Virus record (IMG/VR): IMGVR_UViG_3300035501_000524
From: a virus
Lineage: Duplodnaviria; Heunggongvirae; Uroviricota; Caudoviricetes
Direction: 5' to 3' (one strand)
DNA: 64,000 nucleotides
Below are positions 1 through 64,000 of the stretch, one piece after another. Positions within the stretch are counted from its first letter, which is position 1. The number at the start of each line of letters is the position of its first letter. Below the pieces are notes generated by a model, which saw only the letters and a program-made list of their open reading frames with translations, made no database searches and was not told the DNA's origin. The position numbers and the translations under genes are program-made.

Positions 1-140
1 AAAAATTCGCATATGGGGGTCCGGCCGGAAGTTCGGGCCGCTTCGCTCCCGAACGGCCCGTTGATTCAGCGCAGTAGTAACGCGTTACTTCGTTAAAGTG
101 TTACACTTCAACGCGCTAAAGCGACGTGCGCAAGCAAAAG

Positions 141-166
141 GCTGGGTGTCATTACACCCAGCCCGG
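141..166 (-). terminator. Hairpin GGCTGGGTGT-catt-ACACCCAGCC downstream of the 169..309 gene, followed on the minus strand by TTTTGCTTG
   Basis: Inverted repeat read directly from the sequence, immediately 3' of the stop codon. Confidence 0.4.
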
Positions 167-168
167 CC

Positions 169-309
169 TCAGTCTTCCTCTTCATGCTCATCCCTAAATC
201 CCTGCTCAGGGCAGTCGCGCCAAGGATTCCGCAACATGCAACCCCCATCTGCGTAGTAAGGGCAGTCCCAATTATCATCAATGCAATCCCAATCAACTGG
301 CTTTTTCAT
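169..309 (-). CDS. Small Cys-rich protein with acidic tail, 46 aa, family C (WDCP...G.C motif). The start was trimmed to the ATG after the conserved RBS, because the 66-aa ORF in the track reads through the leader.
   Basis: ATG at 307-309 preceded by GAGAGG. The upstream part of the track ORF translates the promoter leader as SNEREVKEM. Paralog of 12242..12394. Confidence 0.5.
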   Translation of the reverse strand: MKKPVDWDCIDDNWDCPYYADGGCMLRNPWRDCPEQGFRDEHEEED

Positions 310-340
310 TTCTTTTACCTCTCTTTCATTTGATACACTT

Positions 341-369
341 ATTTTACCATGAAAAAACATCGTTGTCAA
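341..369 (-). promoter_or_regulatory. Sigma-70-like early promoter: TTGACA (rc of 364-369), 17-bp spacer, TAAAAT (rc of 341-346)
   Basis: Hexamers read as the reverse complement. They are followed by the leader ATCAAATGAAAGAGAGG and then the ATG of 169..309. Confidence 0.6.
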
Positions 370-373
370 GAGA

Positions 374-395
374 AAAATCCCAATTTCTTGGGATT
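374..395 (-). terminator. Hairpin AAATCCCAA-tttc-TTGGGATTT after the stop of 402..812, followed on the minus strand by TTTTTCTC; probable intrinsic terminator
   Basis: Stem-loop plus U-run on the transcribed strand, immediately before the next -35 box. Confidence 0.55.
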
Positions 396-401
396 TTTTC
401 T

Positions 402-812
402 TTATTTTTTCGGTTTTCGCTTCTGAACAAGCGTAAATTCATAGGTTTCATCCCCAATTTGGAAAGAAATCTGTCTTTCTGCATTAGTAATTGTAACATT
501 TTCATAGGAAATTTCGGAATTTTCCTGCAAAAACTGTGCAATTTGTGCAATTACACCAGATTTTGTGGTGTTTTCTTTCTTTTTTTTCTCGAATTTATAG
601 GTTGTAGGCTTCTTTGTGGTAGTTTTTGTACCAGTCTTAGTGTTCGCCTTAACTACCTTTTTCTGCTCTTCTGTCAAGTCATTTGTGACTTCCTTCATTG
701 ACATTTTATCGACCTCAAGGTCATCCATTACAAGGGCAAGTGCTTCATCTCTGGACAGACCTAAAACTTTCATCTGTTTGGAAACTTCCTTTTCAATCTG
801 TTGTGGTGTCAT
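402..812 (-). CDS. Early protein family B, 136 aa: N-terminal helix-extended-helix/SAP-like motif (KQMKVLGLSRDEALALV) and a Lys/Thr-rich middle region
   Basis: ORF with its own promoter at 846-874 (TTGACA-17-TATACT) and the leader ATCAAATGAAGAAAGGAAG. Paralog of 4864..5232. Confidence 0.6.
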   Translation of the reverse strand: MTPQQIEKEVSKQMKVLGLSRDEALALVMDDLEVDKMSMKEVTNDLTEEQKKVVKANTKTGTKTTTKKPTTYKFEKKKKENTTKSGVIAQIAQFLQENSEISYENVTITNAERQISFQIGDETYEFTLVQKRKPKK

Positions 813-911
813 TTTATCGACTTCCTTTCTTCATTTGATACATTAAGTATAGCACACAATTCTAGATCTGTCAAGAGTTTTTTAAACTTTTCCCCTACGG
901 GGAGGGGAGGA

Positions 912-1289
912 TTACTCCTCCTCCTCAATTTCCGCAAGCTTGAAGTAAGCTTTTCTCTTTTCCTCAAATCTGATAACTTTACCTTCATCTTTGAGCTGTC
1001 TAACAAGGGCTGTTACTTTCTGGTTTGCTAAACCTTCCAGTTCCGGAATTTCCTTCATCATCTGGGAGATTGTAGCGGAAGCACCGCCTGCAAGATGAGT
1101 AAGGATAACATTTTTCAGACCTTCATTAGCAGTCTGGGTAGCAGTCGGCTTGCGCTCTGCTGAATTTTTCTTAATGGTCTGCTCAAGAATTTTCTCAAGC
1201 TTTGTAACTGCTTCTTCATTACCTGTTGCTCTAACTGCTTCGATTGCGATTTCAAGGGCTACTTTGTTTGTCATTTTGTTGTTCATCAT
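912..1289 (-). CDS. Early protein family A, 125 aa: MTNKMTNK N-terminus and a predicted winged-helix-like C-terminus; putative DNA-binding protein
   Basis: Promoter TTGACA (rc of 1369-1374), 17 bp, TATAAT (rc of 1346-1351), with an A-tract UP element at 1375-1397. Paralogs at 2984..3361 and 5327..5710. Confidence 0.6.
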   Translation of the reverse strand: MMNNKMTNKVALEIAIEAVRATGNEEAVTKLEKILEQTIKKNSAERKPTATQTANEGLKNVILTHLAGGASATISQMMKEIPELEGLANQKVTALVRQLKDEGKVIRFEEKRKAYFKLAEIEEEE

Positions 1290-1413
1290 GGTATCTACCT
1301 CTTTCTTTCTTTTTTTTATTTGTTTTCTTTGTTCTTTATGTATTTATTATATCATGGGTTATTAGGTTTGTCAAGCTTTTTTTTTATTTTTTTTTGGATT
1401 TTTGTTTGGGGAT

Positions 1414-1776
1414 TCAATCCCCAAACATTTCCTTTACTTTGATAACTTTCTCATACTCGATGTCGAAATTTCTCCATTCACCAGAAGGCGAATAGTAGTA
1501 ATGCCCAATTGATGGGGTCAAACCATTGTAATCATCAAAAGGATTAGAAAGACCTTCTTCCTCTCCCCAATACTGGATAAACAAAGCGGCTTCTTCGGTC
1601 TTAGTTCCGATGAAGTAGGCATCTTCTAATCTCTCAACTGAATTACCTTCTTCATCTGCTAAAGTGAACTGTCCAACAACCGCATTCAGTGCAAGCTGAA
1701 ATTCATAGTTTCTGCATTCATCTTCATCCCAGAACTGTGCTCCATCATTAGCTTCATAGTAAGTTACTTCCTTCAT
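1414..1776 (-). CDS. Hypothetical early protein, about 120 aa; start moved to MKEVTYY
   Basis: The first ATG of the track ORF is the ATG inside the conserved leader ATCAAATGAAGAAAGGA. The ATG at 1774-1776 has proper spacing from the RBS. Confidence 0.5.
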   Translation of the reverse strand: MKEVTYYEANDGAQFWDEDECRNYEFQLALNAVVGQFTLADEEGNSVERLEDAYFIGTKTEEAALFIQYWGEEEGLSNPFDDYNGLTPSIGHYYYSPSGEWRNFDIEYEKVIKVKEMFGD

Positions 1777-1833
1777 TTTATCAATTCCTTTCTTCATTTG
1801 ATGTATTTATTATATCATGGGTTCGGGGTTTTG

Positions 1834-2010
1834 TCAACCCCCAAATCCAAACTTTTTAGCGATTTTTTTACATCTCGCTATTCTTGCTTCTTCATTACCG
1901 CTTTCCATCTGGAAAGTAGTGTACTTTACTTTAAAAGGATGTCCAGAAGCAACCGCTTCTGCATAGCTTGTGGTTTCAACTCCATTTACCAAATAAGATA
2001 CTTTTGTCAT
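1834..2010 (-). CDS. Hypothetical small early protein, 58 aa (MTKVSYLVNG...)
   Basis: Promoter TTGACA-17-TATAAT at about 2046-2074, leader ATCAAATGAAGAAAGAGAGG, ATG at 2008-2010. Confidence 0.5.
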   Translation of the reverse strand: MTKVSYLVNGVETTSYAEAVASGHPFKVKYTTFQMESGNEEARIARCKKIAKKFGFGG

Positions 2011-2011
2011 T

Positions 2012-2221
2012 TTACATTTCCTCTCTTTCTTCATTTGATGTAATCATTATAACATAGATTTGAGGGTCTGTCAATAGTTTTTTTAACTTTTCTCGATTTT
2101 TTCTTCTAGCTGACCGCTTTACCATGCGGGCGTCTTTTGCCCTGTTCCGATTATGAACACATTTTGCGTTGATGTCCCAACAGGTAAAGCCCACCATTGT
2201 TTCTCTCTTAAAAGCATCCAT
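2012..2221 (-). CDS. Hypothetical basic small protein (RNRAKDARMVKRSARRKNRE); the C-terminal part overlaps the next promoter, so the true end is uncertain
   Basis: Promoter TTGACA-17-GGTATAAT at about 2238-2268 and a strong RBS AAGGAGGG before the ATG at 2219-2221. Confidence 0.4.
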   Translation of the reverse strand: MDAFKRETMVGFTCWDINAKCVHNRNRAKDARMVKRSARRKNREKLKKLLTDPQIYVIMITSNEEREEM

Positions 2222-2342
2222 TGTTTGTTCCCTCCTTTACTTTCTAAAGAAATTATACCAAAATTTTGGGAAAATGTCAATTCCGGAATATTAACCAAAA
2301 TTTGAGAAGAAAATTTGTATAGATTGACTATTGACGAAAAAC

Positions 2343-2400
2343 CGGCCGTCGCATGCGACCACGGCCGGCCAATTATACTACATCTTCTGGAATTTGTCAA
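2343..2400 (-). promoter_or_regulatory. Repeated-element copy A: minus promoter TTGACA (rc of 2395-2400), 17 bp, TATAAT (rc of 2372-2377), firing directly into the GC hairpin CCGGCCGT...ACGGCCGG (2343-2368) followed by TTTTT
   Basis: A promoter, hairpin and U-run with no ORF between them. It lies about 80 nt upstream of the promoter of 2012..2221. Confidence 0.5.
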
Positions 2401-2440
2401 GTAGTAAAATTGCATAAAAAAAAGAAGCCCGAAGGCTTCT

Positions 2441-2641
2441 TTAACTGTAGAAGTATGCGGCTTCCCTCATTTCCTCCTCTGTACATTCCACATGACACAT
2501 GTCAGTTGCGTATGCGGCGACTCCTACCCAGCTTCCGGGCTTACATCTTGCATTTGCAAGATGCTTAGCATCTCGAGCCTTTTCATTCTCAATCATTCTC
2601 GCAAGCGTTAAAGAAGTATTTACCAAACCACGAACATCCAT
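2441..2641 (-). CDS. Hypothetical small early protein, 66 aa
   Basis: Promoter TTGACA-17-TATAAT at about 2662-2692, leader ATCAAAAAGAAAGAGAGG. The terminator hairpin GAAGCC-cgaa-GGCTTC at 2424-2439 has a U-run on the minus strand. Confidence 0.5.
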   Translation of the reverse strand: MDVRGLVNTSLTLARMIENEKARDAKHLANARCKPGSWVGVAAYATDMCHVECTEEEMREAAYFYS

Positions 2642-2698
2642 TTCATTTTCCTCTCTTTCTTTTTGATAGAATCATTATATCATACCTTTTGGTTAATG

Positions 2699-2899
2699 TC
2701 AATAAGAATTTTCATAATCCACAACCATTTCTTTATATCTGCCGGAAATCGTATTTCTAAGAATCCGCCATACTCTCCAAATGGGATTTCCACCCGTAAA
2801 AGCTGAATGATAAACACTCTTGAAATTGTTTAAAGATTTTCTTTCCGTCCACGCTTTAAGTGCATGGTATGTACTTGCTTTAATGTTCCATTTTGCCAT
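2699..2899 (-). CDS. Hypothetical small early protein, 66 aa
   Basis: Promoter TTGACA-17-TATAAT at about 2925-2960, leader ATCAAAAGAAAGAGAGG. Confidence 0.5.
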   Translation of the reverse strand: MAKWNIKASTYHALKAWTERKSLNNFKSVYHSAFTGGNPIWRVWRILRNTISGRYKEMVVDYENSY

Positions 2900-2983
2900 T
2901 TTTCTTTTCCTCTCTTTCTTTTGATACTGTTATTATACCATAGCGTGGACTAGTTGTCAACCCCCTTTGGGGGAAACTGAGGA

Positions 2984-3361
2984 TTATTCCTCAGTTTCAG
3001 TGTTAAGGTAAAAGTATACCTTTCTCTTTTCCTCAATTCTGATGACTACGCCATCTTCTTTGAGCTGTCTCACAATAGCGGAGACTTTCTGGTTAGACAG
3101 CCCCTCAAGGCTTGCCACACCTTTCATAATCTCTGTTACTGTCGCTCTCTTGCCATCAGACAGGAAAGCTACAATGTCTGCTTTCAGACCTTCATTAGCA
3201 ACCTGCGTTGCTGTCGGTTTTCTCTCCGCAGAGTTCTTTTTAACAGTCTGCTCAAGAATTTTCTCAAGCTTTTCAATAACCTCTGTATTCGGGGTTTCCT
3301 GTGCTCCCAGAGTTGCGATTGCGATTTCCAGTGCCTTTTTGTTAGTCATTTTGTTTGTCAT
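2984..3361 (-). CDS. Early protein family A, paralog 2, 125 aa
   Basis: Strong similarity to 912..1289 and 5327..5710 (EKLEKILEQT.KKNSAERKPTATQ.ANEGLK). Promoter at about 3407-3437. Confidence 0.6.
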   Translation of the reverse strand: MTNKMTNKKALEIAIATLGAQETPNTEVIEKLEKILEQTVKKNSAERKPTATQVANEGLKADIVAFLSDGKRATVTEIMKGVASLEGLSNQKVSAIVRQLKEDGVVIRIEEKRKVYFYLNTETEE

Positions 3362-3993
3362 AGTATCAATTCCTTTCTGGTTTTTAGAACTTTTTCCTTG
3401 TTCCTTTTGATGTTTTTATTATATCATGTTTGATAATGGTTGTCAAGAGGTTTTTGAAAAAACTTTTTTGGGTGCTTTGCTTAGGTAAGTCTTGTTTATT
3501 TGATTGAATAGTTGGTTCCTTGCCATTCTTCAACTGGAAACCGCTTACACTCTAAGCAACTGTTTGGTTTTTCTCAACCTCTGTGACTCCATTATAACAC
3601 TCTCAGCTAAGATTGTCAAGTGTTTTTTTTTATTTCATCTTCTGGATTTTCGAGGAGCGCTCAACTCGTTTTCCTTCTTGATGCTTTTATTATATCATAG
3701 CTTGAAGTGTTTGTCAAGAAGTTTTTTTTATTTTTTTTTGAAGATGGCTCTTCCGACCGCCAATTACAACCTATCCAAGTTCGACTGTTAGGCAACTTCC
3801 TTCTTGACTATGTACTTATTATAGCACATCTGGTTTAGTTTGTCAAGAGGTTTTTTTTATTTTTTTTCTTTCGGCTTCTGGAAGCCTTTCCCTCCTGACA
3901 GTTATTATAATATCACATCTACCCCTAGAATACAATTGGTAAAATGCACAAATTTTGGGAAAAATATTTGTGCAGTTTTTTCACCGGTTTTGC

Positions 3994-4023
3994 TTGACAA
4001 AATGCTGAAGCCTGTGGTATAAT
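3994..4023 (+). promoter_or_regulatory. Repeated-element copy B: plus-strand promoter TTGACA (3994-3999), 18 bp, TATAAT (4018-4023), driving three consecutive hairpins at 4031-4057, 4055-4073 and 4077-4101
   Basis: Hexamers on the plus strand inside the minus-strand gene block. Downstream is GC-rich structured sequence with no ORF. Confidence 0.5.
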
Positions 4024-4082
4024 CGAAATTCTGGCCGCGTCAGTGGAAAGCGGCCAGCCCAATTATCGGGCTGACCTTAGGC

Positions 4083-4367
4083 TTACAGCTGATAGCCTAA
4101 GCCTTTCAGCAGGTCAATTAGCTGTTCACTCTTGGTGTACTGACGATGGTTCGGGATGAGTACAGCGGCTACCACCTCAGCTTTGTATCCGGTGTCGAAC
4201 TCCGGATCATCCAGAGCCTCCTGAGGAGTCATGAACTGGATGCGGTTGATGATGGTCACGTTGCCATCGGCGTCATTCGCATCGAGGAAGTCAGCCGCCT
4301 CAAACGGGTCAGCGAACAGTGCGTTGTATTCAGCTCCATTGATTGTCATGTAATATTTGTCTAACAT
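4083..4367 (-). CDS. Hypothetical early protein, about 94 aa (MLDKYYMTINGAEYNALF...); the track ORF start at 4541 was rejected
   Basis: Promoter TTGACA (rc of 4422-4427), 17 bp, TATAAT (rc of 4399-4404), and the leader ATCAAATGAAAGAGAGG lie inside the track ORF. The real ATG is at 4365-4367. Confidence 0.5.
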   Translation of the reverse strand: MLDKYYMTINGAEYNALFADPFEAADFLDANDADGNVTIINRIQFMTPQEALDDPEFDTGYKAEVVAAVLIPNHRQYTKSEQLIDLLKGLGYQL

Positions 4368-4510
4368 TTTCATTACCTCTCTTTCATTTGATAAGACTAT
4401 TATAATGCCTACGTGCCATTTTGTCAACCCATTTCGGGAAATTCGTTTAAAAAATTTTGCACAAAGATTTCCAAAAGAAAAACTCTGAACTATACAAACT
4501 GCACAAAAAC

Positions 4511-4570
4511 CGCCCCGCGCAAGCGTAATCGGGCGGCCCAATTATACTTCACCTTTTGGATTTTGTCAAT
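4511..4570 (-). promoter_or_regulatory. Repeated-element copy C: minus promoter TTGACA (rc of 4565-4570), 18 bp, TATAAT (rc of 4541-4546), firing into a GC hairpin at 4511-4537 followed by TTTTT
   Basis: Same architecture as copy A, flanked by several TGCACAAA motifs. Confidence 0.5.
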
Positions 4571-4641
4571 AGGCAAAATGCACAAAATTTTGATTCGTCA
4601 TTTTGCACAAAAACGTGCTTTGTGCAAATTGCACAAAAAAA

Positions 4642-4675
4642 ATGACCCCTATTTTCTGGGGTCATTTTTTTTAAA
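4642..4675. terminator. Bidirectional terminator: hairpin ATGACCCC-tattttct-GGGGTCAT with T-runs on both sides
   Basis: Perfect 8-bp GC-containing stem flanked by A8 and T8 runs. Confidence 0.6.
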
Positions 4676-4822
4676 CCAGCTGTAAGGTAAAGCGGTTTTC
4701 ATGTTCCAACAGATGCGCCTGTATTGCGCTTTTACCCTTTGCGAGAATCTCACCTGTTTCTAAATCCAAAAGAATGTTATCTGCATTTTTGTCGATTACT
4801 AAACCGAAATGTTTCATGTTTT
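4676..4822 (-). CDS. Small hypothetical protein, 48 aa (MKHFGLVIDKNADNILLDLETGEILAKGK...); not in the ORF track
   Basis: RBS AAAGGAGATAAAAAC before the ATG at 4820-4822, stop at 4676-4678. Confidence 0.35.
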
Positions 4823-4863
4823 TATCTCCTTTGCGCTTTTCCTATTTTTTGGTTTTTCGCCCC

Positions 4864-5232
4864 CTATTTTCTGGGGGCGCTCAAAACCACTTTGTATTTT
4901 GTATCATGGAAGTGAAAAACAAACTCTCTTTCTGGGTTCGCAACTTCATCAACCGCAATTCCCAAACTGTCAGACAACGCTTGAATCATGGTTGAAACCA
5001 GTTCTTCCTTGTCTGGATTCTTTTTCTTTTCCCTCTTGGAAGTATCAAACTTATAAGCTGTCACCTTTCTTTCAACCTGTCTTGCTTTCTTGGAAGCTTT
5101 TTCCTGTTCCTTAGATAAATCAAAAAGCTTTTCGCCTTTATCAATCCGCTCATCATCTTCAATCAGCTGAATTGCTTCTTCTCTTGTTAAACCGAGCAAT
5201 TTCATTTGCTTTGCAATCAGTTTTTCATTCAT
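4864..5232 (-). CDS. Early protein family B, paralog 2, 122 aa (KQMKLLGLTREEAIQLI SAP-like N-terminus)
   Basis: Paralog of 402..812. It lies immediately downstream of the family A gene 5327..5710, the same A-then-B order as 912..1289 and 402..812. Confidence 0.6.
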   Translation of the reverse strand: MNEKLIAKQMKLLGLTREEAIQLIEDDERIDKGEKLFDLSKEQEKASKKARQVERKVTAYKFDTSKREKKKNPDKEELVSTMIQALSDSLGIAVDEVANPEREFVFHFHDTKYKVVLSAPRK

Positions 5233-5326
5233 GCTGTTTTATCTCCTCTCTTTAGCTTATACTTTATTCTATCACAGCCGATTGAGATTGTCAAGGGGAA
5301 ATTTGCATTTCCCCTTGATTTTTTCT

Positions 5327-5710
5327 TTACTCTTCTTCCTCAGAAGAGTTGTAAGCGAAATACGCTTTCCGCTTTTCCTCGATTCTCACAACCAGATTTT
5401 CCTCTTTCAGATTTCTCACAAGAGCGGTTACTTTCTGGTTAGCAAGACCCTCGAGTTCCGGAACTTCTTTCATCAGTTCCGAAATTGTCTTTTTCTCACC
5501 TGTCGCTTTCAGATAAGCGAGAATGTTTTCTTTCAGACCCTCATTTGCGGTCTGAGTTGCTGTTGGCTTTCTCTCAGCCGAGTTTTTCTTGATTGTCTGT
5601 TCAAGAATTTTTTCCAATTTCTCGATAACCTCTGTATTAGGAGTTGCCTGAGCGTTCATAACCTCGATTGCGATTTCCAGTGCTTTTTTGTTTGTCATTT
5701 TGTTTGTCAT
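5327..5710 (-). CDS. Early protein family A, paralog 3, 127 aa
   Basis: Promoter TTGACA-17-TATAAT at about 5762-5795 with a long A-tract UP element. Confidence 0.6.
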   Translation of the reverse strand: MTNKMTNKKALEIAIEVMNAQATPNTEVIEKLEKILEQTIKKNSAERKPTATQTANEGLKENILAYLKATGEKKTISELMKEVPELEGLANQKVTALVRNLKEENLVVRIEEKRKAYFAYNSSEEEE

Positions 5711-5933
5711 AATACCTACCTCTTTCTTTCTTTTAATTTTTATTTTGTTTTCTTTATGTATTTATTATATCATAGGGTTTTATGTTTGTCAAGACTTTTT
5801 TTTTTATTTTTTTTTTCTTTTTTTTTATTTCACTCTTGACTTTCCTTCCCTTGCTACTCTTTAATGATACCACAGGTTGACTTGTTTGTCAAGCTTTTTT
5901 TTTATTTTTTTTTCGCCGTCCTTGTGGGCTTGT

Positions 5934-6632
5934 TTAAGCCCACAACTTCCGAACCATTTTCTTGTGCTGTTTAAAACAGTATGCAAGAATTTCTTTTTCA
6001 ATTAAAACATCTTCTAAACCAGTGTGGTTTTCAGAAAATTCATTGTTTTTTGAAATAAATCTGTAAAGGATTTCAGCGGTAAACCGAAGTCTGCCATTTT
6101 TGGTCAAATAACCATTTTCTTCACAAAATTTCTGATAAGTTGGCATTTTTCCAATAACCTGTCTTGACATTTTCAAAGTGTCGCAAATTTCAGTTCCATA
6201 AGGAAAGAAAAACCGATATTTTGATTTTGTCAGCCATCTTTGCGTATTATTTAAAGTTCCATAGTCAAAACGCATGTTGTGCGCATAGACTTCTTTTACC
6301 TCATAGAGTTTCATGTCATCTGCAAGCTGTTTTCTGATTTCATAGAAACTTGCAACAACTCTTTTGCCCTCTGCAATTTCCTTTTTATACATCGGAATTT
6401 TTTTTGCATAATAGCTTGACTTCATCAGCTCTTTTTCTTTATTGAAAATTTCATCAACAACAAAACTTCTTGCTACATACACAACACCCCTTTTATCAAC
6501 TACCGCCCAACCTATATCATAGGAAAACATGTTGCTAGGAAGAACATCTTCCAGAGTATTGTCAAGCGGACAACTCTCGCAATCTAAAACTACCTTGTAA
6601 CTAATTCTTCTGTCAATTTTTTTCTGCTCCAT
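5934..6632 (-). CDS. DEDDh-type 3'-5' exonuclease-like protein (DnaQ/RNase T/oligoribonuclease fold), 232 aa
   Basis: Candidate exonuclease motifs: I VLDCESCPLD (D.E), II YAHNMRFDYGTL (H/N..FD), III HTGLEDVLIEKE (H....D). Recognised from the motifs, not from an alignment. Confidence 0.45.
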   Translation of the reverse strand: MEQKKIDRRISYKVVLDCESCPLDNTLEDVLPSNMFSYDIGWAVVDKRGVVYVARSFVVDEIFNKEKELMKSSYYAKKIPMYKKEIAEGKRVVASFYEIRKQLADDMKLYEVKEVYAHNMRFDYGTLNNTQRWLTKSKYRFFFPYGTEICDTLKMSRQVIGKMPTYQKFCEENGYLTKNGRLRFTAEILYRFISKNNEFSENHTGLEDVLIEKEILAYCFKQHKKMVRKLWA

Positions 6633-6962
6633 TTCTTTTTACCTCTCTGTTCTTTATGTATTTATTATATCATGGAGTAGGAAGTTTGTCAAGCATTTTT
6701 TTTATTTATTTTTATTTTTTTTTTGTTTGCTCTTGACTTCTGTTCCCCTCAACTGATAAACCTATTATAAGCCTTTTCATCATAGAATACAATAGGCAAT
6801 CTGCACAAAGATGATAGAAAATTTTTGTTAATTCTGCCAGGAGTAAAAGTTGCACAAAGTTTTGCCATGAAGTTTGTGCAGGTTGCCCATTGACACGCCC
6901 CAGGCTAGCAAAGTGCCCAATTTCGGGAGAATTTAAGCGAGAAAATTTGTGCAACTTTTCGC

Positions 6963-6991
6963 TTGACAAAAGCTGAGCCGTGTGGTATAAT
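6963..6991 (+). promoter_or_regulatory. Repeated-element copy D: plus promoter TTGACA (6963-6968), 17 bp, TATAAT (6986-6991)
   Basis: Consensus hexamers. The transcript would begin at the GC hairpin 7001-7024 and end at the terminator 7081-7125. Confidence 0.55.
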
Positions 6992-7000
6992 GGAAATTTC

Positions 7001-7024
7001 GCCGGCCCAGGTGCGTGGCCGGCG
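7001..7024. other. GC-rich palindromic hairpin GCCGGCC-caggtgcgt-GGCCGGC lying between convergent promoters
   Basis: Stem read directly. Analogous GC hairpins occur in copies A, B, C and E with different stem sequences. Confidence 0.5.
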
Positions 7025-7028
7025 CGCC

Positions 7029-7057
7029 ATTTTACATCATCTCCTGGAATTTGTCAA
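7029..7057 (-). promoter_or_regulatory. Repeated-element copy D: minus promoter TTGACA (rc of 7052-7057), 17 bp, TAAAAT (rc of 7029-7034), converging on hairpin 7001-7024
   Basis: Hexamers read as the reverse complement. There is no gene downstream on the minus strand before the promoter of 5934..6632. Confidence 0.5.
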
Positions 7058-7080
7058 TAGGCAATTTAGACAAAAATTTA

Positions 7081-7125
7081 GAGTCAAGTTTATGCAACTT
7101 GACTCTTGACTTTTTACTTTTATTT
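7081..7125. terminator. Hairpin GAGTCAAGTT-tatgc-AACTTGACTC plus a T-rich run, the plus-strand terminator for the copy-D transcript; it also follows the stop of minus gene 7132..7341
   Basis: 10-bp perfect stem followed by TTGACTTTTTACTTTTATTTG on the plus strand, and by AAATTTTT on the minus strand. Confidence 0.5.
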
Positions 7126-7131
7126 GTCCCT

Positions 7132-7341
7132 TTAATCCTCGTAGAAATTCACTGGATAAATCTGCTCATCGTAGTAATAGCCTTCTTCTTCCATCTGTTG
7201 GCGCGCTTCTTCTTTTTCTTTTTCCTCGCTCTCTTTAAACCGATAGTTTAAATAATAGGTTTCAAAGGCTTGCATTGCTAACTCTTTTGTTGCGTACGCT
7301 CCAATGTCTCCATCACTATCCCAAACGTAAATTCTTTTCAT
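7132..7341 (-). CDS. Hypothetical small acidic protein, 69 aa
   Basis: ORF with an upstream promoter-like TTGACA at 7382-7387 (rc). Confidence 0.45.
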   Translation of the reverse strand: MKRIYVWDSDGDIGAYATKELAMQAFETYYLNYRFKESEEKEKEEARQQMEEEGYYYDEQIYPVNFYED

Positions 7342-7407
7342 TGTATCAACCTCTTTTCTTTTTTCTTTATTATACCACTGTTGACGCCCCCTGTCAAGGG
7401 GAAATTC

Positions 7408-7848
7408 TCAGAAGCTTCTGAGAATTTCCATGATGTTCTGAACATCGAAAGCATTTGCGCCCCATTCTGTTCTGTTTCTTTCTTCATCATCAAACAGGAA
7501 ACCTGTTCTGTCAGATACTACCGAACTTTTTGGTGTTCCATAAGTGACAATTTTGATTTCATCCCATTCAATACTCGGAAGATGTTTAGCAAGCCATTTC
7601 AGCTTTGTTGCGGTAACTTCTGCATTGAACTCTGGTGAACCACTCTTGGAAAGCCATGATACAATTCCGATTCTGTAACCGCTGTTCTGCAATCTGTGAA
7701 GCTGTCTTGCGAAACTTGAAAAGTTTAAAAGCGGTTTTGCAATTTCATAAGGTCTTGTGTTCGAGTTCATTAAATCTTCCAGCCATCCCTCTACTCCATA
7801 GAAGTTTGCGATTGTTCCATCCATGTCGAAATAAATTGTTCTTGTCAT
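7408..7848 (-). CDS. HAD-superfamily 5'(3')-deoxyribonucleotidase-like phosphatase, 146 aa
   Basis: N-terminal IYFDMDGTIANF (the DxDGT phosphoryl-acceptor motif of HAD and NT5C-type dNMP nucleotidases) and a later FDDEERN acidic motif. Confidence 0.5.
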   Translation of the reverse strand: MTRTIYFDMDGTIANFYGVEGWLEDLMNSNTRPYEIAKPLLNFSSFARQLHRLQNSGYRIGIVSWLSKSGSPEFNAEVTATKLKWLAKHLPSIEWDEIKIVTYGTPKSSVVSDRTGFLFDDEERNRTEWGANAFDVQNIMEILRSF

Positions 7849-7928
7849 TTTATCTACCTCTTTCTTTCTTTCTTTTGATAATATTATTATAACCTATTTT
7901 TTGGTAATTGTCAAGTATTTTCTTTTAA

Positions 7929-8048
7929 CTATTTTAAAGTTATTTTATAGCCATTAGCATCCTTTTCTACCACATACAAGAACTGATTTTCTTTTAAATA
8001 CTTTTCTGCCTTTTCAAAAGCTTCCTTAGTTGTGTACAAGATTGACAT
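7929..8048 (-). CDS. Small hypothetical protein, 39 aa (MSILYTTKEAFEKAEKYLKENQ...); not in the ORF track
   Basis: Promoter TTGACA-17-TAGAAT at about 8076-8106, RBS AAAGAGAGG, ATG at 8046-8048. Confidence 0.3.
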   Translation of the reverse strand: MSILYTTKEAFEKAEKYLKENQFLYVVEKDANGYKITLK

Positions 8049-8103
8049 TTCATTTACCTCTCTTTTAAGTTATACCTTATTCTATCACAATCTTTTTAGT
8101 TTG

Positions 8104-8718
8104 TCAAGAGGCTTTTTTAAAAGCCCCTTGAAAATAACTCTGATAAATTTTATCAGCTTCGATTAAATCAAAGTTCGTATTGATAAATCTGTCATTCTTT
8201 TTAAAAGAATTTGGATATCTTCTAATGTAAATTGAACGAAAATAGCTTTCTAACCCCTCTGCCGGAAAATCCATACAGTCATACACTCTGTGAATCACTG
8301 CCCTAACCGCGCCCATCTTTTTGTAAGTATCACTGTTTAATTCCTCTGTTAATCTTTTTCTAATTTCTCTAGTCGTAGTTCCAACTTTTGAACACAATAC
8401 GTTGTCATTATCATCGAAAAAGGTAAATAGATAACATTTTTGTTTTGCTTCATCCAGAAGTGATGGACAGTCAGAAGAAACTAGAATCTTTTCAGTATTT
8501 TTTGTTTTTCTTTTGGTTTCAATCTGACTAATTTCTTTTACCGCATTCTCGAAGGGGTCAAGAATATATTTTTTTGCTAACTCTTTGCAGTGTTCAAAAA
8601 TTGTCTTGCAAACTTCAAACCATTTCTTCTTCCAGTTCTTTGAAGTGTTTTCAAGTCTTTCTTTTGCGCCTTCAAAATCATCATTTTTTACATACCAATC
8701 CATTGATTTATTTGCCAT
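8104..8718 (-). CDS. Hypothetical early protein, about 204 aa (start at MANKSMDWYV)
   Basis: The conserved leader is translated as KERKKEM at the front of the track ORF. Promoter at about 8740-8775. Confidence 0.5.
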   Translation of the reverse strand: MANKSMDWYVKNDDFEGAKERLENTSKNWKKKWFEVCKTIFEHCKELAKKYILDPFENAVKEISQIETKRKTKNTEKILVSSDCPSLLDEAKQKCYLFTFFDDNDNVLCSKVGTTTREIRKRLTEELNSDTYKKMGAVRAVIHRVYDCMDFPAEGLESYFRSIYIRRYPNSFKKNDRFINTNFDLIEADKIYQSYFQGAFKKAS

Positions 8719-8786
8719 TTCTTTTTTCCTCTCTTTCATTTGATAATGTTATTATAGCACCGAACGTGCGGTTTGTCAACACTTTT

Positions 8787-8990
8787 TTATTTATTTACGA
8801 TTTTGTCAAGTAAAATTCCCAGATAGTATTCTGTAAAGGTACATGGACGCATTACAAAATCTTCTTTATTCCATTTATCATACTTAAGCGCCATTTTATT
8901 AAGCATCTGCTGTTTATTCCGAATTGGATATTTTGATTTAATAAAATAATTATTTGAATCCCCAGTAATTTTGACTAATCCGTAATACAT
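8787..8990 (-). CDS. Hypothetical small protein, about 67 aa (start at MYYGLVKITG)
   Basis: RBS GAAAGAGAGG before the ATG at 8988-8990. TTGACAGG at 9045-9052 (rc) serves as the -35. Confidence 0.4.
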   Translation of the reverse strand: MYYGLVKITGDSNNYFIKSKYPIRNKQQMLNKMALKYDKWNKEDFVMRPCTFTEYYLGILLDKIVNK

Positions 8991-9010
8991 TCTGTTTACC
9001 TCTCTTTCTA

Positions 9011-9199
9011 TCAATTATTATACTCTAACTCTTTCAACCTGTCAAGAGTTTTTTCAATATTTTTCTGATATTTATGTGTTCGATTCTCTCGACACCATTC
9101 ACATGAGCCATGATTCCGACATTGACAATCAATTGCCTTTGCTCCTCTATACATTTTTCTATGTTCTTTTCCGCTCATTATTGCCTTTTCCATGCTCAT
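9011..9199 (-). CDS. Small Cys-rich zinc-ribbon-like protein, about 62 aa (CQCRNHGSCEWC)
   Basis: C-x-C...C-x2-C spacing. Leader ATCAAAAGAGAGGAG before the ATG. Confidence 0.45.
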   Translation of the reverse strand: MSMEKAIMSGKEHRKMYRGAKAIDCQCRNHGSCEWCRENRTHKYQKNIEKTLDRLKELEYNN

Positions 9200-9266
9200 T
9201 GTTTTATCTCCTCTCTTTTGATACATTTATTATAACAGAAGGGGTTGAACTTGTCAACCCCTTTTT

Positions 9267-9713
9267 TTAAAATTTTTCTGTAAAAATTACATAACCTTCA
9301 CGATAACCGCCGAAACAATCATCAAATTCTTTGTCACTACCTTCAATTTCATAATCGTTAATAAGATAATTAACTAACTGATTTCTAAATTTACGAATCC
9401 ATTTTCTATCTTTTCTTGCAAATTCTTTCATTTTATTATTCCAGAGGAATGTTCTTGTATTAACTTCCAGACCATCAGAATCAAAAGTCTCACAAATTTT
9501 TGGAATGTTTCTGTCAAGAACCTCTTTAGCCTGCTCCTCAGACCACACAAGCTTTTCGCCCTGTTTCTCTTTATATTTTTCAACTACTCGATATCCAACA
9601 TAGAGAGGATACAGAATCACTCTCATAACCTTGTAGCCATTCTCATTCCACCATTCTCTAACAATGTGTTCTCTTTTTACCTGTCTTGCATTCATCATTT
9701 CCTCAAATCTCAT
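9267..9713 (-). CDS. Hypothetical early protein, 148 aa
   Basis: ORF with promoter TTGACG-17-TATAAT at about 9745-9778. Confidence 0.5.
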   Translation of the reverse strand: MRFEEMMNARQVKREHIVREWWNENGYKVMRVILYPLYVGYRVVEKYKEKQGEKLVWSEEQAKEVLDRNIPKICETFDSDGLEVNTRTFLWNNKMKEFARKDRKWIRKFRNQLVNYLINDYEIEGSDKEFDDCFGGYREGYVIFTEKF

Positions 9714-9797
9714 TTTATTTACCTCTCTTTCTATCCTTACCTTGTAAATACATTATAGCATAGGTTTGTGAGTACGTCAAGCTTTTTTTAATTTTTT

Positions 9798-9935
9798 TTA
9801 ATTCCAATCATATTCCATGGCATCCTCATAATCTATATTATGACGCTTACACCAATTTTTAAAATTTTTTACTGAACCGCTTGCAATTACTACATCAATA
9901 TATTCTTCTGTTGTTAATTCATCAATTTTTCTCAT
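9798..9935 (-). CDS. Hypothetical small protein, about 45 aa (start at MRKIDELTTEEY)
   Basis: The leader is translated as SKEREVNKM at the front of the track ORF. Confidence 0.35.
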   Translation of the reverse strand: MRKIDELTTEEYIDVVIASGSVKNFKNWCKRHNIDYEDAMEYDWN

Positions 9936-10003
9936 TTTATTTACCTCTCTTTCTTTTGATAGTATTATTATAACGCCTTTACGTTCATTTGTCAATACTT
10001 TTT

Positions 10004-10210
10004 TTAAATTAGTTGAAAACAATTCATGATGTTAACGTAACTATTGCAAGAAAATTCTCTAACTGTTTTTGATAAAAATTTCAACATGATTTTTTTAACA
10101 ATAGTTTCTGGTAGAGTTTTTATCATTTCCCTTTCAATAGTATTGTAAATTCCATTTGGTAATTCATACATCTTCATGGTGTCAAACTCTTCTATTGTCA
10201 ATAATCTCAT
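10004..10210 (-). CDS. Hypothetical small protein, about 68 aa (MRLLTIEEFDTMKMYELPNG...)
   Basis: Promoter TTGACT-17-TATAAT at about 10232-10262, leader ATCAAATAAAGGAAGAGG. Confidence 0.45.
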   Translation of the reverse strand: MRLLTIEEFDTMKMYELPNGIYNTIEREMIKTLPETIVKKIMLKFLSKTVREFSCNSYVNIMNCFQLI

Positions 10211-10379
10211 TTTCAAGTTCCTCTTCCTTTATTTGATGATATCATTATACCACCACCCATTCCAGAAGTCAAGCAAAAATTGCACAAAAATTAAGTAAAA
10301 ATTTTGGTTATTTTTTCCTATTGTGCAAAGTGACGAAATTTCGGGATTCCGACCGGAAAATATTTGTGCAATCTGCCTA

Positions 10380-10408
10380 TTGACAAAATTGCGGGGTGGT
10401 GGTATAAT
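10380..10408 (+). promoter_or_regulatory. Repeated-element copy E: plus promoter TTGACA (10380-10385), 17 bp, TATAAT (10403-10408), driving GC hairpin 10418-10445 and then the bidirectional terminator hairpin 10464-10485
   Basis: Consensus hexamers on the plus strand within the minus-strand gene block. No ORF downstream. Confidence 0.5.
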
Positions 10409-10483
10409 TGAAAATTCCGGCCGCAAGGACAGTGCGCGGCCGGTCAAAAATTGAAACAAAAAAGAGCTAATTTCTTAGCTCTT

Positions 10484-10657
10484 TCACTTAAATATCAACT
10501 TAATAATTATCACCGCAACCCAAACCACAAAGGCCAAACCCCAGGTGAATGTAATGAACACTCCGGCAAACTGAAGAACAAACAGCAAAAGCCAAAGCAA
10601 GCCCGCAGTAAATAAGAAGTCAAGTAGTAATGTAAATAATACTGTTAGTGCTAACAT
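10484..10657 (-). CDS. Small hydrophobic membrane protein, 57 aa (two predicted TM helices); not in the ORF track
   Basis: ATG at 10655-10657 after AGAGAGGAGAAAAAG. An unusually long leader of about 100 nt, GC-rich, follows the promoter at 10758-10790. Confidence 0.4.
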   Translation of the reverse strand: MLALTVLFTLLLDFLFTAGLLWLLLFVLQFAGVFITFTWGLAFVVWVAVIIIKLIFK

Positions 10658-10787
10658 GTTCTTTTTCTCCTCTCTTTTGGAGGCTGAGAGCCTTTCCTCG
10701 GCATCGCCTCGTGTTCAAGACAACACTGGTACTTTTGGCTCCCGACACCTCTTTCTTGATGATTTAATAATACCACACTTTTGGTTA

Positions 10788-11036
10788 TTAGTCAAGCCTT
10801 TTTCTTGTTCTATTTACAGATTCAAGTAAACATGCATCAGCGAAAAAATAAATCACATGAGACCATTTTAAAGATTCTTTTGCATAGACTAACAAATCTT
10901 CTTCTGTTGGATTCTCTGGAATGCCTGATTTTCTCCAAGTGTCAATACTTTCTTGGCACTCTGTATTCATTACGTATTTCTCCATCTGTTGGAGCAAATG
11001 AAGTCTTATTTCTATTATTTCTTCCTTGCTATACAT
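10788..11036 (-). CDS. Hypothetical small protein, about 82 aa (start at MYSKEEIIEIRLH); its stop codon lies inside the -35 box of the next promoter
   Basis: ATGTATAG start/stop overlap with the upstream small gene. Confidence 0.45.
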   Translation of the reverse strand: MYSKEEIIEIRLHLLQQMEKYVMNTECQESIDTWRKSGIPENPTEEDLLVYAKESLKWSHVIYFFADACLLESVNRTRKRLD

Positions 11037-11169
11037 TGCGCTCCTCCTCTTGCTTAACAATGAACTGTAATAGTTCTATTAAGTCCTTTACATCATCTAT
11101 TGTCCCTATCTCAATGGCGTGTTCGCTATCACAACCATAGAAAATTTTATTATCTTGTTCAATGTTCAT
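11029..11169 (-). CDS. Small hypothetical protein, 46 aa (MNIEQDNKIFYGCDSEHAIEIG...); not in the ORF track
   Basis: RBS AGAGAGGAGAAGG. Start overlaps the stop of the upstream gene (ATGA). Confidence 0.3.
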   Translation of the reverse strand: MNIEQDNKIFYGCDSEHAIEIGTIDDVKDLIELLQFIVKQEEERNV

Positions 11170-11309
11170 TTTTCCTTCTCCTCTCTAAGAATTTTATTAA
11201 TGAGGTTTTTGATTTCTTTTAAATCTTCCAAATCGCAGTAAACTTTGTCGCCCCAACCGCCTTTAATTGTGTATGGATAATTTTTATCGTCGCTTCTTTC
11301 GATTGTCAT
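11166..11309 (-). CDS. Small hypothetical protein, 47 aa (MTIERSDDKNYPYTIKGGWGDKVYCD...); not in the ORF track
   Basis: Promoter TTGACA-17-TACAAT at about 11340-11372, leader ATCAAAAAGAAAAGGAG. Confidence 0.3.
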   Translation of the reverse strand: MTIERSDDKNYPYTIKGGWGDKVYCDLEDLKEIKNLINKILREEKEK

Positions 11310-11384
11310 TGTATGCAACTCCTTTTCTTTTTGATAATGTTATTGTATCACAGGGGCTGACATTTGTCAACCCCTTTTTTGAAA

Positions 11385-11798
11385 TTATTTCTGACTGATG
11401 TTAAAATCATCATTTCTATCATACAGATAGTTTGACATGAAGTCTGTTTCATCACAACCATTTACCATCATCAGAGAATACTCTTTATCTCCAAAACCAT
11501 AGAGAAGCTGTCTAATTGTTTTACCCTTTGCATAAGCATAACCGCATTCCCATGCTGTCCCGCTGTCTGAATACATCCCGAAGTTGAGAACCCACACTTC
11601 ATCAGCTTTGTCGATTGCGTCAACATCCTGCTGGAAAACCTTCCTACCCCATGTTGCATTGTCTAAATCCCACGCATTTTCAATTTCATGTTCTATTGGA
11701 GCGTAAACTTCCAAACCTTGCGCGCGCATCTTCTGGAGAATTTGAACATACATTACTCTTTCATTATTTTTGAACCATGGACTTGCTAAATAAATCAT
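11385..11798 (-). CDS. Nucleoside 2-deoxyribosyltransferase-like protein (NDT/RCL family), about 138 aa
   Basis: N-terminal MIYLASPWF, matching the IY.AGPWF motif of the NDT family, plus a later D.D..D...G..SDSGTAWECGYAYAKGK block resembling the family's catalytic-Glu region. Confidence 0.55.
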   Translation of the reverse strand: MIYLASPWFKNNERVMYVQILQKMRAQGLEVYAPIEHEIENAWDLDNATWGRKVFQQDVDAIDKADEVWVLNFGMYSDSGTAWECGYAYAKGKTIRQLLYGFGDKEYSLMMVNGCDETDFMSNYLYDRNDDFNISQK

Positions 11799-11987
11799 TG
11801 TATCAACCTCTTTCTTTTTTGATAATATTATAATATCATATTTTTTGGTAATTGTCAATAGTTATTTTTCACGTTTTAGGTTTGGACTTAATGCCCAAAC
11901 CTAATGTAGTGATTCATCCAGTTTTCGCTGAACTGCTCTTTGAACTCTTCCGCATACTCTGTATTATAACCCCTTCTGGGGCTTTTG

Positions 11988-12170
11988 TCAAGCCCCTTTT
12001 TCAAGAACTTTTATTAAATCTTCCTTTACGCAAAAGGTTCTTTTATCTCTCTTAACTGAAAAAGGACAGTTCATACAACCAATTCCAATACAGTTAGGCT
12101 CAATTAAAAGTTCGATTGCCTTAATCTCTTCTTCGTCCAGAAGTCCCCTTTTAACAACAACAGTTTTCAT
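11988..12170 (-). CDS. Small Cys-rich protein, about 60 aa (CIGIGCMNCPF...C)
   Basis: Leader AAAAGAGAGGAATTAAAAAG before the ATG at 12168-12170. Confidence 0.4.
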   Translation of the reverse strand: MKTVVVKRGLLDEEEIKAIELLIEPNCIGIGCMNCPFSVKRDKRTFCVKEDLIKVLEKGA

Positions 12171-12241
12171 CTTTTTAATTCCTCTCTTTCTTTTGATGTA
12201 TTTATTATAGCATGAAGGTTGACGTTTATCAACCCCCAATT

Positions 12242-12394
12242 TTAATCATCCTCTGTTTCCCAATATTCATCATCTTCATCCCAGAATGCCGCGAAATCAT
12301 CACATTCTTCTATTGGATTATCAATTCCGCAAGTTCCATCTTTCTTCCAGTGGGGACAATCCCAACCATTAACAGGACAATACACTTTCTTCAT
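12242..12394 (-). CDS. Small Cys-rich protein with acidic tail, 50 aa, family C (NGWDCPHWKKDGTCG...EECDDF...DDEYWETEDD); not in the ORF track
   Basis: Promoter TTGACA-17-TATAAT at about 12420-12455. Shares the WDCP...G.C...acidic-tail pattern with 169..309. Confidence 0.4.
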   Translation of the reverse strand: MKKVYCPVNGWDCPHWKKDGTCGIDNPIEECDDFAAFWDEDDEYWETEDD

Positions 12395-12463
12395 TTTTAT
12401 CAATTCCTTTCTTCTTTTGATATTATCATTATAACATGGATTGACTTAATTGTCAACAAGAAA

Positions 12464-12937
12464 TTATAATTTCTTGTTGATTTCTGTTACATTGTATTTC
12501 ACATGATATTTCTGCAAAATATCTTTGATGATAGCACTTTCTTCTCTGGTCTTACTGAAAATGTCGATGTTGTAATAGGTTTCATCTTTGTAAACTACTT
12601 CACCACAAGTATAACTAACTGAGAATGGTTCTAACTTGTTGACTAACTCTTTATCTTTTGAAGTAACTGAGATTTTCCACAAACAATCTTTCTTGCATTT
12701 TTCCATGAGCCAAATTGACGCATACACACCAATTAAATTAGTTAAGATGGTTACCGTAACAGTGATACCTAAGTCAAGACTAGCTAACTGTTTAACCACA
12801 ACCGCGTAGAATCCGTAGGACAGTGCGTTGATTGCCGCCGCGGTCTTTTTACCTGCGCGCACGGTTAAGATTGATTTCATTGTTGACAGCATTACATTGA
12901 TTAAACTACATGTAAAAAATATTATAATTGCTTGCAT
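12464..12937 (-). CDS. Membrane protein, about 157 aa: N-terminal transmembrane segments and a C-terminal soluble domain
   Basis: Start at MQAIIIFF after GAGAGAGGAG. The hydrophobic N-terminal half is read directly from the translation. Confidence 0.5.
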   Translation of the reverse strand: MQAIIIFFTCSLINVMLSTMKSILTVRAGKKTAAAINALSYGFYAVVVKQLASLDLGITVTVTILTNLIGVYASIWLMEKCKKDCLWKISVTSKDKELVNKLEPFSVSYTCGEVVYKDETYYNIDIFSKTREESAIIKDILQKYHVKYNVTEINKKL

Positions 12938-13008
12938 TTCTTTTATTCTCCTCTCTCTTGGAACTATAATTATTATACCCCGAAAGGGGTTATTTGTCAA
13001 CCCCTATT

Positions 13009-13386
13009 TCATTTATTTCTTAACATTTTAATTTCATTTTTGATTGCATTAATAGCTTCTTCACATTCAGCGATTTTCTTTTTCTTAGTTGTTTCTTTCA
13101 TTGTTTTACTTGCATAGATTCTATTTTCTTCTGCAAACCATCTATTCAGACTACGCGTTTTGAATTCAATAGTTCTCTTCTGAGAAGCTAATTCCCTTGC
13201 CTTTTTCTCTTCTTTGTTGTCGCCTCTAACCTCTACGATTTCTACCATTGCTACAGTTGCAATTCCATTTTCATTTGTTGAGATGGTTTTAAAATAATCT
13301 CCTACGTGATATTTTTTAGCTTCTTTATTAGAAATAGTTGCTACTACGTATTCTTCATGACCATTTCTTGCGATAATCTCTTTCAT
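13009..13386 (-). CDS. Hypothetical early protein, 125 aa, Lys-rich C-terminus
   Basis: ORF with promoter TTGACA-17-TATAAT at about 13430-13465. Confidence 0.5.
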   Translation of the reverse strand: MKEIIARNGHEEYVVATISNKEAKKYHVGDYFKTISTNENGIATVAMVEIVEVRGDNKEEKKARELASQKRTIEFKTRSLNRWFAEENRIYASKTMKETTKKKKIAECEEAINAIKNEIKMLRNK

Positions 13387-13482
13387 TTTATTCCACCAAA
13401 TCCCTTTAGGATTTCCCTTTCTTTATTATGTAATTATTATACCATGGGGCTGACCTTTTGTCAACCCCTTTTGGAAAATTTT

Positions 13483-13908
13483 TTAAAATAATTTCGCAAT
13501 ACCTCTGTCTCTCAGATACTCACACAACTCCTCAGCAGAAAGCACCTCAGCAAGCTTTTTAATCTTCAAGCTTCTCTCTTCCTCATAGACTACCTTGACG
13601 CCAAGAGATTTGAACTGTTTCTCTGTACAGGTTTCAACCATTTCTGGATACTTAGGAACTGTAAAACGCAGAAGAGGTTTTTTCTTAAAGAATGTTTTAC
13701 CTATCTCAGCGTTCATGATTATTCCGCTCTCTACAATCTCCTTAGCATCTTCAAAGCTAGTAATTTCATCAATTTCAAAGCTTCGTTCTTTGGCTTCTTC
13801 TTCCTCTAGATAGAAATAATGGTTATAGATGTTAGTTGGCATCCAGTTCTTCTCTCCATTAAGTTTAATGTATGTGCTATGGCTGTAAATCTTCTTCATT
13901 ATCATCAT
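13483..13908 (-). CDS. Hypothetical early protein, about 140 aa; exact start uncertain because of the MMIMKK cluster
   Basis: Promoter TTGACA-17-TACAAT at about 13930-13965. Confidence 0.45.
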   Translation of the reverse strand: MMIMKKIYSHSTYIKLNGEKNWMPTNIYNHYFYLEEEEAKERSFEIDEITSFEDAKEIVESGIIMNAEIGKTFFKKKPLLRFTVPKYPEMVETCTEKQFKSLGVKVVYEEERSLKIKKLAEVLSAEELCEYLRDRGIAKLF

Positions 13909-14081
13909 GCCCTTTCTTATCTCTTTTGATGATACTATTGTATCACACATAGCTTACTTTGTCAACGTCTTTTTTCACAAAAATAACAAGCTGTTTTTGT
14001 GCAAGTTTCACTGTGTTAAATTTTTAACGATCTTGCCCCTGCGGTCCGAACGTAGAAAAAAGAAAAGGCGGATTTCCCGCC

Positions 14082-14300
14082 TTATTCTTCCTCTTCTTCT
14101 TCCCACCCATCATCAAGCAAGCTAAACATCAACCTGTCAAGCAGGTCTTCAAGCTGAACACAAACCACGCTGAAACCAAGTCCGCAAAGACCACCTACCA
14201 AAAGAGACCAAATAGACAAGCCTGCGTAACCCCATGCAAGACCAGCTCCCAGAAGTACACAAATAACAGCCGTAATTTCAAACCTTGTTTTTTCGTTCAT
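14082..14300 (-). CDS. Small membrane protein, 72 aa: two predicted TM helices and an EEEEE tail
   Basis: Promoter at about 14352-14386 and a purine-rich (AAAAG)n leader. Confidence 0.5.
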   Translation of the reverse strand: MNEKTRFEITAVICVLLGAGLAWGYAGLSIWSLLVGGLCGLGFSVVCVQLEDLLDRLMFSLLDDGWEEEEEE

Positions 14301-14375
14301 TTCTTTTTCCTCTTTTCTTTCTTTTCTTTTCTTTTCTTTTTTACATTATTATAATATCATATTTTTTGGTAATTG

Positions 14376-14576
14376 TCAATACCTTTTTTCACGTCTTGTT
14401 ACAAGAACTTTATTCCCGTCTATCTCCTGAATACATACCTCATTTAAAGCCCCTGTATAGTGTATAGCTAATAGGGTATCTTCAGCAGACAGGGTGTGAT
14501 TCTCTGCTAGTGTATCTCCTGTATCTGTATCTATTAGTCTTTCCCAGTCTTCACTCTTAATTAGTGTTACTCTCAT
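14376..14576 (-). CDS. Hypothetical small protein, about 66 aa (start at MRVTLIKSEDWERL)
   Basis: ORF in a compositionally less AT-rich segment. Confidence 0.35.
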   Translation of the reverse strand: MRVTLIKSEDWERLIDTDTGDTLAENHTLSAEDTLLAIHYTGALNEVCIQEIDGNKVLVTRREKRY

Positions 14577-14632
14577 AGTATCATCCTTTCTTTGGCTTGC
14601 TATCATTGTGATAGCAAGCCTTTATCGCTTGC

Positions 14633-14896
14633 TTAGTGTGCATTGATGTATGTCACTATCTCATCATCTGTTATGTCCTCTGTGCCCAGGCTGTCCATGA
14701 CCAGTGTTACCCTGTCGCCCATGCTCATAGCTACATCTTCCATCACCCAGAGATAACCATCTGTATCTTCCAGCCCTACATACTGTACACCATCATACTC
14801 ATTGACCTCATACACTACAGCCTTCACTGTGTACATGTCTGTCTGTGCTGTGCTACCTGCCATCATCATTGCCATTGCTAATACCATTGCTTTCAT
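14633..14896 (-). CDS. Small secreted protein, about 87 aa, with a predicted signal peptide (MKAMVLAMAMMMAGSTAQTD)
   Basis: Hydrophobic N-terminus followed by A.T. Promoter TAGACA-17-TATAAT at about 14912-14945, overlapped by a perfect 15-bp inverted repeat. Confidence 0.45.
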   Translation of the reverse strand: MKAMVLAMAMMMAGSTAQTDMYTVKAVVYEVNEYDGVQYVGLEDTDGYLWVMEDVAMSMGDRVTLVMDSLGTEDITDDEIVTYINAH

Positions 14897-14968
14897 CATC
14901 GTCTATCGACTCCTTTCTTTCCTTACCTTGTAAACACATTATAGCACACACACTGCTCCCTGTCTACT

Positions 14969-15012
14969 GGCAGATTGCACAAACTTCATCATACATCTTT
15001 GTGCAATCTGCC
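14969..15012. promoter_or_regulatory. Perfect 15-bp inverted repeat GGCAGATTGCACAAA-N14-TTTGTGCAATCTGCC; operator-like, made of TTGCACAAA half-sites
   Basis: Read directly. It sits between the minus promoter of 14633..14896 and a plus-strand TTGACA-17-TATAGG promoter at 15015-15043. Confidence 0.5.
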
Positions 15013-15049
15013 TATTGACACTCACTAATTACAACATTATAGGAATGTG

Positions 15050-15223
15050 ATGATTAGCAAGCGTGCATGCCTCTTGGATCGAGAAATATTGAGCCGTCAC
15101 GTCAATCGAAAATTCGGTCCATCTCCTGCGTCAATGGCCCGGTGCGCAGCGCTCGCGCGACACGCCTCTCAGAAAACGCGACAATACGTTTTAGACATTT
15201 TTTCCGAGATAGTTTTGAAATAA
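15050..15223 (+). CDS. Candidate 57-aa basic protein on the opposite strand inside a GC-rich island (MISKRACLLDREILSRHVNRKFGPSPASMARCAALARHASQKTRQYVLDIFSEIVLK)
   Basis: Plus-strand promoter TTGACA (15015-15020), 17 bp, TATAGG (15038-15043). AGGA is 5 nt before the ATG. GC content is much higher than the surrounding phage sequence. Low confidence; the region could instead be a non-coding RNA. Confidence 0.2.
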   Translation: MISKRACLLDREILSRHVNRKFGPSPASMARCAALARHASQKTRQYVLDIFSEIVLK

Positions 15224-15367
15224 AAAATCATTAGACTGAATGATGCTTAGTGGGGGGTGTATTTCGGGAGAAAAAATTTTTTCATTTTGAATTTGATATT
15301 CCTCTGGCCATAATTCCCACCAAATCGATTTCAGAAACGAGATTACGATATTATCTCTTTCAAAATC

Positions 15368-15910
15368 CTATTTCTCTTCTTCTGGCTCTTCTTTATCTAC
15401 ATAATAAATTTTATCAATTTCAGGATTTTCAAAATTAGGTTTCCTATCCTGATATACTAAGTCCTCTATTTCTCGGCCCCAATGCGGATACAAAAAAATC
15501 TTAATTCCTTTTTCTTTTGCATATTCAATCGTTTCGTATGTTCCGCCTTCTTCAATACCATCCCAAACCGCAATCAAAATATCTGAATGGTCAACCATCC
15601 ACTTGTCTCTAAAGCCATAAGAATCTTTTCCGTCATTATATTGCGGATACAAAAAAATTACATTTCTAGCGCTTTCCATTAAATTAATCTCTTTATCATG
15701 AAAAGTTTTTCTCCAACTTGGATAAATACATGTATAAGGAATTTTATTATACTTTGCGCATTCTGCCGCAATTTGATCTACTCCTTGCGCCATTCCAGTA
15801 AAAAATTCTTCCGGTCTAATTTCTTTCAAAGTATCTTCAATCCAATTTCGAACATACCACTCATGTCCAGTTAACCTTCCAGGTCTATGCCCGGTTATCA
15901 TTGCTCTCAT
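15368..15910 (-). CDS. SLOG-superfamily (YpsA/DUF1273-like) Rossmann-fold nucleotide-binding protein, 180 aa
   Basis: Motifs MITGHRPGRL, FFTGMAQGVDQIAAE and ILIAVWDG..GGT match the YpsA/DprA/LOG-like glycine-rich nucleotide-binding pattern. Recognised from the motifs. Confidence 0.45.
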   Translation of the reverse strand: MRAMITGHRPGRLTGHEWYVRNWIEDTLKEIRPEEFFTGMAQGVDQIAAECAKYNKIPYTCIYPSWRKTFHDKEINLMESARNVIFLYPQYNDGKDSYGFRDKWMVDHSDILIAVWDGIEEGGTYETIEYAKEKGIKIFLYPHWGREIEDLVYQDRKPNFENPEIDKIYYVDKEEPEEEK

Positions 15911-16174
15911 TTACCCTTCAATAACCTCCTGTAGTTCAGTTGGAATTTCTACACCAAGTTCTTTTAAAACTTCTGCGGCTGCCAAATATTTCCCATCTAC
16001 CGATCCATAAGGCGCCAACAAAATATAATCCTTTCCTTCAATTTCTGCGGTAAAAAATTCCATCTGATTATTTTCTGAATTTATATACATGCGCGCCCGC
16101 AAACTTTTAGGAATTGTAATTCTTCCTAAATCATCAATTTTTTTTACTACATTTTCCGGTTTAACTACTACCAT
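15911..16174 (-). CDS. AbrB/MazE/SpoVT-family swapped-hairpin DNA-binding protein, 87 aa
   Basis: N-terminal KIDDLGRITIPKSLRARM matches the canonical D.LGR..IP.E.R AbrB-N motif. Confidence 0.65.
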   Translation of the reverse strand: MVVVKPENVVKKIDDLGRITIPKSLRARMYINSENNQMEFFTAEIEGKDYILLAPYGSVDGKYLAAAEVLKELGVEIPTELQEVIEG

Positions 16175-16563
16175 TATTCATTCTCCTTTTTCTCATTCAA
16201 TGTCCAACATTTTTTATTAAATAGACTACAATTTAAATTACATTGACCTCCATAGCCTTCACAAGGATGAAGCTCTTCCAAAAGAAAATCAAGACAGTGA
16301 TTGTGCGCGGTCTTGATATCCCACATCATGCTGTCCCAGCCCCATTCCTCGAAAACTCGTCGCGCAATATATTCATCTCTCATTTTAATATATTCTTCTG
16401 TTGAAACTTTGATTTTATTATCATCATCTTTGTTTTCTTTTTCTTTTTCTTTTCCAAATAAATTTCTAAAAAATGGATTTGCGATATTTTTTTCTTTAGC
16501 TATTTTTGTAAAATCGCTACTATATTTTACTCTTGCGGCCCCACTTCCACTTAATACTACCAT
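16174..16563 (-). CDS. Hypothetical protein, 129 aa, Cys/His-containing C-terminus (HNHCLD...HPCEGYGGQCNLNC)
   Basis: ORF translationally coupled to the flanking genes by ATGA-type overlaps. Confidence 0.5.
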   Translation of the reverse strand: MVVLSGSGAARVKYSSDFTKIAKEKNIANPFFRNLFGKEKEKENKDDDNKIKVSTEEYIKMRDEYIARRVFEEWGWDSMMWDIKTAHNHCLDFLLEELHPCEGYGGQCNLNCSLFNKKCWTLNEKKENE

Positions 16564-16793
16564 TTTATATCTCCTCCACTATCATCATCATTATCCCATC
16601 CTTCTGGAAGAATAACATTTAAAATCGCTTCTAATATATTTACTATTGCGAAAAAAGGACCTCCAATAATAAAAATTAAAAATACTATAATTTGATCTTT
16701 AAAAGATAATTTTGCCATTACTGGGGCATACTCTAATAGTATTATACTTGAAATAATGAGCCATAAAATTTCTATGAAAATAAATCCCTTCAA
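16557..16793 (-). CDS. Small membrane protein, first gene of the leftward early operon; probable TTG start after GGAAGGGAG
   Basis: The minus promoter at 16825-16853 lies inside the longer track ORF, so the true start must be downstream. TTG at 16791-16793 is in frame with an RBS 8 nt upstream. Confidence 0.35.
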   Translation of the reverse strand: MKGFIFIEILWLIISSIILLEYAPVMAKLSFKDQIIVFLIFIIGGPFFAIVNILEAILNVILPEGWDNDDDSGGDIKW

Positions 16794-16824
16794 ACTGTAA
16801 GCTCCCTTCCTATTTCTTACTTTT

Positions 16825-16853
16825 ATTATAACAAAAATTTTAGGTTTTGTCAA
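16825..16853 (-). promoter_or_regulatory. Leftward early promoter: TTGACA (rc of 16848-16853), 17 bp, TATAAT (rc of 16825-16830)
   Basis: Its -35 box shares the palindrome GTCAAAAAATTTGAC (16849-16863) with the rightward promoter. Confidence 0.6.
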
Positions 16854-16858
16854 AAAAT

Positions 16859-16887
16859 TTGACTTTGCCCAAAAATTCTGGTATACT
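16859..16887 (+). promoter_or_regulatory. Rightward promoter of the structural gene block: TTGACT (16859-16864), 17 bp, TATACT (16882-16887)
   Basis: Nearly identical to the promoter at 43682-43710 (TTGACTTTGC.[C/G]AAAA[A]TT.T.GGTATA.T). The -35 is embedded in a palindrome. Confidence 0.55.
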
Positions 16888-16962
16888 AATATTAGAGAGT
16901 GGAGGTGACCTAACATAATAAAGTTAGATTATACATTAGAAACTCCTGTAGAACGAAACGAG

Positions 16963-17973
16963 TTGGTAAAACAAATTCTGGAAGAAAATCCAGAACCAAA
17001 TGATAAATATTTAGAAATTCTTGCCGACTACTTAGTTCTTTGTATGGAGAAACAAGAAAAGAAAGAACGTAAAATTATTACGGAAAATCGAATGACTACA
17101 GTTAATAAGAGAGAAACATCATTCGAGGGGCTTGTTTCCCAGCTTGAAAATGGCGAAGATGGTATTTATAATTTAATAAATGAAAGTAAAACAACAATTT
17201 TTCAACCAAAAGTAAAGATAACCAAAAAAGATTTAGAAGAAATCCAACCCTTAAGACAATTAAAAGAAGCCATAGATATTTGGGAAGCAAAACTAAAAAG
17301 AGCAGAGGGCAAGGATGCTTTTATTATAAAGAAAGCTTTAATTGAGATGCGCAAAGATCAATATATTATTAAAAATGCGTATCGTAAACCAATAGTAATG
17401 ACAAAATTTGTCCGCTCAAAAATGCCGACAAAATTAGAAGAATCATTTTCTTTTGATGCCGATGGATATATTATTCCAGAAGGCGTTTCACTATGTGATC
17501 CAAAAGTCTGTTCTGCTATTTTATGTAATTATTCAAGACTAAAAGAAGATTCTTGGGGCCACCATGATAGTGATTTATGGTATCTCATGGATGATTTTGA
17601 TTCAATTTCTGGACGAGCCCTTGAAGAATATCCAATGTATAGAAAAATCGTTGAGTGTAAGATTGATGGATTACAAAATGTTGAAATCCAAAAGGAACTC
17701 AAAGATGAATTTGGCATTACGCATAGTCTAGAATATATTTCATCTCTTTGGCGAAAGAAAATTCCAAATTTAATAGCATCTCAAGCTGAAGATGAAACCC
17801 TTGATTGGTATTTCTTAACACAAGAAAAAGGCAAATATAAAAGATGCAGTAGATGCGGCGAGATTAAGTTGGCGCATAATAAATATTTTAGTAAGAATAA
17901 AACAAGTAAAGATGGTTTTTATTCTATTTGTAAATGCTGTAGAAATTCAAAAACAAAGGCCAAGAAAGCTTAA
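16963..17973 (+). CDS. Hypothetical protein with a C-terminal Cys4 zinc ribbon (CSRCGEIK...CKCC), 336 aa; the start is probably a non-ATG codon (TTG at 16963 or upstream)
   Basis: First gene after the rightward promoter. RBS GGAGGTGA at 16901-16908. Confidence 0.55.
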   Translation: MVKQILEENPEPNDKYLEILADYLVLCMEKQEKKERKIITENRMTTVNKRETSFEGLVSQLENGEDGIYNLINESKTTIFQPKVKITKKDLEEIQPLRQLKEAIDIWEAKLKRAEGKDAFIIKKALIEMRKDQYIIKNAYRKPIVMTKFVRSKMPTKLEESFSFDADGYIIPEGVSLCDPKVCSAILCNYSRLKEDSWGHHDSDLWYLMDDFDSISGRALEEYPMYRKIVECKIDGLQNVEIQKELKDEFGITHSLEYISSLWRKKIPNLIASQAEDETLDWYFLTQEKGKYKRCSRCGEIKLAHNKYFSKNKTSKDGFYSICKCCRNSKTKAKKA

Positions 17974-18016
17974 TTTGCTCCTGGTATTTTCATAATTTTA
18001 AAAGGAGGAAATTAGT

Positions 18017-19210
18017 ATGGCAGAAAATTCAGTTTTCTATTGTGATAAATGTAAGAAAACTATGCGGGCTGATGAATTCTATGGCTCGAACAATTTAATA
18101 AAATATCCAAATGGAAAATTAAATCAATGTAAAAAATGTATTACCATGCATGTGGATAATTGGAATCCAGAATCATTTTTGTGGATTTTACAAGAATGCG
18201 ATGTTCCTTATATTCCAGATGAATGGGATAAATTGTTAGCTTCGTATGCGCGCGACCCCAGTAAGGTTACTGGTATGACAATTTTAGGTAGATATTTATC
18301 TAAAATGAAATTAAAACAATTTAAAGATTATCGTTGGGAGCATACTGAGTTTTTACAAGAATTAGCTAATCATAAAATTGAAGAAGCTATGAAACGACAA
18401 GGGTATGATGCGGCTGAAATCGCGCAAGTTATTTCAGAAAAACAGCTTTCAGTTCCAGAAGGTGGATATGCTGAACCTGTGTATGAAGAACCGGCAGTGC
18501 CGCAATATTATACTGCAAATGAAGATGAGGATTATTTTGATCGGTCTAATGGAGATGATTCTTTAGACTTAACCGATGAAGATAGAACTTATTTAAGACT
18601 AAAATGGGGAAAAACTTATAAACCAGAAGAGTGGGTAAAGCTGGAACAGCTTTACACTCGTATGACTGAATCATACGATGTCCAGGGAGCTGGACATGAG
18701 GATATTCTGAAGCTTGTGTGCAAGACTTCTATTAAAGCTAATCAGCTTTTGGATATTGGCGATGTAGATGGCGCCCAGAAGATGGTTAAAATGTATGATT
18801 CACTAATGAAGTCTGGTAAATTTACTGCGGCTCAGAATAAAGCTGAAAATGGTGAATTTGTAAATTGCATTTCTGAATTAGTCGAAGTTTGTGAAAAAGA
18901 AGGATTTATCCCTAGATATTATGTAGATGGACCAAAAGACAGAGTTGATGAAACTTTAGCAGATTTAAAGAATTATACTCATTCTCTTATCGTAGAAGAA
19001 ATGAATCTTGGTAACTTGATTGAATCTGCCGTTAAAGAAATGGCAAAAGAGGAATCTAAGGAAGAGGATGAAGATATTGAAGATGAATTAAGCTATGATG
19101 AAATTGATGAATTAAAAGATCAAGATTTTGAAGATTATAATCAATTCCTTGAAGATGAAGAGATTAGTGATGAAACTATCAATGAATTTCTGAAAGGTGG
19201 AGACGTATAA
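18017..19210 (+). CDS. Putative terminase small subunit / DNA-binding packaging protein: N-terminal zinc ribbon (CDKC...CKKC) and a highly acidic C-terminal tail
   Basis: It lies immediately upstream of the large terminase and overlaps it (ATAATGG). The assignment rests on position and architecture. Confidence 0.3.
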   Translation: MAENSVFYCDKCKKTMRADEFYGSNNLIKYPNGKLNQCKKCITMHVDNWNPESFLWILQECDVPYIPDEWDKLLASYARDPSKVTGMTILGRYLSKMKLKQFKDYRWEHTEFLQELANHKIEEAMKRQGYDAAEIAQVISEKQLSVPEGGYAEPVYEEPAVPQYYTANEDEDYFDRSNGDDSLDLTDEDRTYLRLKWGKTYKPEEWVKLEQLYTRMTESYDVQGAGHEDILKLVCKTSIKANQLLDIGDVDGAQKMVKMYDSLMKSGKFTAAQNKAENGEFVNCISELVEVCEKEGFIPRYYVDGPKDRVDETLADLKNYTHSLIVEEMNLGNLIESAVKEMAKEESKEEDEDIEDELSYDEIDELKDQDFEDYNQFLEDEEISDETINEFLKGGDV

Positions 19211-20943
19211 TGGCATTACAGGATTTAATAGACCTATCAGGTAATCAAAAAAAGATTGGTCTTTCCGAAGAACGTGTGCGAGCCATTGTCCCAATCGCTA
19301 GAAAGTATATCTCCTTCTGGAGAGAATATCCAGACTTATTCATTGATTTTTTATTAGAGAAAGGCGGAAATCCACAGGATTTCCATTTCTTCTTTTATCA
19401 GAGAGTATTTTTGCGCGCGGCGATGCGGCATCAATATGTTTATGCAGTATTCCCTCGAGCTTATAGTAAATCATTCTTATCTATCATGGTTTTAATGTGT
19501 AGATGTATTCTTTATCCAAAATGTAAATTATTTGTTACTTCTGGTGGTAAGGAACAGGCTGCGGGCATTGTAAAAGAAAAAGTTCAAGAAATTTGCACTT
19601 TAATACCGGCCTTTAAACGAGAAATTAATTGGGGCCGTGGTGTAACCCTTGAAGGTAAAGATTATTGTAAGTATGTATTTAATAATGGATCTTACTTTGA
19701 TAATATTGCGGCTAGAGAAAGTTCTCGTGGTAAGCGTCGACATGGCGGTCTAATAGAGGAGTGTGTAGGTGTAGATGGAAAGATTCTTTCTGAAGTTATT
19801 ATTCCTACCATGAATATTTCTCGTATGTGTATGGATGGTTCTACGCATCCAGAAGAGCAATTAAATAAATCTCAAATTTATATTACGACTGCGGGATGGA
19901 AAAATACATTCCCTTATGATAAATTAATTCAGCTTCTGGTATGGCAAATTGTTAAACCAGAGAAATCTATGGTTTTAGGCGGAACTTATCGTATTCCAGT
20001 TTTAGTAAAACTTCTTGATAAGAATTTTATTCGAGATCTAAAAATGGATGGAACTTTCAATGAATCTTCATTTGATCGAGAATATGAAAGTATTTGGTCG
20101 GGAACTGTAGAAGATGCTTTCTTTAATGCTGAAACATTTGATAGAAATAGAATCCTTAAACAGCCAGAAAAAGAAGCATCTGGTCGAATTGGTAAATCAA
20201 GTTTTTATGTTATTTCACTTGACGTTGGCCGTAAGGGCTGCGATTCTGTTGCATGTATTTTTAAGGTAACACCGCAACCGCAAGGAGTTTCAACTAAACA
20301 ATTAGTTAATATTTATACAATGTCTGATGAGCATTTTGAAGACCAGGCTATAAAAGTTAAAAAATTATTCTATAAATATAAAGCAAGACGTCTTGTTATA
20401 GATGGTAATGGTATGGGTATTGGGCTTCTGGATTATATGGTTAAACCGCAAACTGATTCAGAAACTAATGAATTCTATCCAGACTTTGGAGTTTATAATG
20501 ACGATGAAGGATTTTATAAGAAATATAGAACTGTAGATTGCGAACAAGATGCAATTTATGTTATAAAGGCTAACGCGCCAATTAATACCGAAGCACATGC
20601 AAATGCGCAAACTCAACTTTCTTCTGGAAAGGTTAAATTCTTAATTGATGAGCGTGTTGCTAAGACAAAATTATTGGGAACTAAAGTAGGTCAGAATATG
20701 AAACCAGAAGAAAGGGCAGAATATTTAAAACCATTTACTTTAACTTCCATATTAAAGGAAGAGATGATGAACCTTCGTGAGGAAAATGAAGGTGTTAATA
20801 TTATCTTAAAACAAGCAAATAGAGGTATCAGAAAAGATAAATTTTCTGCCTTTGAGTATGGATTATATTATATAAAACAAGAAGAAGATAATAAGAAAAA
20901 GAAGAAAAAGTTTAATGCTAAGGAATGGAGATTCTTAAATTAA
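19210..20943 (+). CDS. terL: Terminase large subunit, 577 aa
   Basis: A Walker-A-like motif FPRAYSKS and an ATPase N-half plus nuclease C-half arrangement typical of TerL, directly upstream of the portal gene. Confidence 0.75.
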   Translation: MALQDLIDLSGNQKKIGLSEERVRAIVPIARKYISFWREYPDLFIDFLLEKGGNPQDFHFFFYQRVFLRAAMRHQYVYAVFPRAYSKSFLSIMVLMCRCILYPKCKLFVTSGGKEQAAGIVKEKVQEICTLIPAFKREINWGRGVTLEGKDYCKYVFNNGSYFDNIAARESSRGKRRHGGLIEECVGVDGKILSEVIIPTMNISRMCMDGSTHPEEQLNKSQIYITTAGWKNTFPYDKLIQLLVWQIVKPEKSMVLGGTYRIPVLVKLLDKNFIRDLKMDGTFNESSFDREYESIWSGTVEDAFFNAETFDRNRILKQPEKEASGRIGKSSFYVISLDVGRKGCDSVACIFKVTPQPQGVSTKQLVNIYTMSDEHFEDQAIKVKKLFYKYKARRLVIDGNGMGIGLLDYMVKPQTDSETNEFYPDFGVYNDDEGFYKKYRTVDCEQDAIYVIKANAPINTEAHANAQTQLSSGKVKFLIDERVAKTKLLGTKVGQNMKPEERAEYLKPFTLTSILKEEMMNLREENEGVNIILKQANRGIRKDKFSAFEYGLYYIKQEEDNKKKKKKFNAKEWRFLN

Positions 20944-20962
20944 GCATGAGAGGAGGGGTTGT

Positions 20963-21319
20963 ATGCGCGCGTCGAGAGGTGAAATTAAAATCGAAGAAAT
21001 TTTGACAGAATCTGGATTGCCATTTAAGATGGAATATATTTTTCCAGATTTGCGGAGCCCAAATGGGCGGCCCCTTCGTTTCGATTTTGTAGTCTTTGAT
21101 GATGATGGAAATATTGATTTTATTATTGAATTTCAAGGTAAACAGCATTATGAACCTAGTCAAAAATTTGGTGGTAAAAGAGGTTTCTATCAACAGCAAT
21201 TTAATGATAATAAGAAACGAAGATTTTGTGCGTTACATGATTTTAAATTAATTGAAATTCCATACACTGAAGAGAACCTCATTTCATACGATTACATTAT
21301 GAAGAAGGCTGGATATTAA
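20963..21319 (+). CDS. Small PD-(D/E)xK-like nuclease-fold protein inserted between terL and the portal gene (possible homing or selfish endonuclease)
   Basis: FDFVVFDD...IDFIIEFQGKQH resembles a D...E.K restriction-endonuclease-like core. Assigned from the motif. Confidence 0.35.
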   Translation: MRASRGEIKIEEILTESGLPFKMEYIFPDLRSPNGRPLRFDFVVFDDDGNIDFIIEFQGKQHYEPSQKFGGKRGFYQQQFNDNKKRRFCALHDFKLIEIPYTEENLISYDYIMKKAGY

Positions 21320-21333
21320 AAGGAGGTGGAATT

Positions 21334-22953
21334 TTGGAAAATAGACAGGAAGAAATTCATGCTAAAGGCTTTAATATGAATGACACTTATCGCGATCATG
21401 TTGATCCATTAGATTATGGTAAAATTAAAGTTGGAACAAAAACTCTTGATGATGCTATTTTAAATTTAGGATCTATACGAAAAGCACATAGAACTTATGG
21501 AAATAAGCAAGTTGTTCTTAGAGCTTTAGGTGAACGAAATCTACCTTTATTAAGAGAAATTTCAAATTACTTTTATTCTACTAATGGTATTTACTCCAGA
21601 ATGTGTAATTATACCGCTTTTCTTTATAGATATGATTGGTATATTGTTCCAGAAATTCTTGATGATACAGTAAAAGAAGAAAAGGTTTTAAAAGAATTTA
21701 ATAACCTTTTGAGTTTTTTAGATAATACTCATATTAAAAAGCAATGCGGTGACATTGCTTTAGAAGTTATTAAAAATGGGGCTTATTATGGTTATATGGC
21801 TCCTTCTGAGGATGGAATTATTTTACAACAATTACCTATAAATTATTGTCGATCAAGATATTTTGTTGGAGATTCTCCCGCAGTAGAATTTAACATGAGA
21901 TTTTTTGATGATAATTTTAGAGACATAAATTATCGTTTGAAAGTCTTAAAGATGTTTCCAAAAGAATTCCAAGAGGGATATTTGAAATATAAACAGGGAA
22001 AACTCCCGATTGATAACATGGGCGATCCTTTTGGAACATGGTTTTTACTAGATCCGCAATCTACGGTTAAATTTAATTTTCATAATAGTGATATTCCACT
22101 ATTTGTTAATGCAATTCCAGAGATTTTAGATTTGGATGCCGCGCAAGAATTAGATCGTAGAAAGCAGATGCAGCAATTATTAAAAGTTGTTATTCAAAAA
22201 TTGCCGTTAGATAAAAATGGTGATTTAGTATTTGACGTTGATGAAGCAAGAGATATTCATAATAATGCGGTTGATATGTTGCAGCATGCTATTGGAGTAG
22301 ATGTTTTAACAACATTTGCAGATATTACTGTAGAAGATATGGCTGATAGTAATACAACTACTACAACAGATGATTTGGAGAAGATGGAACGTGCAGTTTA
22401 TAATGCTTTTGGTACTTCTCAAAATCTATTTAATACAGATGGAAATTTATCTCTTGAGAAATCAATTTTAAACGATGAGTCAAATATAAGAGATTTACTT
22501 TTACAATTCCATATATTTTATGACAGAGTAGTTCAGTCAAAATGTAATAATAAAAGAAAATACAAATTTAGATTTTATATGTTAGATACGACTCAGTATA
22601 ATTATACCGATCGTGCAAAAATGTATAAAGAACAAGTTCAGAATGGTTATTCTAAAATGTTACCTCAAATTGCAATGGGACATTCACAAAGTTCTATTAT
22701 TCATACTGCTTACTTTGAGAATGAGATTCTTCATTTAACTGAGATTATGATTCCGCCATTAATGAGCTCAACTTTAAATGGTGAAGATATTTTGGGTAAA
22801 AATGATGAATCAAAATCTTCAAATAATCAAAGTAATTCAGAGGGAAAATCTTCTCAAAGCAGTTCCAATAGTGATGGCACTGCAGGACGTCCAGAAAAAT
22901 CGGATGATGAGAAGAGTGAAAAGACTATTGCTAATAAAGAATCTATGAGTTAG
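21334..22953 (+). CDS. Portal protein, 539 aa
   Basis: Size and position right after terL. Acidic, Ser-rich C-terminal tail. Confidence 0.6.
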   Translation: MENRQEEIHAKGFNMNDTYRDHVDPLDYGKIKVGTKTLDDAILNLGSIRKAHRTYGNKQVVLRALGERNLPLLREISNYFYSTNGIYSRMCNYTAFLYRYDWYIVPEILDDTVKEEKVLKEFNNLLSFLDNTHIKKQCGDIALEVIKNGAYYGYMAPSEDGIILQQLPINYCRSRYFVGDSPAVEFNMRFFDDNFRDINYRLKVLKMFPKEFQEGYLKYKQGKLPIDNMGDPFGTWFLLDPQSTVKFNFHNSDIPLFVNAIPEILDLDAAQELDRRKQMQQLLKVVIQKLPLDKNGDLVFDVDEARDIHNNAVDMLQHAIGVDVLTTFADITVEDMADSNTTTTTDDLEKMERAVYNAFGTSQNLFNTDGNLSLEKSILNDESNIRDLLLQFHIFYDRVVQSKCNNKRKYKFRFYMLDTTQYNYTDRAKMYKEQVQNGYSKMLPQIAMGHSQSSIIHTAYFENEILHLTEIMIPPLMSSTLNGEDILGKNDESKSSNNQSNSEGKSSQSSSNSDGTAGRPEKSDDEKSEKTIANKESMS

Positions 22954-22966
22954 GAGGATTAATATA

Positions 22967-24535
22967 ATGCATAAAAGTGTGCGTTTAGAGACTCCGTGTG
23001 AGTTTATTAACGTAGTCCCTGTTAATCCTCTAATTTCTAAATGCCAGATTAAAGTTTGTTATGTTGGAGATGAGCCTAACCGCAATAGAAGTGTTATTAC
23101 TAAAGATGTTGCGCGACAGATGGCTAACAGTCTTCCTGGTAGTCCGATTGTAGGATTCTTTAATGAGGATACTGGAGATTTTGAAGAACATAATCGAACT
23201 TTAGATATTAAAAATGGTAAACTTGAAATTAAGGATGCTACAAGACCTTATGGTTTTGTTGATTTAAATGCAAAGGTATGGTTTCAAAAATATTTGGATG
23301 ATGATACTATTGAAAGAGAATATCTTGTAACTGAAGGATATTTGTGGACAGGTCAGTATCCAGAGTGTCAAAGAGCTGTTGATAAAGGAAATAATGAATC
23401 AATGGAACTTGACAAAAATCATTTAGATGCAAATTGGACAAACGATAGTAATGGAAAACCTCAATTTTTTATTATTAATGAAGCAATTATTTCTAAACTT
23501 TGCATTTTGGGTGAGGACTATGAACCTTGCTTTGAGGGTTCCAGTGTTACCAATGATCAAATTCAATTCTCTTTTGCAGATGACTTTAAAGAGCAGTTAT
23601 TCTCAATGATAAGTGAATTGAAAGAATTATTACAGGAAAAAGGAGGAACAACGCAAGTGTTTACTACATATGCAGTTACAGTTGGTGATTCTCTGTGGAA
23701 TGCTCTTTATAGTTATGTAGATGAAAAAATGAATGGCAGTACTATTGTTGGAGTTTATGAAGACAATAATCAAAAATTTGCTGTTCTTAAAAATGGAGAA
23801 AAATACTCTCGTTTAGATTTTTCATTTAATGATAAAGAGGAATTTGTTCCAGCAGAAGCTGTCGCTGATATTACAGATTCTTTTACTCCTTCAGAAGAAG
23901 CACAGTTTGCATTAGCAGATGTTGAAGCTTTTGAAACAGAGTATAAGAAAAAGAAAGAAGAAGAGGACAAAGAAGGAAAATCTGATTCCGATAAAACTGA
24001 TGATACAACAGAAGGGGAAAAAGATGATACTTCCGATGATTCTGAAGAGGATCCAAAAGAAGATCCTGATGAAGATGAAAAAAAGAAAAAGAAAACTGGT
24101 GAAGATGGCAAAAAGGCAAAATATTCATTAGAAGAAATTCCAGAATATCTTGAGCTTCAAACCAAATTCTCTGCATTGCAGACTACAGTTAATACTTTAA
24201 CCCAGGAAAAAGCTGCTTTAGAAGCTCAGCTACAACCTCTTATCGATTTCAGAAATCAAGTTGAAAAAGAGAAAAAAGAGGAAATGATTAAGAGCTTTTA
24301 TATGTTATCTGAGGAAGATAAAGCTGATGTTGTTGCTAACATCGACAAATATTCTTTGGATGATATTGAAGCAAAACTTTCTATCTTATGTGTTCGTAAC
24401 AAGGTAAGCTTTAACCTTGATGATGATAATGATCATAAAGATCCTACCACTTATAATTTGAATGATCAGTTCACTGATACAAATACCCCAGCTTGGATTA
24501 AAGCTGCTATGGATGTTGCGAAAACTATGAATTAA
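22967..24535 (+). CDS. Scaffolding protein, possibly a prohead protease-scaffold fusion, 522 aa
   Basis: Globular N-terminal half, a highly acidic Lys/Glu/Asp low-complexity linker, and a C-terminal coiled-coil (QTTVNTLTQEKAALEAQLQPL). It lies between portal and capsid. Confidence 0.4.
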   Translation: MHKSVRLETPCEFINVVPVNPLISKCQIKVCYVGDEPNRNRSVITKDVARQMANSLPGSPIVGFFNEDTGDFEEHNRTLDIKNGKLEIKDATRPYGFVDLNAKVWFQKYLDDDTIEREYLVTEGYLWTGQYPECQRAVDKGNNESMELDKNHLDANWTNDSNGKPQFFIINEAIISKLCILGEDYEPCFEGSSVTNDQIQFSFADDFKEQLFSMISELKELLQEKGGTTQVFTTYAVTVGDSLWNALYSYVDEKMNGSTIVGVYEDNNQKFAVLKNGEKYSRLDFSFNDKEEFVPAEAVADITDSFTPSEEAQFALADVEAFETEYKKKKEEEDKEGKSDSDKTDDTTEGEKDDTSDDSEEDPKEDPDEDEKKKKKTGEDGKKAKYSLEEIPEYLELQTKFSALQTTVNTLTQEKAALEAQLQPLIDFRNQVEKEKKEEMIKSFYMLSEEDKADVVANIDKYSLDDIEAKLSILCVRNKVSFNLDDDNDHKDPTTYNLNDQFTDTNTPAWIKAAMDVAKTMN

Positions 24536-24557
24536 AAACTTTTAAGGAGGATATATA

Positions 24558-25340
24558 ATGCTTAGTGATTTCTTAAAGAAACATATCACTAGTCAGGCAA
24601 AGTTTATCCAAACAAATGGATATGGATATGGCCAGGTTGAACCTAACCATCTGTCTGCGCAGAGAACCGCACAGGTTTATGCTCAGTTGCCTGCGGCTGC
24701 TGATATTGATGTACTAGAGCAAGGTCAGTTTGTAAAATATGATTATGCAAGCGGTCTTGTTAATTTTGAAGGAAAAGGCGAGTGGATGCTTGTTTACAAT
24801 GAAATTAAATTGTATCGTGAGCATCAAGATGATTGCGAATTTGCAATGCTAAAAGACAATTATCAGGCTCGTATTTATAGTCCATTCGGTTATGGAGTTG
24901 ACAAGGATGGTAATCATACTGTTGATGACGATTGGAGTAGACAGTCTAGATATTACAATGGAGTAGATGCTGAAGGTAGCTCAAGTATCAAAGTTGGCGA
25001 AAATGAATATGCTTATGATGATGTTACCGCTGCTCCAGATATGTACGAGATTCATTACAATGAGGATCCATTCCACATTCTTGGACCGTACAAAGAGGCT
25101 AGAATGCCAGAAGGTACCACAATGGTTCCTCGTGTATTCAAGACCAATGTGGGCGACATTTTTACTACAAATATGATTAACGAAGAATCTGTTGAACTTG
25201 GTGATACTCTTGTTCCTGGTGAAAAAGGAATTCTTGAGAAGAAAGAGAGTATTGATGGTGAAGCAATGGTATGGCAGGTAGTTAAAGTTTATACAATGCC
25301 AGATCACCAGCCAGGCGTAAAGATTATGCGTATTGTCTAA
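24558..25340 (+). CDS. Head protein of unknown role, 260 aa (decoration or minor capsid protein)
   Basis: Position between the scaffold and the major capsid protein. Confidence 0.35.
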   Translation: MLSDFLKKHITSQAKFIQTNGYGYGQVEPNHLSAQRTAQVYAQLPAAADIDVLEQGQFVKYDYASGLVNFEGKGEWMLVYNEIKLYREHQDDCEFAMLKDNYQARIYSPFGYGVDKDGNHTVDDDWSRQSRYYNGVDAEGSSSIKVGENEYAYDDVTAAPDMYEIHYNEDPFHILGPYKEARMPEGTTMVPRVFKTNVGDIFTTNMINEESVELGDTLVPGEKGILEKKESIDGEAMVWQVVKVYTMPDHQPGVKIMRIV

Positions 25341-25358
25341 TAAGGAGGGAAGAATATA

Positions 25359-26453
25359 ATGCTAGATAGAGCTAATTTAGTTGCTTTAATGAAGCAAGTT
25401 GCAAAAGCTGATCCTTCCGCTCCGGTGGCTTATAGTTTTGGAAATGAGAATCTAAGCTATGAGGCATTAAATGAAACACTTCGTAGAGAGCTGAATGAAT
25501 TGGCAGGAACATACTCACTATATCGTGAGAATAAAAATTTAATTTTCTCAATTATTGAGGAAACTCTTGATGAAGTTCTACCAAAGAAAGTAGTAGAACA
25601 GTATGATCAGTTTGCTGAGGTTCGTACATTCGCACAAGGCGATAAGATTCTGTTCCGTCGTAAACTTACATCTAATAATAGAGCTAAACAGTTCGTTACC
25701 AGAGTTGGACTTGCAGGTATTTATGAAGTATTCAAACTTGGTAAGAACGAAGAGGCTTTTGAAGTTCGTACAAGTGCTATTGGTGGTGCTGCTCAGATCG
25801 GATTTGAGGAGTTCCTTGATGGTCGTGTAGACTTCGCAGAAGTTACTCGTATTATTATGGAAGGTATGGATGAATTGATCTACAAAGAAGTTGCGGCTGC
25901 TTTGAAGGCTTCAATCAACCAGTTACCACCTGCAAATAGAGTTATTGCTAATGGTTTTGATGAAGATGCTATGGATCTTCTTTTAACTATCGCTTCTGCT
26001 TATGGTACACCTACTATTTATTGTACTTATGAGTTTGCTGTTAAGATGATTCCACAGGAAGCTTGGAGATACACTGAAGCAATGAAGACTGAGCTTTGGA
26101 ATACCGGTCGTCTTGCAACATATAAAGGACATAAAGTAGTTATCCTTGAGCAGGGATTCGAAGATGAAACCAACAGTACAAAAGTAATCGATCCTGGTTA
26201 TGCTTGGGTTATTCCTACAGGCGCTGATGGAAAGCCAGTTAAGATCGCTTTTGAAGGAAATACTATCGTAGATGAATTCAATAATCCTGGAGATCGTTCT
26301 CGTGAAATTCAGGTTTACAAGAAAGTTGGAGTAGTTTGTATGTTAGCTAATAACATCTGCGCTTATGTTGATACTTCTCTTGTAGGTCAGTTAAAGACTT
26401 GGAGTTTATCTAACAAAAATATTAAGGATTATACCGGAACGGTTAATTCCTAA
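25359..26453 (+). CDS. Major capsid protein (HK97-fold candidate), 364 aa
   Basis: Typical size. It follows the scaffold gene and is followed by a very strong terminator at 26486-26530 (GGGGAGAGGGAGAGC/TTTCCCTCTCCCC plus T-run). RBS AGGAGGGA. Confidence 0.5.
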   Translation: MLDRANLVALMKQVAKADPSAPVAYSFGNENLSYEALNETLRRELNELAGTYSLYRENKNLIFSIIEETLDEVLPKKVVEQYDQFAEVRTFAQGDKILFRRKLTSNNRAKQFVTRVGLAGIYEVFKLGKNEEAFEVRTSAIGGAAQIGFEEFLDGRVDFAEVTRIIMEGMDELIYKEVAAALKASINQLPPANRVIANGFDEDAMDLLLTIASAYGTPTIYCTYEFAVKMIPQEAWRYTEAMKTELWNTGRLATYKGHKVVILEQGFEDETNSTKVIDPGYAWVIPTGADGKPVKIAFEGNTIVDEFNNPGDRSREIQVYKKVGVVCMLANNICAYVDTSLVGQLKTWSLSNKNIKDYTGTVNS

Positions 26454-26485
26454 TCATAACTCAGATTTTTAAATATAAACAGACT

Positions 26486-26530
26486 GGGGGAGAGGGAGAG
26501 CTTTCCCTCTCCCCTTATTTTTATTTGTGA
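26486..26530 (+). terminator. Strong intrinsic terminator after the major capsid gene
   Basis: Long GC-rich stem followed by TTATTTTTATTTG. Confidence 0.7.
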
Positions 26531-26551
26531 AAAAGGAGACTTTAGAAAACT

Positions 26552-27139
26552 ATGGAAAAAGATACAAAATTTAATGTTAAAAATAGAAGTGCCGGAATGG
26601 TTGTTTATAGACTTCCGGAATATAATATTCGTAGAGAGTTCGCGCCAGGTGAGACGAAAGTAATCACATATGATGAATTAGAAAAACTTTCATTCCAGCA
26701 GGGCGGTCGAGAGATGATGGCTAATTATCTCCAGATCCAGAGTGCTGAAGCAACAAAAGATTTAAATATCTCAACAGAGCCAGAATATAATATGTCAGAA
26801 GAAGATGTTGTTAAACTTCTTTTGGAAGGCTCACTAGACTCTTTCCTTGATGCTTTAGATTTTGCGCCTACTGGAGTAATTGACTTAATTAAACAGCTTT
26901 CAGTTAGCTTACCATTGAATGATATTCAGAAAAGACGAGCTCTTAAAGAAAAAACTGGTTTTGATGTAAATGCAGCTCTTACACACGTTGAGGAAGAACT
27001 TGAAGATCAGATTGTATCTAATAATGAACAGCCTACAAGACGTGTAAAAGTTGAAGAAGAGCAGAAAGAAGAAGGTCGCAGAACAACTCTTCCTGAGTAT
27101 AAAGTAACTCAGACAAAATCAGTAGCGACTGAACAGTAA
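26552..27139 (+). CDS. Hypothetical head or head-tail protein, 195 aa
   Basis: ORF in the structural block with RBS AAAGGAG. Confidence 0.5.
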   Translation: MEKDTKFNVKNRSAGMVVYRLPEYNIRREFAPGETKVITYDELEKLSFQQGGREMMANYLQIQSAEATKDLNISTEPEYNMSEEDVVKLLLEGSLDSFLDALDFAPTGVIDLIKQLSVSLPLNDIQKRRALKEKTGFDVNAALTHVEEELEDQIVSNNEQPTRRVKVEEEQKEEGRRTTLPEYKVTQTKSVATEQ

Positions 27140-27160
27140 TTAAAGTAAGGAGAAAGAGTT

Positions 27161-27757
27161 ATGGAAGTAAAAGATCAAGGAACTAGATTTGCAACTATCT
27201 ATAATCGCTTTCTTGGTAAAATTACTGATGATATGTATATGGAGTTGACCCCAGAAGATACTATTAGAGATTTACAGAACCTCTTGGTAGATGCAATTCC
27301 AGGTTTCGAGTTTCCTAGAGTTGATTTGACAAATTATGAAATAAAAACAGAAATTATAAATGAAGCTGATGCTAAACCAGGGGATTTTATTTTAGCTGTT
27401 TTATGGGGTGAACTTCCACAAGATGGCGAGATGGAAGCGCCAAATGCTTTAGTCGATAGATCTTCTTTTAAAATTACATTATCTTCAGAAGAGATTAATA
27501 TTCTTGCACTACTTATGAAACAAGGTTGGGTTGAAAGACAAGTAGCGTCTATTGAAAATACTCGTATGAAATATACGGGATCAGATTTTAAAATGACTTC
27601 TCAAGCAAATCATTTATCTAAACTTATGAGTTTATTAAGTGAAGCACAAAGAGAATCATTTCATATGCAACGTTTATATAAACGTAGAAAGCTTGGAGAC
27701 GATGGAATTTATCGTTCTAACTGGTCTTCATTGAGAGAACGAAGTGCTCTTAAATAA
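27161..27757 (+). CDS. Hypothetical head-tail connector or completion protein, 198 aa
   Basis: ORF with RBS AAGGAGAAAGAG. Confidence 0.5.
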   Translation: MEVKDQGTRFATIYNRFLGKITDDMYMELTPEDTIRDLQNLLVDAIPGFEFPRVDLTNYEIKTEIINEADAKPGDFILAVLWGELPQDGEMEAPNALVDRSSFKITLSSEEINILALLMKQGWVERQVASIENTRMKYTGSDFKMTSQANHLSKLMSLLSEAQRESFHMQRLYKRRKLGDDGIYRSNWSSLRERSALK

Positions 27758-28037
27758 ATATGGAATTGATATTGAAGATGATGCAATAATTAAGAATGTT
27801 CGTCGTTTAACCAACCAATTATGGAAATTAATTCCTATGCGCGAACATGAAGAAGATTGGGAAAAACAGTTAGATACTGTTATTTTAGAGATTGTTGGAC
27901 TTTATGAAATTTTACAAAGTCCAGCATTTTTACAATTATTAAGTAAATTAGAAGGATTGCGAGTTAAAGAGACAGAATTTGAGCTATACCGAAAAACAAT
28001 TTTTGAATGTATAAATTTGATACAGGGGCTAATCTAA
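27744..28037 (+). CDS. Hypothetical small structural-module protein, 97 aa
   Basis: Overlaps the preceding gene by 14 nt. Confidence 0.4.
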   Translation: MLLNKYGIDIEDDAIIKNVRRLTNQLWKLIPMREHEEDWEKQLDTVILEIVGLYEILQSPAFLQLLSKLEGLRVKETEFELYRKTIFECINLIQGLI

Positions 28038-29113
28038 TGACAGGATATGAAGAAAAAAGTCGTAATACTTCTTTAAATTTAATGGCTAAGCGATTGGGCG
28101 TTGAAGTAGATGATAAGAATCAAAAAAAGATTCAATCTATTACTAGTTCAAATCTAGTAGGGATTGAAAATCAAGCAGTTTTATTAGGTATTAATGGTGG
28201 GTTTTCCCAACAAGATCGAATGATATATGATAAGAGGAGATCTCTTGATCGAGCTTTAAAATATTCTTATCAAGCAGCTAATATAAAAGCTGATGTATCT
28301 GATAAACCTATTAGATGTTTGATTAATCCTGATAAATTGAAACAAGATTATGATGATAAAATCATATCTGTACATAAAGAGACTGGATTAAAACCTGGAG
28401 ATATATTTGAATGGTTAGGGACTAATACTCATTGGCTTATATATTTACAGGATTTAACTGAATTAGCATACTTTAGAGGAGATATTAGAAGATGCTCCTA
28501 TGAAATTGCATGGGAAGATGAAGATGGATATCATTCTACCTATGCGGCAGTTAAGGGTCCAGTAGAAACAAAAATTAATTATATTCAAAAACATGATATC
28601 AGTATTGATACGCCGAATTATTCTTTAAATATATTACTTCCTAGGACGGAAGCAATATCAAAATATTTTAGAAGATATTCAAAGTTTTATTTACAAGGAA
28701 CTGATGAGGGGTCTCCGCAAGTTTGTTGGAGAGTTGAAGCTACTGATTGGATTAGTACTCCTGGAATCCTTGAAGTAAATGCTGTTGAATATTATATTAA
28801 TGAAACAGAAGATGATTTGGAAAAAGGGCTTGTTGGTGGATTAATAGTAAAACCTGAGTCACCTAATACTGAAGCAGAAGAAATAATGATTTCTGGAGAG
28901 ACATTCATTAAACCTAAAAGAACTTATGAATATACTTATTCTGGTCTTAATAATGGACAATGGAGTATTAATAAAAAGTATCCTATTACTTTAAAAGTAG
29001 ATGAAAAAAATCCTTTAAAAGTTTATATAAAATGGAATAGTTCTTTTAGTGGAGAATTTGATCTTACTTTTGGTAATTTTACTAAAAAAATTATTGTAGA
29101 ATCATTATTTTAA
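28007..29113 (+). CDS. Hypothetical structural protein, 368 aa
   Basis: ORF overlapping the upstream gene. Confidence 0.45.
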   Translation: MYKFDTGANLMTGYEEKSRNTSLNLMAKRLGVEVDDKNQKKIQSITSSNLVGIENQAVLLGINGGFSQQDRMIYDKRRSLDRALKYSYQAANIKADVSDKPIRCLINPDKLKQDYDDKIISVHKETGLKPGDIFEWLGTNTHWLIYLQDLTELAYFRGDIRRCSYEIAWEDEDGYHSTYAAVKGPVETKINYIQKHDISIDTPNYSLNILLPRTEAISKYFRRYSKFYLQGTDEGSPQVCWRVEATDWISTPGILEVNAVEYYINETEDDLEKGLVGGLIVKPESPNTEAEEIMISGETFIKPKRTYEYTYSGLNNGQWSINKKYPITLKVDEKNPLKVYIKWNSSFSGEFDLTFGNFTKKIIVESLF

Positions 29114-29138
29114 GAGATAAAGGAGAATAACTAAAAAA

Positions 29139-29726
29139 ATGAAGATTCAAAGATATAAAGAGCCAAAATCAAGTTTTCTTTCAGTAGAGAAAGATATGGC
29201 ATTGATCATGAATGAAATGTTAAAAGGAGAGCGTCTTAAAAGATTACTTTATTATAATACTAAAGATGCTATTAATAAACCAAATCTTTCTGAAGAGCAA
29301 TCTTTTGAATTAATTGGAAAAAATATTAAAAATATTCCTAAGCTATATGTAGATGGGAGTGTTTTAAATTATGTTATCATAAATTTTGATAATTTTACAC
29401 CAAATGCTACAAATACAGAATTTAGAGATAATATTATTGAATTTGATATTATTTGTCATTTTGATCAATGGAATTTACAAGATTTTCAACTTCGTCCATA
29501 TAGGATTGCGGCTGAAATTGATTCAATGTTTGATAATAAACATTTAACTGGAATTGGAACCTTACAATTTTTAGGGGCAAATCAAATTATTCTTACGGAT
29601 GAATATGCAGGATTTTGTTTAATGTACTCTGCAATTCATGGAGAAGAAGATAAAAGCCCAATGGCAAATCCGAAAGATCAAGCTAATTTTGAGAAAGACT
29701 TTAAGGAACAATATCCTGTTGTTTAA
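29139..29726 (+). CDS. Hypothetical structural protein, 195 aa
   Basis: RBS AAAGGAGAA. Confidence 0.45.
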   Translation: MKIQRYKEPKSSFLSVEKDMALIMNEMLKGERLKRLLYYNTKDAINKPNLSEEQSFELIGKNIKNIPKLYVDGSVLNYVIINFDNFTPNATNTEFRDNIIEFDIICHFDQWNLQDFQLRPYRIAAEIDSMFDNKHLTGIGTLQFLGANQIILTDEYAGFCLMYSAIHGEEDKSPMANPKDQANFEKDFKEQYPVV

Positions 29727-29730
29727 TTAA

Positions 29731-30453
29731 ATGGATATTAGATTAGCTTTATTAACTGGAGTAGATATACCAGTTCCAGAATGCCAAATTGCAATTCATC
29801 AACCAACTATTAAAGAAATTTCTATGATAGGAGAAAATGATTTTTTTGTTGGCGTACAATGTCTTTGTCTATATAAAAGCATGTTCATAGAGGACAAAAA
29901 TGTTCTAGATGAAGTAAATAATTTTCAGATATTTATGACAGTAGTGATGAGTAAAGAAGAGAAAGAGAAAAAGATTAGTGTTATACAAGTTTTATCTATT
30001 CTTTTTCCTGGTTTTAAGGCTCTTTTTACTCCACGTTCATTAATACTCCAAAAAGGAGAAACCGCAGTTACTATTGATGAATCGAATTTTGAGATTCTTC
30101 AAGATTATCTTAGACAAATCTTTTGTTCCAATAGTGGATCAATGGATCAACAAGCTTTTAATCCTGCTGATGAAAAAGCTAGAGAAATTGCGGAAAAATT
30201 AATGAGAGGTCGTCAAAGAGTTGCCGCTCAAAAAGGTGGCTCTAATTCTAGCGTGTTTAGTAAGTATCTTTCTATTCTTTCTGTTGGATTGCCAATGTCT
30301 ATGGCTGAGTTAACCAACTTAACTATGTTTCAAATATATGATCTTATGGAAAGATATTCACTATATACTAATTGGGATATAGATATCCGCACACGACTTG
30401 CGGGCGGAAAACCTGATTCTCAGCCCGACAACTGGATGAAAGATATCCATTAA
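29731..30453 (+). CDS. Hypothetical structural protein, 240 aa (candidate tail completion or terminator protein)
   Basis: Position directly upstream of the major tail protein. Confidence 0.4.
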   Translation: MDIRLALLTGVDIPVPECQIAIHQPTIKEISMIGENDFFVGVQCLCLYKSMFIEDKNVLDEVNNFQIFMTVVMSKEEKEKKISVIQVLSILFPGFKALFTPRSLILQKGETAVTIDESNFEILQDYLRQIFCSNSGSMDQQAFNPADEKAREIAEKLMRGRQRVAAQKGGSNSSVFSKYLSILSVGLPMSMAELTNLTMFQIYDLMERYSLYTNWDIDIRTRLAGGKPDSQPDNWMKDIH

Positions 30454-30477
30454 AAAAAACAAGGAGGAATATACACT

Positions 30478-31482
30478 ATGAAGTTTGGTGTTCGTGAAAT
30501 TTGCGATGTTGTTTTAAAAGCTAAAGCAGCAACTAAGATTGGTAATAAAATCTTCTATGCAAATGAACCTGTTATCTACTTTGATACCTTGAAGACTTCC
30601 AGTATGGAAGGTGCTGCTACAACAGTATATGCTCAAGGTGGACGTGGTAACTCTCGTTTGGTTGCATGGGAAGGTGAGCGTACAGTAACCTTCACTATGG
30701 AGGATGCGCTTATCTCTCCAGAAGGATTTATGATTCTGTCTGGTGCAGGACTTATCGAAGCTTCTGATAGCAAACCAGTTTATCAGCACGTAACTGAAAC
30801 CATTGATGGAAATGTGGTTACTGTTGAAAGTGATGGAACTCAGGATGTAACTGTTTACATTCCACTTTCAAATCAGCCATATCTTCCAAGTGATAAAAAT
30901 GGTAACTATGCTTATGTAATGTTTATGAAAGATGGAGACATCATTTCAGAACCTTATATTCCAGAGCATGGTAAAGAGCTTACTGTAGATGAAGATGGAA
31001 ATTATGTAATTAAAGTTAATTATCATGATTGCTATGATTCTTCTGAGGAAGAAGGAAATAGTAAATATATTATTTCTGGAGATGGTAATGTACCAGATAT
31101 TACTACAGAGTTTGATAGCGTTCTTGTTGATTATTATGTAGAGCGTCAAAGTGATGCACAGCAGATTGAAATTACCGCAGATAAATTTGGTGGTAACTAT
31201 TATCTTGAAGCTTCTACTCTATTCAGAGATCAGAATGGTGTAGACTTACCAGCAGAATTTATTATTCCTAACTGCAAGATTCAGTCTAACTTTACATTTA
31301 CTATGGCATCTTCTGGAGATCCAAGTACATTCACATTTACTATGGATGCATTCCCAGATTATACAAGATTCGATCATAGTAAAAAAGTATTAGCAGCTAT
31401 TCAGATTATTAAAGATGGTAGAAGTCAGGATCTTCACCGTCATAGTACTTCTCATGAAGTTGCACATGAGGCATTGCTATAA
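30478..31482 (+). CDS. Major tail (tube) protein, 334 aa
   Basis: Strong RBS AAGGAGGAATA and a strong terminator at 31501-31531. It lies two genes upstream of the tape measure gene. No separate sheath gene, which suggests a siphovirus-type tail. Confidence 0.5.
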   Translation: MKFGVREICDVVLKAKAATKIGNKIFYANEPVIYFDTLKTSSMEGAATTVYAQGGRGNSRLVAWEGERTVTFTMEDALISPEGFMILSGAGLIEASDSKPVYQHVTETIDGNVVTVESDGTQDVTVYIPLSNQPYLPSDKNGNYAYVMFMKDGDIISEPYIPEHGKELTVDEDGNYVIKVNYHDCYDSSEEEGNSKYIISGDGNVPDITTEFDSVLVDYYVERQSDAQQIEITADKFGGNYYLEASTLFRDQNGVDLPAEFIIPNCKIQSNFTFTMASSGDPSTFTFTMDAFPDYTRFDHSKKVLAAIQIIKDGRSQDLHRHSTSHEVAHEALL

Positions 31483-31550
31483 TTTAAAAAAAATAAACTT
31501 AGGGAAGGACATAAGTCCTTCCCTTATTTTGCGTTAAAGGAGAAAAAAGC

Positions 31551-32741
31551 ATGGGATTTGTTTGCGTGATGTCCGAATCAATGGAACAAGTTGATAAGAA
31601 TTATGAGGCTGCTCAAGGTGTTTATCAAGCAAAAAGAAAAAGCCTTTTAGAGCAGATTGAAAATCAAAGTCAACAATCCGGAGAGAGTTTTATAGAAAAG
31701 CTACAAGATAAATTTTCAGATAATATGAAACAAACAATAGTTAGCCCAGATTCTAAGAGATCTGTTAAATACGAAACTATTATTAAACATATCTATAGAG
31801 CTGCCGAATTAAAAGGGAGAAGTATTATCGAAGATGTTGGTGGTAATCTTGATGAATTAAAAGAAGAAATTCAAAAAATTAAACAAAGTACAGAAGGGGA
31901 TATAGAAACTGAAAAAAAATTAATTGATAAAGAAATTGACAAAATAGTTTCTGAATATGCCACTAAAATGGACATAAATCAAATTTTTAATAAATATCTT
32001 CCCCAGATTTTATCTGGCGAAAACCAGAAATTATCTGTAGCACAGGTATTGGCATATTGTAAATCAATATTCAAAAGAGAAATCCAAAAGCAACTTAGTA
32101 TGGAAAAAATCGATTCGGTTATAAAAAAAAGACCTGCTATTATTTTAGGATATATTAGAGAGGATATGCTATCTGATGCCGCAATAAAAGCGATAGATGA
32201 ATGTAAAATAGAAAATGCAAGTGCTATGACTGTTGGATCTGAACAATCTATGATCGACGTATTAATTCCTATTACAGGTGGTGCCGCAAAAGCATCAGAT
32301 GATAAAGAATTATTAGGCTCTATATTAAAAAAATTAGATGGAATTAAATCTTCAACTTTTGTTGTTGGAGAATCTAAATTTAATACAGATGAATTTTTAG
32401 GTATCCAGGTAAAACCTTGGAATTTATATAAGAAAACAACAAAGTGGAATCCAATGTCGCTTGGTAGTAGAACTGAATTATTAAATGATTATGCAAAATC
32501 ACTGTCCGGTGAAACACCAGATGATGTTACTTCTTGGCATAAAGGAGTTATTTATTTAAGTGAAAACTTAACTAAAATGCTTGGTGAAAATACAGTAATG
32601 TATGTTACTGGAAATAATATTATTTGGACTGATAATTTATTATCAGATTTAGTAAATAAATATAATAAGTATTTTGCTTTTGGGGTTAATTCAAAAAATC
32701 AACTTACTTCTCATATTGTTTTAGCCGATCATTATGCTTAA
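31551..32741 (+). CDS. Hypothetical tail-assembly-region protein, 396 aa
   Basis: Position between the tail tube and tape measure genes. Confidence 0.4.
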   Translation: MGFVCVMSESMEQVDKNYEAAQGVYQAKRKSLLEQIENQSQQSGESFIEKLQDKFSDNMKQTIVSPDSKRSVKYETIIKHIYRAAELKGRSIIEDVGGNLDELKEEIQKIKQSTEGDIETEKKLIDKEIDKIVSEYATKMDINQIFNKYLPQILSGENQKLSVAQVLAYCKSIFKREIQKQLSMEKIDSVIKKRPAIILGYIREDMLSDAAIKAIDECKIENASAMTVGSEQSMIDVLIPITGGAAKASDDKELLGSILKKLDGIKSSTFVVGESKFNTDEFLGIQVKPWNLYKKTTKWNPMSLGSRTELLNDYAKSLSGETPDDVTSWHKGVIYLSENLTKMLGENTVMYVTGNNIIWTDNLLSDLVNKYNKYFAFGVNSKNQLTSHIVLADHYA

Positions 32742-32746
32742 TTAAC

Positions 32747-32775
32747 TTGACAAAAGAAAAATTTTTTGGTACAAT
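32747..32775 (+). promoter_or_regulatory. Internal promoter TTGACA (32747-32752), 17 bp, TACAAT (32770-32775)
   Basis: Consensus hexamers upstream of 32809..33336. Confidence 0.4.
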
Positions 32776-32808
32776 AATATTAAAAGAGAGATAAAGGAGG
32801 CTATATAA

Positions 32809-33336
32809 ATGGCAAAAGTTTCTTTTAGTAAATTGGGACTTAAAAAGAAAGATGATATTAAAATTGTAAAAATTAATGATGATATTGAAATTGAAGTAAA
32901 ACAATATTTACCCATTAATGAAAAATTGATACTTATTTCTAATGTAATAAATGATTCTGCTGATGAAAATAATTTTGCTAATCCATTAAAAATAATGTTA
33001 TTTGCGTCATTACAAATTATTCAGTATTATACTAATTTAACTTTTACAGATAAACAAAGAGAAGATCCAGGAAAACTTTATGATTTATTATCATCAAATG
33101 AAGTTATTGATAAAATCATTGATGCTATTCCGCAAAAAGAATATGATTTTTTAATTGATGGCATTTATGATAGCATTGATTCTGTTTATGATTATAGAAA
33201 TTCAGTTCTTGGTATTTTAGAAACGATTAGTACCGATTATTCTAATTTAGATTTAGATGCTACAGAACTTCAAAAAAAAATGAACGATCCTAATTCACTT
33301 TCTTTATTGAAAGATGTATTAACCAAATTAGGCTAA
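32809..33336 (+). CDS. Hypothetical protein, 175 aa (candidate tail assembly chaperone)
   Basis: Immediately upstream of the tape measure gene. Terminator at 33374-33416. Confidence 0.35.
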   Translation: MAKVSFSKLGLKKKDDIKIVKINDDIEIEVKQYLPINEKLILISNVINDSADENNFANPLKIMLFASLQIIQYYTNLTFTDKQREDPGKLYDLLSSNEVIDKIIDAIPQKEYDFLIDGIYDSIDSVYDYRNSVLGILETISTDYSNLDLDATELQKKMNDPNSLSLLKDVLTKLG

Positions 33337-33465
33337 TCCTATTATTAAAATTTTTATTTGTAATAGGAGTTAAGGGGAAAGAGTAGTTTAACTCTTTCCC
33401 TTATTTTTTTTTATTTTGCAAAGTAAAAAATTAATATATAAAATGGAGAGAAAGGAGTAAAATAA

Positions 33466-36400
33466 ATGGCTCAACAATTAAATGTCAATTTAGCACTTAC
33501 CGCAGATACGAGTAATGCTAAAGCTCAGTTACAGTCTTTACAAAAACAATTAACTGATTTAACTAAAATAGCCAATAAAAGTACAGATCTTGGTTTCTCA
33601 AAAAGTATCAAAGAGTCTACAACTTTAATTGCTCAATTAAAAGCGCAATTAGATAGTGCTACAACATCAGCTGGAAATTTAGATTTAAGTAAATTTAATG
33701 ACAGCTTAAAAAGTAGTAATACAACTATTACTCAATATAAAGATGCTTTAACTAATTTGGGACCGGAAGGCGAACAAGCCTTCGCGCAATTAGCAAACTC
33801 TGTAAATAATGCCGAAATTCCGATGAAAAGAGCAGGTAAATTATTAGATGATTTTGCAGTAACATTAAAGAATACTGCTAAGTGGCAAATTTCATCTGAT
33901 ATTATGCATGGATTTCAAGGTGCATTACAATCTGCTTTTGGATATGCGCAAGATTTAAATGAGTCTTTAACAAATATTCAAATTGTTACAGGCCAAACAA
34001 CTAGCCAAATGGCGCAATTTGCAGAACAAGCAAATAAAAGTGCTCAAGCATTAAGTACAACTACAACAGCTTACACTGATGCAGCTTTAATTTTCTATCA
34101 GCAAGGTTTAAGTGGCTCAGAAGTAACAGATAGAACTGATGTTGTTATTAAGATGGCTCAAGCTACTGGAGATTCAGCAACTGAAGTTTCTTCTTATATG
34201 ACAGCTATCTGGAATAACTTTGATGATGGTTCTGAGTCTTTGGAACATTATAGTGATGTTATTACTGCATTAGGTGCAGCAACCGCATCAAGTTCATCTG
34301 AAATCGCTGAAGGTCTTTCAAAATTCTCCTCAGTAGCAGAAACTGCCGGATTAAGTTATGAATATGCAACATCTGCATTAGCTACTGTAGTAGCAAAAAC
34401 AAGAGAATCAGCAGATACTGTTGGTAATGCTTTTAAAACTATTTTTGCTCGTATTCAAGACTTAGAATTAGGAGAAACCCTTGATGATGGAACTGATTTA
34501 GGAACTTATTCTCAAGCTCTTGAAAAAGTTGGTGTTGATATTAAAGATGCTAGTGGCGAGCTAAAAGATATGGATACCATTCTTGATGAATTAGGTGGAA
34601 AATGGAAAACATTATCTAATGATACTCAATTAGCAGTTGCGCAGGCTGTTGCAGGAACAAGACAATATACTCAGTTAATGGCATTGATGAATAACTGGGA
34701 TTATATGCAAGAAAATTTAGCTGTTGCGGAAGATTCAGAAGGAACTCTTGAAGAACAAGCAAGTACTTATGCGGATTCTTGGGAAGCTGCTCAAAATAGA
34801 GTGACTGCGGCCGCAGAAGCAATTTATGACTCTTTAATTGATGATCAATTTTTTATTACTCTTGATAACTTACTTGCAGATTTATTAAAAGGAGTAAATG
34901 ATTTAATTAAAGGGCTTGGTGGTATTCCTGGAGTTCTTGGAACTATTGGGTCTATTGCAACAAATGTTTTTAGCAAACAGATTGCTTCTGGACTAAATAA
35001 TGTTGCTTATGATATTAAAATGTTAACGAAATCTGGTAGAGAAGAAGTTGAAAATTTAAGAAAACAAGCTTCTACTTCTTTAATTTCATCTATAAGAGAT
35101 AAAGCAACAAAATCAAGTGGTACGCAAGCTGATATTTATACAGCTGAAGCTGATGCTAAAAAAGCTTTATATGAGTCTGCTGAAAAATTAAATGAAGTAG
35201 AACAAAAGACTGCTCAGAATTTAGCTGATCAAGTAACCGCTTTAAAAGAAGAGGCTCAAGCAAAAATAGATATAGAAAAGGCCGCAACTTCAGATAGAAA
35301 ACAAAATGAAAAAGCTATTGAAAATGTAGTGACGTCTAATGATACAAGCGGAGAGGGATCATCAATATTTTCAGCTTTTAAAGATACTACTTCAATTTAT
35401 ACTCAACAACAAAGTTATATAGATTCTTTAAATTCTCAATTACATAGTTTAGGAGAAAATGGTGTAGAATCTATTCAAAATATTAAAGATGCCATGGATG
35501 GCTTTCAGGATAGACTTGAAACAGCGGGTATAAAGCTTGAAGAAATGCCAAAAGATTTTCAAGAACTCTATAAGAAGGTGCAAGATTTTGTAAATAGCAA
35601 TGGAACTACAGGATCTTTTGATGATATTTTAAAGAATTTTGATGATGTTGCTTCTGGAATAGAGATAGAAATTGAAACTTTTGTTAATGAATTTAAAGAT
35701 GAATTTGTTGAATCTTTAGGTCTTTCTGGGGAAGAAGCTGTAAAATGCAAAGATAAAATTGATGCTTTTGTAAAATCTCTTCAAAATGAAAAAACAGCAC
35801 ATTTAGATGTAGAAGACGCAGTTGTAATACAACAAAATGCAGTTAAAAACTTAAAAGATTATTTAACTCAAGCTAGAGATTCTTCTTTAAGCTTTGGAGA
35901 GACAATGACTTCAGCAGCTAGAGGTATTACTGCATTAACTTCAGAAATGAATGCTATTAAAGGATTAGGAGATGTTTTTACATCAGATGCTTCGGGATTA
36001 GATAAGTTTGTATCTATTGCATCAACAGCAGCTACAACTATTCCAACATTAATTTCTGGCCTTAAAGCTTTATCTGCTGTTGCGGGAGGTCCAGTTACAG
36101 CTATATTAGCAATTGGATCCGCTGTTATTGGAGTTTTTAAAGCAGTTAAAGAAGCTGAAGAAAATAATATTTCAAAATTAGAAGAGCAAGCTGAAAAATC
36201 TAAAGAGATTGCTGATGAAGCTTATGAGCAAGCAACTCAAGATAAAGAAGTTTTAAAAACTTATCAAGACGCTTTAACGGCTTATGATAAAGTATCTGGA
36301 GATGGAAAAGAAGCTTTAGTAGAAGCTTCTCAAGCTGTAACTGAAGCTTATGAAATTGAAAATGCTCAATTATTAATCGCGACAGAAAGATATGAAGAAT

Positions 36401-39400
36401 TAGCTGAAGCAGTTAAAAATGCTAGAGCTGAAGAAGCTTCTAAAAATAAAGCTGACATTGGAAATGCTTTAACTGATGCAGAAGACGCTTTTGAATCAAG
36501 AATGCGAGGAAATCCTTTTGATGATAATTATTTTACTACTAATTTACAAGGGAAAGATGTTTATCAAGCGAATTTTTATGGCATTACAGATTTAGCTGAC
36601 CCTGATAGTTATAATTATGACACTGGCGCGTATGGTTATGATGAACTTAATAGTGCACTTGATGAAATTGATGAAAAATATAGAGATTTAATTAAAGTAG
36701 ATCCATGGGGACGGCTTACTATTGAAACAGCGCAAAGTTCAGATGGATTAATTTCAGCATATGAAGCCGCTGAAGCTTTACGAGATTCTTTATATAATAT
36801 GGGAGAAGATGCTCGAGAATCTGATGCATATAAAAATGTAAATGAATATCTTCAAACTATGCAAGAAGATTATGAAAATCTTATTGATTTAAAGAAAGAG
36901 TATACTGATACAGCGGTTGAAACAGATTTTCAAACAGTATTAGATAATTATACTGGCGATACAGATTTTAGTAATATCACAAATTTAGATAATTTTATTG
37001 ATTCAGCAGCTAAATCTATTTCTGAGATGGAAGATGGAAAAGTTAGTATTGATGATGCAAAAGAATCTTTATTATCTTATATGTCAACTTATTCGGATTA
37101 TTCTGATTTAGTTCAAGAATCAGAACTTGTCAAAGAAACTGCTGATCAATATAATTTCGATCAAGATAAATTAAAAACATGGTATGATCAACAACAAGAT
37201 GATGCTATTGATAATTTTTCTGATTTATATGTTAAGCTTAATTTTGAAATAGTTAATGATGATACTTTAAGTGATGATCTTGATGCACAAATTAAAGTTT
37301 TACAAGCTCAAGCAGATGCTGACACCATTAAAATTAATTATGAGACGTCAGATACTGCTTTAAGTGACTTTAAATCTGGCATGACAGCAGATGAGTATAA
37401 AAAATTTCAGTCTAGTAGTGGATTAGATTGGGGTCAAACTGTTGAAGGTTTAGAAGATCCAATTATTCAATATAGTGAATTCTTAAAGATGTCTGAATCT
37501 GAACAAGCTCAATATTTAACAGACATTAATAAAAAATTATATGACAGTTATAATGAATCAGCTTCAACTGCAGAAAAGGCTGATAGTGAGTATATATCTT
37601 ATCTTCAAAGTCGTCAAACAGAATTACAAGATATTATTGGTGATTTTAATGAGGCAGATAAAGAAACTGCGAGACAGAGTTTTAATGGAACAGACGAAGA
37701 ATTTCAGTCTTTTTGGGATGAAAAAGTTGCAGAAGTAGAAGCTGCGAAAGAAGAACTTGATGCAATAGATGAAGAGATAGCTGAATACCAATCAGATTCA
37801 GATAGTAGAAGTTCTGATATTGAAATCAATGCAATATTAAAAGATCAAGAATTAAATGAACAACTTAATGATTTACAAAGTACTGAGTATAAAATTGGAG
37901 TAACTTTAGATGTCGATAATATATCTGCCTTGCAGGAATTATTCGGTAATGATTGGGCAAAAGAGTTACAAGATTATGTTCAAATTGGAGTAGATGGATC
38001 TTATGAATTAGTTAAAAACGCTGATGAATTTAATGATAAAGTTCAGCAAGCTTATTTAAGCTCAATTGCTTCCGATATGGAGATGCCAGATGTAAAAAAT
38101 TATCCAACAAATACTGATGCATATAATCAAGCTATAACTGAATATCAAACTGAATATGCTCAAAATTTAGCTAAAATAAAAGCTGGTTTAGTTGCAATTA
38201 AAGATGATGATACTTTTGATAATCAATTAGAGTATTATAAAGATTTATTAGGTTTATCAGATGAATGGGCAACTAATGTTAAAGACGCTAGAGACGCACA
38301 AGATTCTACAAAAGATACTATTGAAAATTTGAATAGATATTTAGAAGAAGGTAATATTACTTCAAGCGAGTTTGTTACTAGATTAAATAATCTATTAAAT
38401 AATGATTCCTCTCTAACAACTGAAGAAAAAATTAAAGCTATTAATGACGCTTTAGATCAAGGCAAATATACAGCAGAGCAATATCAAAGTGAATTAGAAA
38501 CAATATTAAGCGATTCTGGTTACACCTCTCAAAAGAAAATAGAAGCTATAGATAATTCAAAATTAACTGATACTCAAAAAAGATCTGAAAAAGAAAATGT
38601 TTATACAAATGCAAGTGATATTTCAGATACAGCTAAAATTTCAGGGTTAGAAGGATTAAAAGTTTCAGATTCTACTGAAGAGGATCTTTCTAGAATAAAT
38701 CAAGAAATCTTAGATATTATAGATTCATCTTCTGAATTATCTGATAGCGAAAAACTAGAAAAATTATTAGCTACTGATTGGGATGAAGCTACAAAGTCTA
38801 GTGAAAAGCATAAAAATACTATGCTAGATATTTTATCTGGAGATACTAATTTAACTTTATCTGAAAAAATAGAAAAAATAAATAAAACTATTGCTGGTGG
38901 AACAGATGATGCTATTAAATATGGTGGAATTATAGCAGATATTTTATATTCTGACAAAAATTCTACTACTCAAGAAAAACTTGAAGCTTTATCAAATGCG
39001 CTTGATAAGGTACAAATAACATCAGAAGATGCTAGTAACACTATTTCTTCTATGATTAGTAATAATCAAATTAGCTTAGAAGAATTAAAGAATTTTTATA
39101 GCGAAAATACGCAGCTTACAGATTATACTGATAAAGTAAAAGAATTAGCTGCTAGTTATGATTATTGTACAGAAAGTCTTCAAAAGTATAAAGATGCATT
39201 AGAAGAAGGTAATGAAGAAGCAATTTCAGCAACTGAAAAAGCACTTGAATTATCAATAAAAGTTGCAGAAAATGCAGAAAAATTTAGTATTGATGCAAAT
39301 GTAATAGAGGCTTTTATAGAAAATCTTTCATCAATGGAAGAATATGCTGATGCATCAGCTGATGAGATTGTTAGACTTGGAACTGCTTTTGCAAGAGCTA

Positions 39401-42400
39401 ATGAAGGTTTAAATGATTTATGTGATAATAGTGATACATATCAAGATATATTAGATGAAATAGTGGATAATGGTTATGCACAAGCAATTACTCAAGATAC
39501 TTCAAATACTAAAAAGTTTATAACTTCTTTAGCGAATCTTTTAAATACAAGTGAAAGTGTTGCAAAAAGTCTCCTAAAAGATCAAAAAAATGCTGATGCA
39601 TTATCTGGGGCTTTACAAGGCAATACAGATGATATTAAAACTTTAGATAAAGAAGCTAGAAAATTAGCTGCTATTGAGATTGGTGTTGATGTAGATCAAA
39701 TCGAAGGCGGAGGTGAAGCTTTAGATTCTTTACTTGATAAAATGGATGAAATTCCAGAAGGTAAAGAAATTTTAGTTGAATTAAACGGTGATGAAGAAGC
39801 TACATCAGCTTTACAGGGTTTAATCCAAGAGCTTTGGAATTCTAGTGATAGTATTGATGATTTTAATAATAATTTAGCTCAATTAGATCTTTTTGGTGAT
39901 TTGGCTGCTGTTGCAGAAGATAACATGGGTGGAATGATTGATGGAGTTTATCAATCCGCAGAAGAAATGGCAGCTGCCGGATATGTCTTAATAAGTAACG
40001 CAAATGGCATAACTGAGGGATTGTCAAGTGCATTAAGCTTAGAGACAGATGTCGGTTCTATGACAGATAATATACAGACAGAAGGAGAAACTGAAACACC
40101 GGCTTCTTTTTATCCAGAAGAAAATGGAGAACAAACTATAAATGTACCAGGAGCGGCTTTTTCATCAAATGGTGAAAGTTTTGATTTTACTAAAACTGAT
40201 GGTGCAACCTTAACATATAAGGGTATTAGGTGGACAACTGGAGATACTCAAACCGAATCTATTGAAGATCAAACTCCTGTTACTCAAGTATGGGTAAGAC
40301 CTCGAAAAGGAGGTGGAGCAGGAACTGCGACTCATGGAAATCGTAATGTAAATGGCGGTGGACGTCGAAGTAGTGGAAGCAGAGGAAGTAGAGGTAGCGG
40401 AAGTAGAGGCAGTACTACTAGAAAAAATTCTGCTGAAAAGAAAACAGCTAGTGCAGAGCGCTATCACAAAGTTGATAAAACTCTTTCAACTTTAGAGAAG
40501 CAGTATGATGCTATTTCTAAAGCAAAAGATCGTGCTTTTGGAAAATCTAAATTAAAAAATCTTCAAGAAGAATTAAAAACTCAACAGGCGATAGTTAAAA
40601 CCCAAGCAGAGTATTTAAAACAAGCTAATGATTATCTTAAACAAGATAAGAAGAAACTTAATAAGACTGGAACAACAACGGTAAATGTTGATGGTACTGA
40701 CTATAAGCTTAATGCAAGTGCCGAAGGCTATTTAGGAATGAAAGTCAAATATGATGATAATAATAACATTTCTAATTATGATGAACTTATGGCCGCCAAT
40801 GATAAAAAGCTTGAAGCTGCTAGAAAAGCATATACTAGTGCTAATTCTGATGATGACGCAGCTAAAGTAGCTTGGGAGAAAGCTCAAGCGCAGTATGAGG
40901 CCTTCCAACAATTCTTGTCTCAATATGAAGAAACGGTTGAAACTGTTCAAGAAAAACAGCAAGATTTACAAGATTCTGAAAATGAAGCTTATGATCTTTT
41001 AGTTGAAATTACAGATACTAAACTAGAGTTAAAACTAGAAGTTAATGAGGAAGATTTAAAATTATTAGATTACTATCTTGGTAAACTTGGTGATGATATT
41101 TACGATATTGCAGAAGCAATAACTTTATTAACCCAGGAAGCTGATGTATCATTAAGTAATATTGATGCAACAACTCAGCATATGGAAGATACTTATAAGA
41201 CAGCTCTTGAGCAAGCAGGCGTTAAGAATGTTGATAAAAAAGTTCAGAAGTTAATGAATGGTGAAACATTAAGCGATTCAGATATGGAAAAACTTGCATC
41301 AACATTGACTGATGACCAAAAGGAATCTTTAAAAGATGATACTGCTAAACTCTTGGAAGAGAATAATAACTTACTTGAGATTCAAGCTTCTATTTATGAA
41401 GATATTGGAAAAGCATTTGATGCTAATGATGAAAAGTTAGATAAGCAAATCAATAAGCTTCAAAGATTAAGTAAAGTTACTGATACTTATAAGAACTTAA
41501 TAGATATTTATGGTCAGAAAAACCTTGGTGTTTCTAATGATACAATGAATAAATTGTATGAGACACAAAGAAAACAAGCTAAAAATGAGTATGATGCTTT
41601 AGTTTCTAAAAAAGAAATGCAAGAATCTGAAATCAAAAAGATGGAAGAAGCTAAACAGCAGCTTATCGACATGGGCTATAAAGAAAATAGCACTAATGTT
41701 AAAGAACTCCAAGAACAGATTGATGCAGCAAATGAAGCGCTAGAAAGCACAGAAGATAGTATCGAAGATGCTAAAACTAGCATTGCAGAACTTACTGTGG
41801 CGCAATTTACTCAAGAGATTACTGCGGCAGTCGATGCCTTTAAGGAATCTTGTGGTGGGCTTGCAGGTAGCATCGATGAATTACAAACAGCTTTTGAAAG
41901 AAGTAAAGATATTGCAGATGAATATATTCCAGAATATGAAAAAGTATATGAATTAACTAAATTAACCAGAAAAATTAATAATAGTATTGATGATACAAGT
42001 AATATTAAAGCAAAGAAAGAATTAAATAAATTACTAGAAGAAATCAATGAGAAACAAGAGAGCGGAGTTCAAATGAGTGAATATGAACTCGAATATCTCC
42101 AGAAAAAATATGACTTGAAAGTTGCGGAATTAGCTTTATCAGAGGCTCAAAACGCGAAAAGTCAAGTTCGTTTAACTCAAGATGCTGAAGGTAATTATGG
42201 ATATGTTTATACTGCGGATGACTCTCAGGTAGAAGATGCTGAACAAAATTATGAAGATAAATTATATGAAATGCAACAATTAAATGCAGAATATATAAAT
42301 ACTCTTCAAGAACAAATGATTCAGCTCCAGCAAGAAGAAGCCGACGCTTTAGCTAGTTTGGCAGAGGAATATCAAGACGATGTTGAAGGATTTAATAAAG

Positions 42401-43626
42401 CGGCTGCTGAATTACAAGCTTATTATGCAGAAAAAAATAGATATACTTCTGAGCAAATGGGCATTGTTATTGAAAATAATAAAGAATTATATGAGGATGA
42501 TGTTGCATCTTATGCGGCTGCTACTGGAAATAAAGCCCTTGCTGATGAAGAATATATTTCTTCTTTTAGTGACACTCAAATATCTATGTTAACCGGATAT
42601 AAGAATATGGAAGAGTATCAAGATAATTATACTGAATCTGCGAAAGATATGTATTTAACTGCGGCAAATGCTTCAGCTGAGTACGCAAGTAATATAAAAG
42701 ATGATTTAACTCAGATGGGCTATGATGCAGAGAGATTTGATGAAGAAATGAGTGAAGCTTTAGATAGCGTTCAAGAAGAGTCTGATTTTCTTAAAGGCAG
42801 TATCAGTGAAACTGCTACACAAGCTGAAAATGATTTTGATGGAATTATGGAAAAAGTTACAACTTTTCAGAGCCAGTATAGTCAAGTTATCAGTGATATT
42901 CTCCAAAAGAATGAAGCTTTAGTTGAATCATTTAATAAACTTTTAAAATCTTGGAATGCAGTTGAATCTAAAGATACTGATGAAGTAAAAACAAATACAA
43001 GTGGAACAGGAAACGCGACTGATAATGATAATAGTAGTCAAGGTGAAAACGGAGCAAGTGGAACTGGCACTAAACCGACTTGGGATCGAATCATGAGTGC
43101 TTATAATAGAATTAATTCTGGTGCTTGGGGAAATGGTGTAAGCCATCGTATCACAATGGGTGCAAAAGAAGGCTATACAAAAGCTGAAGTAACTGCGGCT
43201 CAGACATATATCAACTATGTATATCCCGTTTCTGAGCGTGGTAAAGGATATAGTTCCGCAAAAGCTAAGAGCTTAATGGGATATGATACTGGTGGATATA
43301 CTGGAGACTGGGGAGACAATGAAGGAAAACTTGCATTATTGCATAAGAAAGAAATCGTTCTTAATAAAGAAGATACTGAGAATTTCTTAAATGCAATAGA
43401 TATGGTTCGTGAAATTTCTAATATGATTGATTTGAATGCGGTGTCCGCAAGTGGCGGATTAGGACAGATATTAGCTGCTTCTGTTGGAAATTCAAGTAAT
43501 CAAACATTAGAGCAAGAAGTTCATATTACTGCTGAATTCCCGAACGCAACTGATAAGAATGAAATTTTAGAAGCTTTTGACAATGTTATAAATCTTGCAT
43601 CTCAATATGCAAATCGTAGTAAATAA
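33466..43626 (+). CDS. Tail tape measure protein, 3386 aa, exceptionally long
   Basis: Very long alpha-helical/coiled-coil-rich ORF downstream of the tail tube gene. Internal RG/SG-rich low-complexity segment (GGGAGTATHGNRNVNGGGRRSSGSRGSRGSGSRGS). C-terminal GYDTGGYTGDWG motif region. Terminator at 43632-43660. Confidence 0.7.
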   Translation: MAQQLNVNLALTADTSNAKAQLQSLQKQLTDLTKIANKSTDLGFSKSIKESTTLIAQLKAQLDSATTSAGNLDLSKFNDSLKSSNTTITQYKDALTNLGPEGEQAFAQLANSVNNAEIPMKRAGKLLDDFAVTLKNTAKWQISSDIMHGFQGALQSAFGYAQDLNESLTNIQIVTGQTTSQMAQFAEQANKSAQALSTTTTAYTDAALIFYQQGLSGSEVTDRTDVVIKMAQATGDSATEVSSYMTAIWNNFDDGSESLEHYSDVITALGAATASSSSEIAEGLSKFSSVAETAGLSYEYATSALATVVAKTRESADTVGNAFKTIFARIQDLELGETLDDGTDLGTYSQALEKVGVDIKDASGELKDMDTILDELGGKWKTLSNDTQLAVAQAVAGTRQYTQLMALMNNWDYMQENLAVAEDSEGTLEEQASTYADSWEAAQNRVTAAAEAIYDSLIDDQFFITLDNLLADLLKGVNDLIKGLGGIPGVLGTIGSIATNVFSKQIASGLNNVAYDIKMLTKSGREEVENLRKQASTSLISSIRDKATKSSGTQADIYTAEADAKKALYESAEKLNEVEQKTAQNLADQVTALKEEAQAKIDIEKAATSDRKQNEKAIENVVTSNDTSGEGSSIFSAFKDTTSIYTQQQSYIDSLNSQLHSLGENGVESIQNIKDAMDGFQDRLETAGIKLEEMPKDFQELYKKVQDFVNSNGTTGSFDDILKNFDDVASGIEIEIETFVNEFKDEFVESLGLSGEEAVKCKDKIDAFVKSLQNEKTAHLDVEDAVVIQQNAVKNLKDYLTQARDSSLSFGETMTSAARGITALTSEMNAIKGLGDVFTSDASGLDKFVSIASTAATTIPTLISGLKALSAVAGGPVTAILAIGSAVIGVFKAVKEAEENNISKLEEQAEKSKEIADEAYEQATQDKEVLKTYQDALTAYDKVSGDGKEALVEASQAVTEAYEIENAQLLIATERYEELAEAVKNARAEEASKNKADIGNALTDAEDAFESRMRGNPFDDNYFTTNLQGKDVYQANFYGITDLADPDSYNYDTGAYGYDELNSALDEIDEKYRDLIKVDPWGRLTIETAQSSDGLISAYEAAEALRDSLYNMGEDARESDAYKNVNEYLQTMQEDYENLIDLKKEYTDTAVETDFQTVLDNYTGDTDFSNITNLDNFIDSAAKSISEMEDGKVSIDDAKESLLSYMSTYSDYSDLVQESELVKETADQYNFDQDKLKTWYDQQQDDAIDNFSDLYVKLNFEIVNDDTLSDDLDAQIKVLQAQADADTIKINYETSDTALSDFKSGMTADEYKKFQSSSGLDWGQTVEGLEDPIIQYSEFLKMSESEQAQYLTDINKKLYDSYNESASTAEKADSEYISYLQSRQTELQDIIGDFNEADKETARQSFNGTDEEFQSFWDEKVAEVEAAKEELDAIDEEIAEYQSDSDSRSSDIEINAILKDQELNEQLNDLQSTEYKIGVTLDVDNISALQELFGNDWAKELQDYVQIGVDGSYELVKNADEFNDKVQQAYLSSIASDMEMPDVKNYPTNTDAYNQAITEYQTEYAQNLAKIKAGLVAIKDDDTFDNQLEYYKDLLGLSDEWATNVKDARDAQDSTKDTIENLNRYLEEGNITSSEFVTRLNNLLNNDSSLTTEEKIKAINDALDQGKYTAEQYQSELETILSDSGYTSQKKIEAIDNSKLTDTQKRSEKENVYTNASDISDTAKISGLEGLKVSDSTEEDLSRINQEILDIIDSSSELSDSEKLEKLLATDWDEATKSSEKHKNTMLDILSGDTNLTLSEKIEKINKTIAGGTDDAIKYGGIIADILYSDKNSTTQEKLEALSNALDKVQITSEDASNTISSMISNNQISLEELKNFYSENTQLTDYTDKVKELAASYDYCTESLQKYKDALEEGNEEAISATEKALELSIKVAENAEKFSIDANVIEAFIENLSSMEEYADASADEIVRLGTAFARANEGLNDLCDNSDTYQDILDEIVDNGYAQAITQDTSNTKKFITSLANLLNTSESVAKSLLKDQKNADALSGALQGNTDDIKTLDKEARKLAAIEIGVDVDQIEGGGEALDSLLDKMDEIPEGKEILVELNGDEEATSALQGLIQELWNSSDSIDDFNNNLAQLDLFGDLAAVAEDNMGGMIDGVYQSAEEMAAAGYVLISNANGITEGLSSALSLETDVGSMTDNIQTEGETETPASFYPEENGEQTINVPGAAFSSNGESFDFTKTDGATLTYKGIRWTTGDTQTESIEDQTPVTQVWVRPRKGGGAGTATHGNRNVNGGGRRSSGSRGSRGSGSRGSTTRKNSAEKKTASAERYHKVDKTLSTLEKQYDAISKAKDRAFGKSKLKNLQEELKTQQAIVKTQAEYLKQANDYLKQDKKKLNKTGTTTVNVDGTDYKLNASAEGYLGMKVKYDDNNNISNYDELMAANDKKLEAARKAYTSANSDDDAAKVAWEKAQAQYEAFQQFLSQYEETVETVQEKQQDLQDSENEAYDLLVEITDTKLELKLEVNEEDLKLLDYYLGKLGDDIYDIAEAITLLTQEADVSLSNIDATTQHMEDTYKTALEQAGVKNVDKKVQKLMNGETLSDSDMEKLASTLTDDQKESLKDDTAKLLEENNNLLEIQASIYEDIGKAFDANDEKLDKQINKLQRLSKVTDTYKNLIDIYGQKNLGVSNDTMNKLYETQRKQAKNEYDALVSKKEMQESEIKKMEEAKQQLIDMGYKENSTNVKELQEQIDAANEALESTEDSIEDAKTSIAELTVAQFTQEITAAVDAFKESCGGLAGSIDELQTAFERSKDIADEYIPEYEKVYELTKLTRKINNSIDDTSNIKAKKELNKLLEEINEKQESGVQMSEYELEYLQKKYDLKVAELALSEAQNAKSQVRLTQDAEGNYGYVYTADDSQVEDAEQNYEDKLYEMQQLNAEYINTLQEQMIQLQQEEADALASLAEEYQDDVEGFNKAAAELQAYYAEKNRYTSEQMGIVIENNKELYEDDVASYAAATGNKALADEEYISSFSDTQISMLTGYKNMEEYQDNYTESAKDMYLTAANASAEYASNIKDDLTQMGYDAERFDEEMSEALDSVQEESDFLKGSISETATQAENDFDGIMEKVTTFQSQYSQVISDILQKNEALVESFNKLLKSWNAVESKDTDEVKTNTSGTGNATDNDNSSQGENGASGTGTKPTWDRIMSAYNRINSGAWGNGVSHRITMGAKEGYTKAEVTAAQTYINYVYPVSERGKGYSSAKAKSLMGYDTGGYTGDWGDNEGKLALLHKKEIVLNKEDTENFLNAIDMVREISNMIDLNAVSASGGLGQILAASVGNSSNQTLEQEVHITAEFPNATDKNEILEAFDNVINLASQYANRSK

Positions 43627-43681
43627 ATTATAGGGTGGATTTATTCCACCCTATTTTTTGTTTTGGTCAATTAAAATTAAT

Positions 43682-43710
43682 TGACTTTGCGAAAATTTTT
43701 AGGTATAATA
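43682..43710 (+). promoter_or_regulatory. Promoter TTGACT (43682-43687), 17 bp, TATAAT (43705-43710), whose -35 lies in the palindrome GGTCAATTAAAATTAATTGAC (43667-43686)
   Basis: Near-identical to the rightward promoter at 16859-16887, including the upstream palindromic GTCAA...TTGAC partner. Confidence 0.5.
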
Positions 43711-43735
43711 GAAGTGAGAGAAAGGAGGCCCTTAA

Positions 43736-46700
43736 ATGGCAGTTAAAGATTATTCTGCATTAGTGGATAATTTATTTAAAAGTGTTGATGTTATAGTTGA
43801 AAAACAATTAGAAGCATTACCTTATGACAGAACAATAAAATGCTCTATTGTAAATACTGATAATGCCGACAAAGGAGAATATATAGTCTCAGATGGCGCA
43901 TCTAGCTATAAAGCTTATTCAGAAAACACTGATTACCAAGAGGGCATTTATGTTTATGTAAATATTCCAAATGGAGATTTTAATGAACAAAAAATGATTG
44001 TTGGTAAATGCACCAGCGATGATACAGAATATTTTACATATGTCCCGCCTATGGAGACATATATAGATATAACTCACAATCTAATTGATGAAGGATCTCC
44101 AGAGGCTAGTTTATTAGCAAATGGGAATCGCGCAGGAGTAACAATTTGGAGTGCAAAGAATTTAAACTTAAAAGGTTATGACCGATTAGGAATCCAAGCG
44201 AGTTTTAAAGCTTGGTTAAATTCTATGAATTGCATTTCTGGCTCTTATGGATTACGAGTTGATATAAGAGTTGTTGAAAATAATACAACGCAAGAAACAA
44301 ATAAATATAAATATTATTCTTTTAATCTTGATTCAGAAGCTGACATGTATGGAAGTCCATATAATTTTGAAACTTTTTATAGTCAAGAAAAAGTTGTTGA
44401 TATATCTGGATTAGGTACTATTGATACAATGCGAGTTGTTTTTTATCAAAATAGTGATTTTTACAATGGTGATAAAGAATTAATTCCAAATTATGATAGT
44501 GATTTAAAAATGGATTTACCAGATAATCTTTTTATTCAAGACGCTTATATAAGTGTTGGATATAATTTAAGCGACTTTACCGAAGATACTTTAATGTTAT
44601 TTACTTTAGATTCTGAAACTTATGGAACTGATTTGAATATATTAAAAGATAGATTAAAAGATAAAACTGTGGATGACGCAGATTTAACAGATTCTGAACG
44701 AAAATTTTTAGAATTAGATTTAAATGATGTAAATGCTGTAAATACATATCTAACTGAGTGCGTGAATAGAAAAAATTTACAGTTAAGATGGATTCATTTA
44801 GATGAAAGCACAGAAAATTTTAAATCTTTAGAGACCCTTCCAAAAGACGAAACCTATGGACAAAAAGGAATAATCCATTGGTATCGTTATAAGCTTGCTA
44901 ATGGCGTTGAGGATGAATTAGCAGGAGCATTCTATGAAGAAATGCAAGATTCTAAAGATAAATTTTCTATAGAGTTTGATCCAGATATTACAGAACAAAC
45001 TGAAAGAGTAAAAGCTATTTTAGAATATCCTTCAAGAGAATATATTGAAAAAGTTAAAAAAGATGATACAACATTAATTCGTTATAAGGATACTATTAAG
45101 GGCAATGAGAGGTTTTTATATAATCTCTGTCAAGAAGGCGCAACTAGCGTAGATGACATAAAGGATGAAGCTTTAAAAACAAATGTTACAAATCTTTTAA
45201 CCGCAATTAATAAATTATCTGAAGGACAAAGGATCCTTGAGCTAGGACTTGAAGGTCTTAAAACTTTTACAACTGTTATGAATCAAGTTTGTAAAACAGA
45301 AAATGATGCAACTAATTTATTAAAGAACTTAGGTTTTGGAAACTTTGATGAATCAAATGCAGCTGTTTTAGCTAGTAAAGGTGATGTTATTGCAAGTGGT
45401 AATACTCTTGTTGAACAGCAAAAAAATGAAGTAGAAGAATTAAATGCTTATTATAAAAATATTGGAAGTTCAGTAGATGCGAAAGGTGAATTAGAAACGC
45501 AACATAGTAGTGAAAAAGAACTTGCTCAAAGTTATATTGATTCTTTAAGCACTTCTTTGAAATATTATTTTGGTGTTGATTTATATTTTAATGGAAAACC
45601 TTATACAGAAGATGAAATGACTAATGCGGTTACCGAGTATGAGAGTCGAGAAGCTGAACTTGATGGTTCCGTTAATTATTATGAATCTGAGGTTTTAATA
45701 CTTTCTAATGAGCAAAAAGTTGCTGATAAAGCAACTATAGATTTGATTAAGGGACTATCTATTGAATGTGATACCGCAGGATATAATGGTAATTATAAAA
45801 TCTATGATGATACAGGAAAGATTATGTCATCATCAGAAGGTAGTAAATTAAGAACTTTAACTGCAACTTATACTTCTTTAGTTTCTGGCGAGGATGAATT
45901 AGATACCGCAGAACAAATTTCTTGGTATATCCCTATTGAAAATACCATGATTTATTATCCTACAAAAGGGTATGAATATGATGATTATAAGATGATCAGT
46001 ATTGCGGATGAAGCAGAATTTAAATCTTATATAGGGCAAATATATACTAAAACAATTAATGGTGTTTATTTAAGTGATAATGGATATAATAAAGTAACTA
46101 CACAAGATACATATTCCTCATTAACTAATTATTATATTAAAATTACTGAAAAAGATTTATCAACTAAGGTGGAAGATGGTTATTTTGTAATTACAAGAAG
46201 AGGCACTGAAAAGGTCGGAAAAGAGCCTGGTCTTGAAGAAGCAGATTCTACTGAGCAATTATTTAGAATTAAGTCTCAATATACTCAAAGCGCAATTAAT
46301 AATACAATTAGATGCGAAGTTGTAAAAAATAATATGACTTATTCCGCAGAGGTTAGTTTGACTTTTGGACCTCATGGAATAAATGGAACTGATTATACTT
46401 TTACGCTTGAATTTGAAGATAATAGTTTAGCTCTTACCTATGGAAAGAGTGTAACAGTAGTTCCAAAAGTTTATGATAATGAAAATAATGACATTACTTC
46501 AACCTTCACCGATGGATTTGATTTTAGTTGGTATTCTGAGGGTGATGGCGGTTTAGAGATGGCAAATGAGAGTGGAAATACTTGCACTATTAATACCGTT
46601 GAAGAAACTGGAAAAAGTATTTTAGATTGTCGTTATTATATTTTAAAAGCAAAAACTAAACAGGCGGTTCAGAATAATGTTACTGCAACTGAAACGAAAG

Positions 46701-49369
46701 TAGATGGAGAAGATAATACGCAAACAACTACATCTTCTTTTAACGTTTATTTAAGCACAATACTTCCAATCGCAGTAAGAAGTTCTGATGATTTTGTAAC
46801 TTTTGATGGAACGACAGAAATTGCTTATGATGCTTCTGGAGTAAATCCTAGTTATTATAAAAATAAATATCAACTATATAAATATAAAGATGGCCATTCA
46901 GTTGCTTTTAATGATAAAAATAGTGTATCTTGGTATATATCTAGTGGAGATCCTAAATTTGATGCAAGATATTATCCACAAGTGTCAACTGATGGAATCA
47001 TTACAGTTCCTTCAATGTATATTCAAGGAAATAGTACCAAATTTGCTATTGAGGCAGTTAATAATGGTAGTGAAGATGAAGAACCTATCTTTTGGACACA
47101 ACCAATTTATATTCATCAAAACACTTATTCTTCTTTAATGCTGAACTCTTGGGACGGTAGTTTGACTTATGATGAAGAAAATGGTACAATATTATCAGCG
47201 ATGATAGGAGCCGGAGAAAAAAATGAAGATAATCAATTCAATGGCGTTCTTATGGGAAAAGCTTCAAAAGCAGATGAAACCGCAAAACAAATTGGACTTT
47301 ATGGATATAATAAAGGCGCGCAATCATTTGGATTTTTAATAGATGGAACTGCTTTTTTAGGAAAAGCAGGACATGGAAGAATTCTTTTTGATGGCGATAC
47401 AGGAGTTATTCAAAGTCAGAATTATGAAAGTAATTCTGAAGGAATGAAAATTGATCTTAATACTGGAATTCTTATTTCTAAAGGACCAAAATTTTCTGAA
47501 ACAATAAGCTCCAGTTGGGATGAGGAGTCTGGAAAAGAGATTGAAAAAACTAGTCAAGCAATGATTAAAATAGATCCAACTCCAAGCGCAGATGAGAATG
47601 ATAATACCTATGGTAATCCATATTTTCTAGTTCAAAGTTGTAATGGAAATAAGTTGATTAATATATCTTCTACAAATATGTATATTCAAACAGATGATTT
47701 TTGTTCAACATCTGGTTCTGAAGCAGGAGTTAGATTTGATTTAAGTAGAAGTAAATTAACTGGTTATAATTTTGAATTTTTTACCAAAGAAACCGAAGGC
47801 GAATATGCTGGTTCATACGTAAAAATCGCTAGTGATGGAAATCCTTATTTAGAAGTTTATCAAAAATATACTGAAGATAATAAGGTTTTAAGAGATCTTA
47901 AATTAATGTATATTGGGAAAAAAAACTTTATTATTCAAAGTCAAAATTGGAATAATGATGCTCAAACAGGAGTTCAATTAAACTTAGCAGGAGATAATCC
48001 TAAATTAACTGCTTATAATTTTTCTATTAAAGCTATAGCTAATGATGAAACTTATAATGGATCTTATATTCAAATAGATAGCAGTGGAAGTCCATTTTTT
48101 AGAATCTATTATCAAAATAGTGGACAATCTTATTATAAATGGGCATCTTCAGAATGGGAAGAAGGAAAAGATTATTATTGTATGACTGACGAGGGAGAAT
48201 TTACAGAGGCAAATGGAAAAGAAGCTGCTGGAACTGCTTATTATATTAAACAAACGAAGTCTGATCCCGCTACAGTACATTTAGTAGATATTACTAAGAA
48301 TAATTTTGTTTTAAGATCTCAAAATTGGGATACAACAAATAAAACTGGAACTTGTTTAAATATGAATACAGGAGTTCTTAGATCTTATGATTTTAAGATT
48401 GATGCTTCTGGAAGAACTTTTACAGTTAAAGAAAATAATGTAACAACAACCAAAGAAGGTTATTTGATAATCGACAGTGGCGCAAGTGAATATCCTCTAA
48501 AAATTGGACCTTATTTTAAAGTAAAATGGAGTGGAAAAATTTATGCTACTGATGGAGAATTTAGCGGAAAAATTAATGCTGATGAAGGTTCCATTGGAGG
48601 TTGGAGCATAGATAAAGATAGACTTTATAGTAATTATACACTTTATACAGAAGATCAAGAGGAAATTTCAAGTAGTTTTATATTAAGTTCTACAGATTTT
48701 ACTAAAAAGATAAATGGGTCAGATAGAGACAAATTAAGACTGGTTATAGGTAACAATTTTGCAGTATCAAGCAGTGGAAATATTTATTGCAATGGAGCCG
48801 ATATTTCTGGGGCTACTATTGGGGGAGCAACAATTTCTAAAGGAACCATTGGAGGAGCAGCAATATCTTACGGAAGCATTGAGAACGCAAACATATCTTA
48901 TGGAACCATTACTAGCGCAGAAATAACAGATTGTAACATAGGAGGAACTTTTACGCTAGGAGGAACTACAGTTGAAATAGCGACTGAAAAAGTTTTATCT
49001 ATGACTTCTGGGTTAAGTGATCGAGCAACAGTCCTAAATGATTCTACATCTCTTACACAGACAGATACCTCTGTGAGTGGTAGTATTTCTGTATCAGTTC
49101 CATCATCTAGTTTTCTTACTTCAGTAGCTGTCGACAGTGCTAGTGGAAGTGTTACTATAGGAGATAAAACTTACCCTGTAACAGTAAGTGTCTCCTTAAA
49201 AAAATCTTTTAATTCCTCTGCGGTAAGTTGTACAACTAGTAATTCTTTAACATATAAACAAGCATCATTGGATAAACAAACTTCACAATGTACAACTCAT
49301 TTAAAAAATACTTTTAAAAAACTTACGGTTTTAGCGGCTACAAGTGCAGGAACAGAAACTGAATCTTAA
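43736..49369 (+). CDS. Large tail fibre / distal tail receptor-binding protein, 1877 aa
   Basis: C-terminal short degenerate GATIGGATISKGTIGGAAISYGSIENANISYGTITSAEI repeats (beta-helix-like) and a Ser/Thr-rich end. Immediately follows the tape measure gene. Confidence 0.55.
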   Translation: MAVKDYSALVDNLFKSVDVIVEKQLEALPYDRTIKCSIVNTDNADKGEYIVSDGASSYKAYSENTDYQEGIYVYVNIPNGDFNEQKMIVGKCTSDDTEYFTYVPPMETYIDITHNLIDEGSPEASLLANGNRAGVTIWSAKNLNLKGYDRLGIQASFKAWLNSMNCISGSYGLRVDIRVVENNTTQETNKYKYYSFNLDSEADMYGSPYNFETFYSQEKVVDISGLGTIDTMRVVFYQNSDFYNGDKELIPNYDSDLKMDLPDNLFIQDAYISVGYNLSDFTEDTLMLFTLDSETYGTDLNILKDRLKDKTVDDADLTDSERKFLELDLNDVNAVNTYLTECVNRKNLQLRWIHLDESTENFKSLETLPKDETYGQKGIIHWYRYKLANGVEDELAGAFYEEMQDSKDKFSIEFDPDITEQTERVKAILEYPSREYIEKVKKDDTTLIRYKDTIKGNERFLYNLCQEGATSVDDIKDEALKTNVTNLLTAINKLSEGQRILELGLEGLKTFTTVMNQVCKTENDATNLLKNLGFGNFDESNAAVLASKGDVIASGNTLVEQQKNEVEELNAYYKNIGSSVDAKGELETQHSSEKELAQSYIDSLSTSLKYYFGVDLYFNGKPYTEDEMTNAVTEYESREAELDGSVNYYESEVLILSNEQKVADKATIDLIKGLSIECDTAGYNGNYKIYDDTGKIMSSSEGSKLRTLTATYTSLVSGEDELDTAEQISWYIPIENTMIYYPTKGYEYDDYKMISIADEAEFKSYIGQIYTKTINGVYLSDNGYNKVTTQDTYSSLTNYYIKITEKDLSTKVEDGYFVITRRGTEKVGKEPGLEEADSTEQLFRIKSQYTQSAINNTIRCEVVKNNMTYSAEVSLTFGPHGINGTDYTFTLEFEDNSLALTYGKSVTVVPKVYDNENNDITSTFTDGFDFSWYSEGDGGLEMANESGNTCTINTVEETGKSILDCRYYILKAKTKQAVQNNVTATETKVDGEDNTQTTTSSFNVYLSTILPIAVRSSDDFVTFDGTTEIAYDASGVNPSYYKNKYQLYKYKDGHSVAFNDKNSVSWYISSGDPKFDARYYPQVSTDGIITVPSMYIQGNSTKFAIEAVNNGSEDEEPIFWTQPIYIHQNTYSSLMLNSWDGSLTYDEENGTILSAMIGAGEKNEDNQFNGVLMGKASKADETAKQIGLYGYNKGAQSFGFLIDGTAFLGKAGHGRILFDGDTGVIQSQNYESNSEGMKIDLNTGILISKGPKFSETISSSWDEESGKEIEKTSQAMIKIDPTPSADENDNTYGNPYFLVQSCNGNKLINISSTNMYIQTDDFCSTSGSEAGVRFDLSRSKLTGYNFEFFTKETEGEYAGSYVKIASDGNPYLEVYQKYTEDNKVLRDLKLMYIGKKNFIIQSQNWNNDAQTGVQLNLAGDNPKLTAYNFSIKAIANDETYNGSYIQIDSSGSPFFRIYYQNSGQSYYKWASSEWEEGKDYYCMTDEGEFTEANGKEAAGTAYYIKQTKSDPATVHLVDITKNNFVLRSQNWDTTNKTGTCLNMNTGVLRSYDFKIDASGRTFTVKENNVTTTKEGYLIIDSGASEYPLKIGPYFKVKWSGKIYATDGEFSGKINADEGSIGGWSIDKDRLYSNYTLYTEDQEEISSSFILSSTDFTKKINGSDRDKLRLVIGNNFAVSSSGNIYCNGADISGATIGGATISKGTIGGAAISYGSIENANISYGTITSAEITDCNIGGTFTLGGTTVEIATEKVLSMTSGLSDRATVLNDSTSLTQTDTSVSGSISVSVPSSSFLTSVAVDSASGSVTIGDKTYPVTVSVSLKKSFNSSAVSCTTSNSLTYKQASLDKQTSQCTTHLKNTFKKLTVLAATSAGTETES

Positions 49370-49407
49370 AAGTTAATTCTATAAATAATAAAAAGGAGAA
49401 AAAGGAT

Positions 49408-49794
49408 ATGACAAAAACTTTTACAAACAATGAAATTTATAATTATGCAACTCTTTTAGGAGATGCTTTTAACAATAGCGAACTTTATCTTCCAGTTAAG
49501 ATAAATTTCTATTTACAAAAAAATATTACTGCTATTACTGAATTAGCAAAATCTATTGAGGATTCTCGTATGAAAATTGCTCAGCATTATGGAAAAATGA
49601 ATGAAGATGGACAAGGATTTCAGATTCCACCAGAAAACATTGAGCAGGCTAGTAAAGAACTTGAAGATCTTTTCAATCTTGAACAGGAAGTAAAAATTTA
49701 TACAATTAAACTTGATACTTTTGATGATACTCAGATTTCAACTAAACAGATGCAAGCTATTTTATTTATGATTGAAGATCCAGAGGAGGAGTAA
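49408..49794 (+). CDS. Hypothetical tail-module protein, 128 aa
   Basis: RBS AAAAGGAGAAAAAGG. Confidence 0.45.
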   Translation: MTKTFTNNEIYNYATLLGDAFNNSELYLPVKINFYLQKNITAITELAKSIEDSRMKIAQHYGKMNEDGQGFQIPPENIEQASKELEDLFNLEQEVKIYTIKLDTFDDTQISTKQMQAILFMIEDPEEE

Positions 49795-49798
49795 TATA

Positions 49799-50002
49799 AT
49801 GACTACAGAACAGATTTCAGAACTTATTAAAACATATAATACTCTTTTGTTAATTTCAACAAAAGGAAAAGATACTCTTATGATGGCTAAATGCCTTGAA
49901 GCTTTACAAGGAATTATTTCTGAAACCGCAAAATCTCTCGGAGTAGAGCTTGAAGAAGTTCCGATTGCAGAAGAGGAAACTGAAACAGAAAAAGAGGAGT
50001 AA
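49799..50002 (+). CDS. Hypothetical small protein, about 67 aa (start at MTTEQISELI)
   Basis: RBS GGAGGAG 7 nt upstream of the ATG at 49799. The earlier in-frame ATG in the track overlaps the previous gene. Confidence 0.4.
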   Translation: MTTEQISELIKTYNTLLLISTKGKDTLMMAKCLEALQGIISETAKSLGVELEEVPIAEEETETEKEE

Positions 50003-50008
50003 AAGAAT

Positions 50009-52585
50009 ATGGCTACAAAATTGTACCCGCCTAGCATAGGAGGCACAATTCCGGCTTTCTGCGGGACCACCTTAGTGGTCCCGTTTTCTATGAATAGAGC
50101 AGTGTCAAGAATAGAAGTAGCCGGATTTAGATTAAAAATAAAGACTGTAAGTGGCAATCAAATCGCTGTTTTAAAAACATCAAATTCCACAGACTATGAT
50201 ATGCAATCAGATATGTATGTTCAATTTGATGTCACCTCAATTAAAAGTCAATTAAATATTGGGCAATATTATAAAATTCAATTAGCTTATGTGAGTAAAG
50301 GTGGCGTAGTTGGTTACTATTCTACTGTTGGAGTCATTAAATATACAACAGAGCCTTCTGTAGTAATTAGTGGATTGACTTTTGGTTCTGTTAATATGCA
50401 CAATTATAGATATGTTGGAGTTTATAGTCAGGCTGGAGATAATCAAGATTCAACTGAAAAAATGTACTCATCAAGATTTAAAGTATATGATAGTAATGAT
50501 GTTTTAATAAAAGATTCTGGTGAAATTATTCATAATATTAATAATGATATAACCCCAGATGAATCTCAAGAAGAATTTTTACTATCAATAGACTTATCTC
50601 TTGATAAATCTTATTATATTCAATTTTCTATTACATCCACTAATGGATTAGAAAAAAGTTCTAATAGATATAGAATAATGCAACGTAGATCAATTAGTCC
50701 AGAAATTAATGCAGAATTGGTTGCTACATTAGACCAAGATAATGGAAATATTCTATTAACAATGAATGATACTATTGATAGTGTTGTTTCTGGAACTTTC
50801 TTAATCTCTCGTGCAAGTAGTTTAAATGGATACGCTTGGGAAGAGTTTAGACGATTTGATCTTCAGTCAATGATTCCAGATCAATGGAGTCTTCTTGATT
50901 GCACGATTGAACAAGGAGCAACATATAGATATTCATTACAACAATATAATGAAAATGGAATTTACTCAGATAGATTATGTTCTAAAGATATTTTTGCGGA
51001 CTTTGAGGATGCCTTTTTATATGATGGCGAACGCCAATTAAAAATTCGTTTCAATCCTAAAGTTTCAACTTTTAAGAATGATATTCTCGAAACTAAGACA
51101 GAAACAATGGGAAGTAAGCATCCTTTTATAACAAGAAATGGCAACGTTAACTATGTTGAGTTAGCTCTTTCTGGACTAATTTCTTATCAAATGGACGAAG
51201 CAGAATTGTTCATGACTAAGGAAGAGTTGGGGATTTCCTCAAACATTACAGATTTGACTGGTGAAAATATTACGGCTGAAAGAATCTTTAAGACAGCTGT
51301 TTTAGAATGGCTTACAGATGGTAATGCAAAGATATTTAGGTCTCCAACAGAAGGTAACTTTATTGTTCGATTAATGAATGTATCTTTGAGTCCAAATGAT
51401 ACGGTCGGCCGCATGCTCCACACATTTACTTGTACAGCATACGAAATTGCGGATTATACCACAGATAACCTAGAATACTACGGACTTATTGATCCAACAG
51501 AGAATCTTAAAACAATGACTAGATGGACAACAGTTGATTTGCTTGCAATAAAGAAAACATTAAGTGAAGATGATAAAAGAGAGAAAATCCAAGTAAATGA
51601 TAAAGTGGCTTATTCAGTATTCTTTGTCGATATGATGCCTGGCGCAATGATTTATATAGATGGAGAATCTATTAAGATTGGTGCTACTGGATCATATTCC
51701 GCGCAAGCTACAACAACTCCATTTAATAAGATTGAAGTTGCAGTAGATTCTTTATCTTATGGATTATTGACTTATAGTTATCAAACTAAAGCTGTTAGTA
51801 TATTTGGTAACATTCAACAGATTAATATTGAAGATGTTCCTTGCCAACAGATTATTGGTAAGATAGATACAGATGTATATTCATATATTCAAGATACTAG
51901 AACTAGTGTTCTAAAATTATCTATGGCGAGATTTATTAAAAGAGATGTTGAATATGTTTTCTGTAATGTTGAGAAAGCAAGTGATTTCAATCCATATAAT
52001 TCTTATACTTATTATACTGATGCTATGTGTCAGAATGAGATTACATCATTAGACACTTTAAAACTATATCAAATCAGATGTAAAAGATCTGCCGGAAAAG
52101 AAATTCCTGGCGAAGGAGTATATGTTGATGCTAATTTTGATATATTTGCACCTTACTTAGATTATTATCTTGATGGAACAAAACCTTTAAATCAAACTCC
52201 ACAGGAAATAACAGATGACTTATTTCAGATTTCTATTGATGGTGAAATTATTGACATTACAGAAACTGAAAAATATAAAATAGCTTCAACTGATGAAGTT
52301 AAAATTATTATCCCAAGTAATGGAGTTATCACTGAGGTTGGCTATTCAAAACAAATTGCGGTATACTCCTTTGAAGAAGATGAAGGTGGAGACTCAGAGG
52401 TAATAAAAGCAAAAGCAGATTATGTAGCAGCATTATCAAACTATGAGACAGTTAAAACAAATGAAAATAGTAGCACTGATGATGTAGATAGAAAAAGAGA
52501 AGATGTAAAAGAGAAATATAAAATTTTTATTAGCGAGCTAGATACGGCTATAAAAGATTATAAGGAGGCGAATGGTATAGAATGA
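50009..52585 (+). CDS. Large tail or baseplate structural protein, 858 aa
   Basis: Long ORF in the tail block, overlapping the next gene (ATGA). Confidence 0.5.
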   Translation: MATKLYPPSIGGTIPAFCGTTLVVPFSMNRAVSRIEVAGFRLKIKTVSGNQIAVLKTSNSTDYDMQSDMYVQFDVTSIKSQLNIGQYYKIQLAYVSKGGVVGYYSTVGVIKYTTEPSVVISGLTFGSVNMHNYRYVGVYSQAGDNQDSTEKMYSSRFKVYDSNDVLIKDSGEIIHNINNDITPDESQEEFLLSIDLSLDKSYYIQFSITSTNGLEKSSNRYRIMQRRSISPEINAELVATLDQDNGNILLTMNDTIDSVVSGTFLISRASSLNGYAWEEFRRFDLQSMIPDQWSLLDCTIEQGATYRYSLQQYNENGIYSDRLCSKDIFADFEDAFLYDGERQLKIRFNPKVSTFKNDILETKTETMGSKHPFITRNGNVNYVELALSGLISYQMDEAELFMTKEELGISSNITDLTGENITAERIFKTAVLEWLTDGNAKIFRSPTEGNFIVRLMNVSLSPNDTVGRMLHTFTCTAYEIADYTTDNLEYYGLIDPTENLKTMTRWTTVDLLAIKKTLSEDDKREKIQVNDKVAYSVFFVDMMPGAMIYIDGESIKIGATGSYSAQATTTPFNKIEVAVDSLSYGLLTYSYQTKAVSIFGNIQQINIEDVPCQQIIGKIDTDVYSYIQDTRTSVLKLSMARFIKRDVEYVFCNVEKASDFNPYNSYTYYTDAMCQNEITSLDTLKLYQIRCKRSAGKEIPGEGVYVDANFDIFAPYLDYYLDGTKPLNQTPQEITDDLFQISIDGEIIDITETEKYKIASTDEVKIIIPSNGVITEVGYSKQIAVYSFEEDEGGDSEVIKAKADYVAALSNYETVKTNENSSTDDVDRKREDVKEKYKIFISELDTAIKDYKEANGIE

Positions 52586-55488
52586 GAAATCCGTTATATG
52601 ATAAAGATTTTTTAAAAGAATTGGATAATCAAAAAGAACGTGAAATATATACCAAAATTATCGCCTTAGATTTAAATGAAAATCCAGTAGAAGAAGTGTC
52701 AGGTAGAGTAACGCAAGGTTCTGTCAGTATTGATGGGACCTCTGCGGTCCGCCGCACATGTTCTTTATCCATGGTCGCACAAGAAATGAATATTCATGAA
52801 TATTATTGGGGCATGAATACAAAATTCAAACTTGCTGTTGGAATGAAGAATAAAATAAATAGTAAATATCCAGATATTATTTGGTTTCCGCAAGGTATTT
52901 ATTTAATTACTTCATTCAGCACATCTCAAGGAACATCTTCTTATACAATTTCAATTTCTGGAAAAGATAAGATGTGTTTATTAAATGGAGATATTGGAGG
53001 TTCTATATACTCATTAACATATGATTTTGGTACAATGGATTATATCACTGCGGAAGGTGATACTATTAATGAATCCATTGAAATTAAAGATATTATTCGA
53101 GAAATAGTACATGAGTTTGCGCAAGAGCCTTATCATAATATTGTAATCAATGATTTGGAAGATTGCGGTGTTGAGCTTTTGGAATACCGAGGTTCAACTG
53201 ACATGTTTCTTATAGTCAACCAAAACTCAAATGAAGTAACTGGAATGTCTTTTAATGAAAATCAAGGCGGATATTATGGTTATAATATAGATGGAGTGTT
53301 TAAAGATAATATAACTTTAGGGAATCTTGAGTCAGATGCTATCAAAGGGAGATATGATCATCGAATTTCATTAAATACAAATGCGGCAGACCCAACTTAT
53401 ATATATGTTAAATCAGATACAACAAAAACGCCATATACAGTAATTAGAGTCACTTATGGAGATGTTGTTGGATATAGAGAAACTTCATTAACATATGCAG
53501 GAGATTTAATTGGAAATGTAGGAGAGTCATTAACTTCTTCCTGTCTTGATAAGATTAAAAATATGTTGGGAGATTTTGAATATTTTTATGATCTTGATGG
53601 CAGATTTATCTTTCAAAGAAAAAAGACTTATACAAATGTATCTTGGAATAATATTACAACAACAGATGATGAAACATATGTAGATAATTCAGCATACTTA
53701 TCTGCGGATGATTATTCATTTGATGATAGTAATTTAATTACTTCATTTTCAAACTCTCCAGATTTAGCTAATTTAAAAAATGATTTTTCTATATGGGGCA
53801 CGCGCACATCAGTTAGTGGTTCAGAATTACCAGTTCATTTAAGATATGCGATAGATAAAAAGCCATATATTTATCAAACTTTAGGTGGTCATTTATATAT
53901 GACTCAAGAGTATTATGATAATATAGAAAATCTTGGCTCTTTTGGATCATCTATAGTTACAAAAGATTCTTTTAGGACTCACACAATGCCCGAAGGATTA
54001 GATGATAATTGGTGGGAAATTGAAGACTGGGCAAAATATTATGAATATTTAACTGGTGCACTTCCAGACCAAAAATTAAGTAACTATTGGACTGAATATA
54101 CAAAAATTGATTTGGAGCAATACTTTGGAATAGGTAACGATGTTAGATGGAATGCTTCAAAATTATTATTTTTATTTGATGTTGATTCTAATGGAGATTT
54201 AGCTTATATAGGCCATAATCCATCTTCGCTGACAGCTGATCCAAATGTTAATCATAAAACTTGCGAGCATACTTATACTTATTTATTAAACTGTAAATAT
54301 GAGAAAGGCTGGACTTCTTATATTTATAAACCGCAAATTCCAGAATTTACGCTTACTGATGAAATTAAAGATAAAGTAGCAAATATGGAAGCAACTATCT
54401 GTGATTGGAGAGAGATAATTTACCAAATGGCAGTTGATTATATTCAGCATCATAAAGAAGATGATTTTGTTTCTCAGGTAGCTACAAATAATCCAAACTT
54501 TTATTCTAGCGGATATACTGGATATGAAATGTATTACACAGATTTATATTCCTTTTGGAGAGATTTATATAACCCAGATTATACTTATACTTATTCAATA
54601 TCTGGATGTTATAAATCTGCATATGAAGCGAAGCCAGAAGACTATTATTGGTATGAACAGTGTACAAGTTCAGATGAGTATGATTCAAAAACGCAATATT
54701 ATTCTTTGACTTTATATGGTACATATACAGTTAGAAAAATTACAGAAGAAACTTTTAATAAAGATAAAACAAGTTTTTATTATTTAAAGCAAGGTACGTC
54801 TAAAGATACTTTTGAAGTTGATAGAATCTATTATTGTAAAGTAGAAGATGAATTTGATTCAGAATCCCATTGGAGTAAGACAATTTCAGAATCACCAGAA
54901 AGTTTAAATTTTTGGTTTGATTTTTTAGATAACGATGGTGGTGACCTTTCTCAATACTCAGTTCGTAATGTTGGAGATAGGCCCAAATCTGTTAATGATT
55001 CTGATGTAAAAGCCATTTATTTTAGAGATACACCGACTGTTATTTTTTTGGATCCCGCGCAGATTGAAGATGATATTAGAGAAGCTTGGGAAGTTGAAAT
55101 GGCTAAGGATAATACTTTAGGGCCTTTAACAGAAGATCAACTGCAAAAGAAGATACAGGAAGAAATAGACAAGCAGAAAGACTTGAAGCCAGGTTATACT
55201 TTCTTTAAATTACAAAGTTATTTAGAGAATTTATTTACTATTAGCTCTCAAGGAAAATCTGCGCAAGATGCATTAGATGATTTTCTCTATCAATATTCTT
55301 ATTGCACAGAGACAATTACTATTAATGCACTACCAGTATATTATCTTCAACCAAATACTAGAATATTTGTAAGAGATGATAATAGTGGTATTAATGGTGA
55401 ATATATCGTTACAAGAATTACGTTACCATTAAATTATAATGGAACAATGTCAATTACAGCGACAAAAGCTGTAGATAGAATATATTAG
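52582..55488 (+). CDS. Large tail or baseplate structural protein, 968 aa
   Basis: Long ORF, translationally coupled to its upstream neighbour. Confidence 0.5.
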   Translation: MRNPLYDKDFLKELDNQKEREIYTKIIALDLNENPVEEVSGRVTQGSVSIDGTSAVRRTCSLSMVAQEMNIHEYYWGMNTKFKLAVGMKNKINSKYPDIIWFPQGIYLITSFSTSQGTSSYTISISGKDKMCLLNGDIGGSIYSLTYDFGTMDYITAEGDTINESIEIKDIIREIVHEFAQEPYHNIVINDLEDCGVELLEYRGSTDMFLIVNQNSNEVTGMSFNENQGGYYGYNIDGVFKDNITLGNLESDAIKGRYDHRISLNTNAADPTYIYVKSDTTKTPYTVIRVTYGDVVGYRETSLTYAGDLIGNVGESLTSSCLDKIKNMLGDFEYFYDLDGRFIFQRKKTYTNVSWNNITTTDDETYVDNSAYLSADDYSFDDSNLITSFSNSPDLANLKNDFSIWGTRTSVSGSELPVHLRYAIDKKPYIYQTLGGHLYMTQEYYDNIENLGSFGSSIVTKDSFRTHTMPEGLDDNWWEIEDWAKYYEYLTGALPDQKLSNYWTEYTKIDLEQYFGIGNDVRWNASKLLFLFDVDSNGDLAYIGHNPSSLTADPNVNHKTCEHTYTYLLNCKYEKGWTSYIYKPQIPEFTLTDEIKDKVANMEATICDWREIIYQMAVDYIQHHKEDDFVSQVATNNPNFYSSGYTGYEMYYTDLYSFWRDLYNPDYTYTYSISGCYKSAYEAKPEDYYWYEQCTSSDEYDSKTQYYSLTLYGTYTVRKITEETFNKDKTSFYYLKQGTSKDTFEVDRIYYCKVEDEFDSESHWSKTISESPESLNFWFDFLDNDGGDLSQYSVRNVGDRPKSVNDSDVKAIYFRDTPTVIFLDPAQIEDDIREAWEVEMAKDNTLGPLTEDQLQKKIQEEIDKQKDLKPGYTFFKLQSYLENLFTISSQGKSAQDALDDFLYQYSYCTETITINALPVYYLQPNTRIFVRDDNSGINGEYIVTRITLPLNYNGTMSITATKAVDRIY

Positions 55489-55503
55489 GAGGATAAGGAG
55501 AAT

Positions 55504-55854
55504 ATGGCAAAAAAAGTAAAACAATATCGTTACTATAATGAGCCATCAGCCGCAGGTATAACTAAAAATCAGCCGACCAGTTCAAAACGTTCAGATTTTG
55601 TTTCTGGTTCTGTTTTTGGAGATAACTTCCCAGTTCTTCAGCTAGGTATTCAAGCTCTTCCTGGAACTAAATTCTACCTTAATGATGGGGTTGACCCCAT
55701 CATTATTGGTAGTACAGGAATTTATGAATTAGATTTAAGTGAAGAGACTGAAATTAGCGCAATTTCTTTTGATGCAGATTCAATGAAATTAATTTCAGAA
55801 AATAATAACGCTTATTTAATAGTGGATATTATTTATGATAATGGGGAGGATTGA
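55504..55854 (+). CDS. Hypothetical small tail-module protein, 116 aa
   Basis: RBS GGAGGATAAGGAGAA. Confidence 0.45.
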   Translation: MAKKVKQYRYYNEPSAAGITKNQPTSSKRSDFVSGSVFGDNFPVLQLGIQALPGTKFYLNDGVDPIIIGSTGIYELDLSEETEISAISFDADSMKLISENNNAYLIVDIIYDNGED

Positions 55855-55858
55855 TTGA

Positions 55859-58800
55859 ATGGGATTTTATGGTAATATAACAAATACATCAAGAACTCAA
55901 TTTCAGTTCGATAAAATATATTCAAATAGATATACAATGGATTTAAATTGCGGACTTGATGGAGTTTATGCAGGTAGATTTGTATTAGTTGAATATGATA
56001 GTGAAATACAGGAAGATTCATTCAAAGACTTCTATTACGATGGATTAGATATGTATACTGCCGCTGATACGAAACAGTCTTTACTTGATTCAAATCTTAT
56101 TATAATTACAGAATTCAAAGAAAATAATAAGGTTTTTGGTGGAACAGTAACGCAAAATAATATTGTTGCAAATAAAACTATTGTTCGAGTGGGTCCATAC
56201 AAACGACGTTTTAATGCTAATAAAGATACAATATATGTAAAAAATCTTGGTTCTGGAAAGTATTTAGAGGTTACTGAAGAAGATTATAAAAAATATAAAA
56301 GTGAAAAAGGATCTTCTTATGATCCAGAGAGTTTAACTACGAATAAAACCTATATTGTTAATGGTATTTTACAAATTTTATCACAAGATTATAATCAAAT
56401 AGGAAATATTCTTCCTGTTGAGGCTGGAAAATCTTATACAACGAATACAACGGAATCATTCTGGATTGCCACTGTTGAAGAAACAGTAAATTCAAATAAT
56501 CAATATCCAGTTACATGGAAAGAATTAAGTGCTAGTGATACAACTTATGTTAAGAATCATTCTATAGATATTGCTTGGTATGGAGATAGTAGAGGATTTG
56601 ATTCAACTGTTTGGCAAAAAGTTTATTCTAGTGGATCTGAAAAATATGTAATGGTTGCAGAATTAAATACTGTTGTGCCAACATTTGCAATATCAGCAGA
56701 TGCACCAACAATGTTACCAATCGTTCCTCATTTCGATACAGATAGCACAAATGTTTATTATAAAGTTCATTGGCAACCTCAATGGGGCGTAAGAATTAAA
56801 TCTGCAAATAGCAGTTTAAAAGGAAAGCAGCTTGCGCAAAATGGTGATTGGATACCAAATACTTCAATTTCATTAACTTCTGATGAAACTTTTTATCCAT
56901 CAGATCAAAAAACTTATTGGAAAAGAGATTATTATTCTAGTTTAGAAAATAAAAAAATAGAAACTTATTATGATGAAGAAAATTCATCATGGGGAACTGA
57001 TAAAAATTTTATAGATGCGGCAATTTATTTTAATAAAGATGGCTTTGATTCTGATATTATTAGTTATAGTGAAGATTTATCTGTATTAGGAAGAAACAAT
57101 TATAATCCAAAAGTAAACTGGGATCAAAAAGATAATATTTCTTTATTACCTACTGGATTAAGTGGAACAGTATATAATCCGCATGATGGCTATATAGATT
57201 TAAAACCAATGGAAGACATTCAAGAGCTTTCTATTATGCTTCCAGGCGTTGGAGATACTATAGCGCATGTTTGGGATCTTATTTATGGTGGTAGAACAAC
57301 CAATAGTGAAATTGGTAAAACTAGTAAAAGAAATACTGATATTTCTTGGGAAGACGCAAAAAATACTCTAAATCGTCAAGGGCTGCGATTAGTTGGGCAT
57401 GGTACTAACATATATAATAAAGCTGAGGTTAATACATTAGCGGGATCCATTAATACAGCACATGATTTAATGGGTATGATCATTGCTTCTGTGAATGATA
57501 GTGATTCTATTGATCCAGAAAATACAAATAATTCTATAGGTGCTTTTAATGAAGATAGAATTTATTGTGTTAAGTCTACTGGGGAATATTATAGAAAACA
57601 TAAAACTTATGAATATACAGAACTTTCAAAAGAGAATTATGAATATAAAGAAATATCTTCTTTACCAAGTAATGCAAATATTTTAGAATATTTTATTAAA
57701 AAAGATGATAATACATATGTTCAAGCAGAAAAGGAAAGTAAAGGTCCATATTATGAAAGATATCTTAATGTAGAGAATGAATACTCTGAAGTTAATCTTA
57801 ATCCTTTTCCACCAACATTACAAGATAGTAATGGACAAGAAATAATATGCAGATATAGAGATTATACTGGAAATATAGATATTCCGGATAGTATTTATGA
57901 AGGTATCAAAGAAGATGCAGGTCGAGAAGCTGCAAAAGCAGAATATATAAAACTGCATTCTGATTATATTTATGATACAAAATATTATAGTGGAAAAACT
58001 TATTATAATGTTACTATAAGTGATCCCGTTAGTTTATCTGCCGAATATACACCAAAAACTTATTGGTATAAAAAAGAAGATGAGTGGGAAGATGAACAAC
58101 AGACATCTAAAGAGGGATATACGATAGATAACTCTTTATCTATTACCAAAAATAGAACTTATTTAATTTTTCATCAAGAAAATGCAATAGAAATAACAAA
58201 GATTCCAGAACATAATTATAATGGGATTTATATCCCCGGGGTTTATTACTATGCGCAATATAATGTAGTTGATAAAAATATGGAATTAAGTGATCTTAAA
58301 AGAAATCTTGCTAATGGAGTAAAATATTATCAGAAATCCAGTGGATCTCCTTCTTGGTTTGAGATTGAAGGCGGAACAAGAGAAGATGGTTCAGAATTTA
58401 CCGCAGAATCAGTTTTAGAGGAAGCTTATAATAATCCATCATACAGTATTGCTACAGTATCTTATATCTTAGATAAAAATGAAACAGCTCAACCAAAAAC
58501 TGTTTATTATTCAATAGCAAGTCAGATCGTTGAGGATGGTAACAAATATCAAGTTATAACTGTATATGAAAAAATTAATGTTGATGAAACAAATTATATA
58601 AGTGGATTATATTATATTTATGATAATGATATATATAAATTATCTTCAGATCCTTATGATGCATCAAAGGAATATTACCGACAAACTGAAAAATTAGAAC
58701 CAGTAACAAACTCTATTGTATTAGATTTAGGAAAACCTTTTAGCTTAATTTCTTTTGTAGATGGTCTTTTTTATACATATTCAAGCGAATTATCTACAGG

Positions 58801-61303
58801 ATCACAAAGCTTTGATGTGGTAAGAAAAACAGATATTGATCCAAAAAAAGATACTACTTATTATGTATTAGGGTACAATAAAGAAACTGGTAGTATTAAA
58901 CAAGAAGATTTAAAAGAAAGTGATAAAGCTTTTACTCAACAGAATGAATTTTATCAATCTGGAGTTTATCATTATGAAAGTGACGGAAGTTATCTTTTAG
59001 CAACAAATAAATCTTATATGGAAGATAAAGCTCCATATTTTACTTTAACAGATGTTAAAGAGGTAACATTAGAAAATGTTTATGAACCTTATGAATATTA
59101 TGAAAAAGAAACGATAAATGGAGAAGATAATTATACTTTAGTTAAGGATGATACGATTTCAGATCAAAAAACTCTTTATAAGCGAGATTCTCTTTATGTT
59201 ATGGAAGATGAAACTGGAACTTATAACAAGGGAGCTATTTGGAACTTTGAGGCTAAAAAAGTGCCAGCTACATTAGTTCTTGGAAAAAGAACTAATGCTT
59301 GGGATATGGTAAAATTAAAAGATTATGCAAAAAATCTTAATACTCAAAATGGATTAATTTTAAAGACAAATCAAGTGCTTGAATATGATGATGATTTAAC
59401 TCGTGATACTAGAACTGTAAATGGATGTATTAACTATTTACAAGATATTATTGCAAGATTCCATAAAATGGTTCCTGGTCAAATTATGATTGTAGATGAT
59501 TATGGAAGACTTCATAGTGCACAACATGAAGGAGATGATTGGTTAAAAATAACAGTAGATTCTAATGTTAATGAACCAAAAATTACCTTAAATCATCGTC
59601 CAAAAACGGTAGATGAAACAGCTAAGTCAGGAACGGATTTAAATGATCCTAAAGAAGATACGATAACTATTCAAGACATTACGTTTGATACAACTGGACA
59701 TGTACAAACTAACCAAAAGCATACTTATACTTTACCTTATGGTTTTAAAACGATTAAGACTGATGGAACAAATTCAAGTGTTAAAGATATAGAGATAAAA
59801 GATGATCAAAAAAAACCTATAGTCGCAGATAATACTCAAGATGAATTGACAATAAACCCAGGTAATAATTGGATTAAAATTGCCAATGATGCAGAAAATG
59901 ATATTGTGATAATTGCACATGAGGTTCATAGCATAGATGAAAAAACAGAAAAAAATGAAACTAATTTAAATAGTTCTAAAGAAGATGCTATTACTCTTAA
60001 AGATATTACCTTTGATGAAGCTGGTCATATAAAAGCTAATCAGCCACATGAATATATACTTCCTTATGGGTTTAAATATATTAAAACTAATGGACGTGGC
60101 TCTAGTACTATAGAAAATGCAACAGATACGCCAACAATTACAACAGTTGAAGCAGATAATACTCAAGATACACTGGTATTAAATTCTGGTAATAAATGGA
60201 TTAGAATTGATAGTGTTGATGAAACAACAAATTCATTAACATTCTCACATGATATTCATACCATTACCACAAGTACTTCAACAGTAGACTTTAATGAAAG
60301 TGGAAATACTTTTTCAATTCCTACTTTATCTTATGATGAGGCAGGACATATAACCTCAAAAGCAACTTGTACTTATACTCTGCCAAATAGTTTTAAAACT
60401 TTTAAAATTTATAAAGAGTATGATACTACTTCATCAGATGATATTAAAGAGATTATTGCTAGTGGAATTTTAGATACACTTTCTATTCAACCAAATAACA
60501 AATGGATTACTTTAGATGTAGATTCTAAAGATGATCATAAGTTAGTTATTAAACATATGGAGCTTAGAACAGAAGATGAGTCAAGAGGGGAAACGACTGA
60601 TCAATACCCAGCTTTTGGAAAAACATTTAGAGCTCTTTCTGTTAAAGTTGATAAAGCAGGTCACGTAACAGATTTAGCATCTCATACAGTTACAATTCCG
60701 CTTCCTAGTTTAACTGATGAAGATGAAGGTAATGTAGTAACTGATTTAACTTTAAATGCTTCTGCTGGAGCTTTTACAGAATCTAAAAATTATATTGGAA
60801 GTTTATCAATTACAGGATTTACACATAGTTATTCTGGAGCAACTTTATTATCTAATACAGATTCATTAAATACTGCACTAGCTGCTTTAGAAAAAGCTAT
60901 TTTAGAAGAAATTAATTCTAGAGAAACGGCAATACAAGATCTTGATATGACAGAGATTTCAGCCGAAACAGGTCAGATAATAGAAAAAGTATCTCAAGAA
61001 GATGGTAAAGTAAGTGCATCGGTTAGAGCTTTAACTGCTGATGATATTCCAACACTTACATTAACTAAAATTAGTGATGCGGGGTCGATGGCGGCAGAAA
61101 ACGCAAATGATTATTTAACTAAAGAAACTATTGAAAAAACGTATATTACGTCAAATACACAATTCACCTATGAAGCTCCGACTGAAGATGAATCTGATCC
61201 TGATGATAAATTTGATGATAGAGATACAACAATTGAATGGCTCTTCCAGAAGGTTGCTCAATTAGAAAAAATCATTAATGAATTACAACTTGCAAAAGTA
61301 TAA
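55859..61303 (+). CDS. Giant tail fibre protein, 1814 aa, with about four tandem repeats of a roughly 100-aa domain (DITFD..GH......H.Y.LPYGFK.IKT.G) and a C-terminal coiled-coil
   Basis: Repeats visible at about 59620-60700. Terminator hairpin at 61312-61338. Confidence 0.55.
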   Translation: MGFYGNITNTSRTQFQFDKIYSNRYTMDLNCGLDGVYAGRFVLVEYDSEIQEDSFKDFYYDGLDMYTAADTKQSLLDSNLIIITEFKENNKVFGGTVTQNNIVANKTIVRVGPYKRRFNANKDTIYVKNLGSGKYLEVTEEDYKKYKSEKGSSYDPESLTTNKTYIVNGILQILSQDYNQIGNILPVEAGKSYTTNTTESFWIATVEETVNSNNQYPVTWKELSASDTTYVKNHSIDIAWYGDSRGFDSTVWQKVYSSGSEKYVMVAELNTVVPTFAISADAPTMLPIVPHFDTDSTNVYYKVHWQPQWGVRIKSANSSLKGKQLAQNGDWIPNTSISLTSDETFYPSDQKTYWKRDYYSSLENKKIETYYDEENSSWGTDKNFIDAAIYFNKDGFDSDIISYSEDLSVLGRNNYNPKVNWDQKDNISLLPTGLSGTVYNPHDGYIDLKPMEDIQELSIMLPGVGDTIAHVWDLIYGGRTTNSEIGKTSKRNTDISWEDAKNTLNRQGLRLVGHGTNIYNKAEVNTLAGSINTAHDLMGMIIASVNDSDSIDPENTNNSIGAFNEDRIYCVKSTGEYYRKHKTYEYTELSKENYEYKEISSLPSNANILEYFIKKDDNTYVQAEKESKGPYYERYLNVENEYSEVNLNPFPPTLQDSNGQEIICRYRDYTGNIDIPDSIYEGIKEDAGREAAKAEYIKLHSDYIYDTKYYSGKTYYNVTISDPVSLSAEYTPKTYWYKKEDEWEDEQQTSKEGYTIDNSLSITKNRTYLIFHQENAIEITKIPEHNYNGIYIPGVYYYAQYNVVDKNMELSDLKRNLANGVKYYQKSSGSPSWFEIEGGTREDGSEFTAESVLEEAYNNPSYSIATVSYILDKNETAQPKTVYYSIASQIVEDGNKYQVITVYEKINVDETNYISGLYYIYDNDIYKLSSDPYDASKEYYRQTEKLEPVTNSIVLDLGKPFSLISFVDGLFYTYSSELSTGSQSFDVVRKTDIDPKKDTTYYVLGYNKETGSIKQEDLKESDKAFTQQNEFYQSGVYHYESDGSYLLATNKSYMEDKAPYFTLTDVKEVTLENVYEPYEYYEKETINGEDNYTLVKDDTISDQKTLYKRDSLYVMEDETGTYNKGAIWNFEAKKVPATLVLGKRTNAWDMVKLKDYAKNLNTQNGLILKTNQVLEYDDDLTRDTRTVNGCINYLQDIIARFHKMVPGQIMIVDDYGRLHSAQHEGDDWLKITVDSNVNEPKITLNHRPKTVDETAKSGTDLNDPKEDTITIQDITFDTTGHVQTNQKHTYTLPYGFKTIKTDGTNSSVKDIEIKDDQKKPIVADNTQDELTINPGNNWIKIANDAENDIVIIAHEVHSIDEKTEKNETNLNSSKEDAITLKDITFDEAGHIKANQPHEYILPYGFKYIKTNGRGSSTIENATDTPTITTVEADNTQDTLVLNSGNKWIRIDSVDETTNSLTFSHDIHTITTSTSTVDFNESGNTFSIPTLSYDEAGHITSKATCTYTLPNSFKTFKIYKEYDTTSSDDIKEIIASGILDTLSIQPNNKWITLDVDSKDDHKLVIKHMELRTEDESRGETTDQYPAFGKTFRALSVKVDKAGHVTDLASHTVTIPLPSLTDEDEGNVVTDLTLNASAGAFTESKNYIGSLSITGFTHSYSGATLLSNTDSLNTALAALEKAILEEINSRETAIQDLDMTEISAETGQIIEKVSQEDGKVSASVRALTADDIPTLTLTKISDAGSMAAENANDYLTKETIEKTYITSNTQFTYEAPTEDESDPDDKFDDRDTTIEWLFQKVAQLEKIINELQLAKV

Positions 61304-61401
61304 TATTTAATAAAAGCCTGGTCTCATTGGCCAGGCTTTATTAATTTATAAGTTTTAGTTTTAATAAATATTAGGAGAGAGCAGTAAAGGAGGAAAATAT
61401 T

Positions 61402-62388
61402 TTGGCATATGTATCTAAATATACTGGATATGTAAAATTTTTACGTGGAACTCCTGACGCTTGGAATAGCCTGGCTGAGAAAGATAAAGATACTCTTTAT
61501 TTTATTTCTGAGACAGATGCTACTACTGGAAAATTATACCTTGGAGAAAAGTTAATTAGTGGAGCTATTTCTGGTTCTTCTTCTTTAAAAGATCTATCAG
61601 ATGTAGCACTTGCTACAACGATTCCTGGAAACTCAGTTATTGTTTATAATGATACTACTGGTAAATGGGAAAATAAACCATTAACTTCTATTCTTTATGA
61701 TATAGTTTCAGTAATGCAAGGAGCCACTTCTACGACAGATGGCCGATCTGGATTAGTTCCTACTCCTAAAGCCGGTCAAGAAACATTATTCTTACAAGGA
61801 AATGGAGAATGGGCTGATCCTACATCAACATTGACCGCAACTATAAATGGATTAATTGGTAGCGATACTGGTAAAACAATTCGAGATATAGCTGCTTCTG
61901 AAGTTGCCAAAATCGTAGCAAATGCGCCAGAAGATTTTGACACTTTAAAAGAAATTTCGGATTGGATCGCAGAGCATGAAGAAGTTAGTGATTTATCTAA
62001 TATCCTTAAAAAAGTTGATAGTTTAGATTTAATTGTTAATGGAAATGATGAGACTCAAGGCTTAGTTGCTGTTACTTCTGATTTAAAAACAGAATTATAT
62101 GGAGATGGCACTGATGATAAGCCTGGCTTAGTTGCTGTTACTTCTGATTTAAAAACAGAATTATATGGAGATGGCACTGATGATAAAATTGGTCTGATTG
62201 CTACTACATCTAATTTGAAAGTGGAATTGTATGGTGATGGCACAGATGAAAATCCAGGTCTGATTGCTAACTTTAGTATATTGCAAGCCACTGTTGGTGA
62301 TCTAAGCACCGAAATGAAAGACTTAGATAAACGAGTCGATGCTATTGATGAAAGATTGAAATGGCAAGACTTAGTTGAAGAAGATTAA
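61402..62388 (+). CDS. Tail fibre-like protein, 328 aa, with a tandem 20-aa repeat (GLVAVTSDLKTELYGDGTDDK, 3-4 copies); TTG start
   Basis: RBS AAGGAGG 7 nt before TTG 61402. Near-identical 60-bp direct repeats at 62055-62280. Confidence 0.5.
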   Translation: MAYVSKYTGYVKFLRGTPDAWNSLAEKDKDTLYFISETDATTGKLYLGEKLISGAISGSSSLKDLSDVALATTIPGNSVIVYNDTTGKWENKPLTSILYDIVSVMQGATSTTDGRSGLVPTPKAGQETLFLQGNGEWADPTSTLTATINGLIGSDTGKTIRDIAASEVAKIVANAPEDFDTLKEISDWIAEHEEVSDLSNILKKVDSLDLIVNGNDETQGLVAVTSDLKTELYGDGTDDKPGLVAVTSDLKTELYGDGTDDKIGLIATTSNLKVELYGDGTDENPGLIANFSILQATVGDLSTEMKDLDKRVDAIDERLKWQDLVEED

Positions 62389-62411
62389 AAAAAAGAGAGG
62401 AGTAAAAATAT

Positions 62412-64000
62412 ATGGCTAATGTAGGTTTTACACTTGGTCCACAATCTAAGGTTGATGAACTTATTGCTGCTGGTACCAGTGCGGGTGCCATAGAAGGTAC
62501 TTTTTATTTAACCTCAGATACTAACCGTCTATATATTGGTAAACAGGACACTTCCCTTGCTCCTGTGAACGAGGGTGTCATAACTGTTGCAACAATTGAT
62601 GATTTACCAATTTTTAAAGATAGAGAAGAAAAAACTGCAAATGCGGGTAGATTTTACTATGTTTCTACGGATAATATTTTATGCGTATACAACGGAAACG
62701 AATGGGTTCAAATTAACTCAAATACATATATAACCAAACACACGGCTGCTGTAAGTGCTTCAAATGATGTTGGTACAGTTACACATACTGTTACGAGTAA
62801 TAATAATGCTAGTCAATCAGCTAGTTTTACAGTAACAGGAAAAGATGGAATTAAAATCACTGGGACCGGGTCTGCGTTAACTATCACAGGAGATAAATAT
62901 ACTTTATCAAATGCCGCAGGTACAAATACTGGTGAAGTTGACATTAAACTTGATTCAGCTAATACTAGTAATGACACTAAAGTAACTTTAAAACAAGGTA
63001 ATAATGTTACTTTAACAAATGATTCTACAAATAAAACTGTAACTATTGCCGCAAAAGATTCTACGAACGCATCTTTAACAGTTGAGAATGGTATTAAGGA
63101 TGTCACCACTAAAGGATTTACAGTTGCTGTAGCAGATTCTTTTGGAAAAACTGTTAGTGGAACATTTTCTCCAGTTATCAAATATGGTAAAACGCCAGTC
63201 ACAGTTGAATTTGAAAATGGTACAGCTACTTTAGACGTTTATACTAAGGGTGAAATTGATGATACAATGAAAGCCCTTAATGCAATGACATATAAAGGTA
63301 CTATAGGTACTAATTCTGATGGTACAGAAGGTAGTGCAGGTACAACTATTCCAGCCTCTGGCGTATCTATTGGAGATACTTTCTTACTTTGTGGTGATTT
63401 AAAATACGGAAGTGTTAACTTAACTAAAGGTACTTTGTTAATTGCGCGTAGTTCAGATGGTACAGAAGGTAGTAACGGTTATATTGATGCTTCAAAATTA
63501 ACCTATGATATTGTTGAATCGACAAATGATACTGATACAACTTATCGTTTACTTAATTCAACTGTAGCTAATGGTGCAGGATTTGCCTTAACAAATAGTA
63601 TGAATGCAGCAGTTGGTACTATTCAAGTAGTTCCTGGAGCTAATATGACAGTAAGTGGAAAAAATAGCAACGATGATCCACTTACTCAGACTATCACAGT
63701 AGCTCACGCAAATACAACTCGTACTGAATCTGCTATTACAGCAGAAGGTCAAATACCGGCAGAATCACTTATTATTCAAGCTGTTACAGGAGTAACATCT
63801 GATAGCGCTGGACATATAACCGGAGTTGAAACAACAAAATATACATTAACAGATACTAATGCATCTTTGAGTACTCCAGAAGTTACAACTACAGCTTTCA
63901 CAAAAAGTGGAACAAATGTTGGTAATATTAAGACTAAAATTGCATTAAGAAACACGCTTAACAATGAAATATCTACTGGAACAGCTTATGTAAATATTGC
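62412..64000 (+). CDS. Tail fibre or major fibre protein; partial, runs off the window end
   Basis: ATG at 62412 after GAGAGGAG. The reading frame stays open to the end of the window. The product is Thr/Gly/Asn-rich with repetitive beta-structure-like sequence. Confidence 0.5.
   Translation, partial: MANVGFTLGPQSKVDELIAAGTSAGAIEGTFYLTSDTNRLYIGKQDTSLAPVNEGVITVATIDDLPIFKDREEKTANAGRFYYVSTDNILCVYNGNEWVQINSNTYITKHTAAVSASNDVGTVTHTVTSNNNASQSASFTVTGKDGIKITGTGSALTITGDKYTLSNAAGTNTGEVDIKLDSANTSNDTKVTLKQGNNVTLTNDSTNKTVTIAAKDSTNASLTVENGIKDVTTKGFTVAVADSFGKTVSGTFSPVIKYGKTPVTVEFENGTATLDVYTKGEIDDTMKALNAMTYKGTIGTNSDGTEGSAGTTIPASGVSIGDTFLLCGDLKYGSVNLTKGTLLIARSSDGTEGSNGYIDASKLTYDIVESTNDTDTTYRLLNSTVANGAGFALTNSMNAAVGTIQVVPGANMTVSGKNSNDDPLTQTITVAHANTTRTESAITAEGQIPAESLIIQAVTGVTSDSAGHITGVETTKYTLTDTNASLSTPEVTTTAFTKSGTNVGNIKTKIALRNTLNNEISTGTAYVNI

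Follow-up and report, generated by a model that had tools for sequence, protein, structure and literature searches.

The window, a stretch of 64,000 nucleotides from a large gut phage (IMG/VR record IMGVR_UViG_3300035501_000524), displays at positions 169..16853 a module of presumed early genes that is transcribed leftward, all of its genes and their promoters lying on the minus strand. The module comprises 40 Shine-Dalgarno-preceded ORFs of 39–232 amino acids (median 80) and 41 promoters of the sigma-A (host) type, with a spacer of 17 bp in 41/41. The match to TTGACA-N17-TATAAT is perfect (12/12) in 26 of these promoters and reaches at least 11/12 in 40, against 0.32 sites of that quality expected by chance from a Markov resample of the same strand. 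The other 47 kb of the window hold 7 sites at this threshold, and a few sigma-A-like promoters also lie in the structural block. The sequence-only reading of this DNA had counted about 45 small genes, each in a promoter unit of its own; the block of small genes stands, with about 40 ORFs as its number, and an own promoter precedes 33 of the 40, the other 7 being members of small operons. A further feature is the presence of 8 promoters with no ORF behind them. A Pfam/PHROG scan of the 20 largest early proteins left 14 without any family and assigned the remaining six to AbrB/MazE-like, SLOG, nucleoside deoxyribosyltransferase, 5′-nucleotidase and unknown families. Adjoining the module on the plus strand, a sigma-A-like promoter of divergent orientation (TTGACT-17-TATACT) and a gene for a phage sigma factor (phrog_5767) form the head of the structural block (16859..17973) and are followed by tightly packed plus-strand genes, among them those for the portal, the tape measure and a virion structural protein. 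The description of the locus as a block of small, mostly orphan genes that would be driven by host RNA polymerase holds, and early timing and a function in host takeover are the roles suggested by this organization.

Alignment of the 41 promoters defines the cassette that these genes share. An A-tract occupies about −45 to −38, next comes (C)TTGACAAA, and the extended −10 element TRTGnTATAAT is followed by AA. The −10 is separated from the start codon by a median of 32 nt, and the leader preceding the ATG is purine-rich (ATCAAAAGAAAGAGAGG). The cassette upstream of gene 19 (9936..10003, minus strand) is representative, with an A-tract, the −35 at 9995–9990, a 17-bp spacer, the −10 at 9972–9967 and the leader ATCAAAAGAAAGAGAGGTAAATAAA, which runs into the ATG at 9935. 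The A-tract, the 17-bp spacer and the TATAAT had been ascribed to essentially every early gene together with an ATCAAA leader; the alignment confirms the first three, while the leader ATCAAA(A/T)GAAAGAGAGG is present in only about 20 of the 41 copies. Promoters also occur in series, as in the minus-strand stack of four (3846, 3717, 3619 and 3446) at 3362..3860, where promoter 3446 drives a winged-helix paralog and the other three lack a convincing ORF.

Hairpins are a frequent component of the cassettes. Of the 41 promoters, 20 have a stable hairpin (ΔG −8 or lower) positioned at the −35 or upstream of it, several of those at the −35 having z of −4 or lower, and in three promoters a hairpin directly follows the −10. 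In the composite terminator-promoter at 9229..9266 (minus strand), the hairpin GGGGTTGA-CAAGT-TCAACCCC, followed by TTCTGTTATAAT, contains the −35 of promoter 9257 (ΔG −16.6, z −4.9). A hairpin had been described after most genes; the hairpins judged by reading to be canonical hairpin-plus-U-run terminators behind genes number roughly 8–10. Many of the −35-overlapping hairpins lack a good U-run, so attenuation or stabilization, rather than termination, may be their role.

A second element, absent from that first description, consists of 95-bp units in which two convergent consensus promoters are arranged around a covarying GC hairpin. The complete unit at 6963..7057 places a plus-strand promoter (6963–6991) face to face with a minus-strand promoter (7057–7029), with 95 bp between the outer promoter edges and the GC hairpin CGCCGGCC-N9-GGCCGGCG inside. 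On the plus strand, an antisense consensus promoter with GAAATTCT and a GC hairpin behind it is located just past the 3′ end of gene 31 (3994..4080), and a further consensus promoter, likewise with a GC hairpin behind it, just past the terminator of gene 17 (10380..10470). On the minus strand, consensus promoters whose −10 abuts a GC hairpin and then TTTTT are found at 4490..4569, with no ORF for 100 nt, and at 2330..2400, with no ORF directly behind. TTGTGCA boxes, of which there are 19, cluster in the long intergenic regions; they lie upstream of the plus-strand promoter at 3994..4080 and flank the promoter at 4490..4569 on both sides, and one belongs to the perfect palindrome TTTGTGCAAATTGCACAAA at 4618..4638, a putative operator. 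Convergent promoter pairs are known from phages 186 and P2 and from the Pant/Psar pair of P22, where the promoters likewise face each other at short distance. Convergent firing at short range would imply mutual interference and antisense RNA. In contrast to these pairs, the predicted start sites are here about 23–25 bp apart, both promoters are of consensus type with the covarying GC hairpin between them, and the unit is multi-copy, with 2–5 per early region, and forms no lysis-lysogeny switch.

The leader itself has the properties of a strong ribosome-binding site. The core AGAAAG-A-GAGGT of about half of the copies is complementary to the 3′ end of 16S rRNA over an extended stretch with a one-base bulge, and the predicted anti-Shine-Dalgarno pairing amounts to −13.0 kcal/mol for the early leader, as a bulged duplex, vs −12.1 for late genes. 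The Shine-Dalgarno of early genes contains AGAGG in 64% and GGAG in 36%, compared with 10% and 100%, respectively, in late genes; in relatives AGAGG is found in 31% of early units vs 1% of late units. The SP82 polypurine sequence is reportedly a stabilizer of early RNA. The early leader resembles the SP82 and STAB-SD stabilizers of Bacillus, as these are commonly described, in being polypurine, strongly complementary to 16S rRNA and situated about 10–20 nt from the 5′ end of a phage early mRNA. It differs from them in doubling as the gene's own Shine-Dalgarno within a leader estimated at about 25 nt, assuming a transcription start about 7 nt after the −10, and stabilization would here be a property expected by analogy. 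The stabilization of mRNA through ribosome binding at the RBS is cited in the review PMC7509114, with SP82 as an example (Hue et al. 1995), and STAB-SD (Agaisse and Lereclus 1996) is among its references.

A separate function had been proposed for the ATG found in some leaders, which was taken as part of the leader consensus and as the start of a recurring mini-uORF, ATG AAA GAG AGG TAA, that would load ribosomes or couple re-initiation. The two four-codon ORFs quoted for it do exist, ATGAAAGAGAGGTAA at 315..329 (minus strand) before the gene start at 309 and a second copy at 4373..4387 (minus strand) before the gene start at 4367, each with its stop 5 nt before the start, and in some relatives short uORFs also stop near the start (in 27 distinct ATCAAATG leaders, 7 uORFs stop before it and 6 extend over it). 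However, an ATG is present in only 6 of the 41 aligned leaders (promoters 369, 874, 1837, 2074, 4427 and 8779), where it depends on a variable A/T position; this seventh base also varies in the ATCAAA leader class of the relatives (A 36, T 27, G 17). Leader ATGs are moreover depleted across the clade, with 63 observed vs 124 expected from composition in 346 related short-leader units, and their frame is scattered, 7 of the 27 ATCAAATG leaders being simple in-frame extensions, 3 out of frame and 4 without a start found. The leader sequences contain no Shine-Dalgarno upstream of the leader ATG, and the gene's own Shine-Dalgarno falls inside the mini-ORF. An AUG about 5 nt from a 5′ end should initiate poorly, whether leadered or leaderless, and the leader AUG, which by reading lies at about this distance from the predicted 5′ end, should therefore be a poor initiation site. 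The N-terminus SNEREVKEM, previously traced to a leader ATG, is in fact leader read-through in the frame of the gene. Because the ATG is rare, depleted across relatives and inconsistent in reading frame, the proposal of a ribosome-loading or re-initiation device fails and is very improbable; the leader ATG is an incidental variant at the A/T position and not a conserved uORF.

The phage is siphovirus-like and has phAss-1, Enterococcus VRE9 and Lactococcus 949-type phages as relatives. The architecture is kept in 80 of the 228 metagenomic relatives fetched, with 10–19 promoters per 10 kb, and the cultured Enterococcus phage VRE9_3 shows the same layout at a sigma-factor identity of 43%. The placement of the −35 in a hairpin also recurs in the relatives and in VRE9_3, there with T-rich spacers. 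The 547 distinct promoters of divergent relatives keep near-perfect hexamers, 17-bp spacers and extended −10 elements next to unrelated flanking genes. Only 89 of these 547 have the ATCAAA leader, so part of the uniformity seen here reflects lineage-specific homogenization. To the left of the window, the relatives have 350 nt of GC-rich noncoding DNA, then one further cassette and, beyond it, other genes, and no terminus or repeat was identified there in their sequence.

Among 8 insertions, deletions and replacements seen against the nearest relatives, 7 have breakpoints that fall inside cassettes, and three of these events are flanked by duplicated leader/promoter sequence or resolved as chimeric cassettes. 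The gene 19 cassette (9708..9954, minus strand; ORF 9935–9798 plus promoter 9780) is bounded by 25-nt direct repeats, AGAAAGAGAGGTAAATAAAATGAGA, at 9954–9930 and 9732–9708, and the nearest relative has a single copy of this repeat and no gene 19. Similarly, the gene 33 cassette (2642..2931, minus strand; ORF 2899–2699 plus promoter 2702) lies between two near-identical leaders and is absent from the relative L081, which has a chimeric leader instead. The third event is the P3717/P3446 deletion within the promoter stack at 3362..3860, one relative having a chimeric P3717/P3446 promoter in its place. These genome comparisons show the repeated cassettes to act as substrates of homologous recombination, through which single genes are inserted, deleted or replaced, as happens with the PeSL cassettes of T4-type phages. 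As nearly all intergenic space is cassette, selection alone would also leave breakpoints at gene boundaries, and direct evidence of recombination within cassettes comes only from the three events that are repeat-flanked or chimeric.

The uniform leader might alternatively serve primarily as the site for a trans-acting factor that silences the whole early regulon, strong translation being secondary. Such a shut-off could be exerted by a phage endoribonuclease, an RNA-binding protein or antisense RNAs from the plus-strand promoters, and T4 RegB, which cleaves early Shine-Dalgarno sequences, provides a precedent. The distinct Shine-Dalgarno dialect of early genes, both here and in the relatives, is consistent with this proposal but is equally explained by a founder effect of cassette copying. 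The three consensus plus-strand promoters in the module (3994, 6963 and 10380) are antisense to early genes, yet plus-strand RNA from 6963 is predicted to hit a bidirectional terminator (7080–7106) before any leader, and the Pfam/PHROG matches of the 20 largest early proteins include no candidate nuclease or RNA-binding protein. Shut-off as the primary role of the leader is unlikely, although it is compatible with an explanation by composite cassettes and the two are non-exclusive. More doubtful still is the view that the repeats arose largely passively through recent duplication and gene conversion, many promoters being redundant or silent and the module having only ordinary early transcription. 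The eight promoters without ORFs, the appearance of solo-promoter stacks as chimeras in relatives and the lineage restriction of the ATCAAA leader all fit such a history, as does the location of 5 of the 6 ATG-bearing leaders below position 4500, in the downstream quarter of the module, a concentration that suggests local copying. In contrast, the near-perfect promoter elements across the 547 distinct promoters with unrelated flanking genes, and the same conservation in VRE9_3 despite its divergent sigma factor, point to purifying selection on the promoters themselves.

The cassette layout is already known from other phages. PeSLs (promoter-early stem-loops), defined and functionally tested by Arbiol et al. 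2010 (PMC2839356) and Comeau et al. 2014 (PMC4122927), are cassettes in the hyperplastic regions of T4-type myoviruses, and their defining traits extend to promoter and terminator activity and excised mini-circles. The present cassettes share with them a promoter of the host consensus (sigma-70/sigma-A) whose −35 is preceded by an AT-rich tract, a stem-loop formed by a G-run and a C-run that lies upstream, over the −35, between the two boxes or immediately past the −10 (about half of the promoters here being without one), a 3′ end made up of the Shine-Dalgarno and start codon, dozens of copies before small orphan genes, and close relatives that differ by insertions, deletions and replacements with crossovers inside the motif. 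In contrast to the PeSLs, they are found in a large siphovirus of a Bacillota host that is unrelated to T4, are concentrated in a single unidirectional block of 17 kb instead of being dispersed over several regions, have a leader that is repeated as well and acts as a site of crossover, and are accompanied by the additional face-to-face promoter/hairpin element. The phage is siphovirus-like and its genome not T4-type (Tevenvirinae-like), and the cassettes are analogous to PeSLs and not their sequence relatives. The SPO1 module (genes 37–60; Stewart et al. 1998), as summarized in PMC6873191, is likewise a cluster of small early genes with strong ribosome-binding sites, whose strong sigma-A promoters have an extended −10 and spacers of 17 bp, gives way later to a phage sigma factor and sits in the terminal redundancy. 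The resemblance to SPO1 noted in the sequence-only reading is borne out, the present module being not only more uniform but also denser. The same scan of the terminal 14 kb of SPO1 returned about 13 promoters at 10–11/12 and none at 12/12; SPO1 counts about 13 promoters per 24–26 genes in 13 kb, compared with 41 per 40 genes, 26 of them perfect, in the window. SPO1 also has longer leaders with 5′ hairpins and two divergent arms, whereas the window has one direction.

The locus is likely to contain the early genes of a large lytic siphovirus that infects a Bacillota host, probably one of the Clostridia, and to consist of composite expression cassettes whose start sites, timing and terminator activity are predicted from the DNA. 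Each cassette combines an A-rich UP-like tract, a near-perfect sigma-A promoter (TTGACA-17 bp-TGnTATAAT) and a purine-rich 5′ UTR, often with a G/C hairpin at or over the −35 that would end or attenuate the upstream transcript. A ribosome bound near the 5′ end would give high translation and would probably protect the mRNA, in the manner of STAB-SD and SP82-type stabilizers. The host RNA polymerase holoenzyme would fire all cassettes upon DNA entry, so that each small gene would be expressed strongly and independently, and the adjoining phage sigma factor would later redirect the polymerase.

The minus strand between 369 and 16853 carries 36 sites of the form TTGACA-N17-TATAAT, detected by a regular-expression scan allowing at most one mismatch in the -10 hexamer and always displaying a 17-bp spacer; the same scan returns 5 sites on the plus strand of the entire 64-kb window. 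A consensus scanner identifies 29 perfect (12/12) promoters in 1-17000, 26 on the minus strand and 3 on the plus strand, and 98 promoter-like sites in this interval against 48.6 +/- 7.7 for shuffles, while terminator-like sites number 34 against 10.4 +/- 3.7. Promoters matching at least 11 of the 12 positions amount to 40 on the early minus strand, all with a 17-bp spacer, where Markov resamples give 0.32, and the other 47 kb of the window holds 7 at the 11/12 threshold. The alignment of 41 window promoters defines a consensus that comprises an A-tract at about -45 to -38, then (C)TTGACAAA, in its 5' part and TRTGnTATAAT, then AA and four variable bases, in its 3' part. About half of the aligned copies display the leader ATCAAA(A/T)GAAAGAGAGG. 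The promoter and leader arrangement described in the sequence-only reading is largely confirmed.

Within the early module 40 ORFs with an upstream Shine-Dalgarno sequence were called, ranging from 39 to 232 aa with a median of 80 aa. A promoter of its own precedes 33 of the 40, with a median of 32 nt from -10 to ATG, and small operons hold the 7 others (genes 2-4, 6, 15-16 and 30). The earlier count of about 45 genes, each in its own unit, is therefore lowered to 40, with individual units retained for 33. The ORF called from 13950 reaches too far upstream in the same frame; judging by the promoter, the real start is at 13908. Eight promoters have no convincing ORF behind them (11991, 7057, 5892, 4569, 3846, 3717, 3619 and 2400). 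Promoter 11991 is perfect and is followed by 130 nt without a Shine-Dalgarno-preceded ORF, closing in the hairpin AGGTTTGGGCATTAAGTCCAAACCT (window 11799-11987); this stretch could encode a small RNA or be what is left of a gene since lost.

Among the 20 largest early proteins, Pfam and PHROG scans assign functions to no more than 6, and 14 have no family. The assigned ones comprise an AbrB/MazE-like protein (16174-15911), a YpsA/SLOG-like protein, a nucleoside deoxyribosyltransferase, a 5'-nucleotidase, weak winged-helix paralogs and phrog_20187. Three paralogous proteins of 125-127 aa (MTNKMTNK..., weak winged-helix match) are located at 5710-5327, 3361-2984 and 1289-912, each preceded by stacked promoters and a long A-rich leader; a second paralog pair occupies 5232-4864 and 812-402. 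For several paralog genes the stop codon is positioned in the loop of the 3' hairpin. Gene 17 (window 10484-10795) encodes a very hydrophobic 57-aa peptide behind a structured and unusually long (109-nt) leader. Its terminator is closely followed by the consensus antisense promoter 10380, a layout that recalls type I toxin-antitoxin loci. ARAGORN detects no tRNA or tmRNA.

The leader motif AGAAAG-A-GAGGT complements the 3' end of 16S rRNA (3'-UCUUUCCUCCA) with one bulged A. The predicted duplex energy of the early leaders, -13.0 kcal/mol, is on par with that of the late AAGGAGG sites, -12.1. Early and late genes differ in Shine-Dalgarno dialect: AGAGG or GAGAGG prevails among the early ones, GGAG or GGAGG in every late one. 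AGAGG is present in 64% of the early genes (minus strand, 169-16853) and GGAG in 36%, compared with 10% and 100%, respectively, of the late genes (plus strand, 18017-61402). The relatives show a similar contrast, with AGAGG in 31% of their early units and 1% of their late ones. Bacillus ribosome-binding 5' stabilizers are thought to act through a ribosome covering the 5' end. If transcription starts about 7 nt past the -10, the window leader would be about 25 nt long, and a bound ribosome would cover the 5' end as in these stabilizers. SP82 phage mRNA is among the examples of ribosome-binding stabilizers, and STAB-SD is cited as well (review PMC7509114).

An ATG within the leader had been proposed to open a recurring uORF serving as a ribosome-loading or re-initiation device. 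It occurs at six window promoters (369, 874, 1837, 2074, 4427 and 8779). The four-codon mini-ORF ATGAAAGAGAGGTAA indeed ends before the gene start at promoters 369 and 4427, and at promoter 874 a six-codon mini-ORF has its stop 1 nt before the gene start; the remaining three leader ATGs share the frame of the gene. Across 346 related short-leader units, 63 leaders bear an ATG versus 124 expected from shuffled leaders. The frames are inconsistent: 27 distinct ATCAAATG leaders comprise 7 in-frame cases, 7 ending before the start, 6 overlapping the start, 3 out of frame and 4 unclear. No Shine-Dalgarno sequence is positioned 5' of the leader ATG, and the gene's own Shine-Dalgarno sequence sits inside the mini-ORF. 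Because leader ATGs are rare, depleted, scattered in frame and without a Shine-Dalgarno sequence of their own, they are a side effect of a position that varies between A and T, and selection, if it acts on them at all, works against them. A functional uORF is rejected on frequency, depletion and frame consistency, and the tempting uORF story is dropped for want of support.

Folding of 70 nt around each stop codon reveals clearly stable structures (z <= -2.4) 3' of about 25 genes, and by reading roughly 8-10 of the post-gene hairpins are canonical hairpin-plus-U-run terminators. Hairpins with dG <= -8 are also located just upstream of, or include, the -35 at 20 of the 41 promoters, as in promoter 9257 (GGGGTTGACAAGTTCAACCCC) and in promoters 13464 and 11370. 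Comparison of the window with its nearest metagenomic relatives (loci L001-L004, L081 and L082, 88-98% identity) identifies 8 insertions, deletions or replacements. Gene 19 with promoter 9780 is missing in L001; in the window, 25-nt direct repeats consisting of leader and ATGAGA flank it. Gene 33 with promoter 2702 is missing in L081, whose leader is chimeric, and the 270-nt noncoding stretch between promoters 3717 and 3446 is represented in L081 by one chimeric promoter. Gene 23 is exchanged for an unrelated 155-aa ORF with two leaders as breakpoints, gene 12 is replaced between a leader and the next -10, and gene 9 is replaced between its own leader and the start of the next cassette. A 650-nt insertion is positioned at the -35 of promoter 12456, and a 195-nt insertion at about 7117 lies in no cassette.

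These cassette-bounded gene swaps correspond to the behaviour described for the promoter-early stem-loop (PeSL) cassettes of T4-type phages. In PeSLs a G-run/C-run stem-loop takes one of five positions relative to the boxes of a consensus early promoter, and an AT-rich tract, a Shine-Dalgarno sequence and a start codon complete the cassette; they stand ahead of orphan genes and bring about modular shuffling (PMC2839356, PMC4122927). For the region, the most fitting description is a PeSL-like array of composite promoter/leader/terminator cassettes in a Bacillota siphovirus clade.

Megablast of 1-17000 and 17000-41000 against 50,697 phage records returns no nucleotide match. From 16963 the plus strand encodes a sigma factor (phrog_5767), a portal, structural proteins and a 3386-aa tape measure protein (PF10145), which implies an exceptionally long tail; these genes form compact operons whose Shine-Dalgarno sequences are of the AAGGAGG type. 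The tape measure gene is located at 33466-43626, with PF10145 covering residues 190-397 of the protein. The sigma-factor gene has a sigma-A-like promoter, TTGACT-17-TATACT, placed back-to-back with the first early promoter (16854-16965), and a strong GGAGGTGA is found about 50 nt 5' of its first in-frame TTG. At the protein level, phAss-1 (portal, 40% identity) and the Enterococcus phages EF1 and VRE9, of roughly 140 kb (sigma factor, 43%), come closest among named phages. Lactococcus, Bacillus and Brevibacillus siphoviruses are more distant, the Lactococcus matches presumably representing the 949 group. The phAss-1 paper proposes Clostridia as hosts, and the words promoter, sigma and early are absent from it; the literature yielded no description of the early region of phage 949 or of this clade, nor of face-to-face promoters.

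A search with the sigma factor recovered 228 viral contigs, and 80 of these were fetched; contigs of relatives reach about 190-200 kb. Where the full 10 kb upstream is available, nearly every locus displays 10-19 consensus promoters opposite the sigma strand and 0-4 on the other. The relatives yield 547 distinct promoters with the same consensus, only 89 of which carry the ATCAAA leader, so the uniformity of the window is in part lineage-specific. In the cultured Enterococcus phage VRE9_3, the 8 kb preceding the sigma gene contain 14 such promoters; in many of them the -35 hexamer lies in a hairpin loop and the T-rich spacer forms the U-tract. To the left of the window the relatives contain about 350 nt of GC-rich noncoding DNA with CATATG...GCTCAC repeats. 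A further cassette with its gene follows, and beyond it lie genes on both strands. The GC-rich noncoding stretch past the last early gene corresponds to 1-168 of the window and to L082:10640-11000, the latter with repeated CATATG-N10-GCTCAC, and could be a packaging, terminus or origin region.

The host-takeover module of Bacillus phage SPO1 is characterized by small early genes, strong promoters and ribosome-binding sites, and a terminal location (PMC6873191). Scanned in the same way, the terminal 14 kb of SPO1 has about 13 true promoters at 10-11/12 and 0 perfect ones. The earlier view of an SPO1-like but more uniform layout holds, the window's module being both denser and more uniform; in contrast, SPO1 has longer leaders with 5' hairpins and two divergent arms. 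A putative early, host-takeover-like nature of the module is a reasonable reading of this organization.

The long early intergenic regions that hold promoter/hairpin units also concentrate short boxes. TTGTGCA heptamers fall there in 19 of 23 window occurrences, with clusters at 3945-3974, 4458-4636, 6802-6953, 10281-10370, 13997 and 14976-15005, often 7-9 nt upstream of a -35; one of them forms a perfect palindrome, TTTGTGCAAATTGCACAAA, at 4618-4638. All 4 window copies of TCCCGAAAT and 10 of the 11 GGCCGG sites are likewise located in long early intergenic regions. The TTGTGCA boxes are probably operator sites for a phage regulator, for example the AbrB-like or winged-helix proteins. The 468-nt intergenic region at 14900-15367 displays a GC-rich core, GCGTGTCGCGCGAGCGCTGCGCACCGGGCC, and an inverted pair of TTTGTGCAATCTGCC-TTGACA-like modules, with an 80-nt block kept in about 10 relatives.

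In five long intergenic regions consensus promoters are directly followed by a GC-rich hairpin, at 2400, 4569 and 7057 on the minus strand and at 3994, 6963 and 10380 on the plus strand. The element at 6963-7057 is complete, its two promoters facing each other with one hairpin between them; the remaining units span 2330-2400, 3994-4080, 4490-4569 and 10380-10470, and an example from a relative is L028:2683-2776. The relatives contain 88 distinct promoter-plus-hairpin units, 1-4 per locus compared with five in the window. Complete face-to-face pairs number about 22, with outer -35 edges fixed 94-97 bp apart and predicted start sites about 23-25 bp apart. The DNA of the element is conserved among relatives with differing flanking genes. 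The unit is asymmetric, with TATAAT-GGAAATTYC-hairpin on the antisense side and TA(A/T)AAT-N1-3-hairpin on the sense side. The hairpin covaries: across 40 aligned sequences, 88% of the cells of the 8-bp stem are paired, versus 72% for shuffles and 30-46% for slid registers, and double-sided stem changes reach 51 against 20 expected. G-U pairs outnumber A-C pairs in the stem by 13 to 4, which weakly favours the antisense-strand RNA as the strand of the hairpin. Similar antisense promoters adjoin GC hairpins in VRE9_3.

On the early strand AAUUUCCAUUAUA or U5-6 is placed directly 3' of the hairpin, so the hairpin would terminate incoming early transcripts, its U-tract overlapping the -10 of the antisense promoter. 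The predicted start of the same-sense promoter lies within the 5' arm, and its own transcript would thus escape the hairpin; this side matches the PeSL subclass with a stem-loop just after the -10. Termination of plus-strand RNA by the GC hairpin is rejected for 3994 and 10380, where no U-run follows it. A type I toxin-antitoxin arrangement is likewise rejected as a general explanation of the antisense promoters, since it fits gene 17 only and not genes 26/31. Rfam at gathering thresholds gives no match in the whole window, and relaxing the cutoff to E <= 1 on 1-17000 adds just four sub-threshold matches attributable to chance, placing the orphan promoters and hairpin units outside curated RNA families. 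In one possible model the antisense promoters of the 95-bp units produce abundant small RNAs of about 40-120 nt with a 5'-hairpin cap; the 6963 RNA would end at the bidirectional terminator 7080-7106 after about 115 nt. Such RNAs might regulate the uniform early mRNAs in an antisense or anti-leader manner, prime replication or act as a decoy. That the 95-bp units, with TTGTGCA and TCCCGAAAT boxes next to them, are a new kind of phage regulatory element, forming with the AGAGG dialect a regulon-wide post-transcriptional switch, we consider improbable; the cultured relative opens the convergent promoter/hairpin element to experiment.

For annotation of this clade, an ATG about 32 nt past the consensus -10 provides a rule for true starts and transcription units. 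Should reporter assays bear out their strength, the cassettes may also be of use as small, strong expression parts in Bacillota. Promoter-terminator cassettes and cassette-mediated shuffling of orphan genes are not confined to T4-type phages of Gram-negative hosts, and the cassette design arose, with still greater regularity, in a Bacillota siphovirus clade that is large and abundant and includes more than 200 metagenomic relatives and cultured Enterococcus phages.

Follow-up and report, generated by a model that had tools for sequence, protein, structure and literature searches.

What are the cassettes of promoter, hairpin and short repeated boxes that recur between the early genes of this phage? 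We analysed a window of 64 kb (the whole stretch of DNA under study; genome GC ~33%) from an uncultured large siphophage whose host probably belongs to the gut Clostridia. About 40 early genes are read from the minus strand, each with a consensus sigma-A promoter, and a phage sigma-factor gene and the late genes come next. Within 17 kb there are 29 promoters with a 12/12 match to the consensus, the 12/12 cassette promoters among them. Without exception, the cassettes occupy the space from one early gene's terminator to the next one's promoter, and each also holds that promoter of the downstream minus-strand gene. All copies have the same orientation, and all their plus promoters aim at the late-gene block.

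Composition of the cassettes

A sequence-only reading had described six copies, A to F, and all six were recovered at their proposed positions (Table 1). The promoters that it had assigned to the plus strand in B, D, E and F and to the minus strand in A, C and D were also found: B(+), D(+), E(+), A(-) and C(-) match at 12/12, and F(+) and D(-) have the -10 elements TATAGG and TAAAAT. The perfect inverted repeat reported in F is likewise present. A GC hairpin at the transcription start, claimed for every copy, was confirmed for A-E, which each have a perfect hairpin of 6-8 bp; in F, however, a degenerate 27-nt homologue lies ~70 nt downstream of the start. The T-runs said to follow several hairpins are confined to A and C, on the minus strand. 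The description of the copies as stand-alone promoter-hairpin-terminator modules suits D(+), E(+), A(-) and C(-), but neither B(+), which has no terminator nearby, nor F, which is a different, larger unit: here, as in relatives, the hairpin forms part of a conserved non-coding stretch that also has iteron-like repeats, a G-run and an A6T6 tract. With no T-run to end it, the predicted B(+) transcript would continue into gene 4083-4367 in antisense orientation. The G-run, box 2 and A6T6 motif of F is kept in ~55 relatives, always on the plus strand and upstream of the sigma gene. Overall, the earlier interpretation is partly supported.

The proposed operator-like half-sites are enriched beyond chance. 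Box 1 (TGCACAAA) has 19 exact matches in the window against 3.45 ± 1.77 expected (100 shuffles, none of which reached 19); 18 of them lie in the first 17 kb and 17 in the six cassettes, which make up ~2% of the window. A looser 9-mer with one mismatch allowed showed no window-wide enrichment (39 versus 32.7), and the box 1 signal is therefore the exact core and its clustering. The second motif, held to be conserved in each copy, is so as box 2, ATTTYGGGA, with exactly six matches, one per cassette and all on the plus strand (six were reached by 1 of 100 shuffles), whereas the exact AATTTCGGGA is restricted to D and E. Box 1 (TTTGTGCAAA) and box 2 (ATTTCGGGA) sites share a cassette block of ~100 bp. 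Box 1 adjoins the -35, with which it forms an imperfect inverted repeat (TTGTGCAA-N8-TTGACAA), and box 2 lies within the spacer of the downstream-gene promoter in many relatives. Judged by this placement next to or across promoters, the motifs sit as operators would; the AbrB-like phage protein is just one of at least two candidate binders. The cassette core as a whole is a long imperfect palindrome of operator, -35, -10, hairpin, -10, -35 and operator.

Table 1. Elements of cassettes A-F and of a partial seventh site, in window coordinates
Site	Feature	Position	Strand	Remarks
A-F	box 2 starts	2263, 3952, 4431, 6920, 10338, 15261	+	one per cassette
A	promoter of downstream gene 2012-2221	2252-2280	-	TTGACA-17-TATAAT; box 2 (2263-2271) in spacer
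A	hairpin	2342-2368		8-bp GC stem, 11-nt loop, 27 nt; TTTTTCG next on minus strand
A	minus promoter, at 2400	2372-2418	-	12/12; -10 ends 3 nt ahead of stem
A	box 1-like TTGCATAAA	2410-2418	-	upstream of minus promoter
B left (3904-3975)	minus promoter	3904-3935	-	weak -35; TTGTAT-17-TATTAT
B left	box 1, two copies	3945-3952, 3967-3974		
B left	box 2	3952-3960	+	
B unit (3994-4057)	plus promoter	3994-4023	+	12/12 consensus, 18-nt spacer
B unit	hairpin	4031-4057		after plus promoter; perfect Watson-Crick stem
B	further hairpins	4055-4073, 4076-4101		
C left (4399-4465)	promoter of gene 4083-4367	4399-4427	-	
C left	box 2	4431-4439	+	adjoins -35
C left	box 1	4458-4465		
C unit (4500-4569)	minus promoter	4541-4569	-	12/12 consensus
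C unit	hairpin	4510-4536		after minus promoter; perfect Watson-Crick stem
C unit	TTTTTGTGCAG with box 1	box 1 at 4500-4507	-	past hairpin
C right (4579-4663)	box 1, four copies	4579, 4604, 4619, 4630		
C right	bidirectional terminator	4644-4663		of upstream gene
D left (6764-6953)	minus promoter	6764-6792	-	weak -35
D left	box 1, four copies	6802, 6851, 6873, 6946		
D left	box 2	6920-6928	+	
D core (6963-7057)	plus promoter	6963-6991	+	12/12 consensus
D core	hairpin	7000-7024		between the facing promoters; perfect Watson-Crick stem
D core	minus promoter	7029-7057	-	-10 TAAAAT
D	bidirectional terminator	7080-7106		ends predicted D(+) RNA (~115 nt); also serves upstream gene 7132-7341
E left (10244-10370)	promoter of gene 10004-10210	10244-10272	-	
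E left	box 1	10281, 10321, 10363		one mismatch at 10321
E left	TGACGAA and box 2	10331-10346		
E unit (10380-10485)	plus promoter	10380-10408	+	12/12 consensus
E unit	hairpin	10417-10443		perfect Watson-Crick stem; A-rich linker next
E unit	neighbour's terminator	10462-10483		predicted E(+) RNA ~65 nt
F divergent pair (14938-15043)	promoter of gene 14633-14899	14938-14966	-	
F divergent pair	perfect box 1 inverted repeat	14969-15012		GGCAGATTGCACAAA-N14-TTTGTGCAATCTGCC; between the promoters
F divergent pair	plus promoter	15015-15043	+	TTGACA-17-TATAGG
F	degenerate 27-nt hairpin homologue	15115-15141	+	one T.C mismatch; AAAATT just ahead
F	G-run, box 2, A6T6 palindrome	15252-15283	+	
Partial seventh (13937-14004)	promoter	13937-13965	-	no hairpin
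Partial seventh	box 1-like, two copies	13973-13981, 13996-14003	-	upstream of promoter

Conservation of the hairpin and its tuning to the transcribed strand

Relatives share the cassette: among 59 of their loci that span at least 15 kb, 49 hold at least one promoter-abutted GC hairpin. A strong hairpin follows 47% of sigma-A-like promoters on the plus strand versus 8% on the minus strand. Rfam families, GenBank phages and the literature gave no match to the cassette. Among 64 distinct hairpins there are 29 different stems, yet 98.2% of the cells in their alignment are paired, with double changes at 6 of 8 pairs. The covariation score was 0.525 versus 0.145 in shuffles (reached by 0 of 500), and slid controls paired at just 29-48%. 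The hairpin is exactly 27 nt long in 37 of the 64; its loop of 9-11 nt varies between the copies of the window and has a conserved CGT whose G is invariant. Covarying stems and motif-wise conservation show that the cassettes are real, selected non-coding promoter-hairpin units and not decayed genes.

The cassettes take three forms: a plus promoter alone, a face-to-face pair, or a minus promoter with hairpin and U-tract. The hairpin is fitted, as RNA, to the local promoter: its fold is more stable on the strand which that promoter reads (Mann-Whitney p = 2.4e-6), with stability favouring the transcribed strand 14 to 5 in the plus-only class and 22 to 2 in the minus-only class and favouring the plus strand 17 to 0 in the dual class, statistics that overstate independence because the hairpin copies share descent (with hairpins of like loop collapsed: 10:4, 2:10 and 10:0). 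G.U pairs obey the same rule.

The geometry also differs by strand. The -10 ends 7-8 nt ahead of the stem in 28 of 39 plus promoters versus 2-4 nt in 40 of 44 minus promoters. With transcription starts predicted solely from -10 positions, the plus start would fall 0-2 nt ahead of the stem (B, D, E) and the minus start within it; a start 6-8 nt past the minus -10 weakens the hairpin from -17.8 to between -13.9 and -8.8 kcal/mol. Past the hairpin, the U-richness of the minus strand is 5.5/8 in the minus-only class versus 2.8-3.6 in the other classes. A terminator-like site lies within 260 nt for 37 of 39 plus RNAs, whose median predicted length is ~97 nt.

A possible boundary role and its rivals

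We propose, with a probability of about 0.4, that each cassette is a regulated module which marks a boundary between early transcription units and restarts transcription there, built on one RNA hairpin and yielding short hairpin-capped RNAs, non-coding or antisense, as by-products. Four features missed by the earlier reading point to this role: a single orientation for all copies, promoters that face each other, a minus start within the stem and conservation throughout the family. In the minus-strand direction, the cassette begins with the upstream gene's terminator and a same-direction consensus sigma-A promoter, continues with the GC hairpin (plus a U-tract in A and C) and, in B, D and E, a consensus plus promoter aimed back at the upstream gene, and ends with the box 1/box 2 block and the downstream gene's usually weaker promoter. 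On the minus strand, the full hairpin, with its U-tract if present, may stop polymerases leaking from the upstream gene. Because the minus -10 ends so close to the hairpin, the embedded promoter's own transcripts would begin inside the 5' arm; with a truncated stem they may largely escape the hairpin stop. The plus promoter would yield a short RNA with a 5'-terminal stem-loop, ending at the neighbour's bidirectional terminator or antisense in B, and its transcription would oppose leak-through head-on. Since box 1 and the -35 form an inverted repeat, a bound phage DNA-binding protein would exclude sigma region 4. Such a candidate regulator would shut all promoters of the set together, repression rather than activation being our guess, and coordinated switching could give the genes behind each cassette separate timing. 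Against the boundary reading, a second stop seems superfluous where the upstream genes are already equipped with terminators; cassettes of the plus-only form (E) lack a promoter at the hairpin from which to restart; and B(+) has no close terminator. The conserved CGT and the 27-nt length are a hint that the hairpin is specifically recognised, a property that the model does not require.

Consensus promoters without a following ORF, strand tuning and many copies per genome would also suit another reading, which we consider unlikely: each cassette would encode abundant immediate-early small RNA that acts in trans through its hairpin. The expected products, ~30-35 nt from the form with minus promoter, hairpin and U-tract and ~50-140 nt from the plus promoter, could be decoys or sponges, with an RNA-binding factor, a nuclease or an RNA-sensing defence of the host as target, or could partner a phage protein. 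The plus RNA, with a stem-loop a few nucleotides from its 5' end and a terminator at its 3' end, is shaped as stable small RNAs of Gram-positive bacteria classically are; length and CGT loop are moreover kept despite the 29 stems. However, a free stem sequence and loops that differ among the window's copies make sequence-specific targets unlikely, Rfam has no matching family, and the minus promoter's RNA misses part of the stem, which would be odd if the hairpin were the product. That minus start also tells against a loading site for a processive antiterminator, in the manner of lambda nut/N, HK022 put or PR'-tR'/Q. There, only short terminated RNAs would form without the factor, and with it polymerase would read through many early terminators, turning on delayed minus-strand genes or shutting off early genes by plus-strand antisense transcription towards the late genes. 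Antitermination control classically shows itself in a strong promoter that meets a terminator at once, as in A and C, and in short terminated RNAs, as predicted on the plus strand; a promoter-proximal hairpin selected as RNA and the aim of the plus promoters fit as well. We nevertheless judge this improbable. We saw no partner motif resembling boxA, and the loops exceed the 5 nt of boxB; a scan of early proteins revealed none recognisably like N, Q or NusG; the sigma-factor gene is served by a conserved promoter of its own; and each genome has at least five sites, where known systems have one or two.

Equally doubtful is an element that acts as DNA or is selfish. As a recombination hotspot it could shuffle early modules like the promoter-early stem-loops (PeSLs) of T4-type phages (PMC2839356, PMC4122927), or it could serve as an origin activated by transcription, as a nicking site or as an extruded hairpin to which a protein binds. 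Comparison with near-identical phages indeed shows a mosaic early region whose breakpoints fall at promoter regions, in one case within cassette E, and the palindromic core and the larger unit of F would fit. But breakpoints also fall at ordinary early promoters, the F motif and contig ends do not coincide, loops of 9-11 nt disfavour cruciform extrusion, and a DNA hairpin cannot explain strand-specific G.U tuning that follows the promoter.

Comparison with known systems

PeSLs and cassettes are both short promoter-plus-stem-loop composites, repeated many times between small variable early genes, and in both cases the differences between related phages include exchanged modules, with the element at the breakpoints. 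In a PeSL, however, a terminator precedes an early promoter, both in gene direction, whereas the cassette has the promoter first and starts at or inside the hairpin; it also adds operator boxes and often a second, facing promoter. The window's ordinary early promoters, such as GGGGTTGACA...CCCC at 13464 and 9257, are the better PeSL analogue.

Convergent-promoter and antisense switches include IS10 RNA-IN/RNA-OUT and P22 ant/sar. Coliphage 186 pR-pL is a further one, covered along with transcriptional interference in PMC3675496 and PMC5001618. The cassettes resemble these switches in their facing promoters, overlapping transcripts, a short stable stem-loop RNA as one product and regulators (here predicted) next to the promoters, and mutual exclusion of polymerases would be expected. 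The predicted starts in D are ~24 nt apart, versus 36 (IS10), ~69 (P22) and 62 (186); unlike in the three switches, the overlap has no ribosome-binding site, each genome has at least five copies, and one-promoter forms exist.

Lambda PR'-tR' (6S RNA) with Q, nut/boxB with N and HK022 put combine a strong promoter, a short terminated RNA and a promoter-proximal hairpin, a combination that the cassettes share. The cassettes differ in having no boxA, larger loops and no recognisable antiterminator gene, in being multi-copy and on both strands, and in having no operon directly behind the plus units. In the early/late switch region of phi29, A2c/A2b/A3 with p4 sites, the rightward promoter drives the late operon. 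This is also a Firmicute phage with divergent early- and late-direction sigma-A promoters around a shared block of repeated regulator sites, but it has one such region, whereas rightward cassette promoters are predicted to give only short or antisense RNAs, with a hairpin. Finally, 5'-terminal stabiliser stem-loops, as in the ermC leader and SP82 early RNA, protect Gram-positive mRNAs. Whereas no coding sequence lies behind the cassette's stem-loop, the likeness is a stable stem-loop a few nucleotides from the 5' end, here set by a plus -10 that ends 7-8 nt ahead of the stem.

Anatomy of the cassettes

The six repeated intergenic cassettes A to F (2260-15300) had been described in a sequence-only reading as combining operator-like half-sites, a conserved motif, near-consensus promoters and a GC-rich hairpin at the transcription start. 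All of these items are present in the sequence, some needing correction. The operator-like repeat, box 1 (variants TTGTGCAA, TTGTTGAA and TTGTTCAA), is enriched: there are 19 copies of TGCACAAA where 3.45 ± 1.77 are expected, and 0/100 shuffles reach 19; 18 of the copies lie in the first 17 kb and 17 within the six cassettes. The box 1 9-mer with one mismatch showed no enrichment. Each cassette has a single box 2 (ATTTYGGGA), always on the plus strand, and these six are all that the window contains. The named promoters were all found, and the perfect inverted box 1 pair of F was confirmed. For the hairpins, a whole-window scan returned five perfect ones but none at the start of F, and the T-run said to follow several of them exists in A and C, on the minus strand only, and not elsewhere. 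The interpretation offered with these items is supported in part.

The cassettes share one orientation and one order of parts. Read on the plus strand, the promoter of the downstream minus-strand gene comes first, followed by box 1 and box 2 sites, TTGACA with an abutting box 1, a spacer and −10 (in B, D and E), GAAATT, the hairpin, CCAATTATAC (which in A, C and D serves as −10 for a minus-strand promoter), the −35 of that promoter with its own box 1, and the terminator of the upstream gene. The plus −10 is absent from A and C, so that TTGACA stands 5-6 nt from the stem and its complement forms a minus-strand U-tract after the hairpin. In D, two promoters stand face-to-face across the hairpin, with predicted starts ∼24 nt apart. 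Box 1 and the −35 together make TTGTGCAA-N8-TTGACAA, an imperfect inverted repeat, and a protein occupying it would mask the −35. The layout resembles that of a repressor operator set: (pseudo)palindromic repeats overlap or abut promoter elements, box 1 at the −35 and box 2 in spacers. The signature of an intrinsic terminator, a GC-rich hairpin with a U-tract on the transcribed strand, is found on the minus strand of A and C and in the minus-only class of relatives, and on neither strand of B, D and E. The heptamer TGACGAA, which fits the Spo0A-box pattern TGNCGAA, occurs three times in the 64 kb, in cassettes A, C and E only; it directly precedes box 2 in E and just precedes the hairpin in A. 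A Spo0A-box reading was rejected, with 3 copies against 5.3 expected window-wide, though all three lie in cassettes.

Positions of cassette parts and associated features (window coordinates unless another locus is named)
Feature	Position	Strand	Remark
Perfect GC hairpin, A	2342-2368		whole-window scan
Perfect GC hairpin, B	4031-4057		whole-window scan
Perfect GC hairpin, C	4510-4536		whole-window scan
Perfect GC hairpin, D	7000-7024		whole-window scan
Perfect GC hairpin, E	10417-10443		whole-window scan
Perfect inverted box 1 pair, F	14969-15012
Degenerate hairpin homologue, F	15115-15141		27 nt
GGGGGGTGTATTTCGGGAGAAAAAATTTTTTC, F	15252-15283
TGACGAA	2332, 4594, 10331
Hairpins without TTGACA/TATAAT	L062 240; L074 701		examples in related loci
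AbrB/MazE-like gene	15911-16174		87 aa, adjoining F
Paralogue genes	912-1289, 2984-3361, 5327-5710	-	125-127 aa
Sigma-factor homologue	16963-17973	+
nnnGAAAAATTTTTnGG-spacer promoters	16859-16887, 32747-32775, 43681-43709	+	sigma-A-like
Tandem consensus promoters	3380-3925	-	four
Tandem consensus promoters	5715-5930	-	two
Promoters with −35 in GGGG...CCCC	9229-9257, 11342-11370, 12972-13000, 13436-13464	-
Structured non-coding stretch	1-165		extends past left edge (L084 8262-8660)

Cassette F has no hairpin at its start and carries only the degenerate homologue. Its plus promoter reads into ∼230 nt that are non-coding and richer in GC; a structured RNA was rejected here, the transcript folding worse than shuffles (z = +1.7). 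The stretch ends at GGGGGGTGTATTTCGGGAGAAAAAATTTTTTC, which consists of a run of G whose length varies (4-8 G), then box 2 and an A6T6 palindrome. This motif is kept in ∼55 of 80 relatives (L004-L080), always on the plus strand and 1-4 kb upstream of the sigma gene. In relatives it is preceded at 100-160 nt by an AAATTC-hairpin with covarying stems and followed by a conserved CTGGnCAnAAC...AAATCAATTT block and 1-3 iteron-like repeats. The site looks like a unique cis-acting one and may be, e.g., a transcription-activated origin or a packaging site. A genome end (cos) was rejected, as the ends of contigs do not fall at the motif.

Hairpins and promoters across related loci

An exact 23-mer, TTTGTGCAATCTGCCTATTGACA, is present in three IMG/VR contigs, surrounded by motifs of the same kinds. 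Using the sigma-factor protein, we gathered 228 related loci and fetched 80 of them (68-99% identity). Of the 59 relatives' loci of 15 kb or more, 49 have one or more consensus promoters that abut a GC hairpin. Among 757 distinct sigma-A-like promoters, a strong hairpin follows 54/115 on the plus strand (47%) and 51/642 on the minus strand (8%). Three forms recur in the relatives: plus only, dual (19 distinct face-to-face cassettes), and minus only with a U-tract. Consensus sequences from the relatives place box 1 upstream of hairpin-type promoters and an A-tract instead upstream of ordinary early promoters; box 2, in the form TCCCGAAAT, is located within the downstream-gene promoter's spacer in many relatives. 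One clade (L023, L062, L069, L073, L074 and L081) has the same hairpins after box 1 and ...GCTAAAAATCTAAAAAT, without a TTGACA/TATAAT promoter. The clade may use another kind of promoter, or box 1 may itself take the place of the −35.

Pairing is perfect in all 64 distinct hairpins, among which 29 different 5' arms occur; stems are of 6-10 bp and loops mostly of 9 or 11 nt, and 37 of the hairpins are exactly 27 nt long. We tested covariation in a gapless alignment of 34 hairpins. Pairing held in 98.2% of cells, and both sides had changed in 6 of 8 pairs (55 cells). The covariation score was 0.525 versus 0.145 in shuffles, none of 500 reaching the observed value, and sliding the partner lowered pairing to 29-48%. 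The loop has one invariant position, a G within a CGT consensus.

We then folded the stem-loop alone in both orientations. The plus RNA was the more stable in plus-only cassettes, 14 to 5 (10:4 after collapsing similar loops), and in dual cassettes, 17 to 0 (10:0), and the minus RNA in minus-only cassettes, 22 to 2 (2:10, plus to minus). The classes differ in stability with a Mann-Whitney p of 2.4e-6, and G.U pairs track the same strand rule (Fisher p = 0.007); both p-values are generous because the hairpin copies are related by descent. The hairpin is under selection, and it is selected as RNA.

Promoter spacing differs between the strands. The end of the plus −10 is 7-8 nt from the stem in 28/39 cases, which puts the predicted RNA start 0-2 nt ahead of the hairpin. 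For the minus −10 this distance is 2-4 nt in 40/44, so the predicted start falls inside the 5' arm. The hairpins average −17.8 kcal/mol, and starts 6, 7 and 8 nt past the minus −10 leave −13.9, −10.9 and −8.8. The 8 nt after the stem contain 5.5 U in the minus-only class and 2.8-3.6 in the other classes. A terminator-like site lies within 260 nt for 37 of 39 plus RNAs, whose median predicted length is ∼97 nt; in the window, the plus RNAs of D and E would be ∼115 and ∼65 nt long. The plus promoter of B has no close terminator, and its predicted transcript runs antisense through the gene at 4083-4367.

Phage setting and candidate binding proteins

The window is part of a large siphovirus with a GC content of 28-39%. 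About 40 small minus-strand genes occupy 1-16916; the gene for the phage sigma factor begins at 16963 (phrog_5767, E = 1.5e-49), and 3' of it lie terminase-like, portal and virion genes and that of a 3386-aa tape-measure protein (PF10145). The nearest named relative of the portal protein is that of the human-gut phage phAss-1 (40% identity), more distant ones belonging to 130-140 kb Enterococcus, Lactococcus and Bacillus phages. Clostridia (Eubacteriales) are the predicted hosts of the phAss-1 group (PMC10607447), and the phAss-1 paper mentions neither promoters nor hairpins. The first 24 kb of phAss-1 are without such cassettes, and we rejected it as a carrier. The phage family, one of uncultured 130-200 kb gut phages, probably has Clostridia as hosts.

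The early region has 29 promoters that match TTGACA-17-TATAAT at 12/12 positions, almost one for each gene; besides a conserved leader, most have a TG extension and an A-rich tract upstream. Many ordinary early promoters have their −35 inside a GGGG...CCCC terminator-like hairpin (GGGGTTGACA...CCCC), so that one gene's terminator overlaps the next gene's promoter. Two tandem arrays of consensus promoters leave 60-100 nt without an ORF between each promoter and the next; they could yield further short RNAs or stack promoters before the 125-aa paralogue genes. Three sigma-A-like promoters, which precede the sigma gene and two late operons, have a common spacer type, nnnGAAAAATTTTTnGG, and may form a separately regulated class; the one before the sigma gene is kept in relatives. 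The sigma-factor homologue has a C-terminal segment (residues ∼262-335) with matches to HNH, endonuclease VII and Lar-like zinc-finger families; such a fusion is unusual in a sigma factor. At the left edge of the window lies a non-coding stretch, rich in GC and strongly structured (z = −4.5), that starts with AAAAATTC and a hairpin and continues past that edge, in the locus L084, with repeats of CATATGAG...GTGAGCAAAAA. It has no Rfam match, and the L084 sequence past the window's edge contains no further cassettes.

Two kinds of protein are candidate binders of the boxes. The AbrB/MazE-like protein (PF04014, E = 2.8e-4; phrog_4681, E = 7e-9) has a homologue at the same place in the related locus L055. 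The three 125-127-aa paralogues of the cassette region are 64-74% identical and match a MarR-type winged helix weakly (phrog_1687, E = 2e-5); a PDB sequence search with a 125-aa paralogue gave nothing significant (E = 1.2). Two of their genes lie just downstream of cassettes B and D. An 88-aa gene left of F was rejected as a regulator, having no family match and a translated N-terminus like that of a small secreted or membrane protein. Protein-family scans of ∼30 early proteins returned almost nothing.

Proposed role, alternatives and known systems

In the most economical reading, the cassette would be a regulated boundary-and-restart module. The full hairpin would stop minus-strand polymerases leaking past the upstream gene's own terminator. 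An embedded minus promoter would start inside the stem, so that its RNA would partly escape the hairpin. The plus promoter would fire head-on against leak-through and leave a short RNA with a 5' stem-loop cap, while one or two DNA-binding proteins at the box sites would control the whole promoter set together. We infer this biological role, and its four steps, from sequence geometry. The design is unusually compact, with two consensus promoters ∼24 nt apart across one hairpin; a minus start inside a terminator stem would halt incoming traffic yet pass local initiation. The cassette also yields a testable regulon map of about a dozen promoters with two common operator types, a set of predicted short RNAs, and strong, insulated promoters that Firmicute synthetic biology could take up as ready-made parts.

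A small-RNA role for the cassettes stays alive, as the boundary-and-restart model does not explain why the loop keeps CGT, why the size is fixed at 27 nt or why plus-only cassettes exist. In its boldest form, the 27-nt hairpin RNAs would be a new multi-copy, immediate-early family acting in trans, which would extend the phage small RNAs by a new class; shape and the conserved CGT of the loop would be the means of recognition, e.g. as decoys for a host RNA-sensing defence, a nuclease or an RNA chaperone. Alternatively, the face-to-face pairs, whose minus start is G-rich and whose plus start is A-rich, could be nutritional toggles that tie promoter choice to GTP and ATP pools in Firmicutes. We consider either idea improbable. 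Antitermination is less likely than the boundary-and-restart reading: a lambda-type nut site, lying downstream of the promoter of an early operon, pairs boxA with a boxB hairpin of 5-bp stem and 5-nt loop, and our alignments contain no boxA-like conserved partner beside the larger cassette loops.

A DNA-level or shuffling role is also less likely. Between 7400 and 13500, comparison with the related loci L004 and L006 (sigma gene 99% identical) gives blocks of 88-99% identity alternating with unrelated inserts and breaking at conserved promoter and leader sequences, a mosaic like PeSL shuffling in T4-type phages. T4-type PeSLs (PMC2839356, PMC4122927) flank variable early ORFs and swaps break there; of the breakpoints against L004 and L006, one lies in cassette E (10288/10358) and most lie at ordinary promoters. 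In PeSLs, a stem-loop terminator is directly followed by an early promoter in gene orientation, whereas in the cassettes the promoter precedes the hairpin. Fold stability that tracks the transcribed strand is not the pattern of a DNA-only element.

Rfam gave 0 matches at gathering score in the window and only sub-threshold chance matches in 2000-16000, no tRNA or tmRNA was found, and GenBank phages contained no similar DNA (megablast of 2000-16000; blastn of cassette D). Literature searches on face-to-face promoters and PeSLs returned analogues only, including convergent-promoter interference in phage 186 and related systems (PMC3675496, PMC5001618). Cassette D and the dual cassettes share with IS10-type convergent-promoter control face-to-face promoters, overlapping 5' ends and a stable stem-loop RNA. 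The IS10-type overlap covers the ribosome-binding site or start codon of the target, whereas the next start codon downstream is several hundred nt away from the overlap in these cassettes. Hairpin promoters of the N4 type, with a virion RNA polymerase gene and hairpins of 5-7 bp stem and 3-nt loop at early starts, were rejected: the 3386-aa ORF encodes the tape-measure protein, not such a polymerase, and the cassettes have loops of 9-11 nt together with consensus sigma-A promoters. The cassette has parts in common with each of these analogues. As it lacks a defining feature of PeSLs, of nut sites and of IS10-type control, and no Rfam family, GenBank phage DNA or paper matches it, we place it in no named family. 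It is built from known kinds of parts: a real, multi-copy, family-wide and undescribed element of ordinary components in an unusual geometry.

Follow-up and report, generated by a model that had tools for sequence, protein, structure and literature searches.

The gene-less promoter cassettes stacked upstream of a small early gene in the window (the whole stretch of 64,000 nt of phage DNA analysed here) are probably, as far as their sequence and distribution indicate, working sigma-A-type tandem promoters of that gene, whose predicted product is a winged-helix protein of family A. This reading was absent from the three explanations offered in an earlier note on this DNA, namely titration or recruitment of host RNA polymerase, short non-coding transcripts and scars of deleted genes, and on balance it fits best. 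It is based on the co-directional orientation of the promoters, on the lack of anything terminator-like between them and on the finding that stacking is a conserved property of the gene family. The arrangement is of a known kind, with a conserved hairpin in one of the units as a modestly new detail.

The genes at positions 1-17000 of the window run on the minus strand, and the usual cassette in this early region begins with a tract that is A-rich or contains GGGG; it continues with TTGACA, a spacer of 17 nt in which the last bases are often TG, TATAAT, about 6 nt, ATCAAAAGAAAGAGAGG, about 8 nt and the ATG. The region contains 40 minus-strand sites that match TTGACA-17-TATAAT at 11 or more of the 12 positions, the chance expectation from base composition being 0.005 perfect sites with a 17-nt spacer on the minus strand of 17 kb. 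A consensus scan gave 73 promoter-like sites in 12 kb versus 31 in shuffled sequences. As consensus matches, the gene-less sites (Table 1) are real and far beyond chance.

Table 1. Promoters, inter-promoter segments and family A genes of the window
Feature	Position	Strand	Description
Gene-less promoter 1	3846..3818	minus	TTGACA-17-TATAAT, 12/12, TG upstream of -10
A-tract of promoter 1	3867-3850	minus	
Gene-less promoter 2	3717..3689	minus	TTGACA-17-TATAAT, 12/12, TG upstream of -10
Gene-less promoter 3	3619..3591	minus	TTGACA-17-TATAAT, 12/12, TG upstream of -10; without polypurine leader
Proximal promoter of family A gene 1	3446..3418	minus	12/12; followed by 56-nt leader, SD AAAGGA, ATG 3361
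Weak outermost promoter-like site	3935..3907	minus	TTGTAT (3935-3930), 17-nt spacer, TGa + TATTAT (3915-3907)
Gene-less promoter upstream of paralog 2	5892..5864	minus	TTGACA-17-TATCAT, 11/12, with TG
Proximal promoter of family A gene 2 (ATG 5710)	5792..5764	minus	
Single promoter of family A gene 3 (ATG 1289)	1374..1346	minus	Same A-tract type
Further gene-less promoter	11991..11963	minus	Precedes a non-family-A gene
Segment behind promoter 1	3817..3718	minus	Polypurine TCAAGAAGGAAG, unique sequence, A-tract of promoter 2
Segment behind promoter 2	3688..3620	minus	ATCAAGAAGGAA leader, 9-codon TTG ORF, A-tract of promoter 3
Conserved hairpin element behind promoter 3	3568..3460	minus	Sequence and pairing kept in four relatives
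Family A gene 1	3361..2984	minus	Predicted winged-helix DNA-binding protein, 125 aa; putative target of four or five promoters
Family A gene 2	5710..5327	minus	127 aa, 71% identical to gene 1
Family A gene 3	1289..912	minus	ATG 1289, 125 aa, one promoter

The three canonical minus-strand modules located in the earlier note were recovered upstream of family A gene 1 (3846, 3717 and 3619, each 12/12), a few bases from where the note had placed them, and the proximal promoter at 3446 is a fourth 12/12 site. An A-rich tract of the AAAAAAAATAAAAAAAA type lies upstream of each array site, and the transcript starts are polypurine and Shine-Dalgarno-like at all of them except 3619; the canonical leader that the note ascribed to every module is found at 3846 and 3717 and is missing from 3619, which has no ATCAAGAAGGAA-type leader. 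The extended -10 site that the note had recognized further out is present at 3935..3907 as a weaker match, with 3/6 in the -35, and falls below the sites reported by the consensus scan. This site is the leftward arm of "element B" and is kept, with one change in TGn, in the strain variant L023-26 and in L001 and L002, the closest distinct relatives, whose family A protein is 87% identical to that of the window. An inverted repeat, TTTGTGCA, occupies positions 3941-3978. The second gene-less cassette reported earlier corresponds to 5892..5864, located 100 bp upstream of the proximal promoter of the paralog and identical in L001 and L002, including TATCAT. The window's gene-less canonical promoters at 3846, 3717, 3619 and 5892 all precede family A genes.

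Units of the window lie 98-173 bp apart. In relatives tandem promoters are most often 90-100 bp apart and never closer than 85 bp; about 85 bp is roughly the footprint of RNA polymerase on a promoter with an UP element. The cassettes are repeats of 61 nt with 67-75% identity. Folding energies over positions -47..-8 are 0 to -5.6 kcal/mol for the array promoters of family A, whereas about 10 of the 28 other early promoters have strong GC stem-loops overlapping the -35 hexamer (-8 to -18 kcal/mol), and the lack of such stem-loops in the array promoters was counted in favour of tandem promoters. Small hairpins precede A-tracts of the array (GGCUUCcagaGAAGCC at 3886-3871 and GAAGAgccaUCUUC at 3751-3738); they have no U-tract and were counted against this reading.

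The product of family A is, according to structure modelling, a small winged-helix DNA-binding protein. An AlphaFold model (pLDDT 83) comprises two N-terminal helices followed by a winged helix, and Foldseek related this model to MarR, ArsR, PadR, MecI, AspA and TubR-type proteins. Pfam gave weak matches to wHTH families only, and a profile search against PDB sequences gave only a marginal MarR-type match. Two paralogs of gene 1 in the window are 65-75% identical to it, and relatives likewise carry about three family A genes each. All 919 homologs are of metagenome or phage-contig origin; tblastn of family A against GenBank phages found nothing, and a "distant" search with positions 2900-4700 found no DNA match among GenBank phages. 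Elsewhere the window carries genes for a sigma factor, terminase, portal and a protein of 3386 aa, which by analogy with phAss-1 is likely the tape measure. The portal shares 40% identity with its counterpart in phAss-1, an uncultivated siphovirus of the human gut whose predicted host is clostridial (PMC10607447).

In the proposed mechanism, each unit would be a full initiation module, with consensus -35 and -10 hexamers separated by 17 bp that include the TG, an UP-like A-tract ahead of them and an initial transcribed region rich in purines. Transcripts from the predicted starts at 3811, 3682 and 3584 would continue past the proximal promoter and into the family A gene. Such read-through is suggested by the lack of anything terminator-like between the units: no minus-strand terminator-like site was found in 3400-3900 or 5790-5870 by a scan that detects such sites elsewhere in the region. 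Distal initiations would add to the proximal ones, producing mRNAs with leaders of about 450, 320 and 220 nt, and the likely purpose would be very high and very early synthesis of an abundant DNA-binding protein. Small DNA-binding proteins are a class that phages produce in bulk, and such a protein would be a plausible client of stacked promoters. The SD-like polypurine at the 5' end of the distal transcripts may shield the long leader from 5' exonuclease, in a STAB-SD-like manner, or may aid promoter escape. Transcription arriving from upstream can be blocked by a very strong promoter or can occlude it, and since such transcriptional interference is possible, the output of the tandem promoters need not add up.

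Loci with family A homologs were collected for comparison (19 from IMG/VR, 9 near-identical strain contigs and 80 from metagenomes), and each consensus promoter was classed as gene-followed or promoter-followed. At least two tandem promoters precede 40 of 47 family A genes versus 18 of 315 other genes in the window and the 19 IMG/VR loci, and 65 of 77 versus 17 of 294 in the 80 independent metagenome loci; the gene caller underlying these counts is crude, in that it treats any ORF shorter than 40 aa as no gene, the arrays contain a few promoters of the hairpin type, and the loci are phylogenetically related, so that Fisher p-values overstate independence. Several of the stacks before other genes, two of the window's four among them, consist of a hairpin-type promoter followed by a normal one. 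The stacks before family A genes at these loci hold 2-4 consensus promoters, some counts of three being inflated by a 37-aa gene of the L003-type lineage, and the number of cassettes among relatives ranges from 1 to 4. The trait is shown by 10 of the 12 protein clusters (single-linkage, 65% identity), and each genome has arrays in two or three separate locations, all of them in front of family A genes. In the window two of the three paralogs have tandem promoters; the third, with ATG 1289, has a single promoter, indicating that stacking is not a fixed requirement.

The extremely dense packing of consensus promoters bearing A-tracts and the position of the early region near contig ends in relatives could also point to a function in which the downstream gene is irrelevant, the arrays being polymerase sinks, or elements for genome entry or replication origin that act by DNA pull-in or by R-loop priming at A-rich DNA. 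The primary origin of T7 consists of tandem promoters beside AT-rich DNA, and the T7 promoters A1-A3 drive genome entry, which was counted for this explanation. It is nevertheless very improbable. The gene-less units add only 4-5 promoters to about 40 equally strong ones, so little would be gained by a sink; an origin or entry role does not predict arrays at two or three places that always precede the same gene family; and neither iterons nor other features of an origin were found within the arrays. The titration of RNA polymerase suggested in the earlier note accordingly found no specific support, the array promoters being a small part of those available and tied to one gene family.

Conservation of the promoters themselves points to selection on promoter function and was counted for the proposed role as tandem promoters of family A. 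Between the window and L001 the gene-less promoters have changed at 0 of 36 hexamer positions versus 9 of 51 spacer positions (p = 0.009), and the ortholog of promoter 1 in L001 and L002 retains both hexamers intact while 6 of its 17 spacer bases differ. Gene-less promoters are kept in position across lineages in which family A is only about 50-60% identical. Near-identical strains differ within the 720-bp intergenic region only in element B, in A-tract lengths and in the segment behind 3846. Since the inter-promoter DNA is not conserved between lineages and matches no gene, it is the arrangement, not a product, that appears to be kept at the 3846, 3717 and 5892 units. The retention of promoters and arrangement argues against decaying scars, and deleted genes, as proposed in the earlier note, therefore find no support as the main explanation.

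The number of units does change. L001 and L002 have only two promoters upstream of the gene 1 ortholog, and the second is a hybrid, in which the -35 and spacer of 3717 are joined within the shared ATGATATAATAAAAnCATCAA to the downstream part of 3446. The hybrid replaces about 270 bp, from the leader of 3717 through the entire 3619 unit to the upstream part of 3446, and a single recombination between cassettes accounts for this difference. We propose that unit number changes through homologous recombination between near-identical cassettes. The long array of the window is probably the older state and that of L001 and L002 a deletion derivative, as suggested by the occurrence of the 3619 unit in distant relatives. 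It is conceivable that all units arose as neutral by-products of recombination among the approximately 40 near-identical cassettes, with gene loss or mini-circle insertion leaving orphans that have not decayed. An event of exactly this type separates L001 and L002 from the window, the cassettes are repeats of 67-75% identity that vary in number among relatives, the gene-less leaders resemble gene leaders cut after the SD, and shuffling mediated by PeSL cassettes is documented in T4-type phages (PMC2839356). However, this explanation is quite unlikely, as in many lineages the orphans cluster at a single gene family and are rare elsewhere, hexamers are intact while neighbouring bases diverge, no gene remnant was detected by blastn or tblastx against all related loci, and the hairpin unit predates the split of lineages in which family A is about 50% identical.

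The tandem-promoter reading also agrees with what lies between the promoters of the window. The longest ATG ORF behind a gene-less promoter has 27 codons (3526..3443) and no ribosome-binding site, and no ORF of at least 40 codons with a plausible RBS was found between promoters. On this point the earlier note was right, and its description of the units as empty copies of the early expression cassette is correct in form, as they contain no protein genes. A 44-codon TTG ORF (3795..3661) has an SD that abuts the start codon, and it crosses the next promoter. The plus-strand ORF 3504..3791 (95 aa, TTG start) was rejected by inspection, being T-rich promoter DNA read as a Leu/Phe-rich string. When every inter-promoter segment was compared with all related loci by blastn-short and tblastx, no gene remnants were found; besides the L001 and L002 orthologs, the matches were A-tracts only. 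The unique parts behind 3846, 3717 and 5892 have no counterpart outside L001 and L002 in about 560 kb of related loci.

The segment behind promoter 1 folds no better than shuffled sequences (z = 0.0), has a counterpart only in L001 and L002 among the related loci searched, and differs in near-identical strains by a 13-nt deletion and four substitutions; it is thus neither a conserved RNA nor a conserved ORF. The segment behind promoter 2 has no significant fold (z = -0.7), and no homolog outside near-identical strains was found among all related loci. Its 9-codon TTG ORF (3664..3635, SAPRKSRR) has a well-placed SD at 6-nt spacing, and the strain variant L023-26 alters the sequence just upstream of the TTG. 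The 71-nt segment 5863..5793 is unstructured and consists of a polypurine start and an A-tract. Rfam 15 gave nothing at gathering score in the window, chance-level matches only, outside the arrays, at E up to 1 over positions 1-17000, and nothing inside the arrays of 16 related loci. ARAGORN found no tRNA in the window or in 20 loci; two relatives carry T-arm-like GGTTCAAATCC motifs.

These unconserved and unfolded segments at 3846, 3717 and 5892 speak against small RNAs or peptides from those units. More generally, it is unlikely that the cassettes are independent units for short regulatory RNAs or micro-peptides, with family A transcribed solely from its proximal promoter. Of the window's four gene-less units, three (3846, 3717 and 5892) have neither conserved content nor a significant fold and undergo rapid indel change, no Rfam family or tRNA was recognized, and a discrete RNA could arise only by processing, since none of the units is followed by a terminator-like site. 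What favours such products is the body of the 3619 unit and the content of the same slot in other lineages, several families of which recur among the longer segments.

The 3619 unit consists of a promoter and a conserved hairpin without a terminator, whereas in the other units both a conserved body and a terminator are missing. In the hairpin, the outer stem is formed by UUGCUUAG (3559-3552) pairing with CUAAGCAA (3484-3477) and the inner stem by GUAAG (3548-3544) pairing with CUUAC (3489-3485); its conserved flanks are CAG... and ...AGCA. The core is bracketed by AGUUGCUUAGAGU and CUAAGCAAAGCA, and the same bracket is found in four relatives (L064, L080, L085 and L086) with a family A protein about 48-60% identical to that of the window. 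In all four, the hairpin cassette is located directly upstream of the family A proximal promoter. The five copies fold as a long irregular hairpin with an 8-bp closing stem, a 2-3-nt bulge and a second helix that differs in sequence. Compensatory pairs occur in both stems, one in the outer and two in the inner, and in the covariance-model comparison 3 of 11 pairs have changed on both sides yet still pair. This conservation of sequence and pairing, at family A identities of about 50-60%, was counted in favour of a small product.

A covariance model built from the four relatives alone identified 3568..3460 as the best match on both strands of the 64 kb (24.3 bits, E about 0.002). The predicted 138-nt transcript of the 3619 unit has a z of -2.6, and one of 200 shuffled sequences folds as well. 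An exact-pattern scan of IMG/VR found no further copies, and a covariance-model search of all loci returned only the five known ones. Because no terminator follows it, we infer that the hairpin is a conserved leader element, for example a putative processing or protein-binding site, rather than a free-standing RNA. For the short non-coding transcripts considered in the earlier note, the 3619 unit with its conserved hairpin thus provides partial support, and it ends in no terminator that would define a discrete short RNA.

Comparison of 67 non-redundant inter-promoter segments among relatives revealed what other lineages carry in the slot. One is a micro-ORF, MR[S/D]PPK(RK), present in at least 10 DNA variants in which the Ser and Pro codons vary only at third positions. 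Another is a structured RNA of 190-250 nt with compensatory changes at 10 of 23 predicted pairs and an invariant loop, GGUAUAYAARUGUGAACCA. Other recurrent sequence families occur among the longer segments. Both the micro-ORF and the structured RNA were counted in favour of small products, but they and the other recurrent families are absent from the window. The earlier note had reckoned with conserved small ORFs in the same positions of related phages; such an ORF does exist in some other lineages, and the window does not share it. The TTG-SAPRKSRR ORF was considered as a relic of this micro-ORF, and the strain variants did not support that origin.

The hairpin, the micro-ORF and the structured RNAs show that at least some units carry more than a promoter. 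A tentative and rather doubtful extension is that the slot is a dedicated site for small early effectors, leader RNAs or micro-peptides, which would be processed from the family A leader or act on it in cis, setting the amount or timing of the winged-helix protein. If true, it would represent a new class of phage early regulatory RNAs and not plain promoter stacking.

As tandem promoters of family A, the arrays illustrate the early-expression layout of a large clade of siphoviruses from gut and rumen, uncultivated and distantly related to phAss-1, in which 17 kb contain about 40 exact-consensus promoters and a single family of small DNA-binding proteins is selected for multi-promoter drive. 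Such drive marks the family A protein as a probable key early factor required at high dose. For engineering, the arrays are natural examples of how exact-consensus promoters of Gram-positive type, each with an UP-like tract and a defined leader, can be closely packed, and for RNA biology the hairpin, the structured RNAs and the micro-ORF are candidates for new phage regulatory elements.

Among known systems, T7 A1, A2 and A3 and rrn P1-P2 are strong co-directional promoters for host polymerase, spaced about 100-130 bp apart with no gene or terminator between them, and all are read into the first gene downstream. From their sequence, the arrays of the window appear similar, with at least two co-directional host-type promoters before one gene (four 12/12 sites and one weaker site before ATG 3361, two before ATG 5710), likewise with neither gene nor terminator between the promoters. 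As in rrn P1, A/T-rich UP-like tracts lie upstream. Unlike in T7 and rrn, there are up to four or five units with exact-consensus hexamers and a TG extended -10 in a Firmicute-type sigma-A system, and unlike in T7 the arrays do not occupy a unique position at the genome end but are repeated before two or three paralogs as a trait of the gene family.

Among phages of Gram-positive bacteria, the abundant DNA-binding protein p6 of phi29 is produced from the tandem promoters A2b and A2c, TF1 of SPO1 is likewise made in bulk, and the SPO1 host-takeover module has many strong early promoters. By analogy, the early region of the window, with its near-consensus sigma-A promoters, would belong with those of these phages and, as in phi29, tandem promoters appear to precede a gene for a small DNA-binding protein. 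Family A differs from p6 and TF1 in being winged-helix and has no detectable sequence relation to them.

PeSLs (promoter-early stem-loops) are mobile regulatory cassettes of T4-type phages (Arbiol et al. 2010, PMC2839356). Their stem-loops attenuate upstream transcription and each PeSL precedes a gene (PMC2839356); stem-loops without obvious U-tracts are reported to terminate (PMC2839356). The cassettes of the window resemble PeSLs in combining a repeated AT-rich tract, a consensus sigma-70-type promoter and an SD among small early genes, in the indels that inter-cassette recombination makes between close relatives, here between L001 or L002 and the window, and in the GC stem-loops that overlap the -35 of many other promoters of the window. 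The array units differ from PeSLs in lacking a strong stem-loop, in following one another without genes and in their link to a single gene family; a text search of PMC2839356 found no mention of gene-less PeSLs in tandem.

The polypurine of the arrays recalls STAB-SD, a 5' mRNA stabiliser of Bacillus thuringiensis cry3A (PMC4113751), in being SD-like, close to the 5' end and starting no gene, as in the 3846, 3717 and 5892 units. By this analogy stabilisation is only a candidate role. The polypurine could equally be inherited cassette sequence or an effect of the initial transcribed region, since the same motif is the normal ribosome-binding leader. Among relatives, SD-like polypurine (AAGAAGGAA or AAGGGAAGGAAAG) follows the -10 by 8-13 nt, within 25 nt, in 62 of 67 distal units, and an SD-like motif near the start is also present in 30 of 46 proximal leaders.

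The window contains a second promoter class, element B, in which a TTTGTGCA motif is followed by a TTGACAAAA-type promoter and then directly by a GC-rich hairpin. At two of these promoters, 2400 and 4569, the hairpin is succeeded by a T-run. The two convergent promoters 6963 and 7057 have a single hairpin between them. The element B motif forms an inverted repeat at 3941-3978 (AAAATGCACAAATTTT / AATATTTGTGCAGTTT), with divergent promoters on either side. A regulator of the phage may use element B as its operator; a candidate is the product of family A itself, the genes encoding winged-helix DNA-binding proteins. In many related phages, fragments of element B recur immediately upstream of the family A arrays, the tandem promoters preceding these genes.

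Coordinates of features in the window and in related contigs (L-numbers)
Feature	Location	Strand	Remark
Element B region	3926-4082		
Element B-class promoters	6963..6991 and 7057..7029	+ and -	facing each other
Element B-class promoter	10380..10408	+	
Element B-class promoters	4569..4541, 2400..2372, 10272..10244, 14966..14938	-	
Family A proximal leaders	3417..3362, 5763..5711, 1345..1290		
Additional gene-less promoter	11991..11963	-	12/12
Promoters with strong GC stem-loop	13464, 13000, 12232, 11991, 11370, 9257, 7397, 2960, 1837	-	
Phage sigma-factor homolog	16963-17973	+	phrog_5767, E = 1.5e-49
Promoter-driven RNA of ~190-250 nt, slot upstream of family A	L064:2128-2316, L074:2047-2295, L084:2095-2311, L091:1065-1274, also L083:1187-1205		

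The proximal leaders of family A are unusually long in both the window and its relatives (median of 52 nt from the -10 element in the latter) and end in a conserved AGAAAGGAATTGATACT ATG. A small GC hairpin is present within the leader in many relatives.

In several related contigs (L003-L014, L030-L037, L055, L063, L066, and L079), the distal cassette upstream of family A carries a conserved micro-ORF, ATG AGA AGY CCN CCN AAA (AGA AAA) TAA, encoding the peptide MR[S/D]PPK(RK). It is preceded by a well-spaced SD and ends within the A-tract of the next promoter; the only variation is at the third base of its Ser and Pro codons. This micro-ORF was not found in the window, nor was the promoter-driven RNA that lies between the stacked promoters of other relatives. 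The latter shows multiple compensatory changes in 10 of its 23 helix pairs and an invariant loop, GGUAUAYAARUGUGAACCA; an Rfam search returned no match for it. The inter-promoter segments of two further distal cassettes, L049:767-905 and L086:624-762, contain T-arm-like GGTTCAAATCCC / GGGTTCAACTCCC motifs, despite which no tRNA was predicted there by ARAGORN. In another related contig, a tmRNA match (L089:2910-3009) is located directly downstream of a family A gene; with E = 3e-8 and 29.8 bits, it stays below the gathering score of 47.

The upstream gene's stop codon marks the start of the gene-less promoter at 11991. This promoter is followed by 104 nt with a hairpin (GGTTTGG...CCAAACC) and then by promoter 11858..11830, which precedes ORF 11385..11858, not a member of family A.

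The strong stem-loops (GGGG...CCCC) at nine minus-strand promoters have energies of -8 to -18 kcal/mol and either overlap the -35 element or lie within the spacer. In this promoter/stem-loop layout they closely resemble the PeSL cassettes of T4-type phages.

The C-terminal 50 residues of the sigma-factor homolog gave weak HNH, endonuclease VII, and Lar-like matches. Its gene is located where the minus-strand early genes give way to the plus-strand structural genes.
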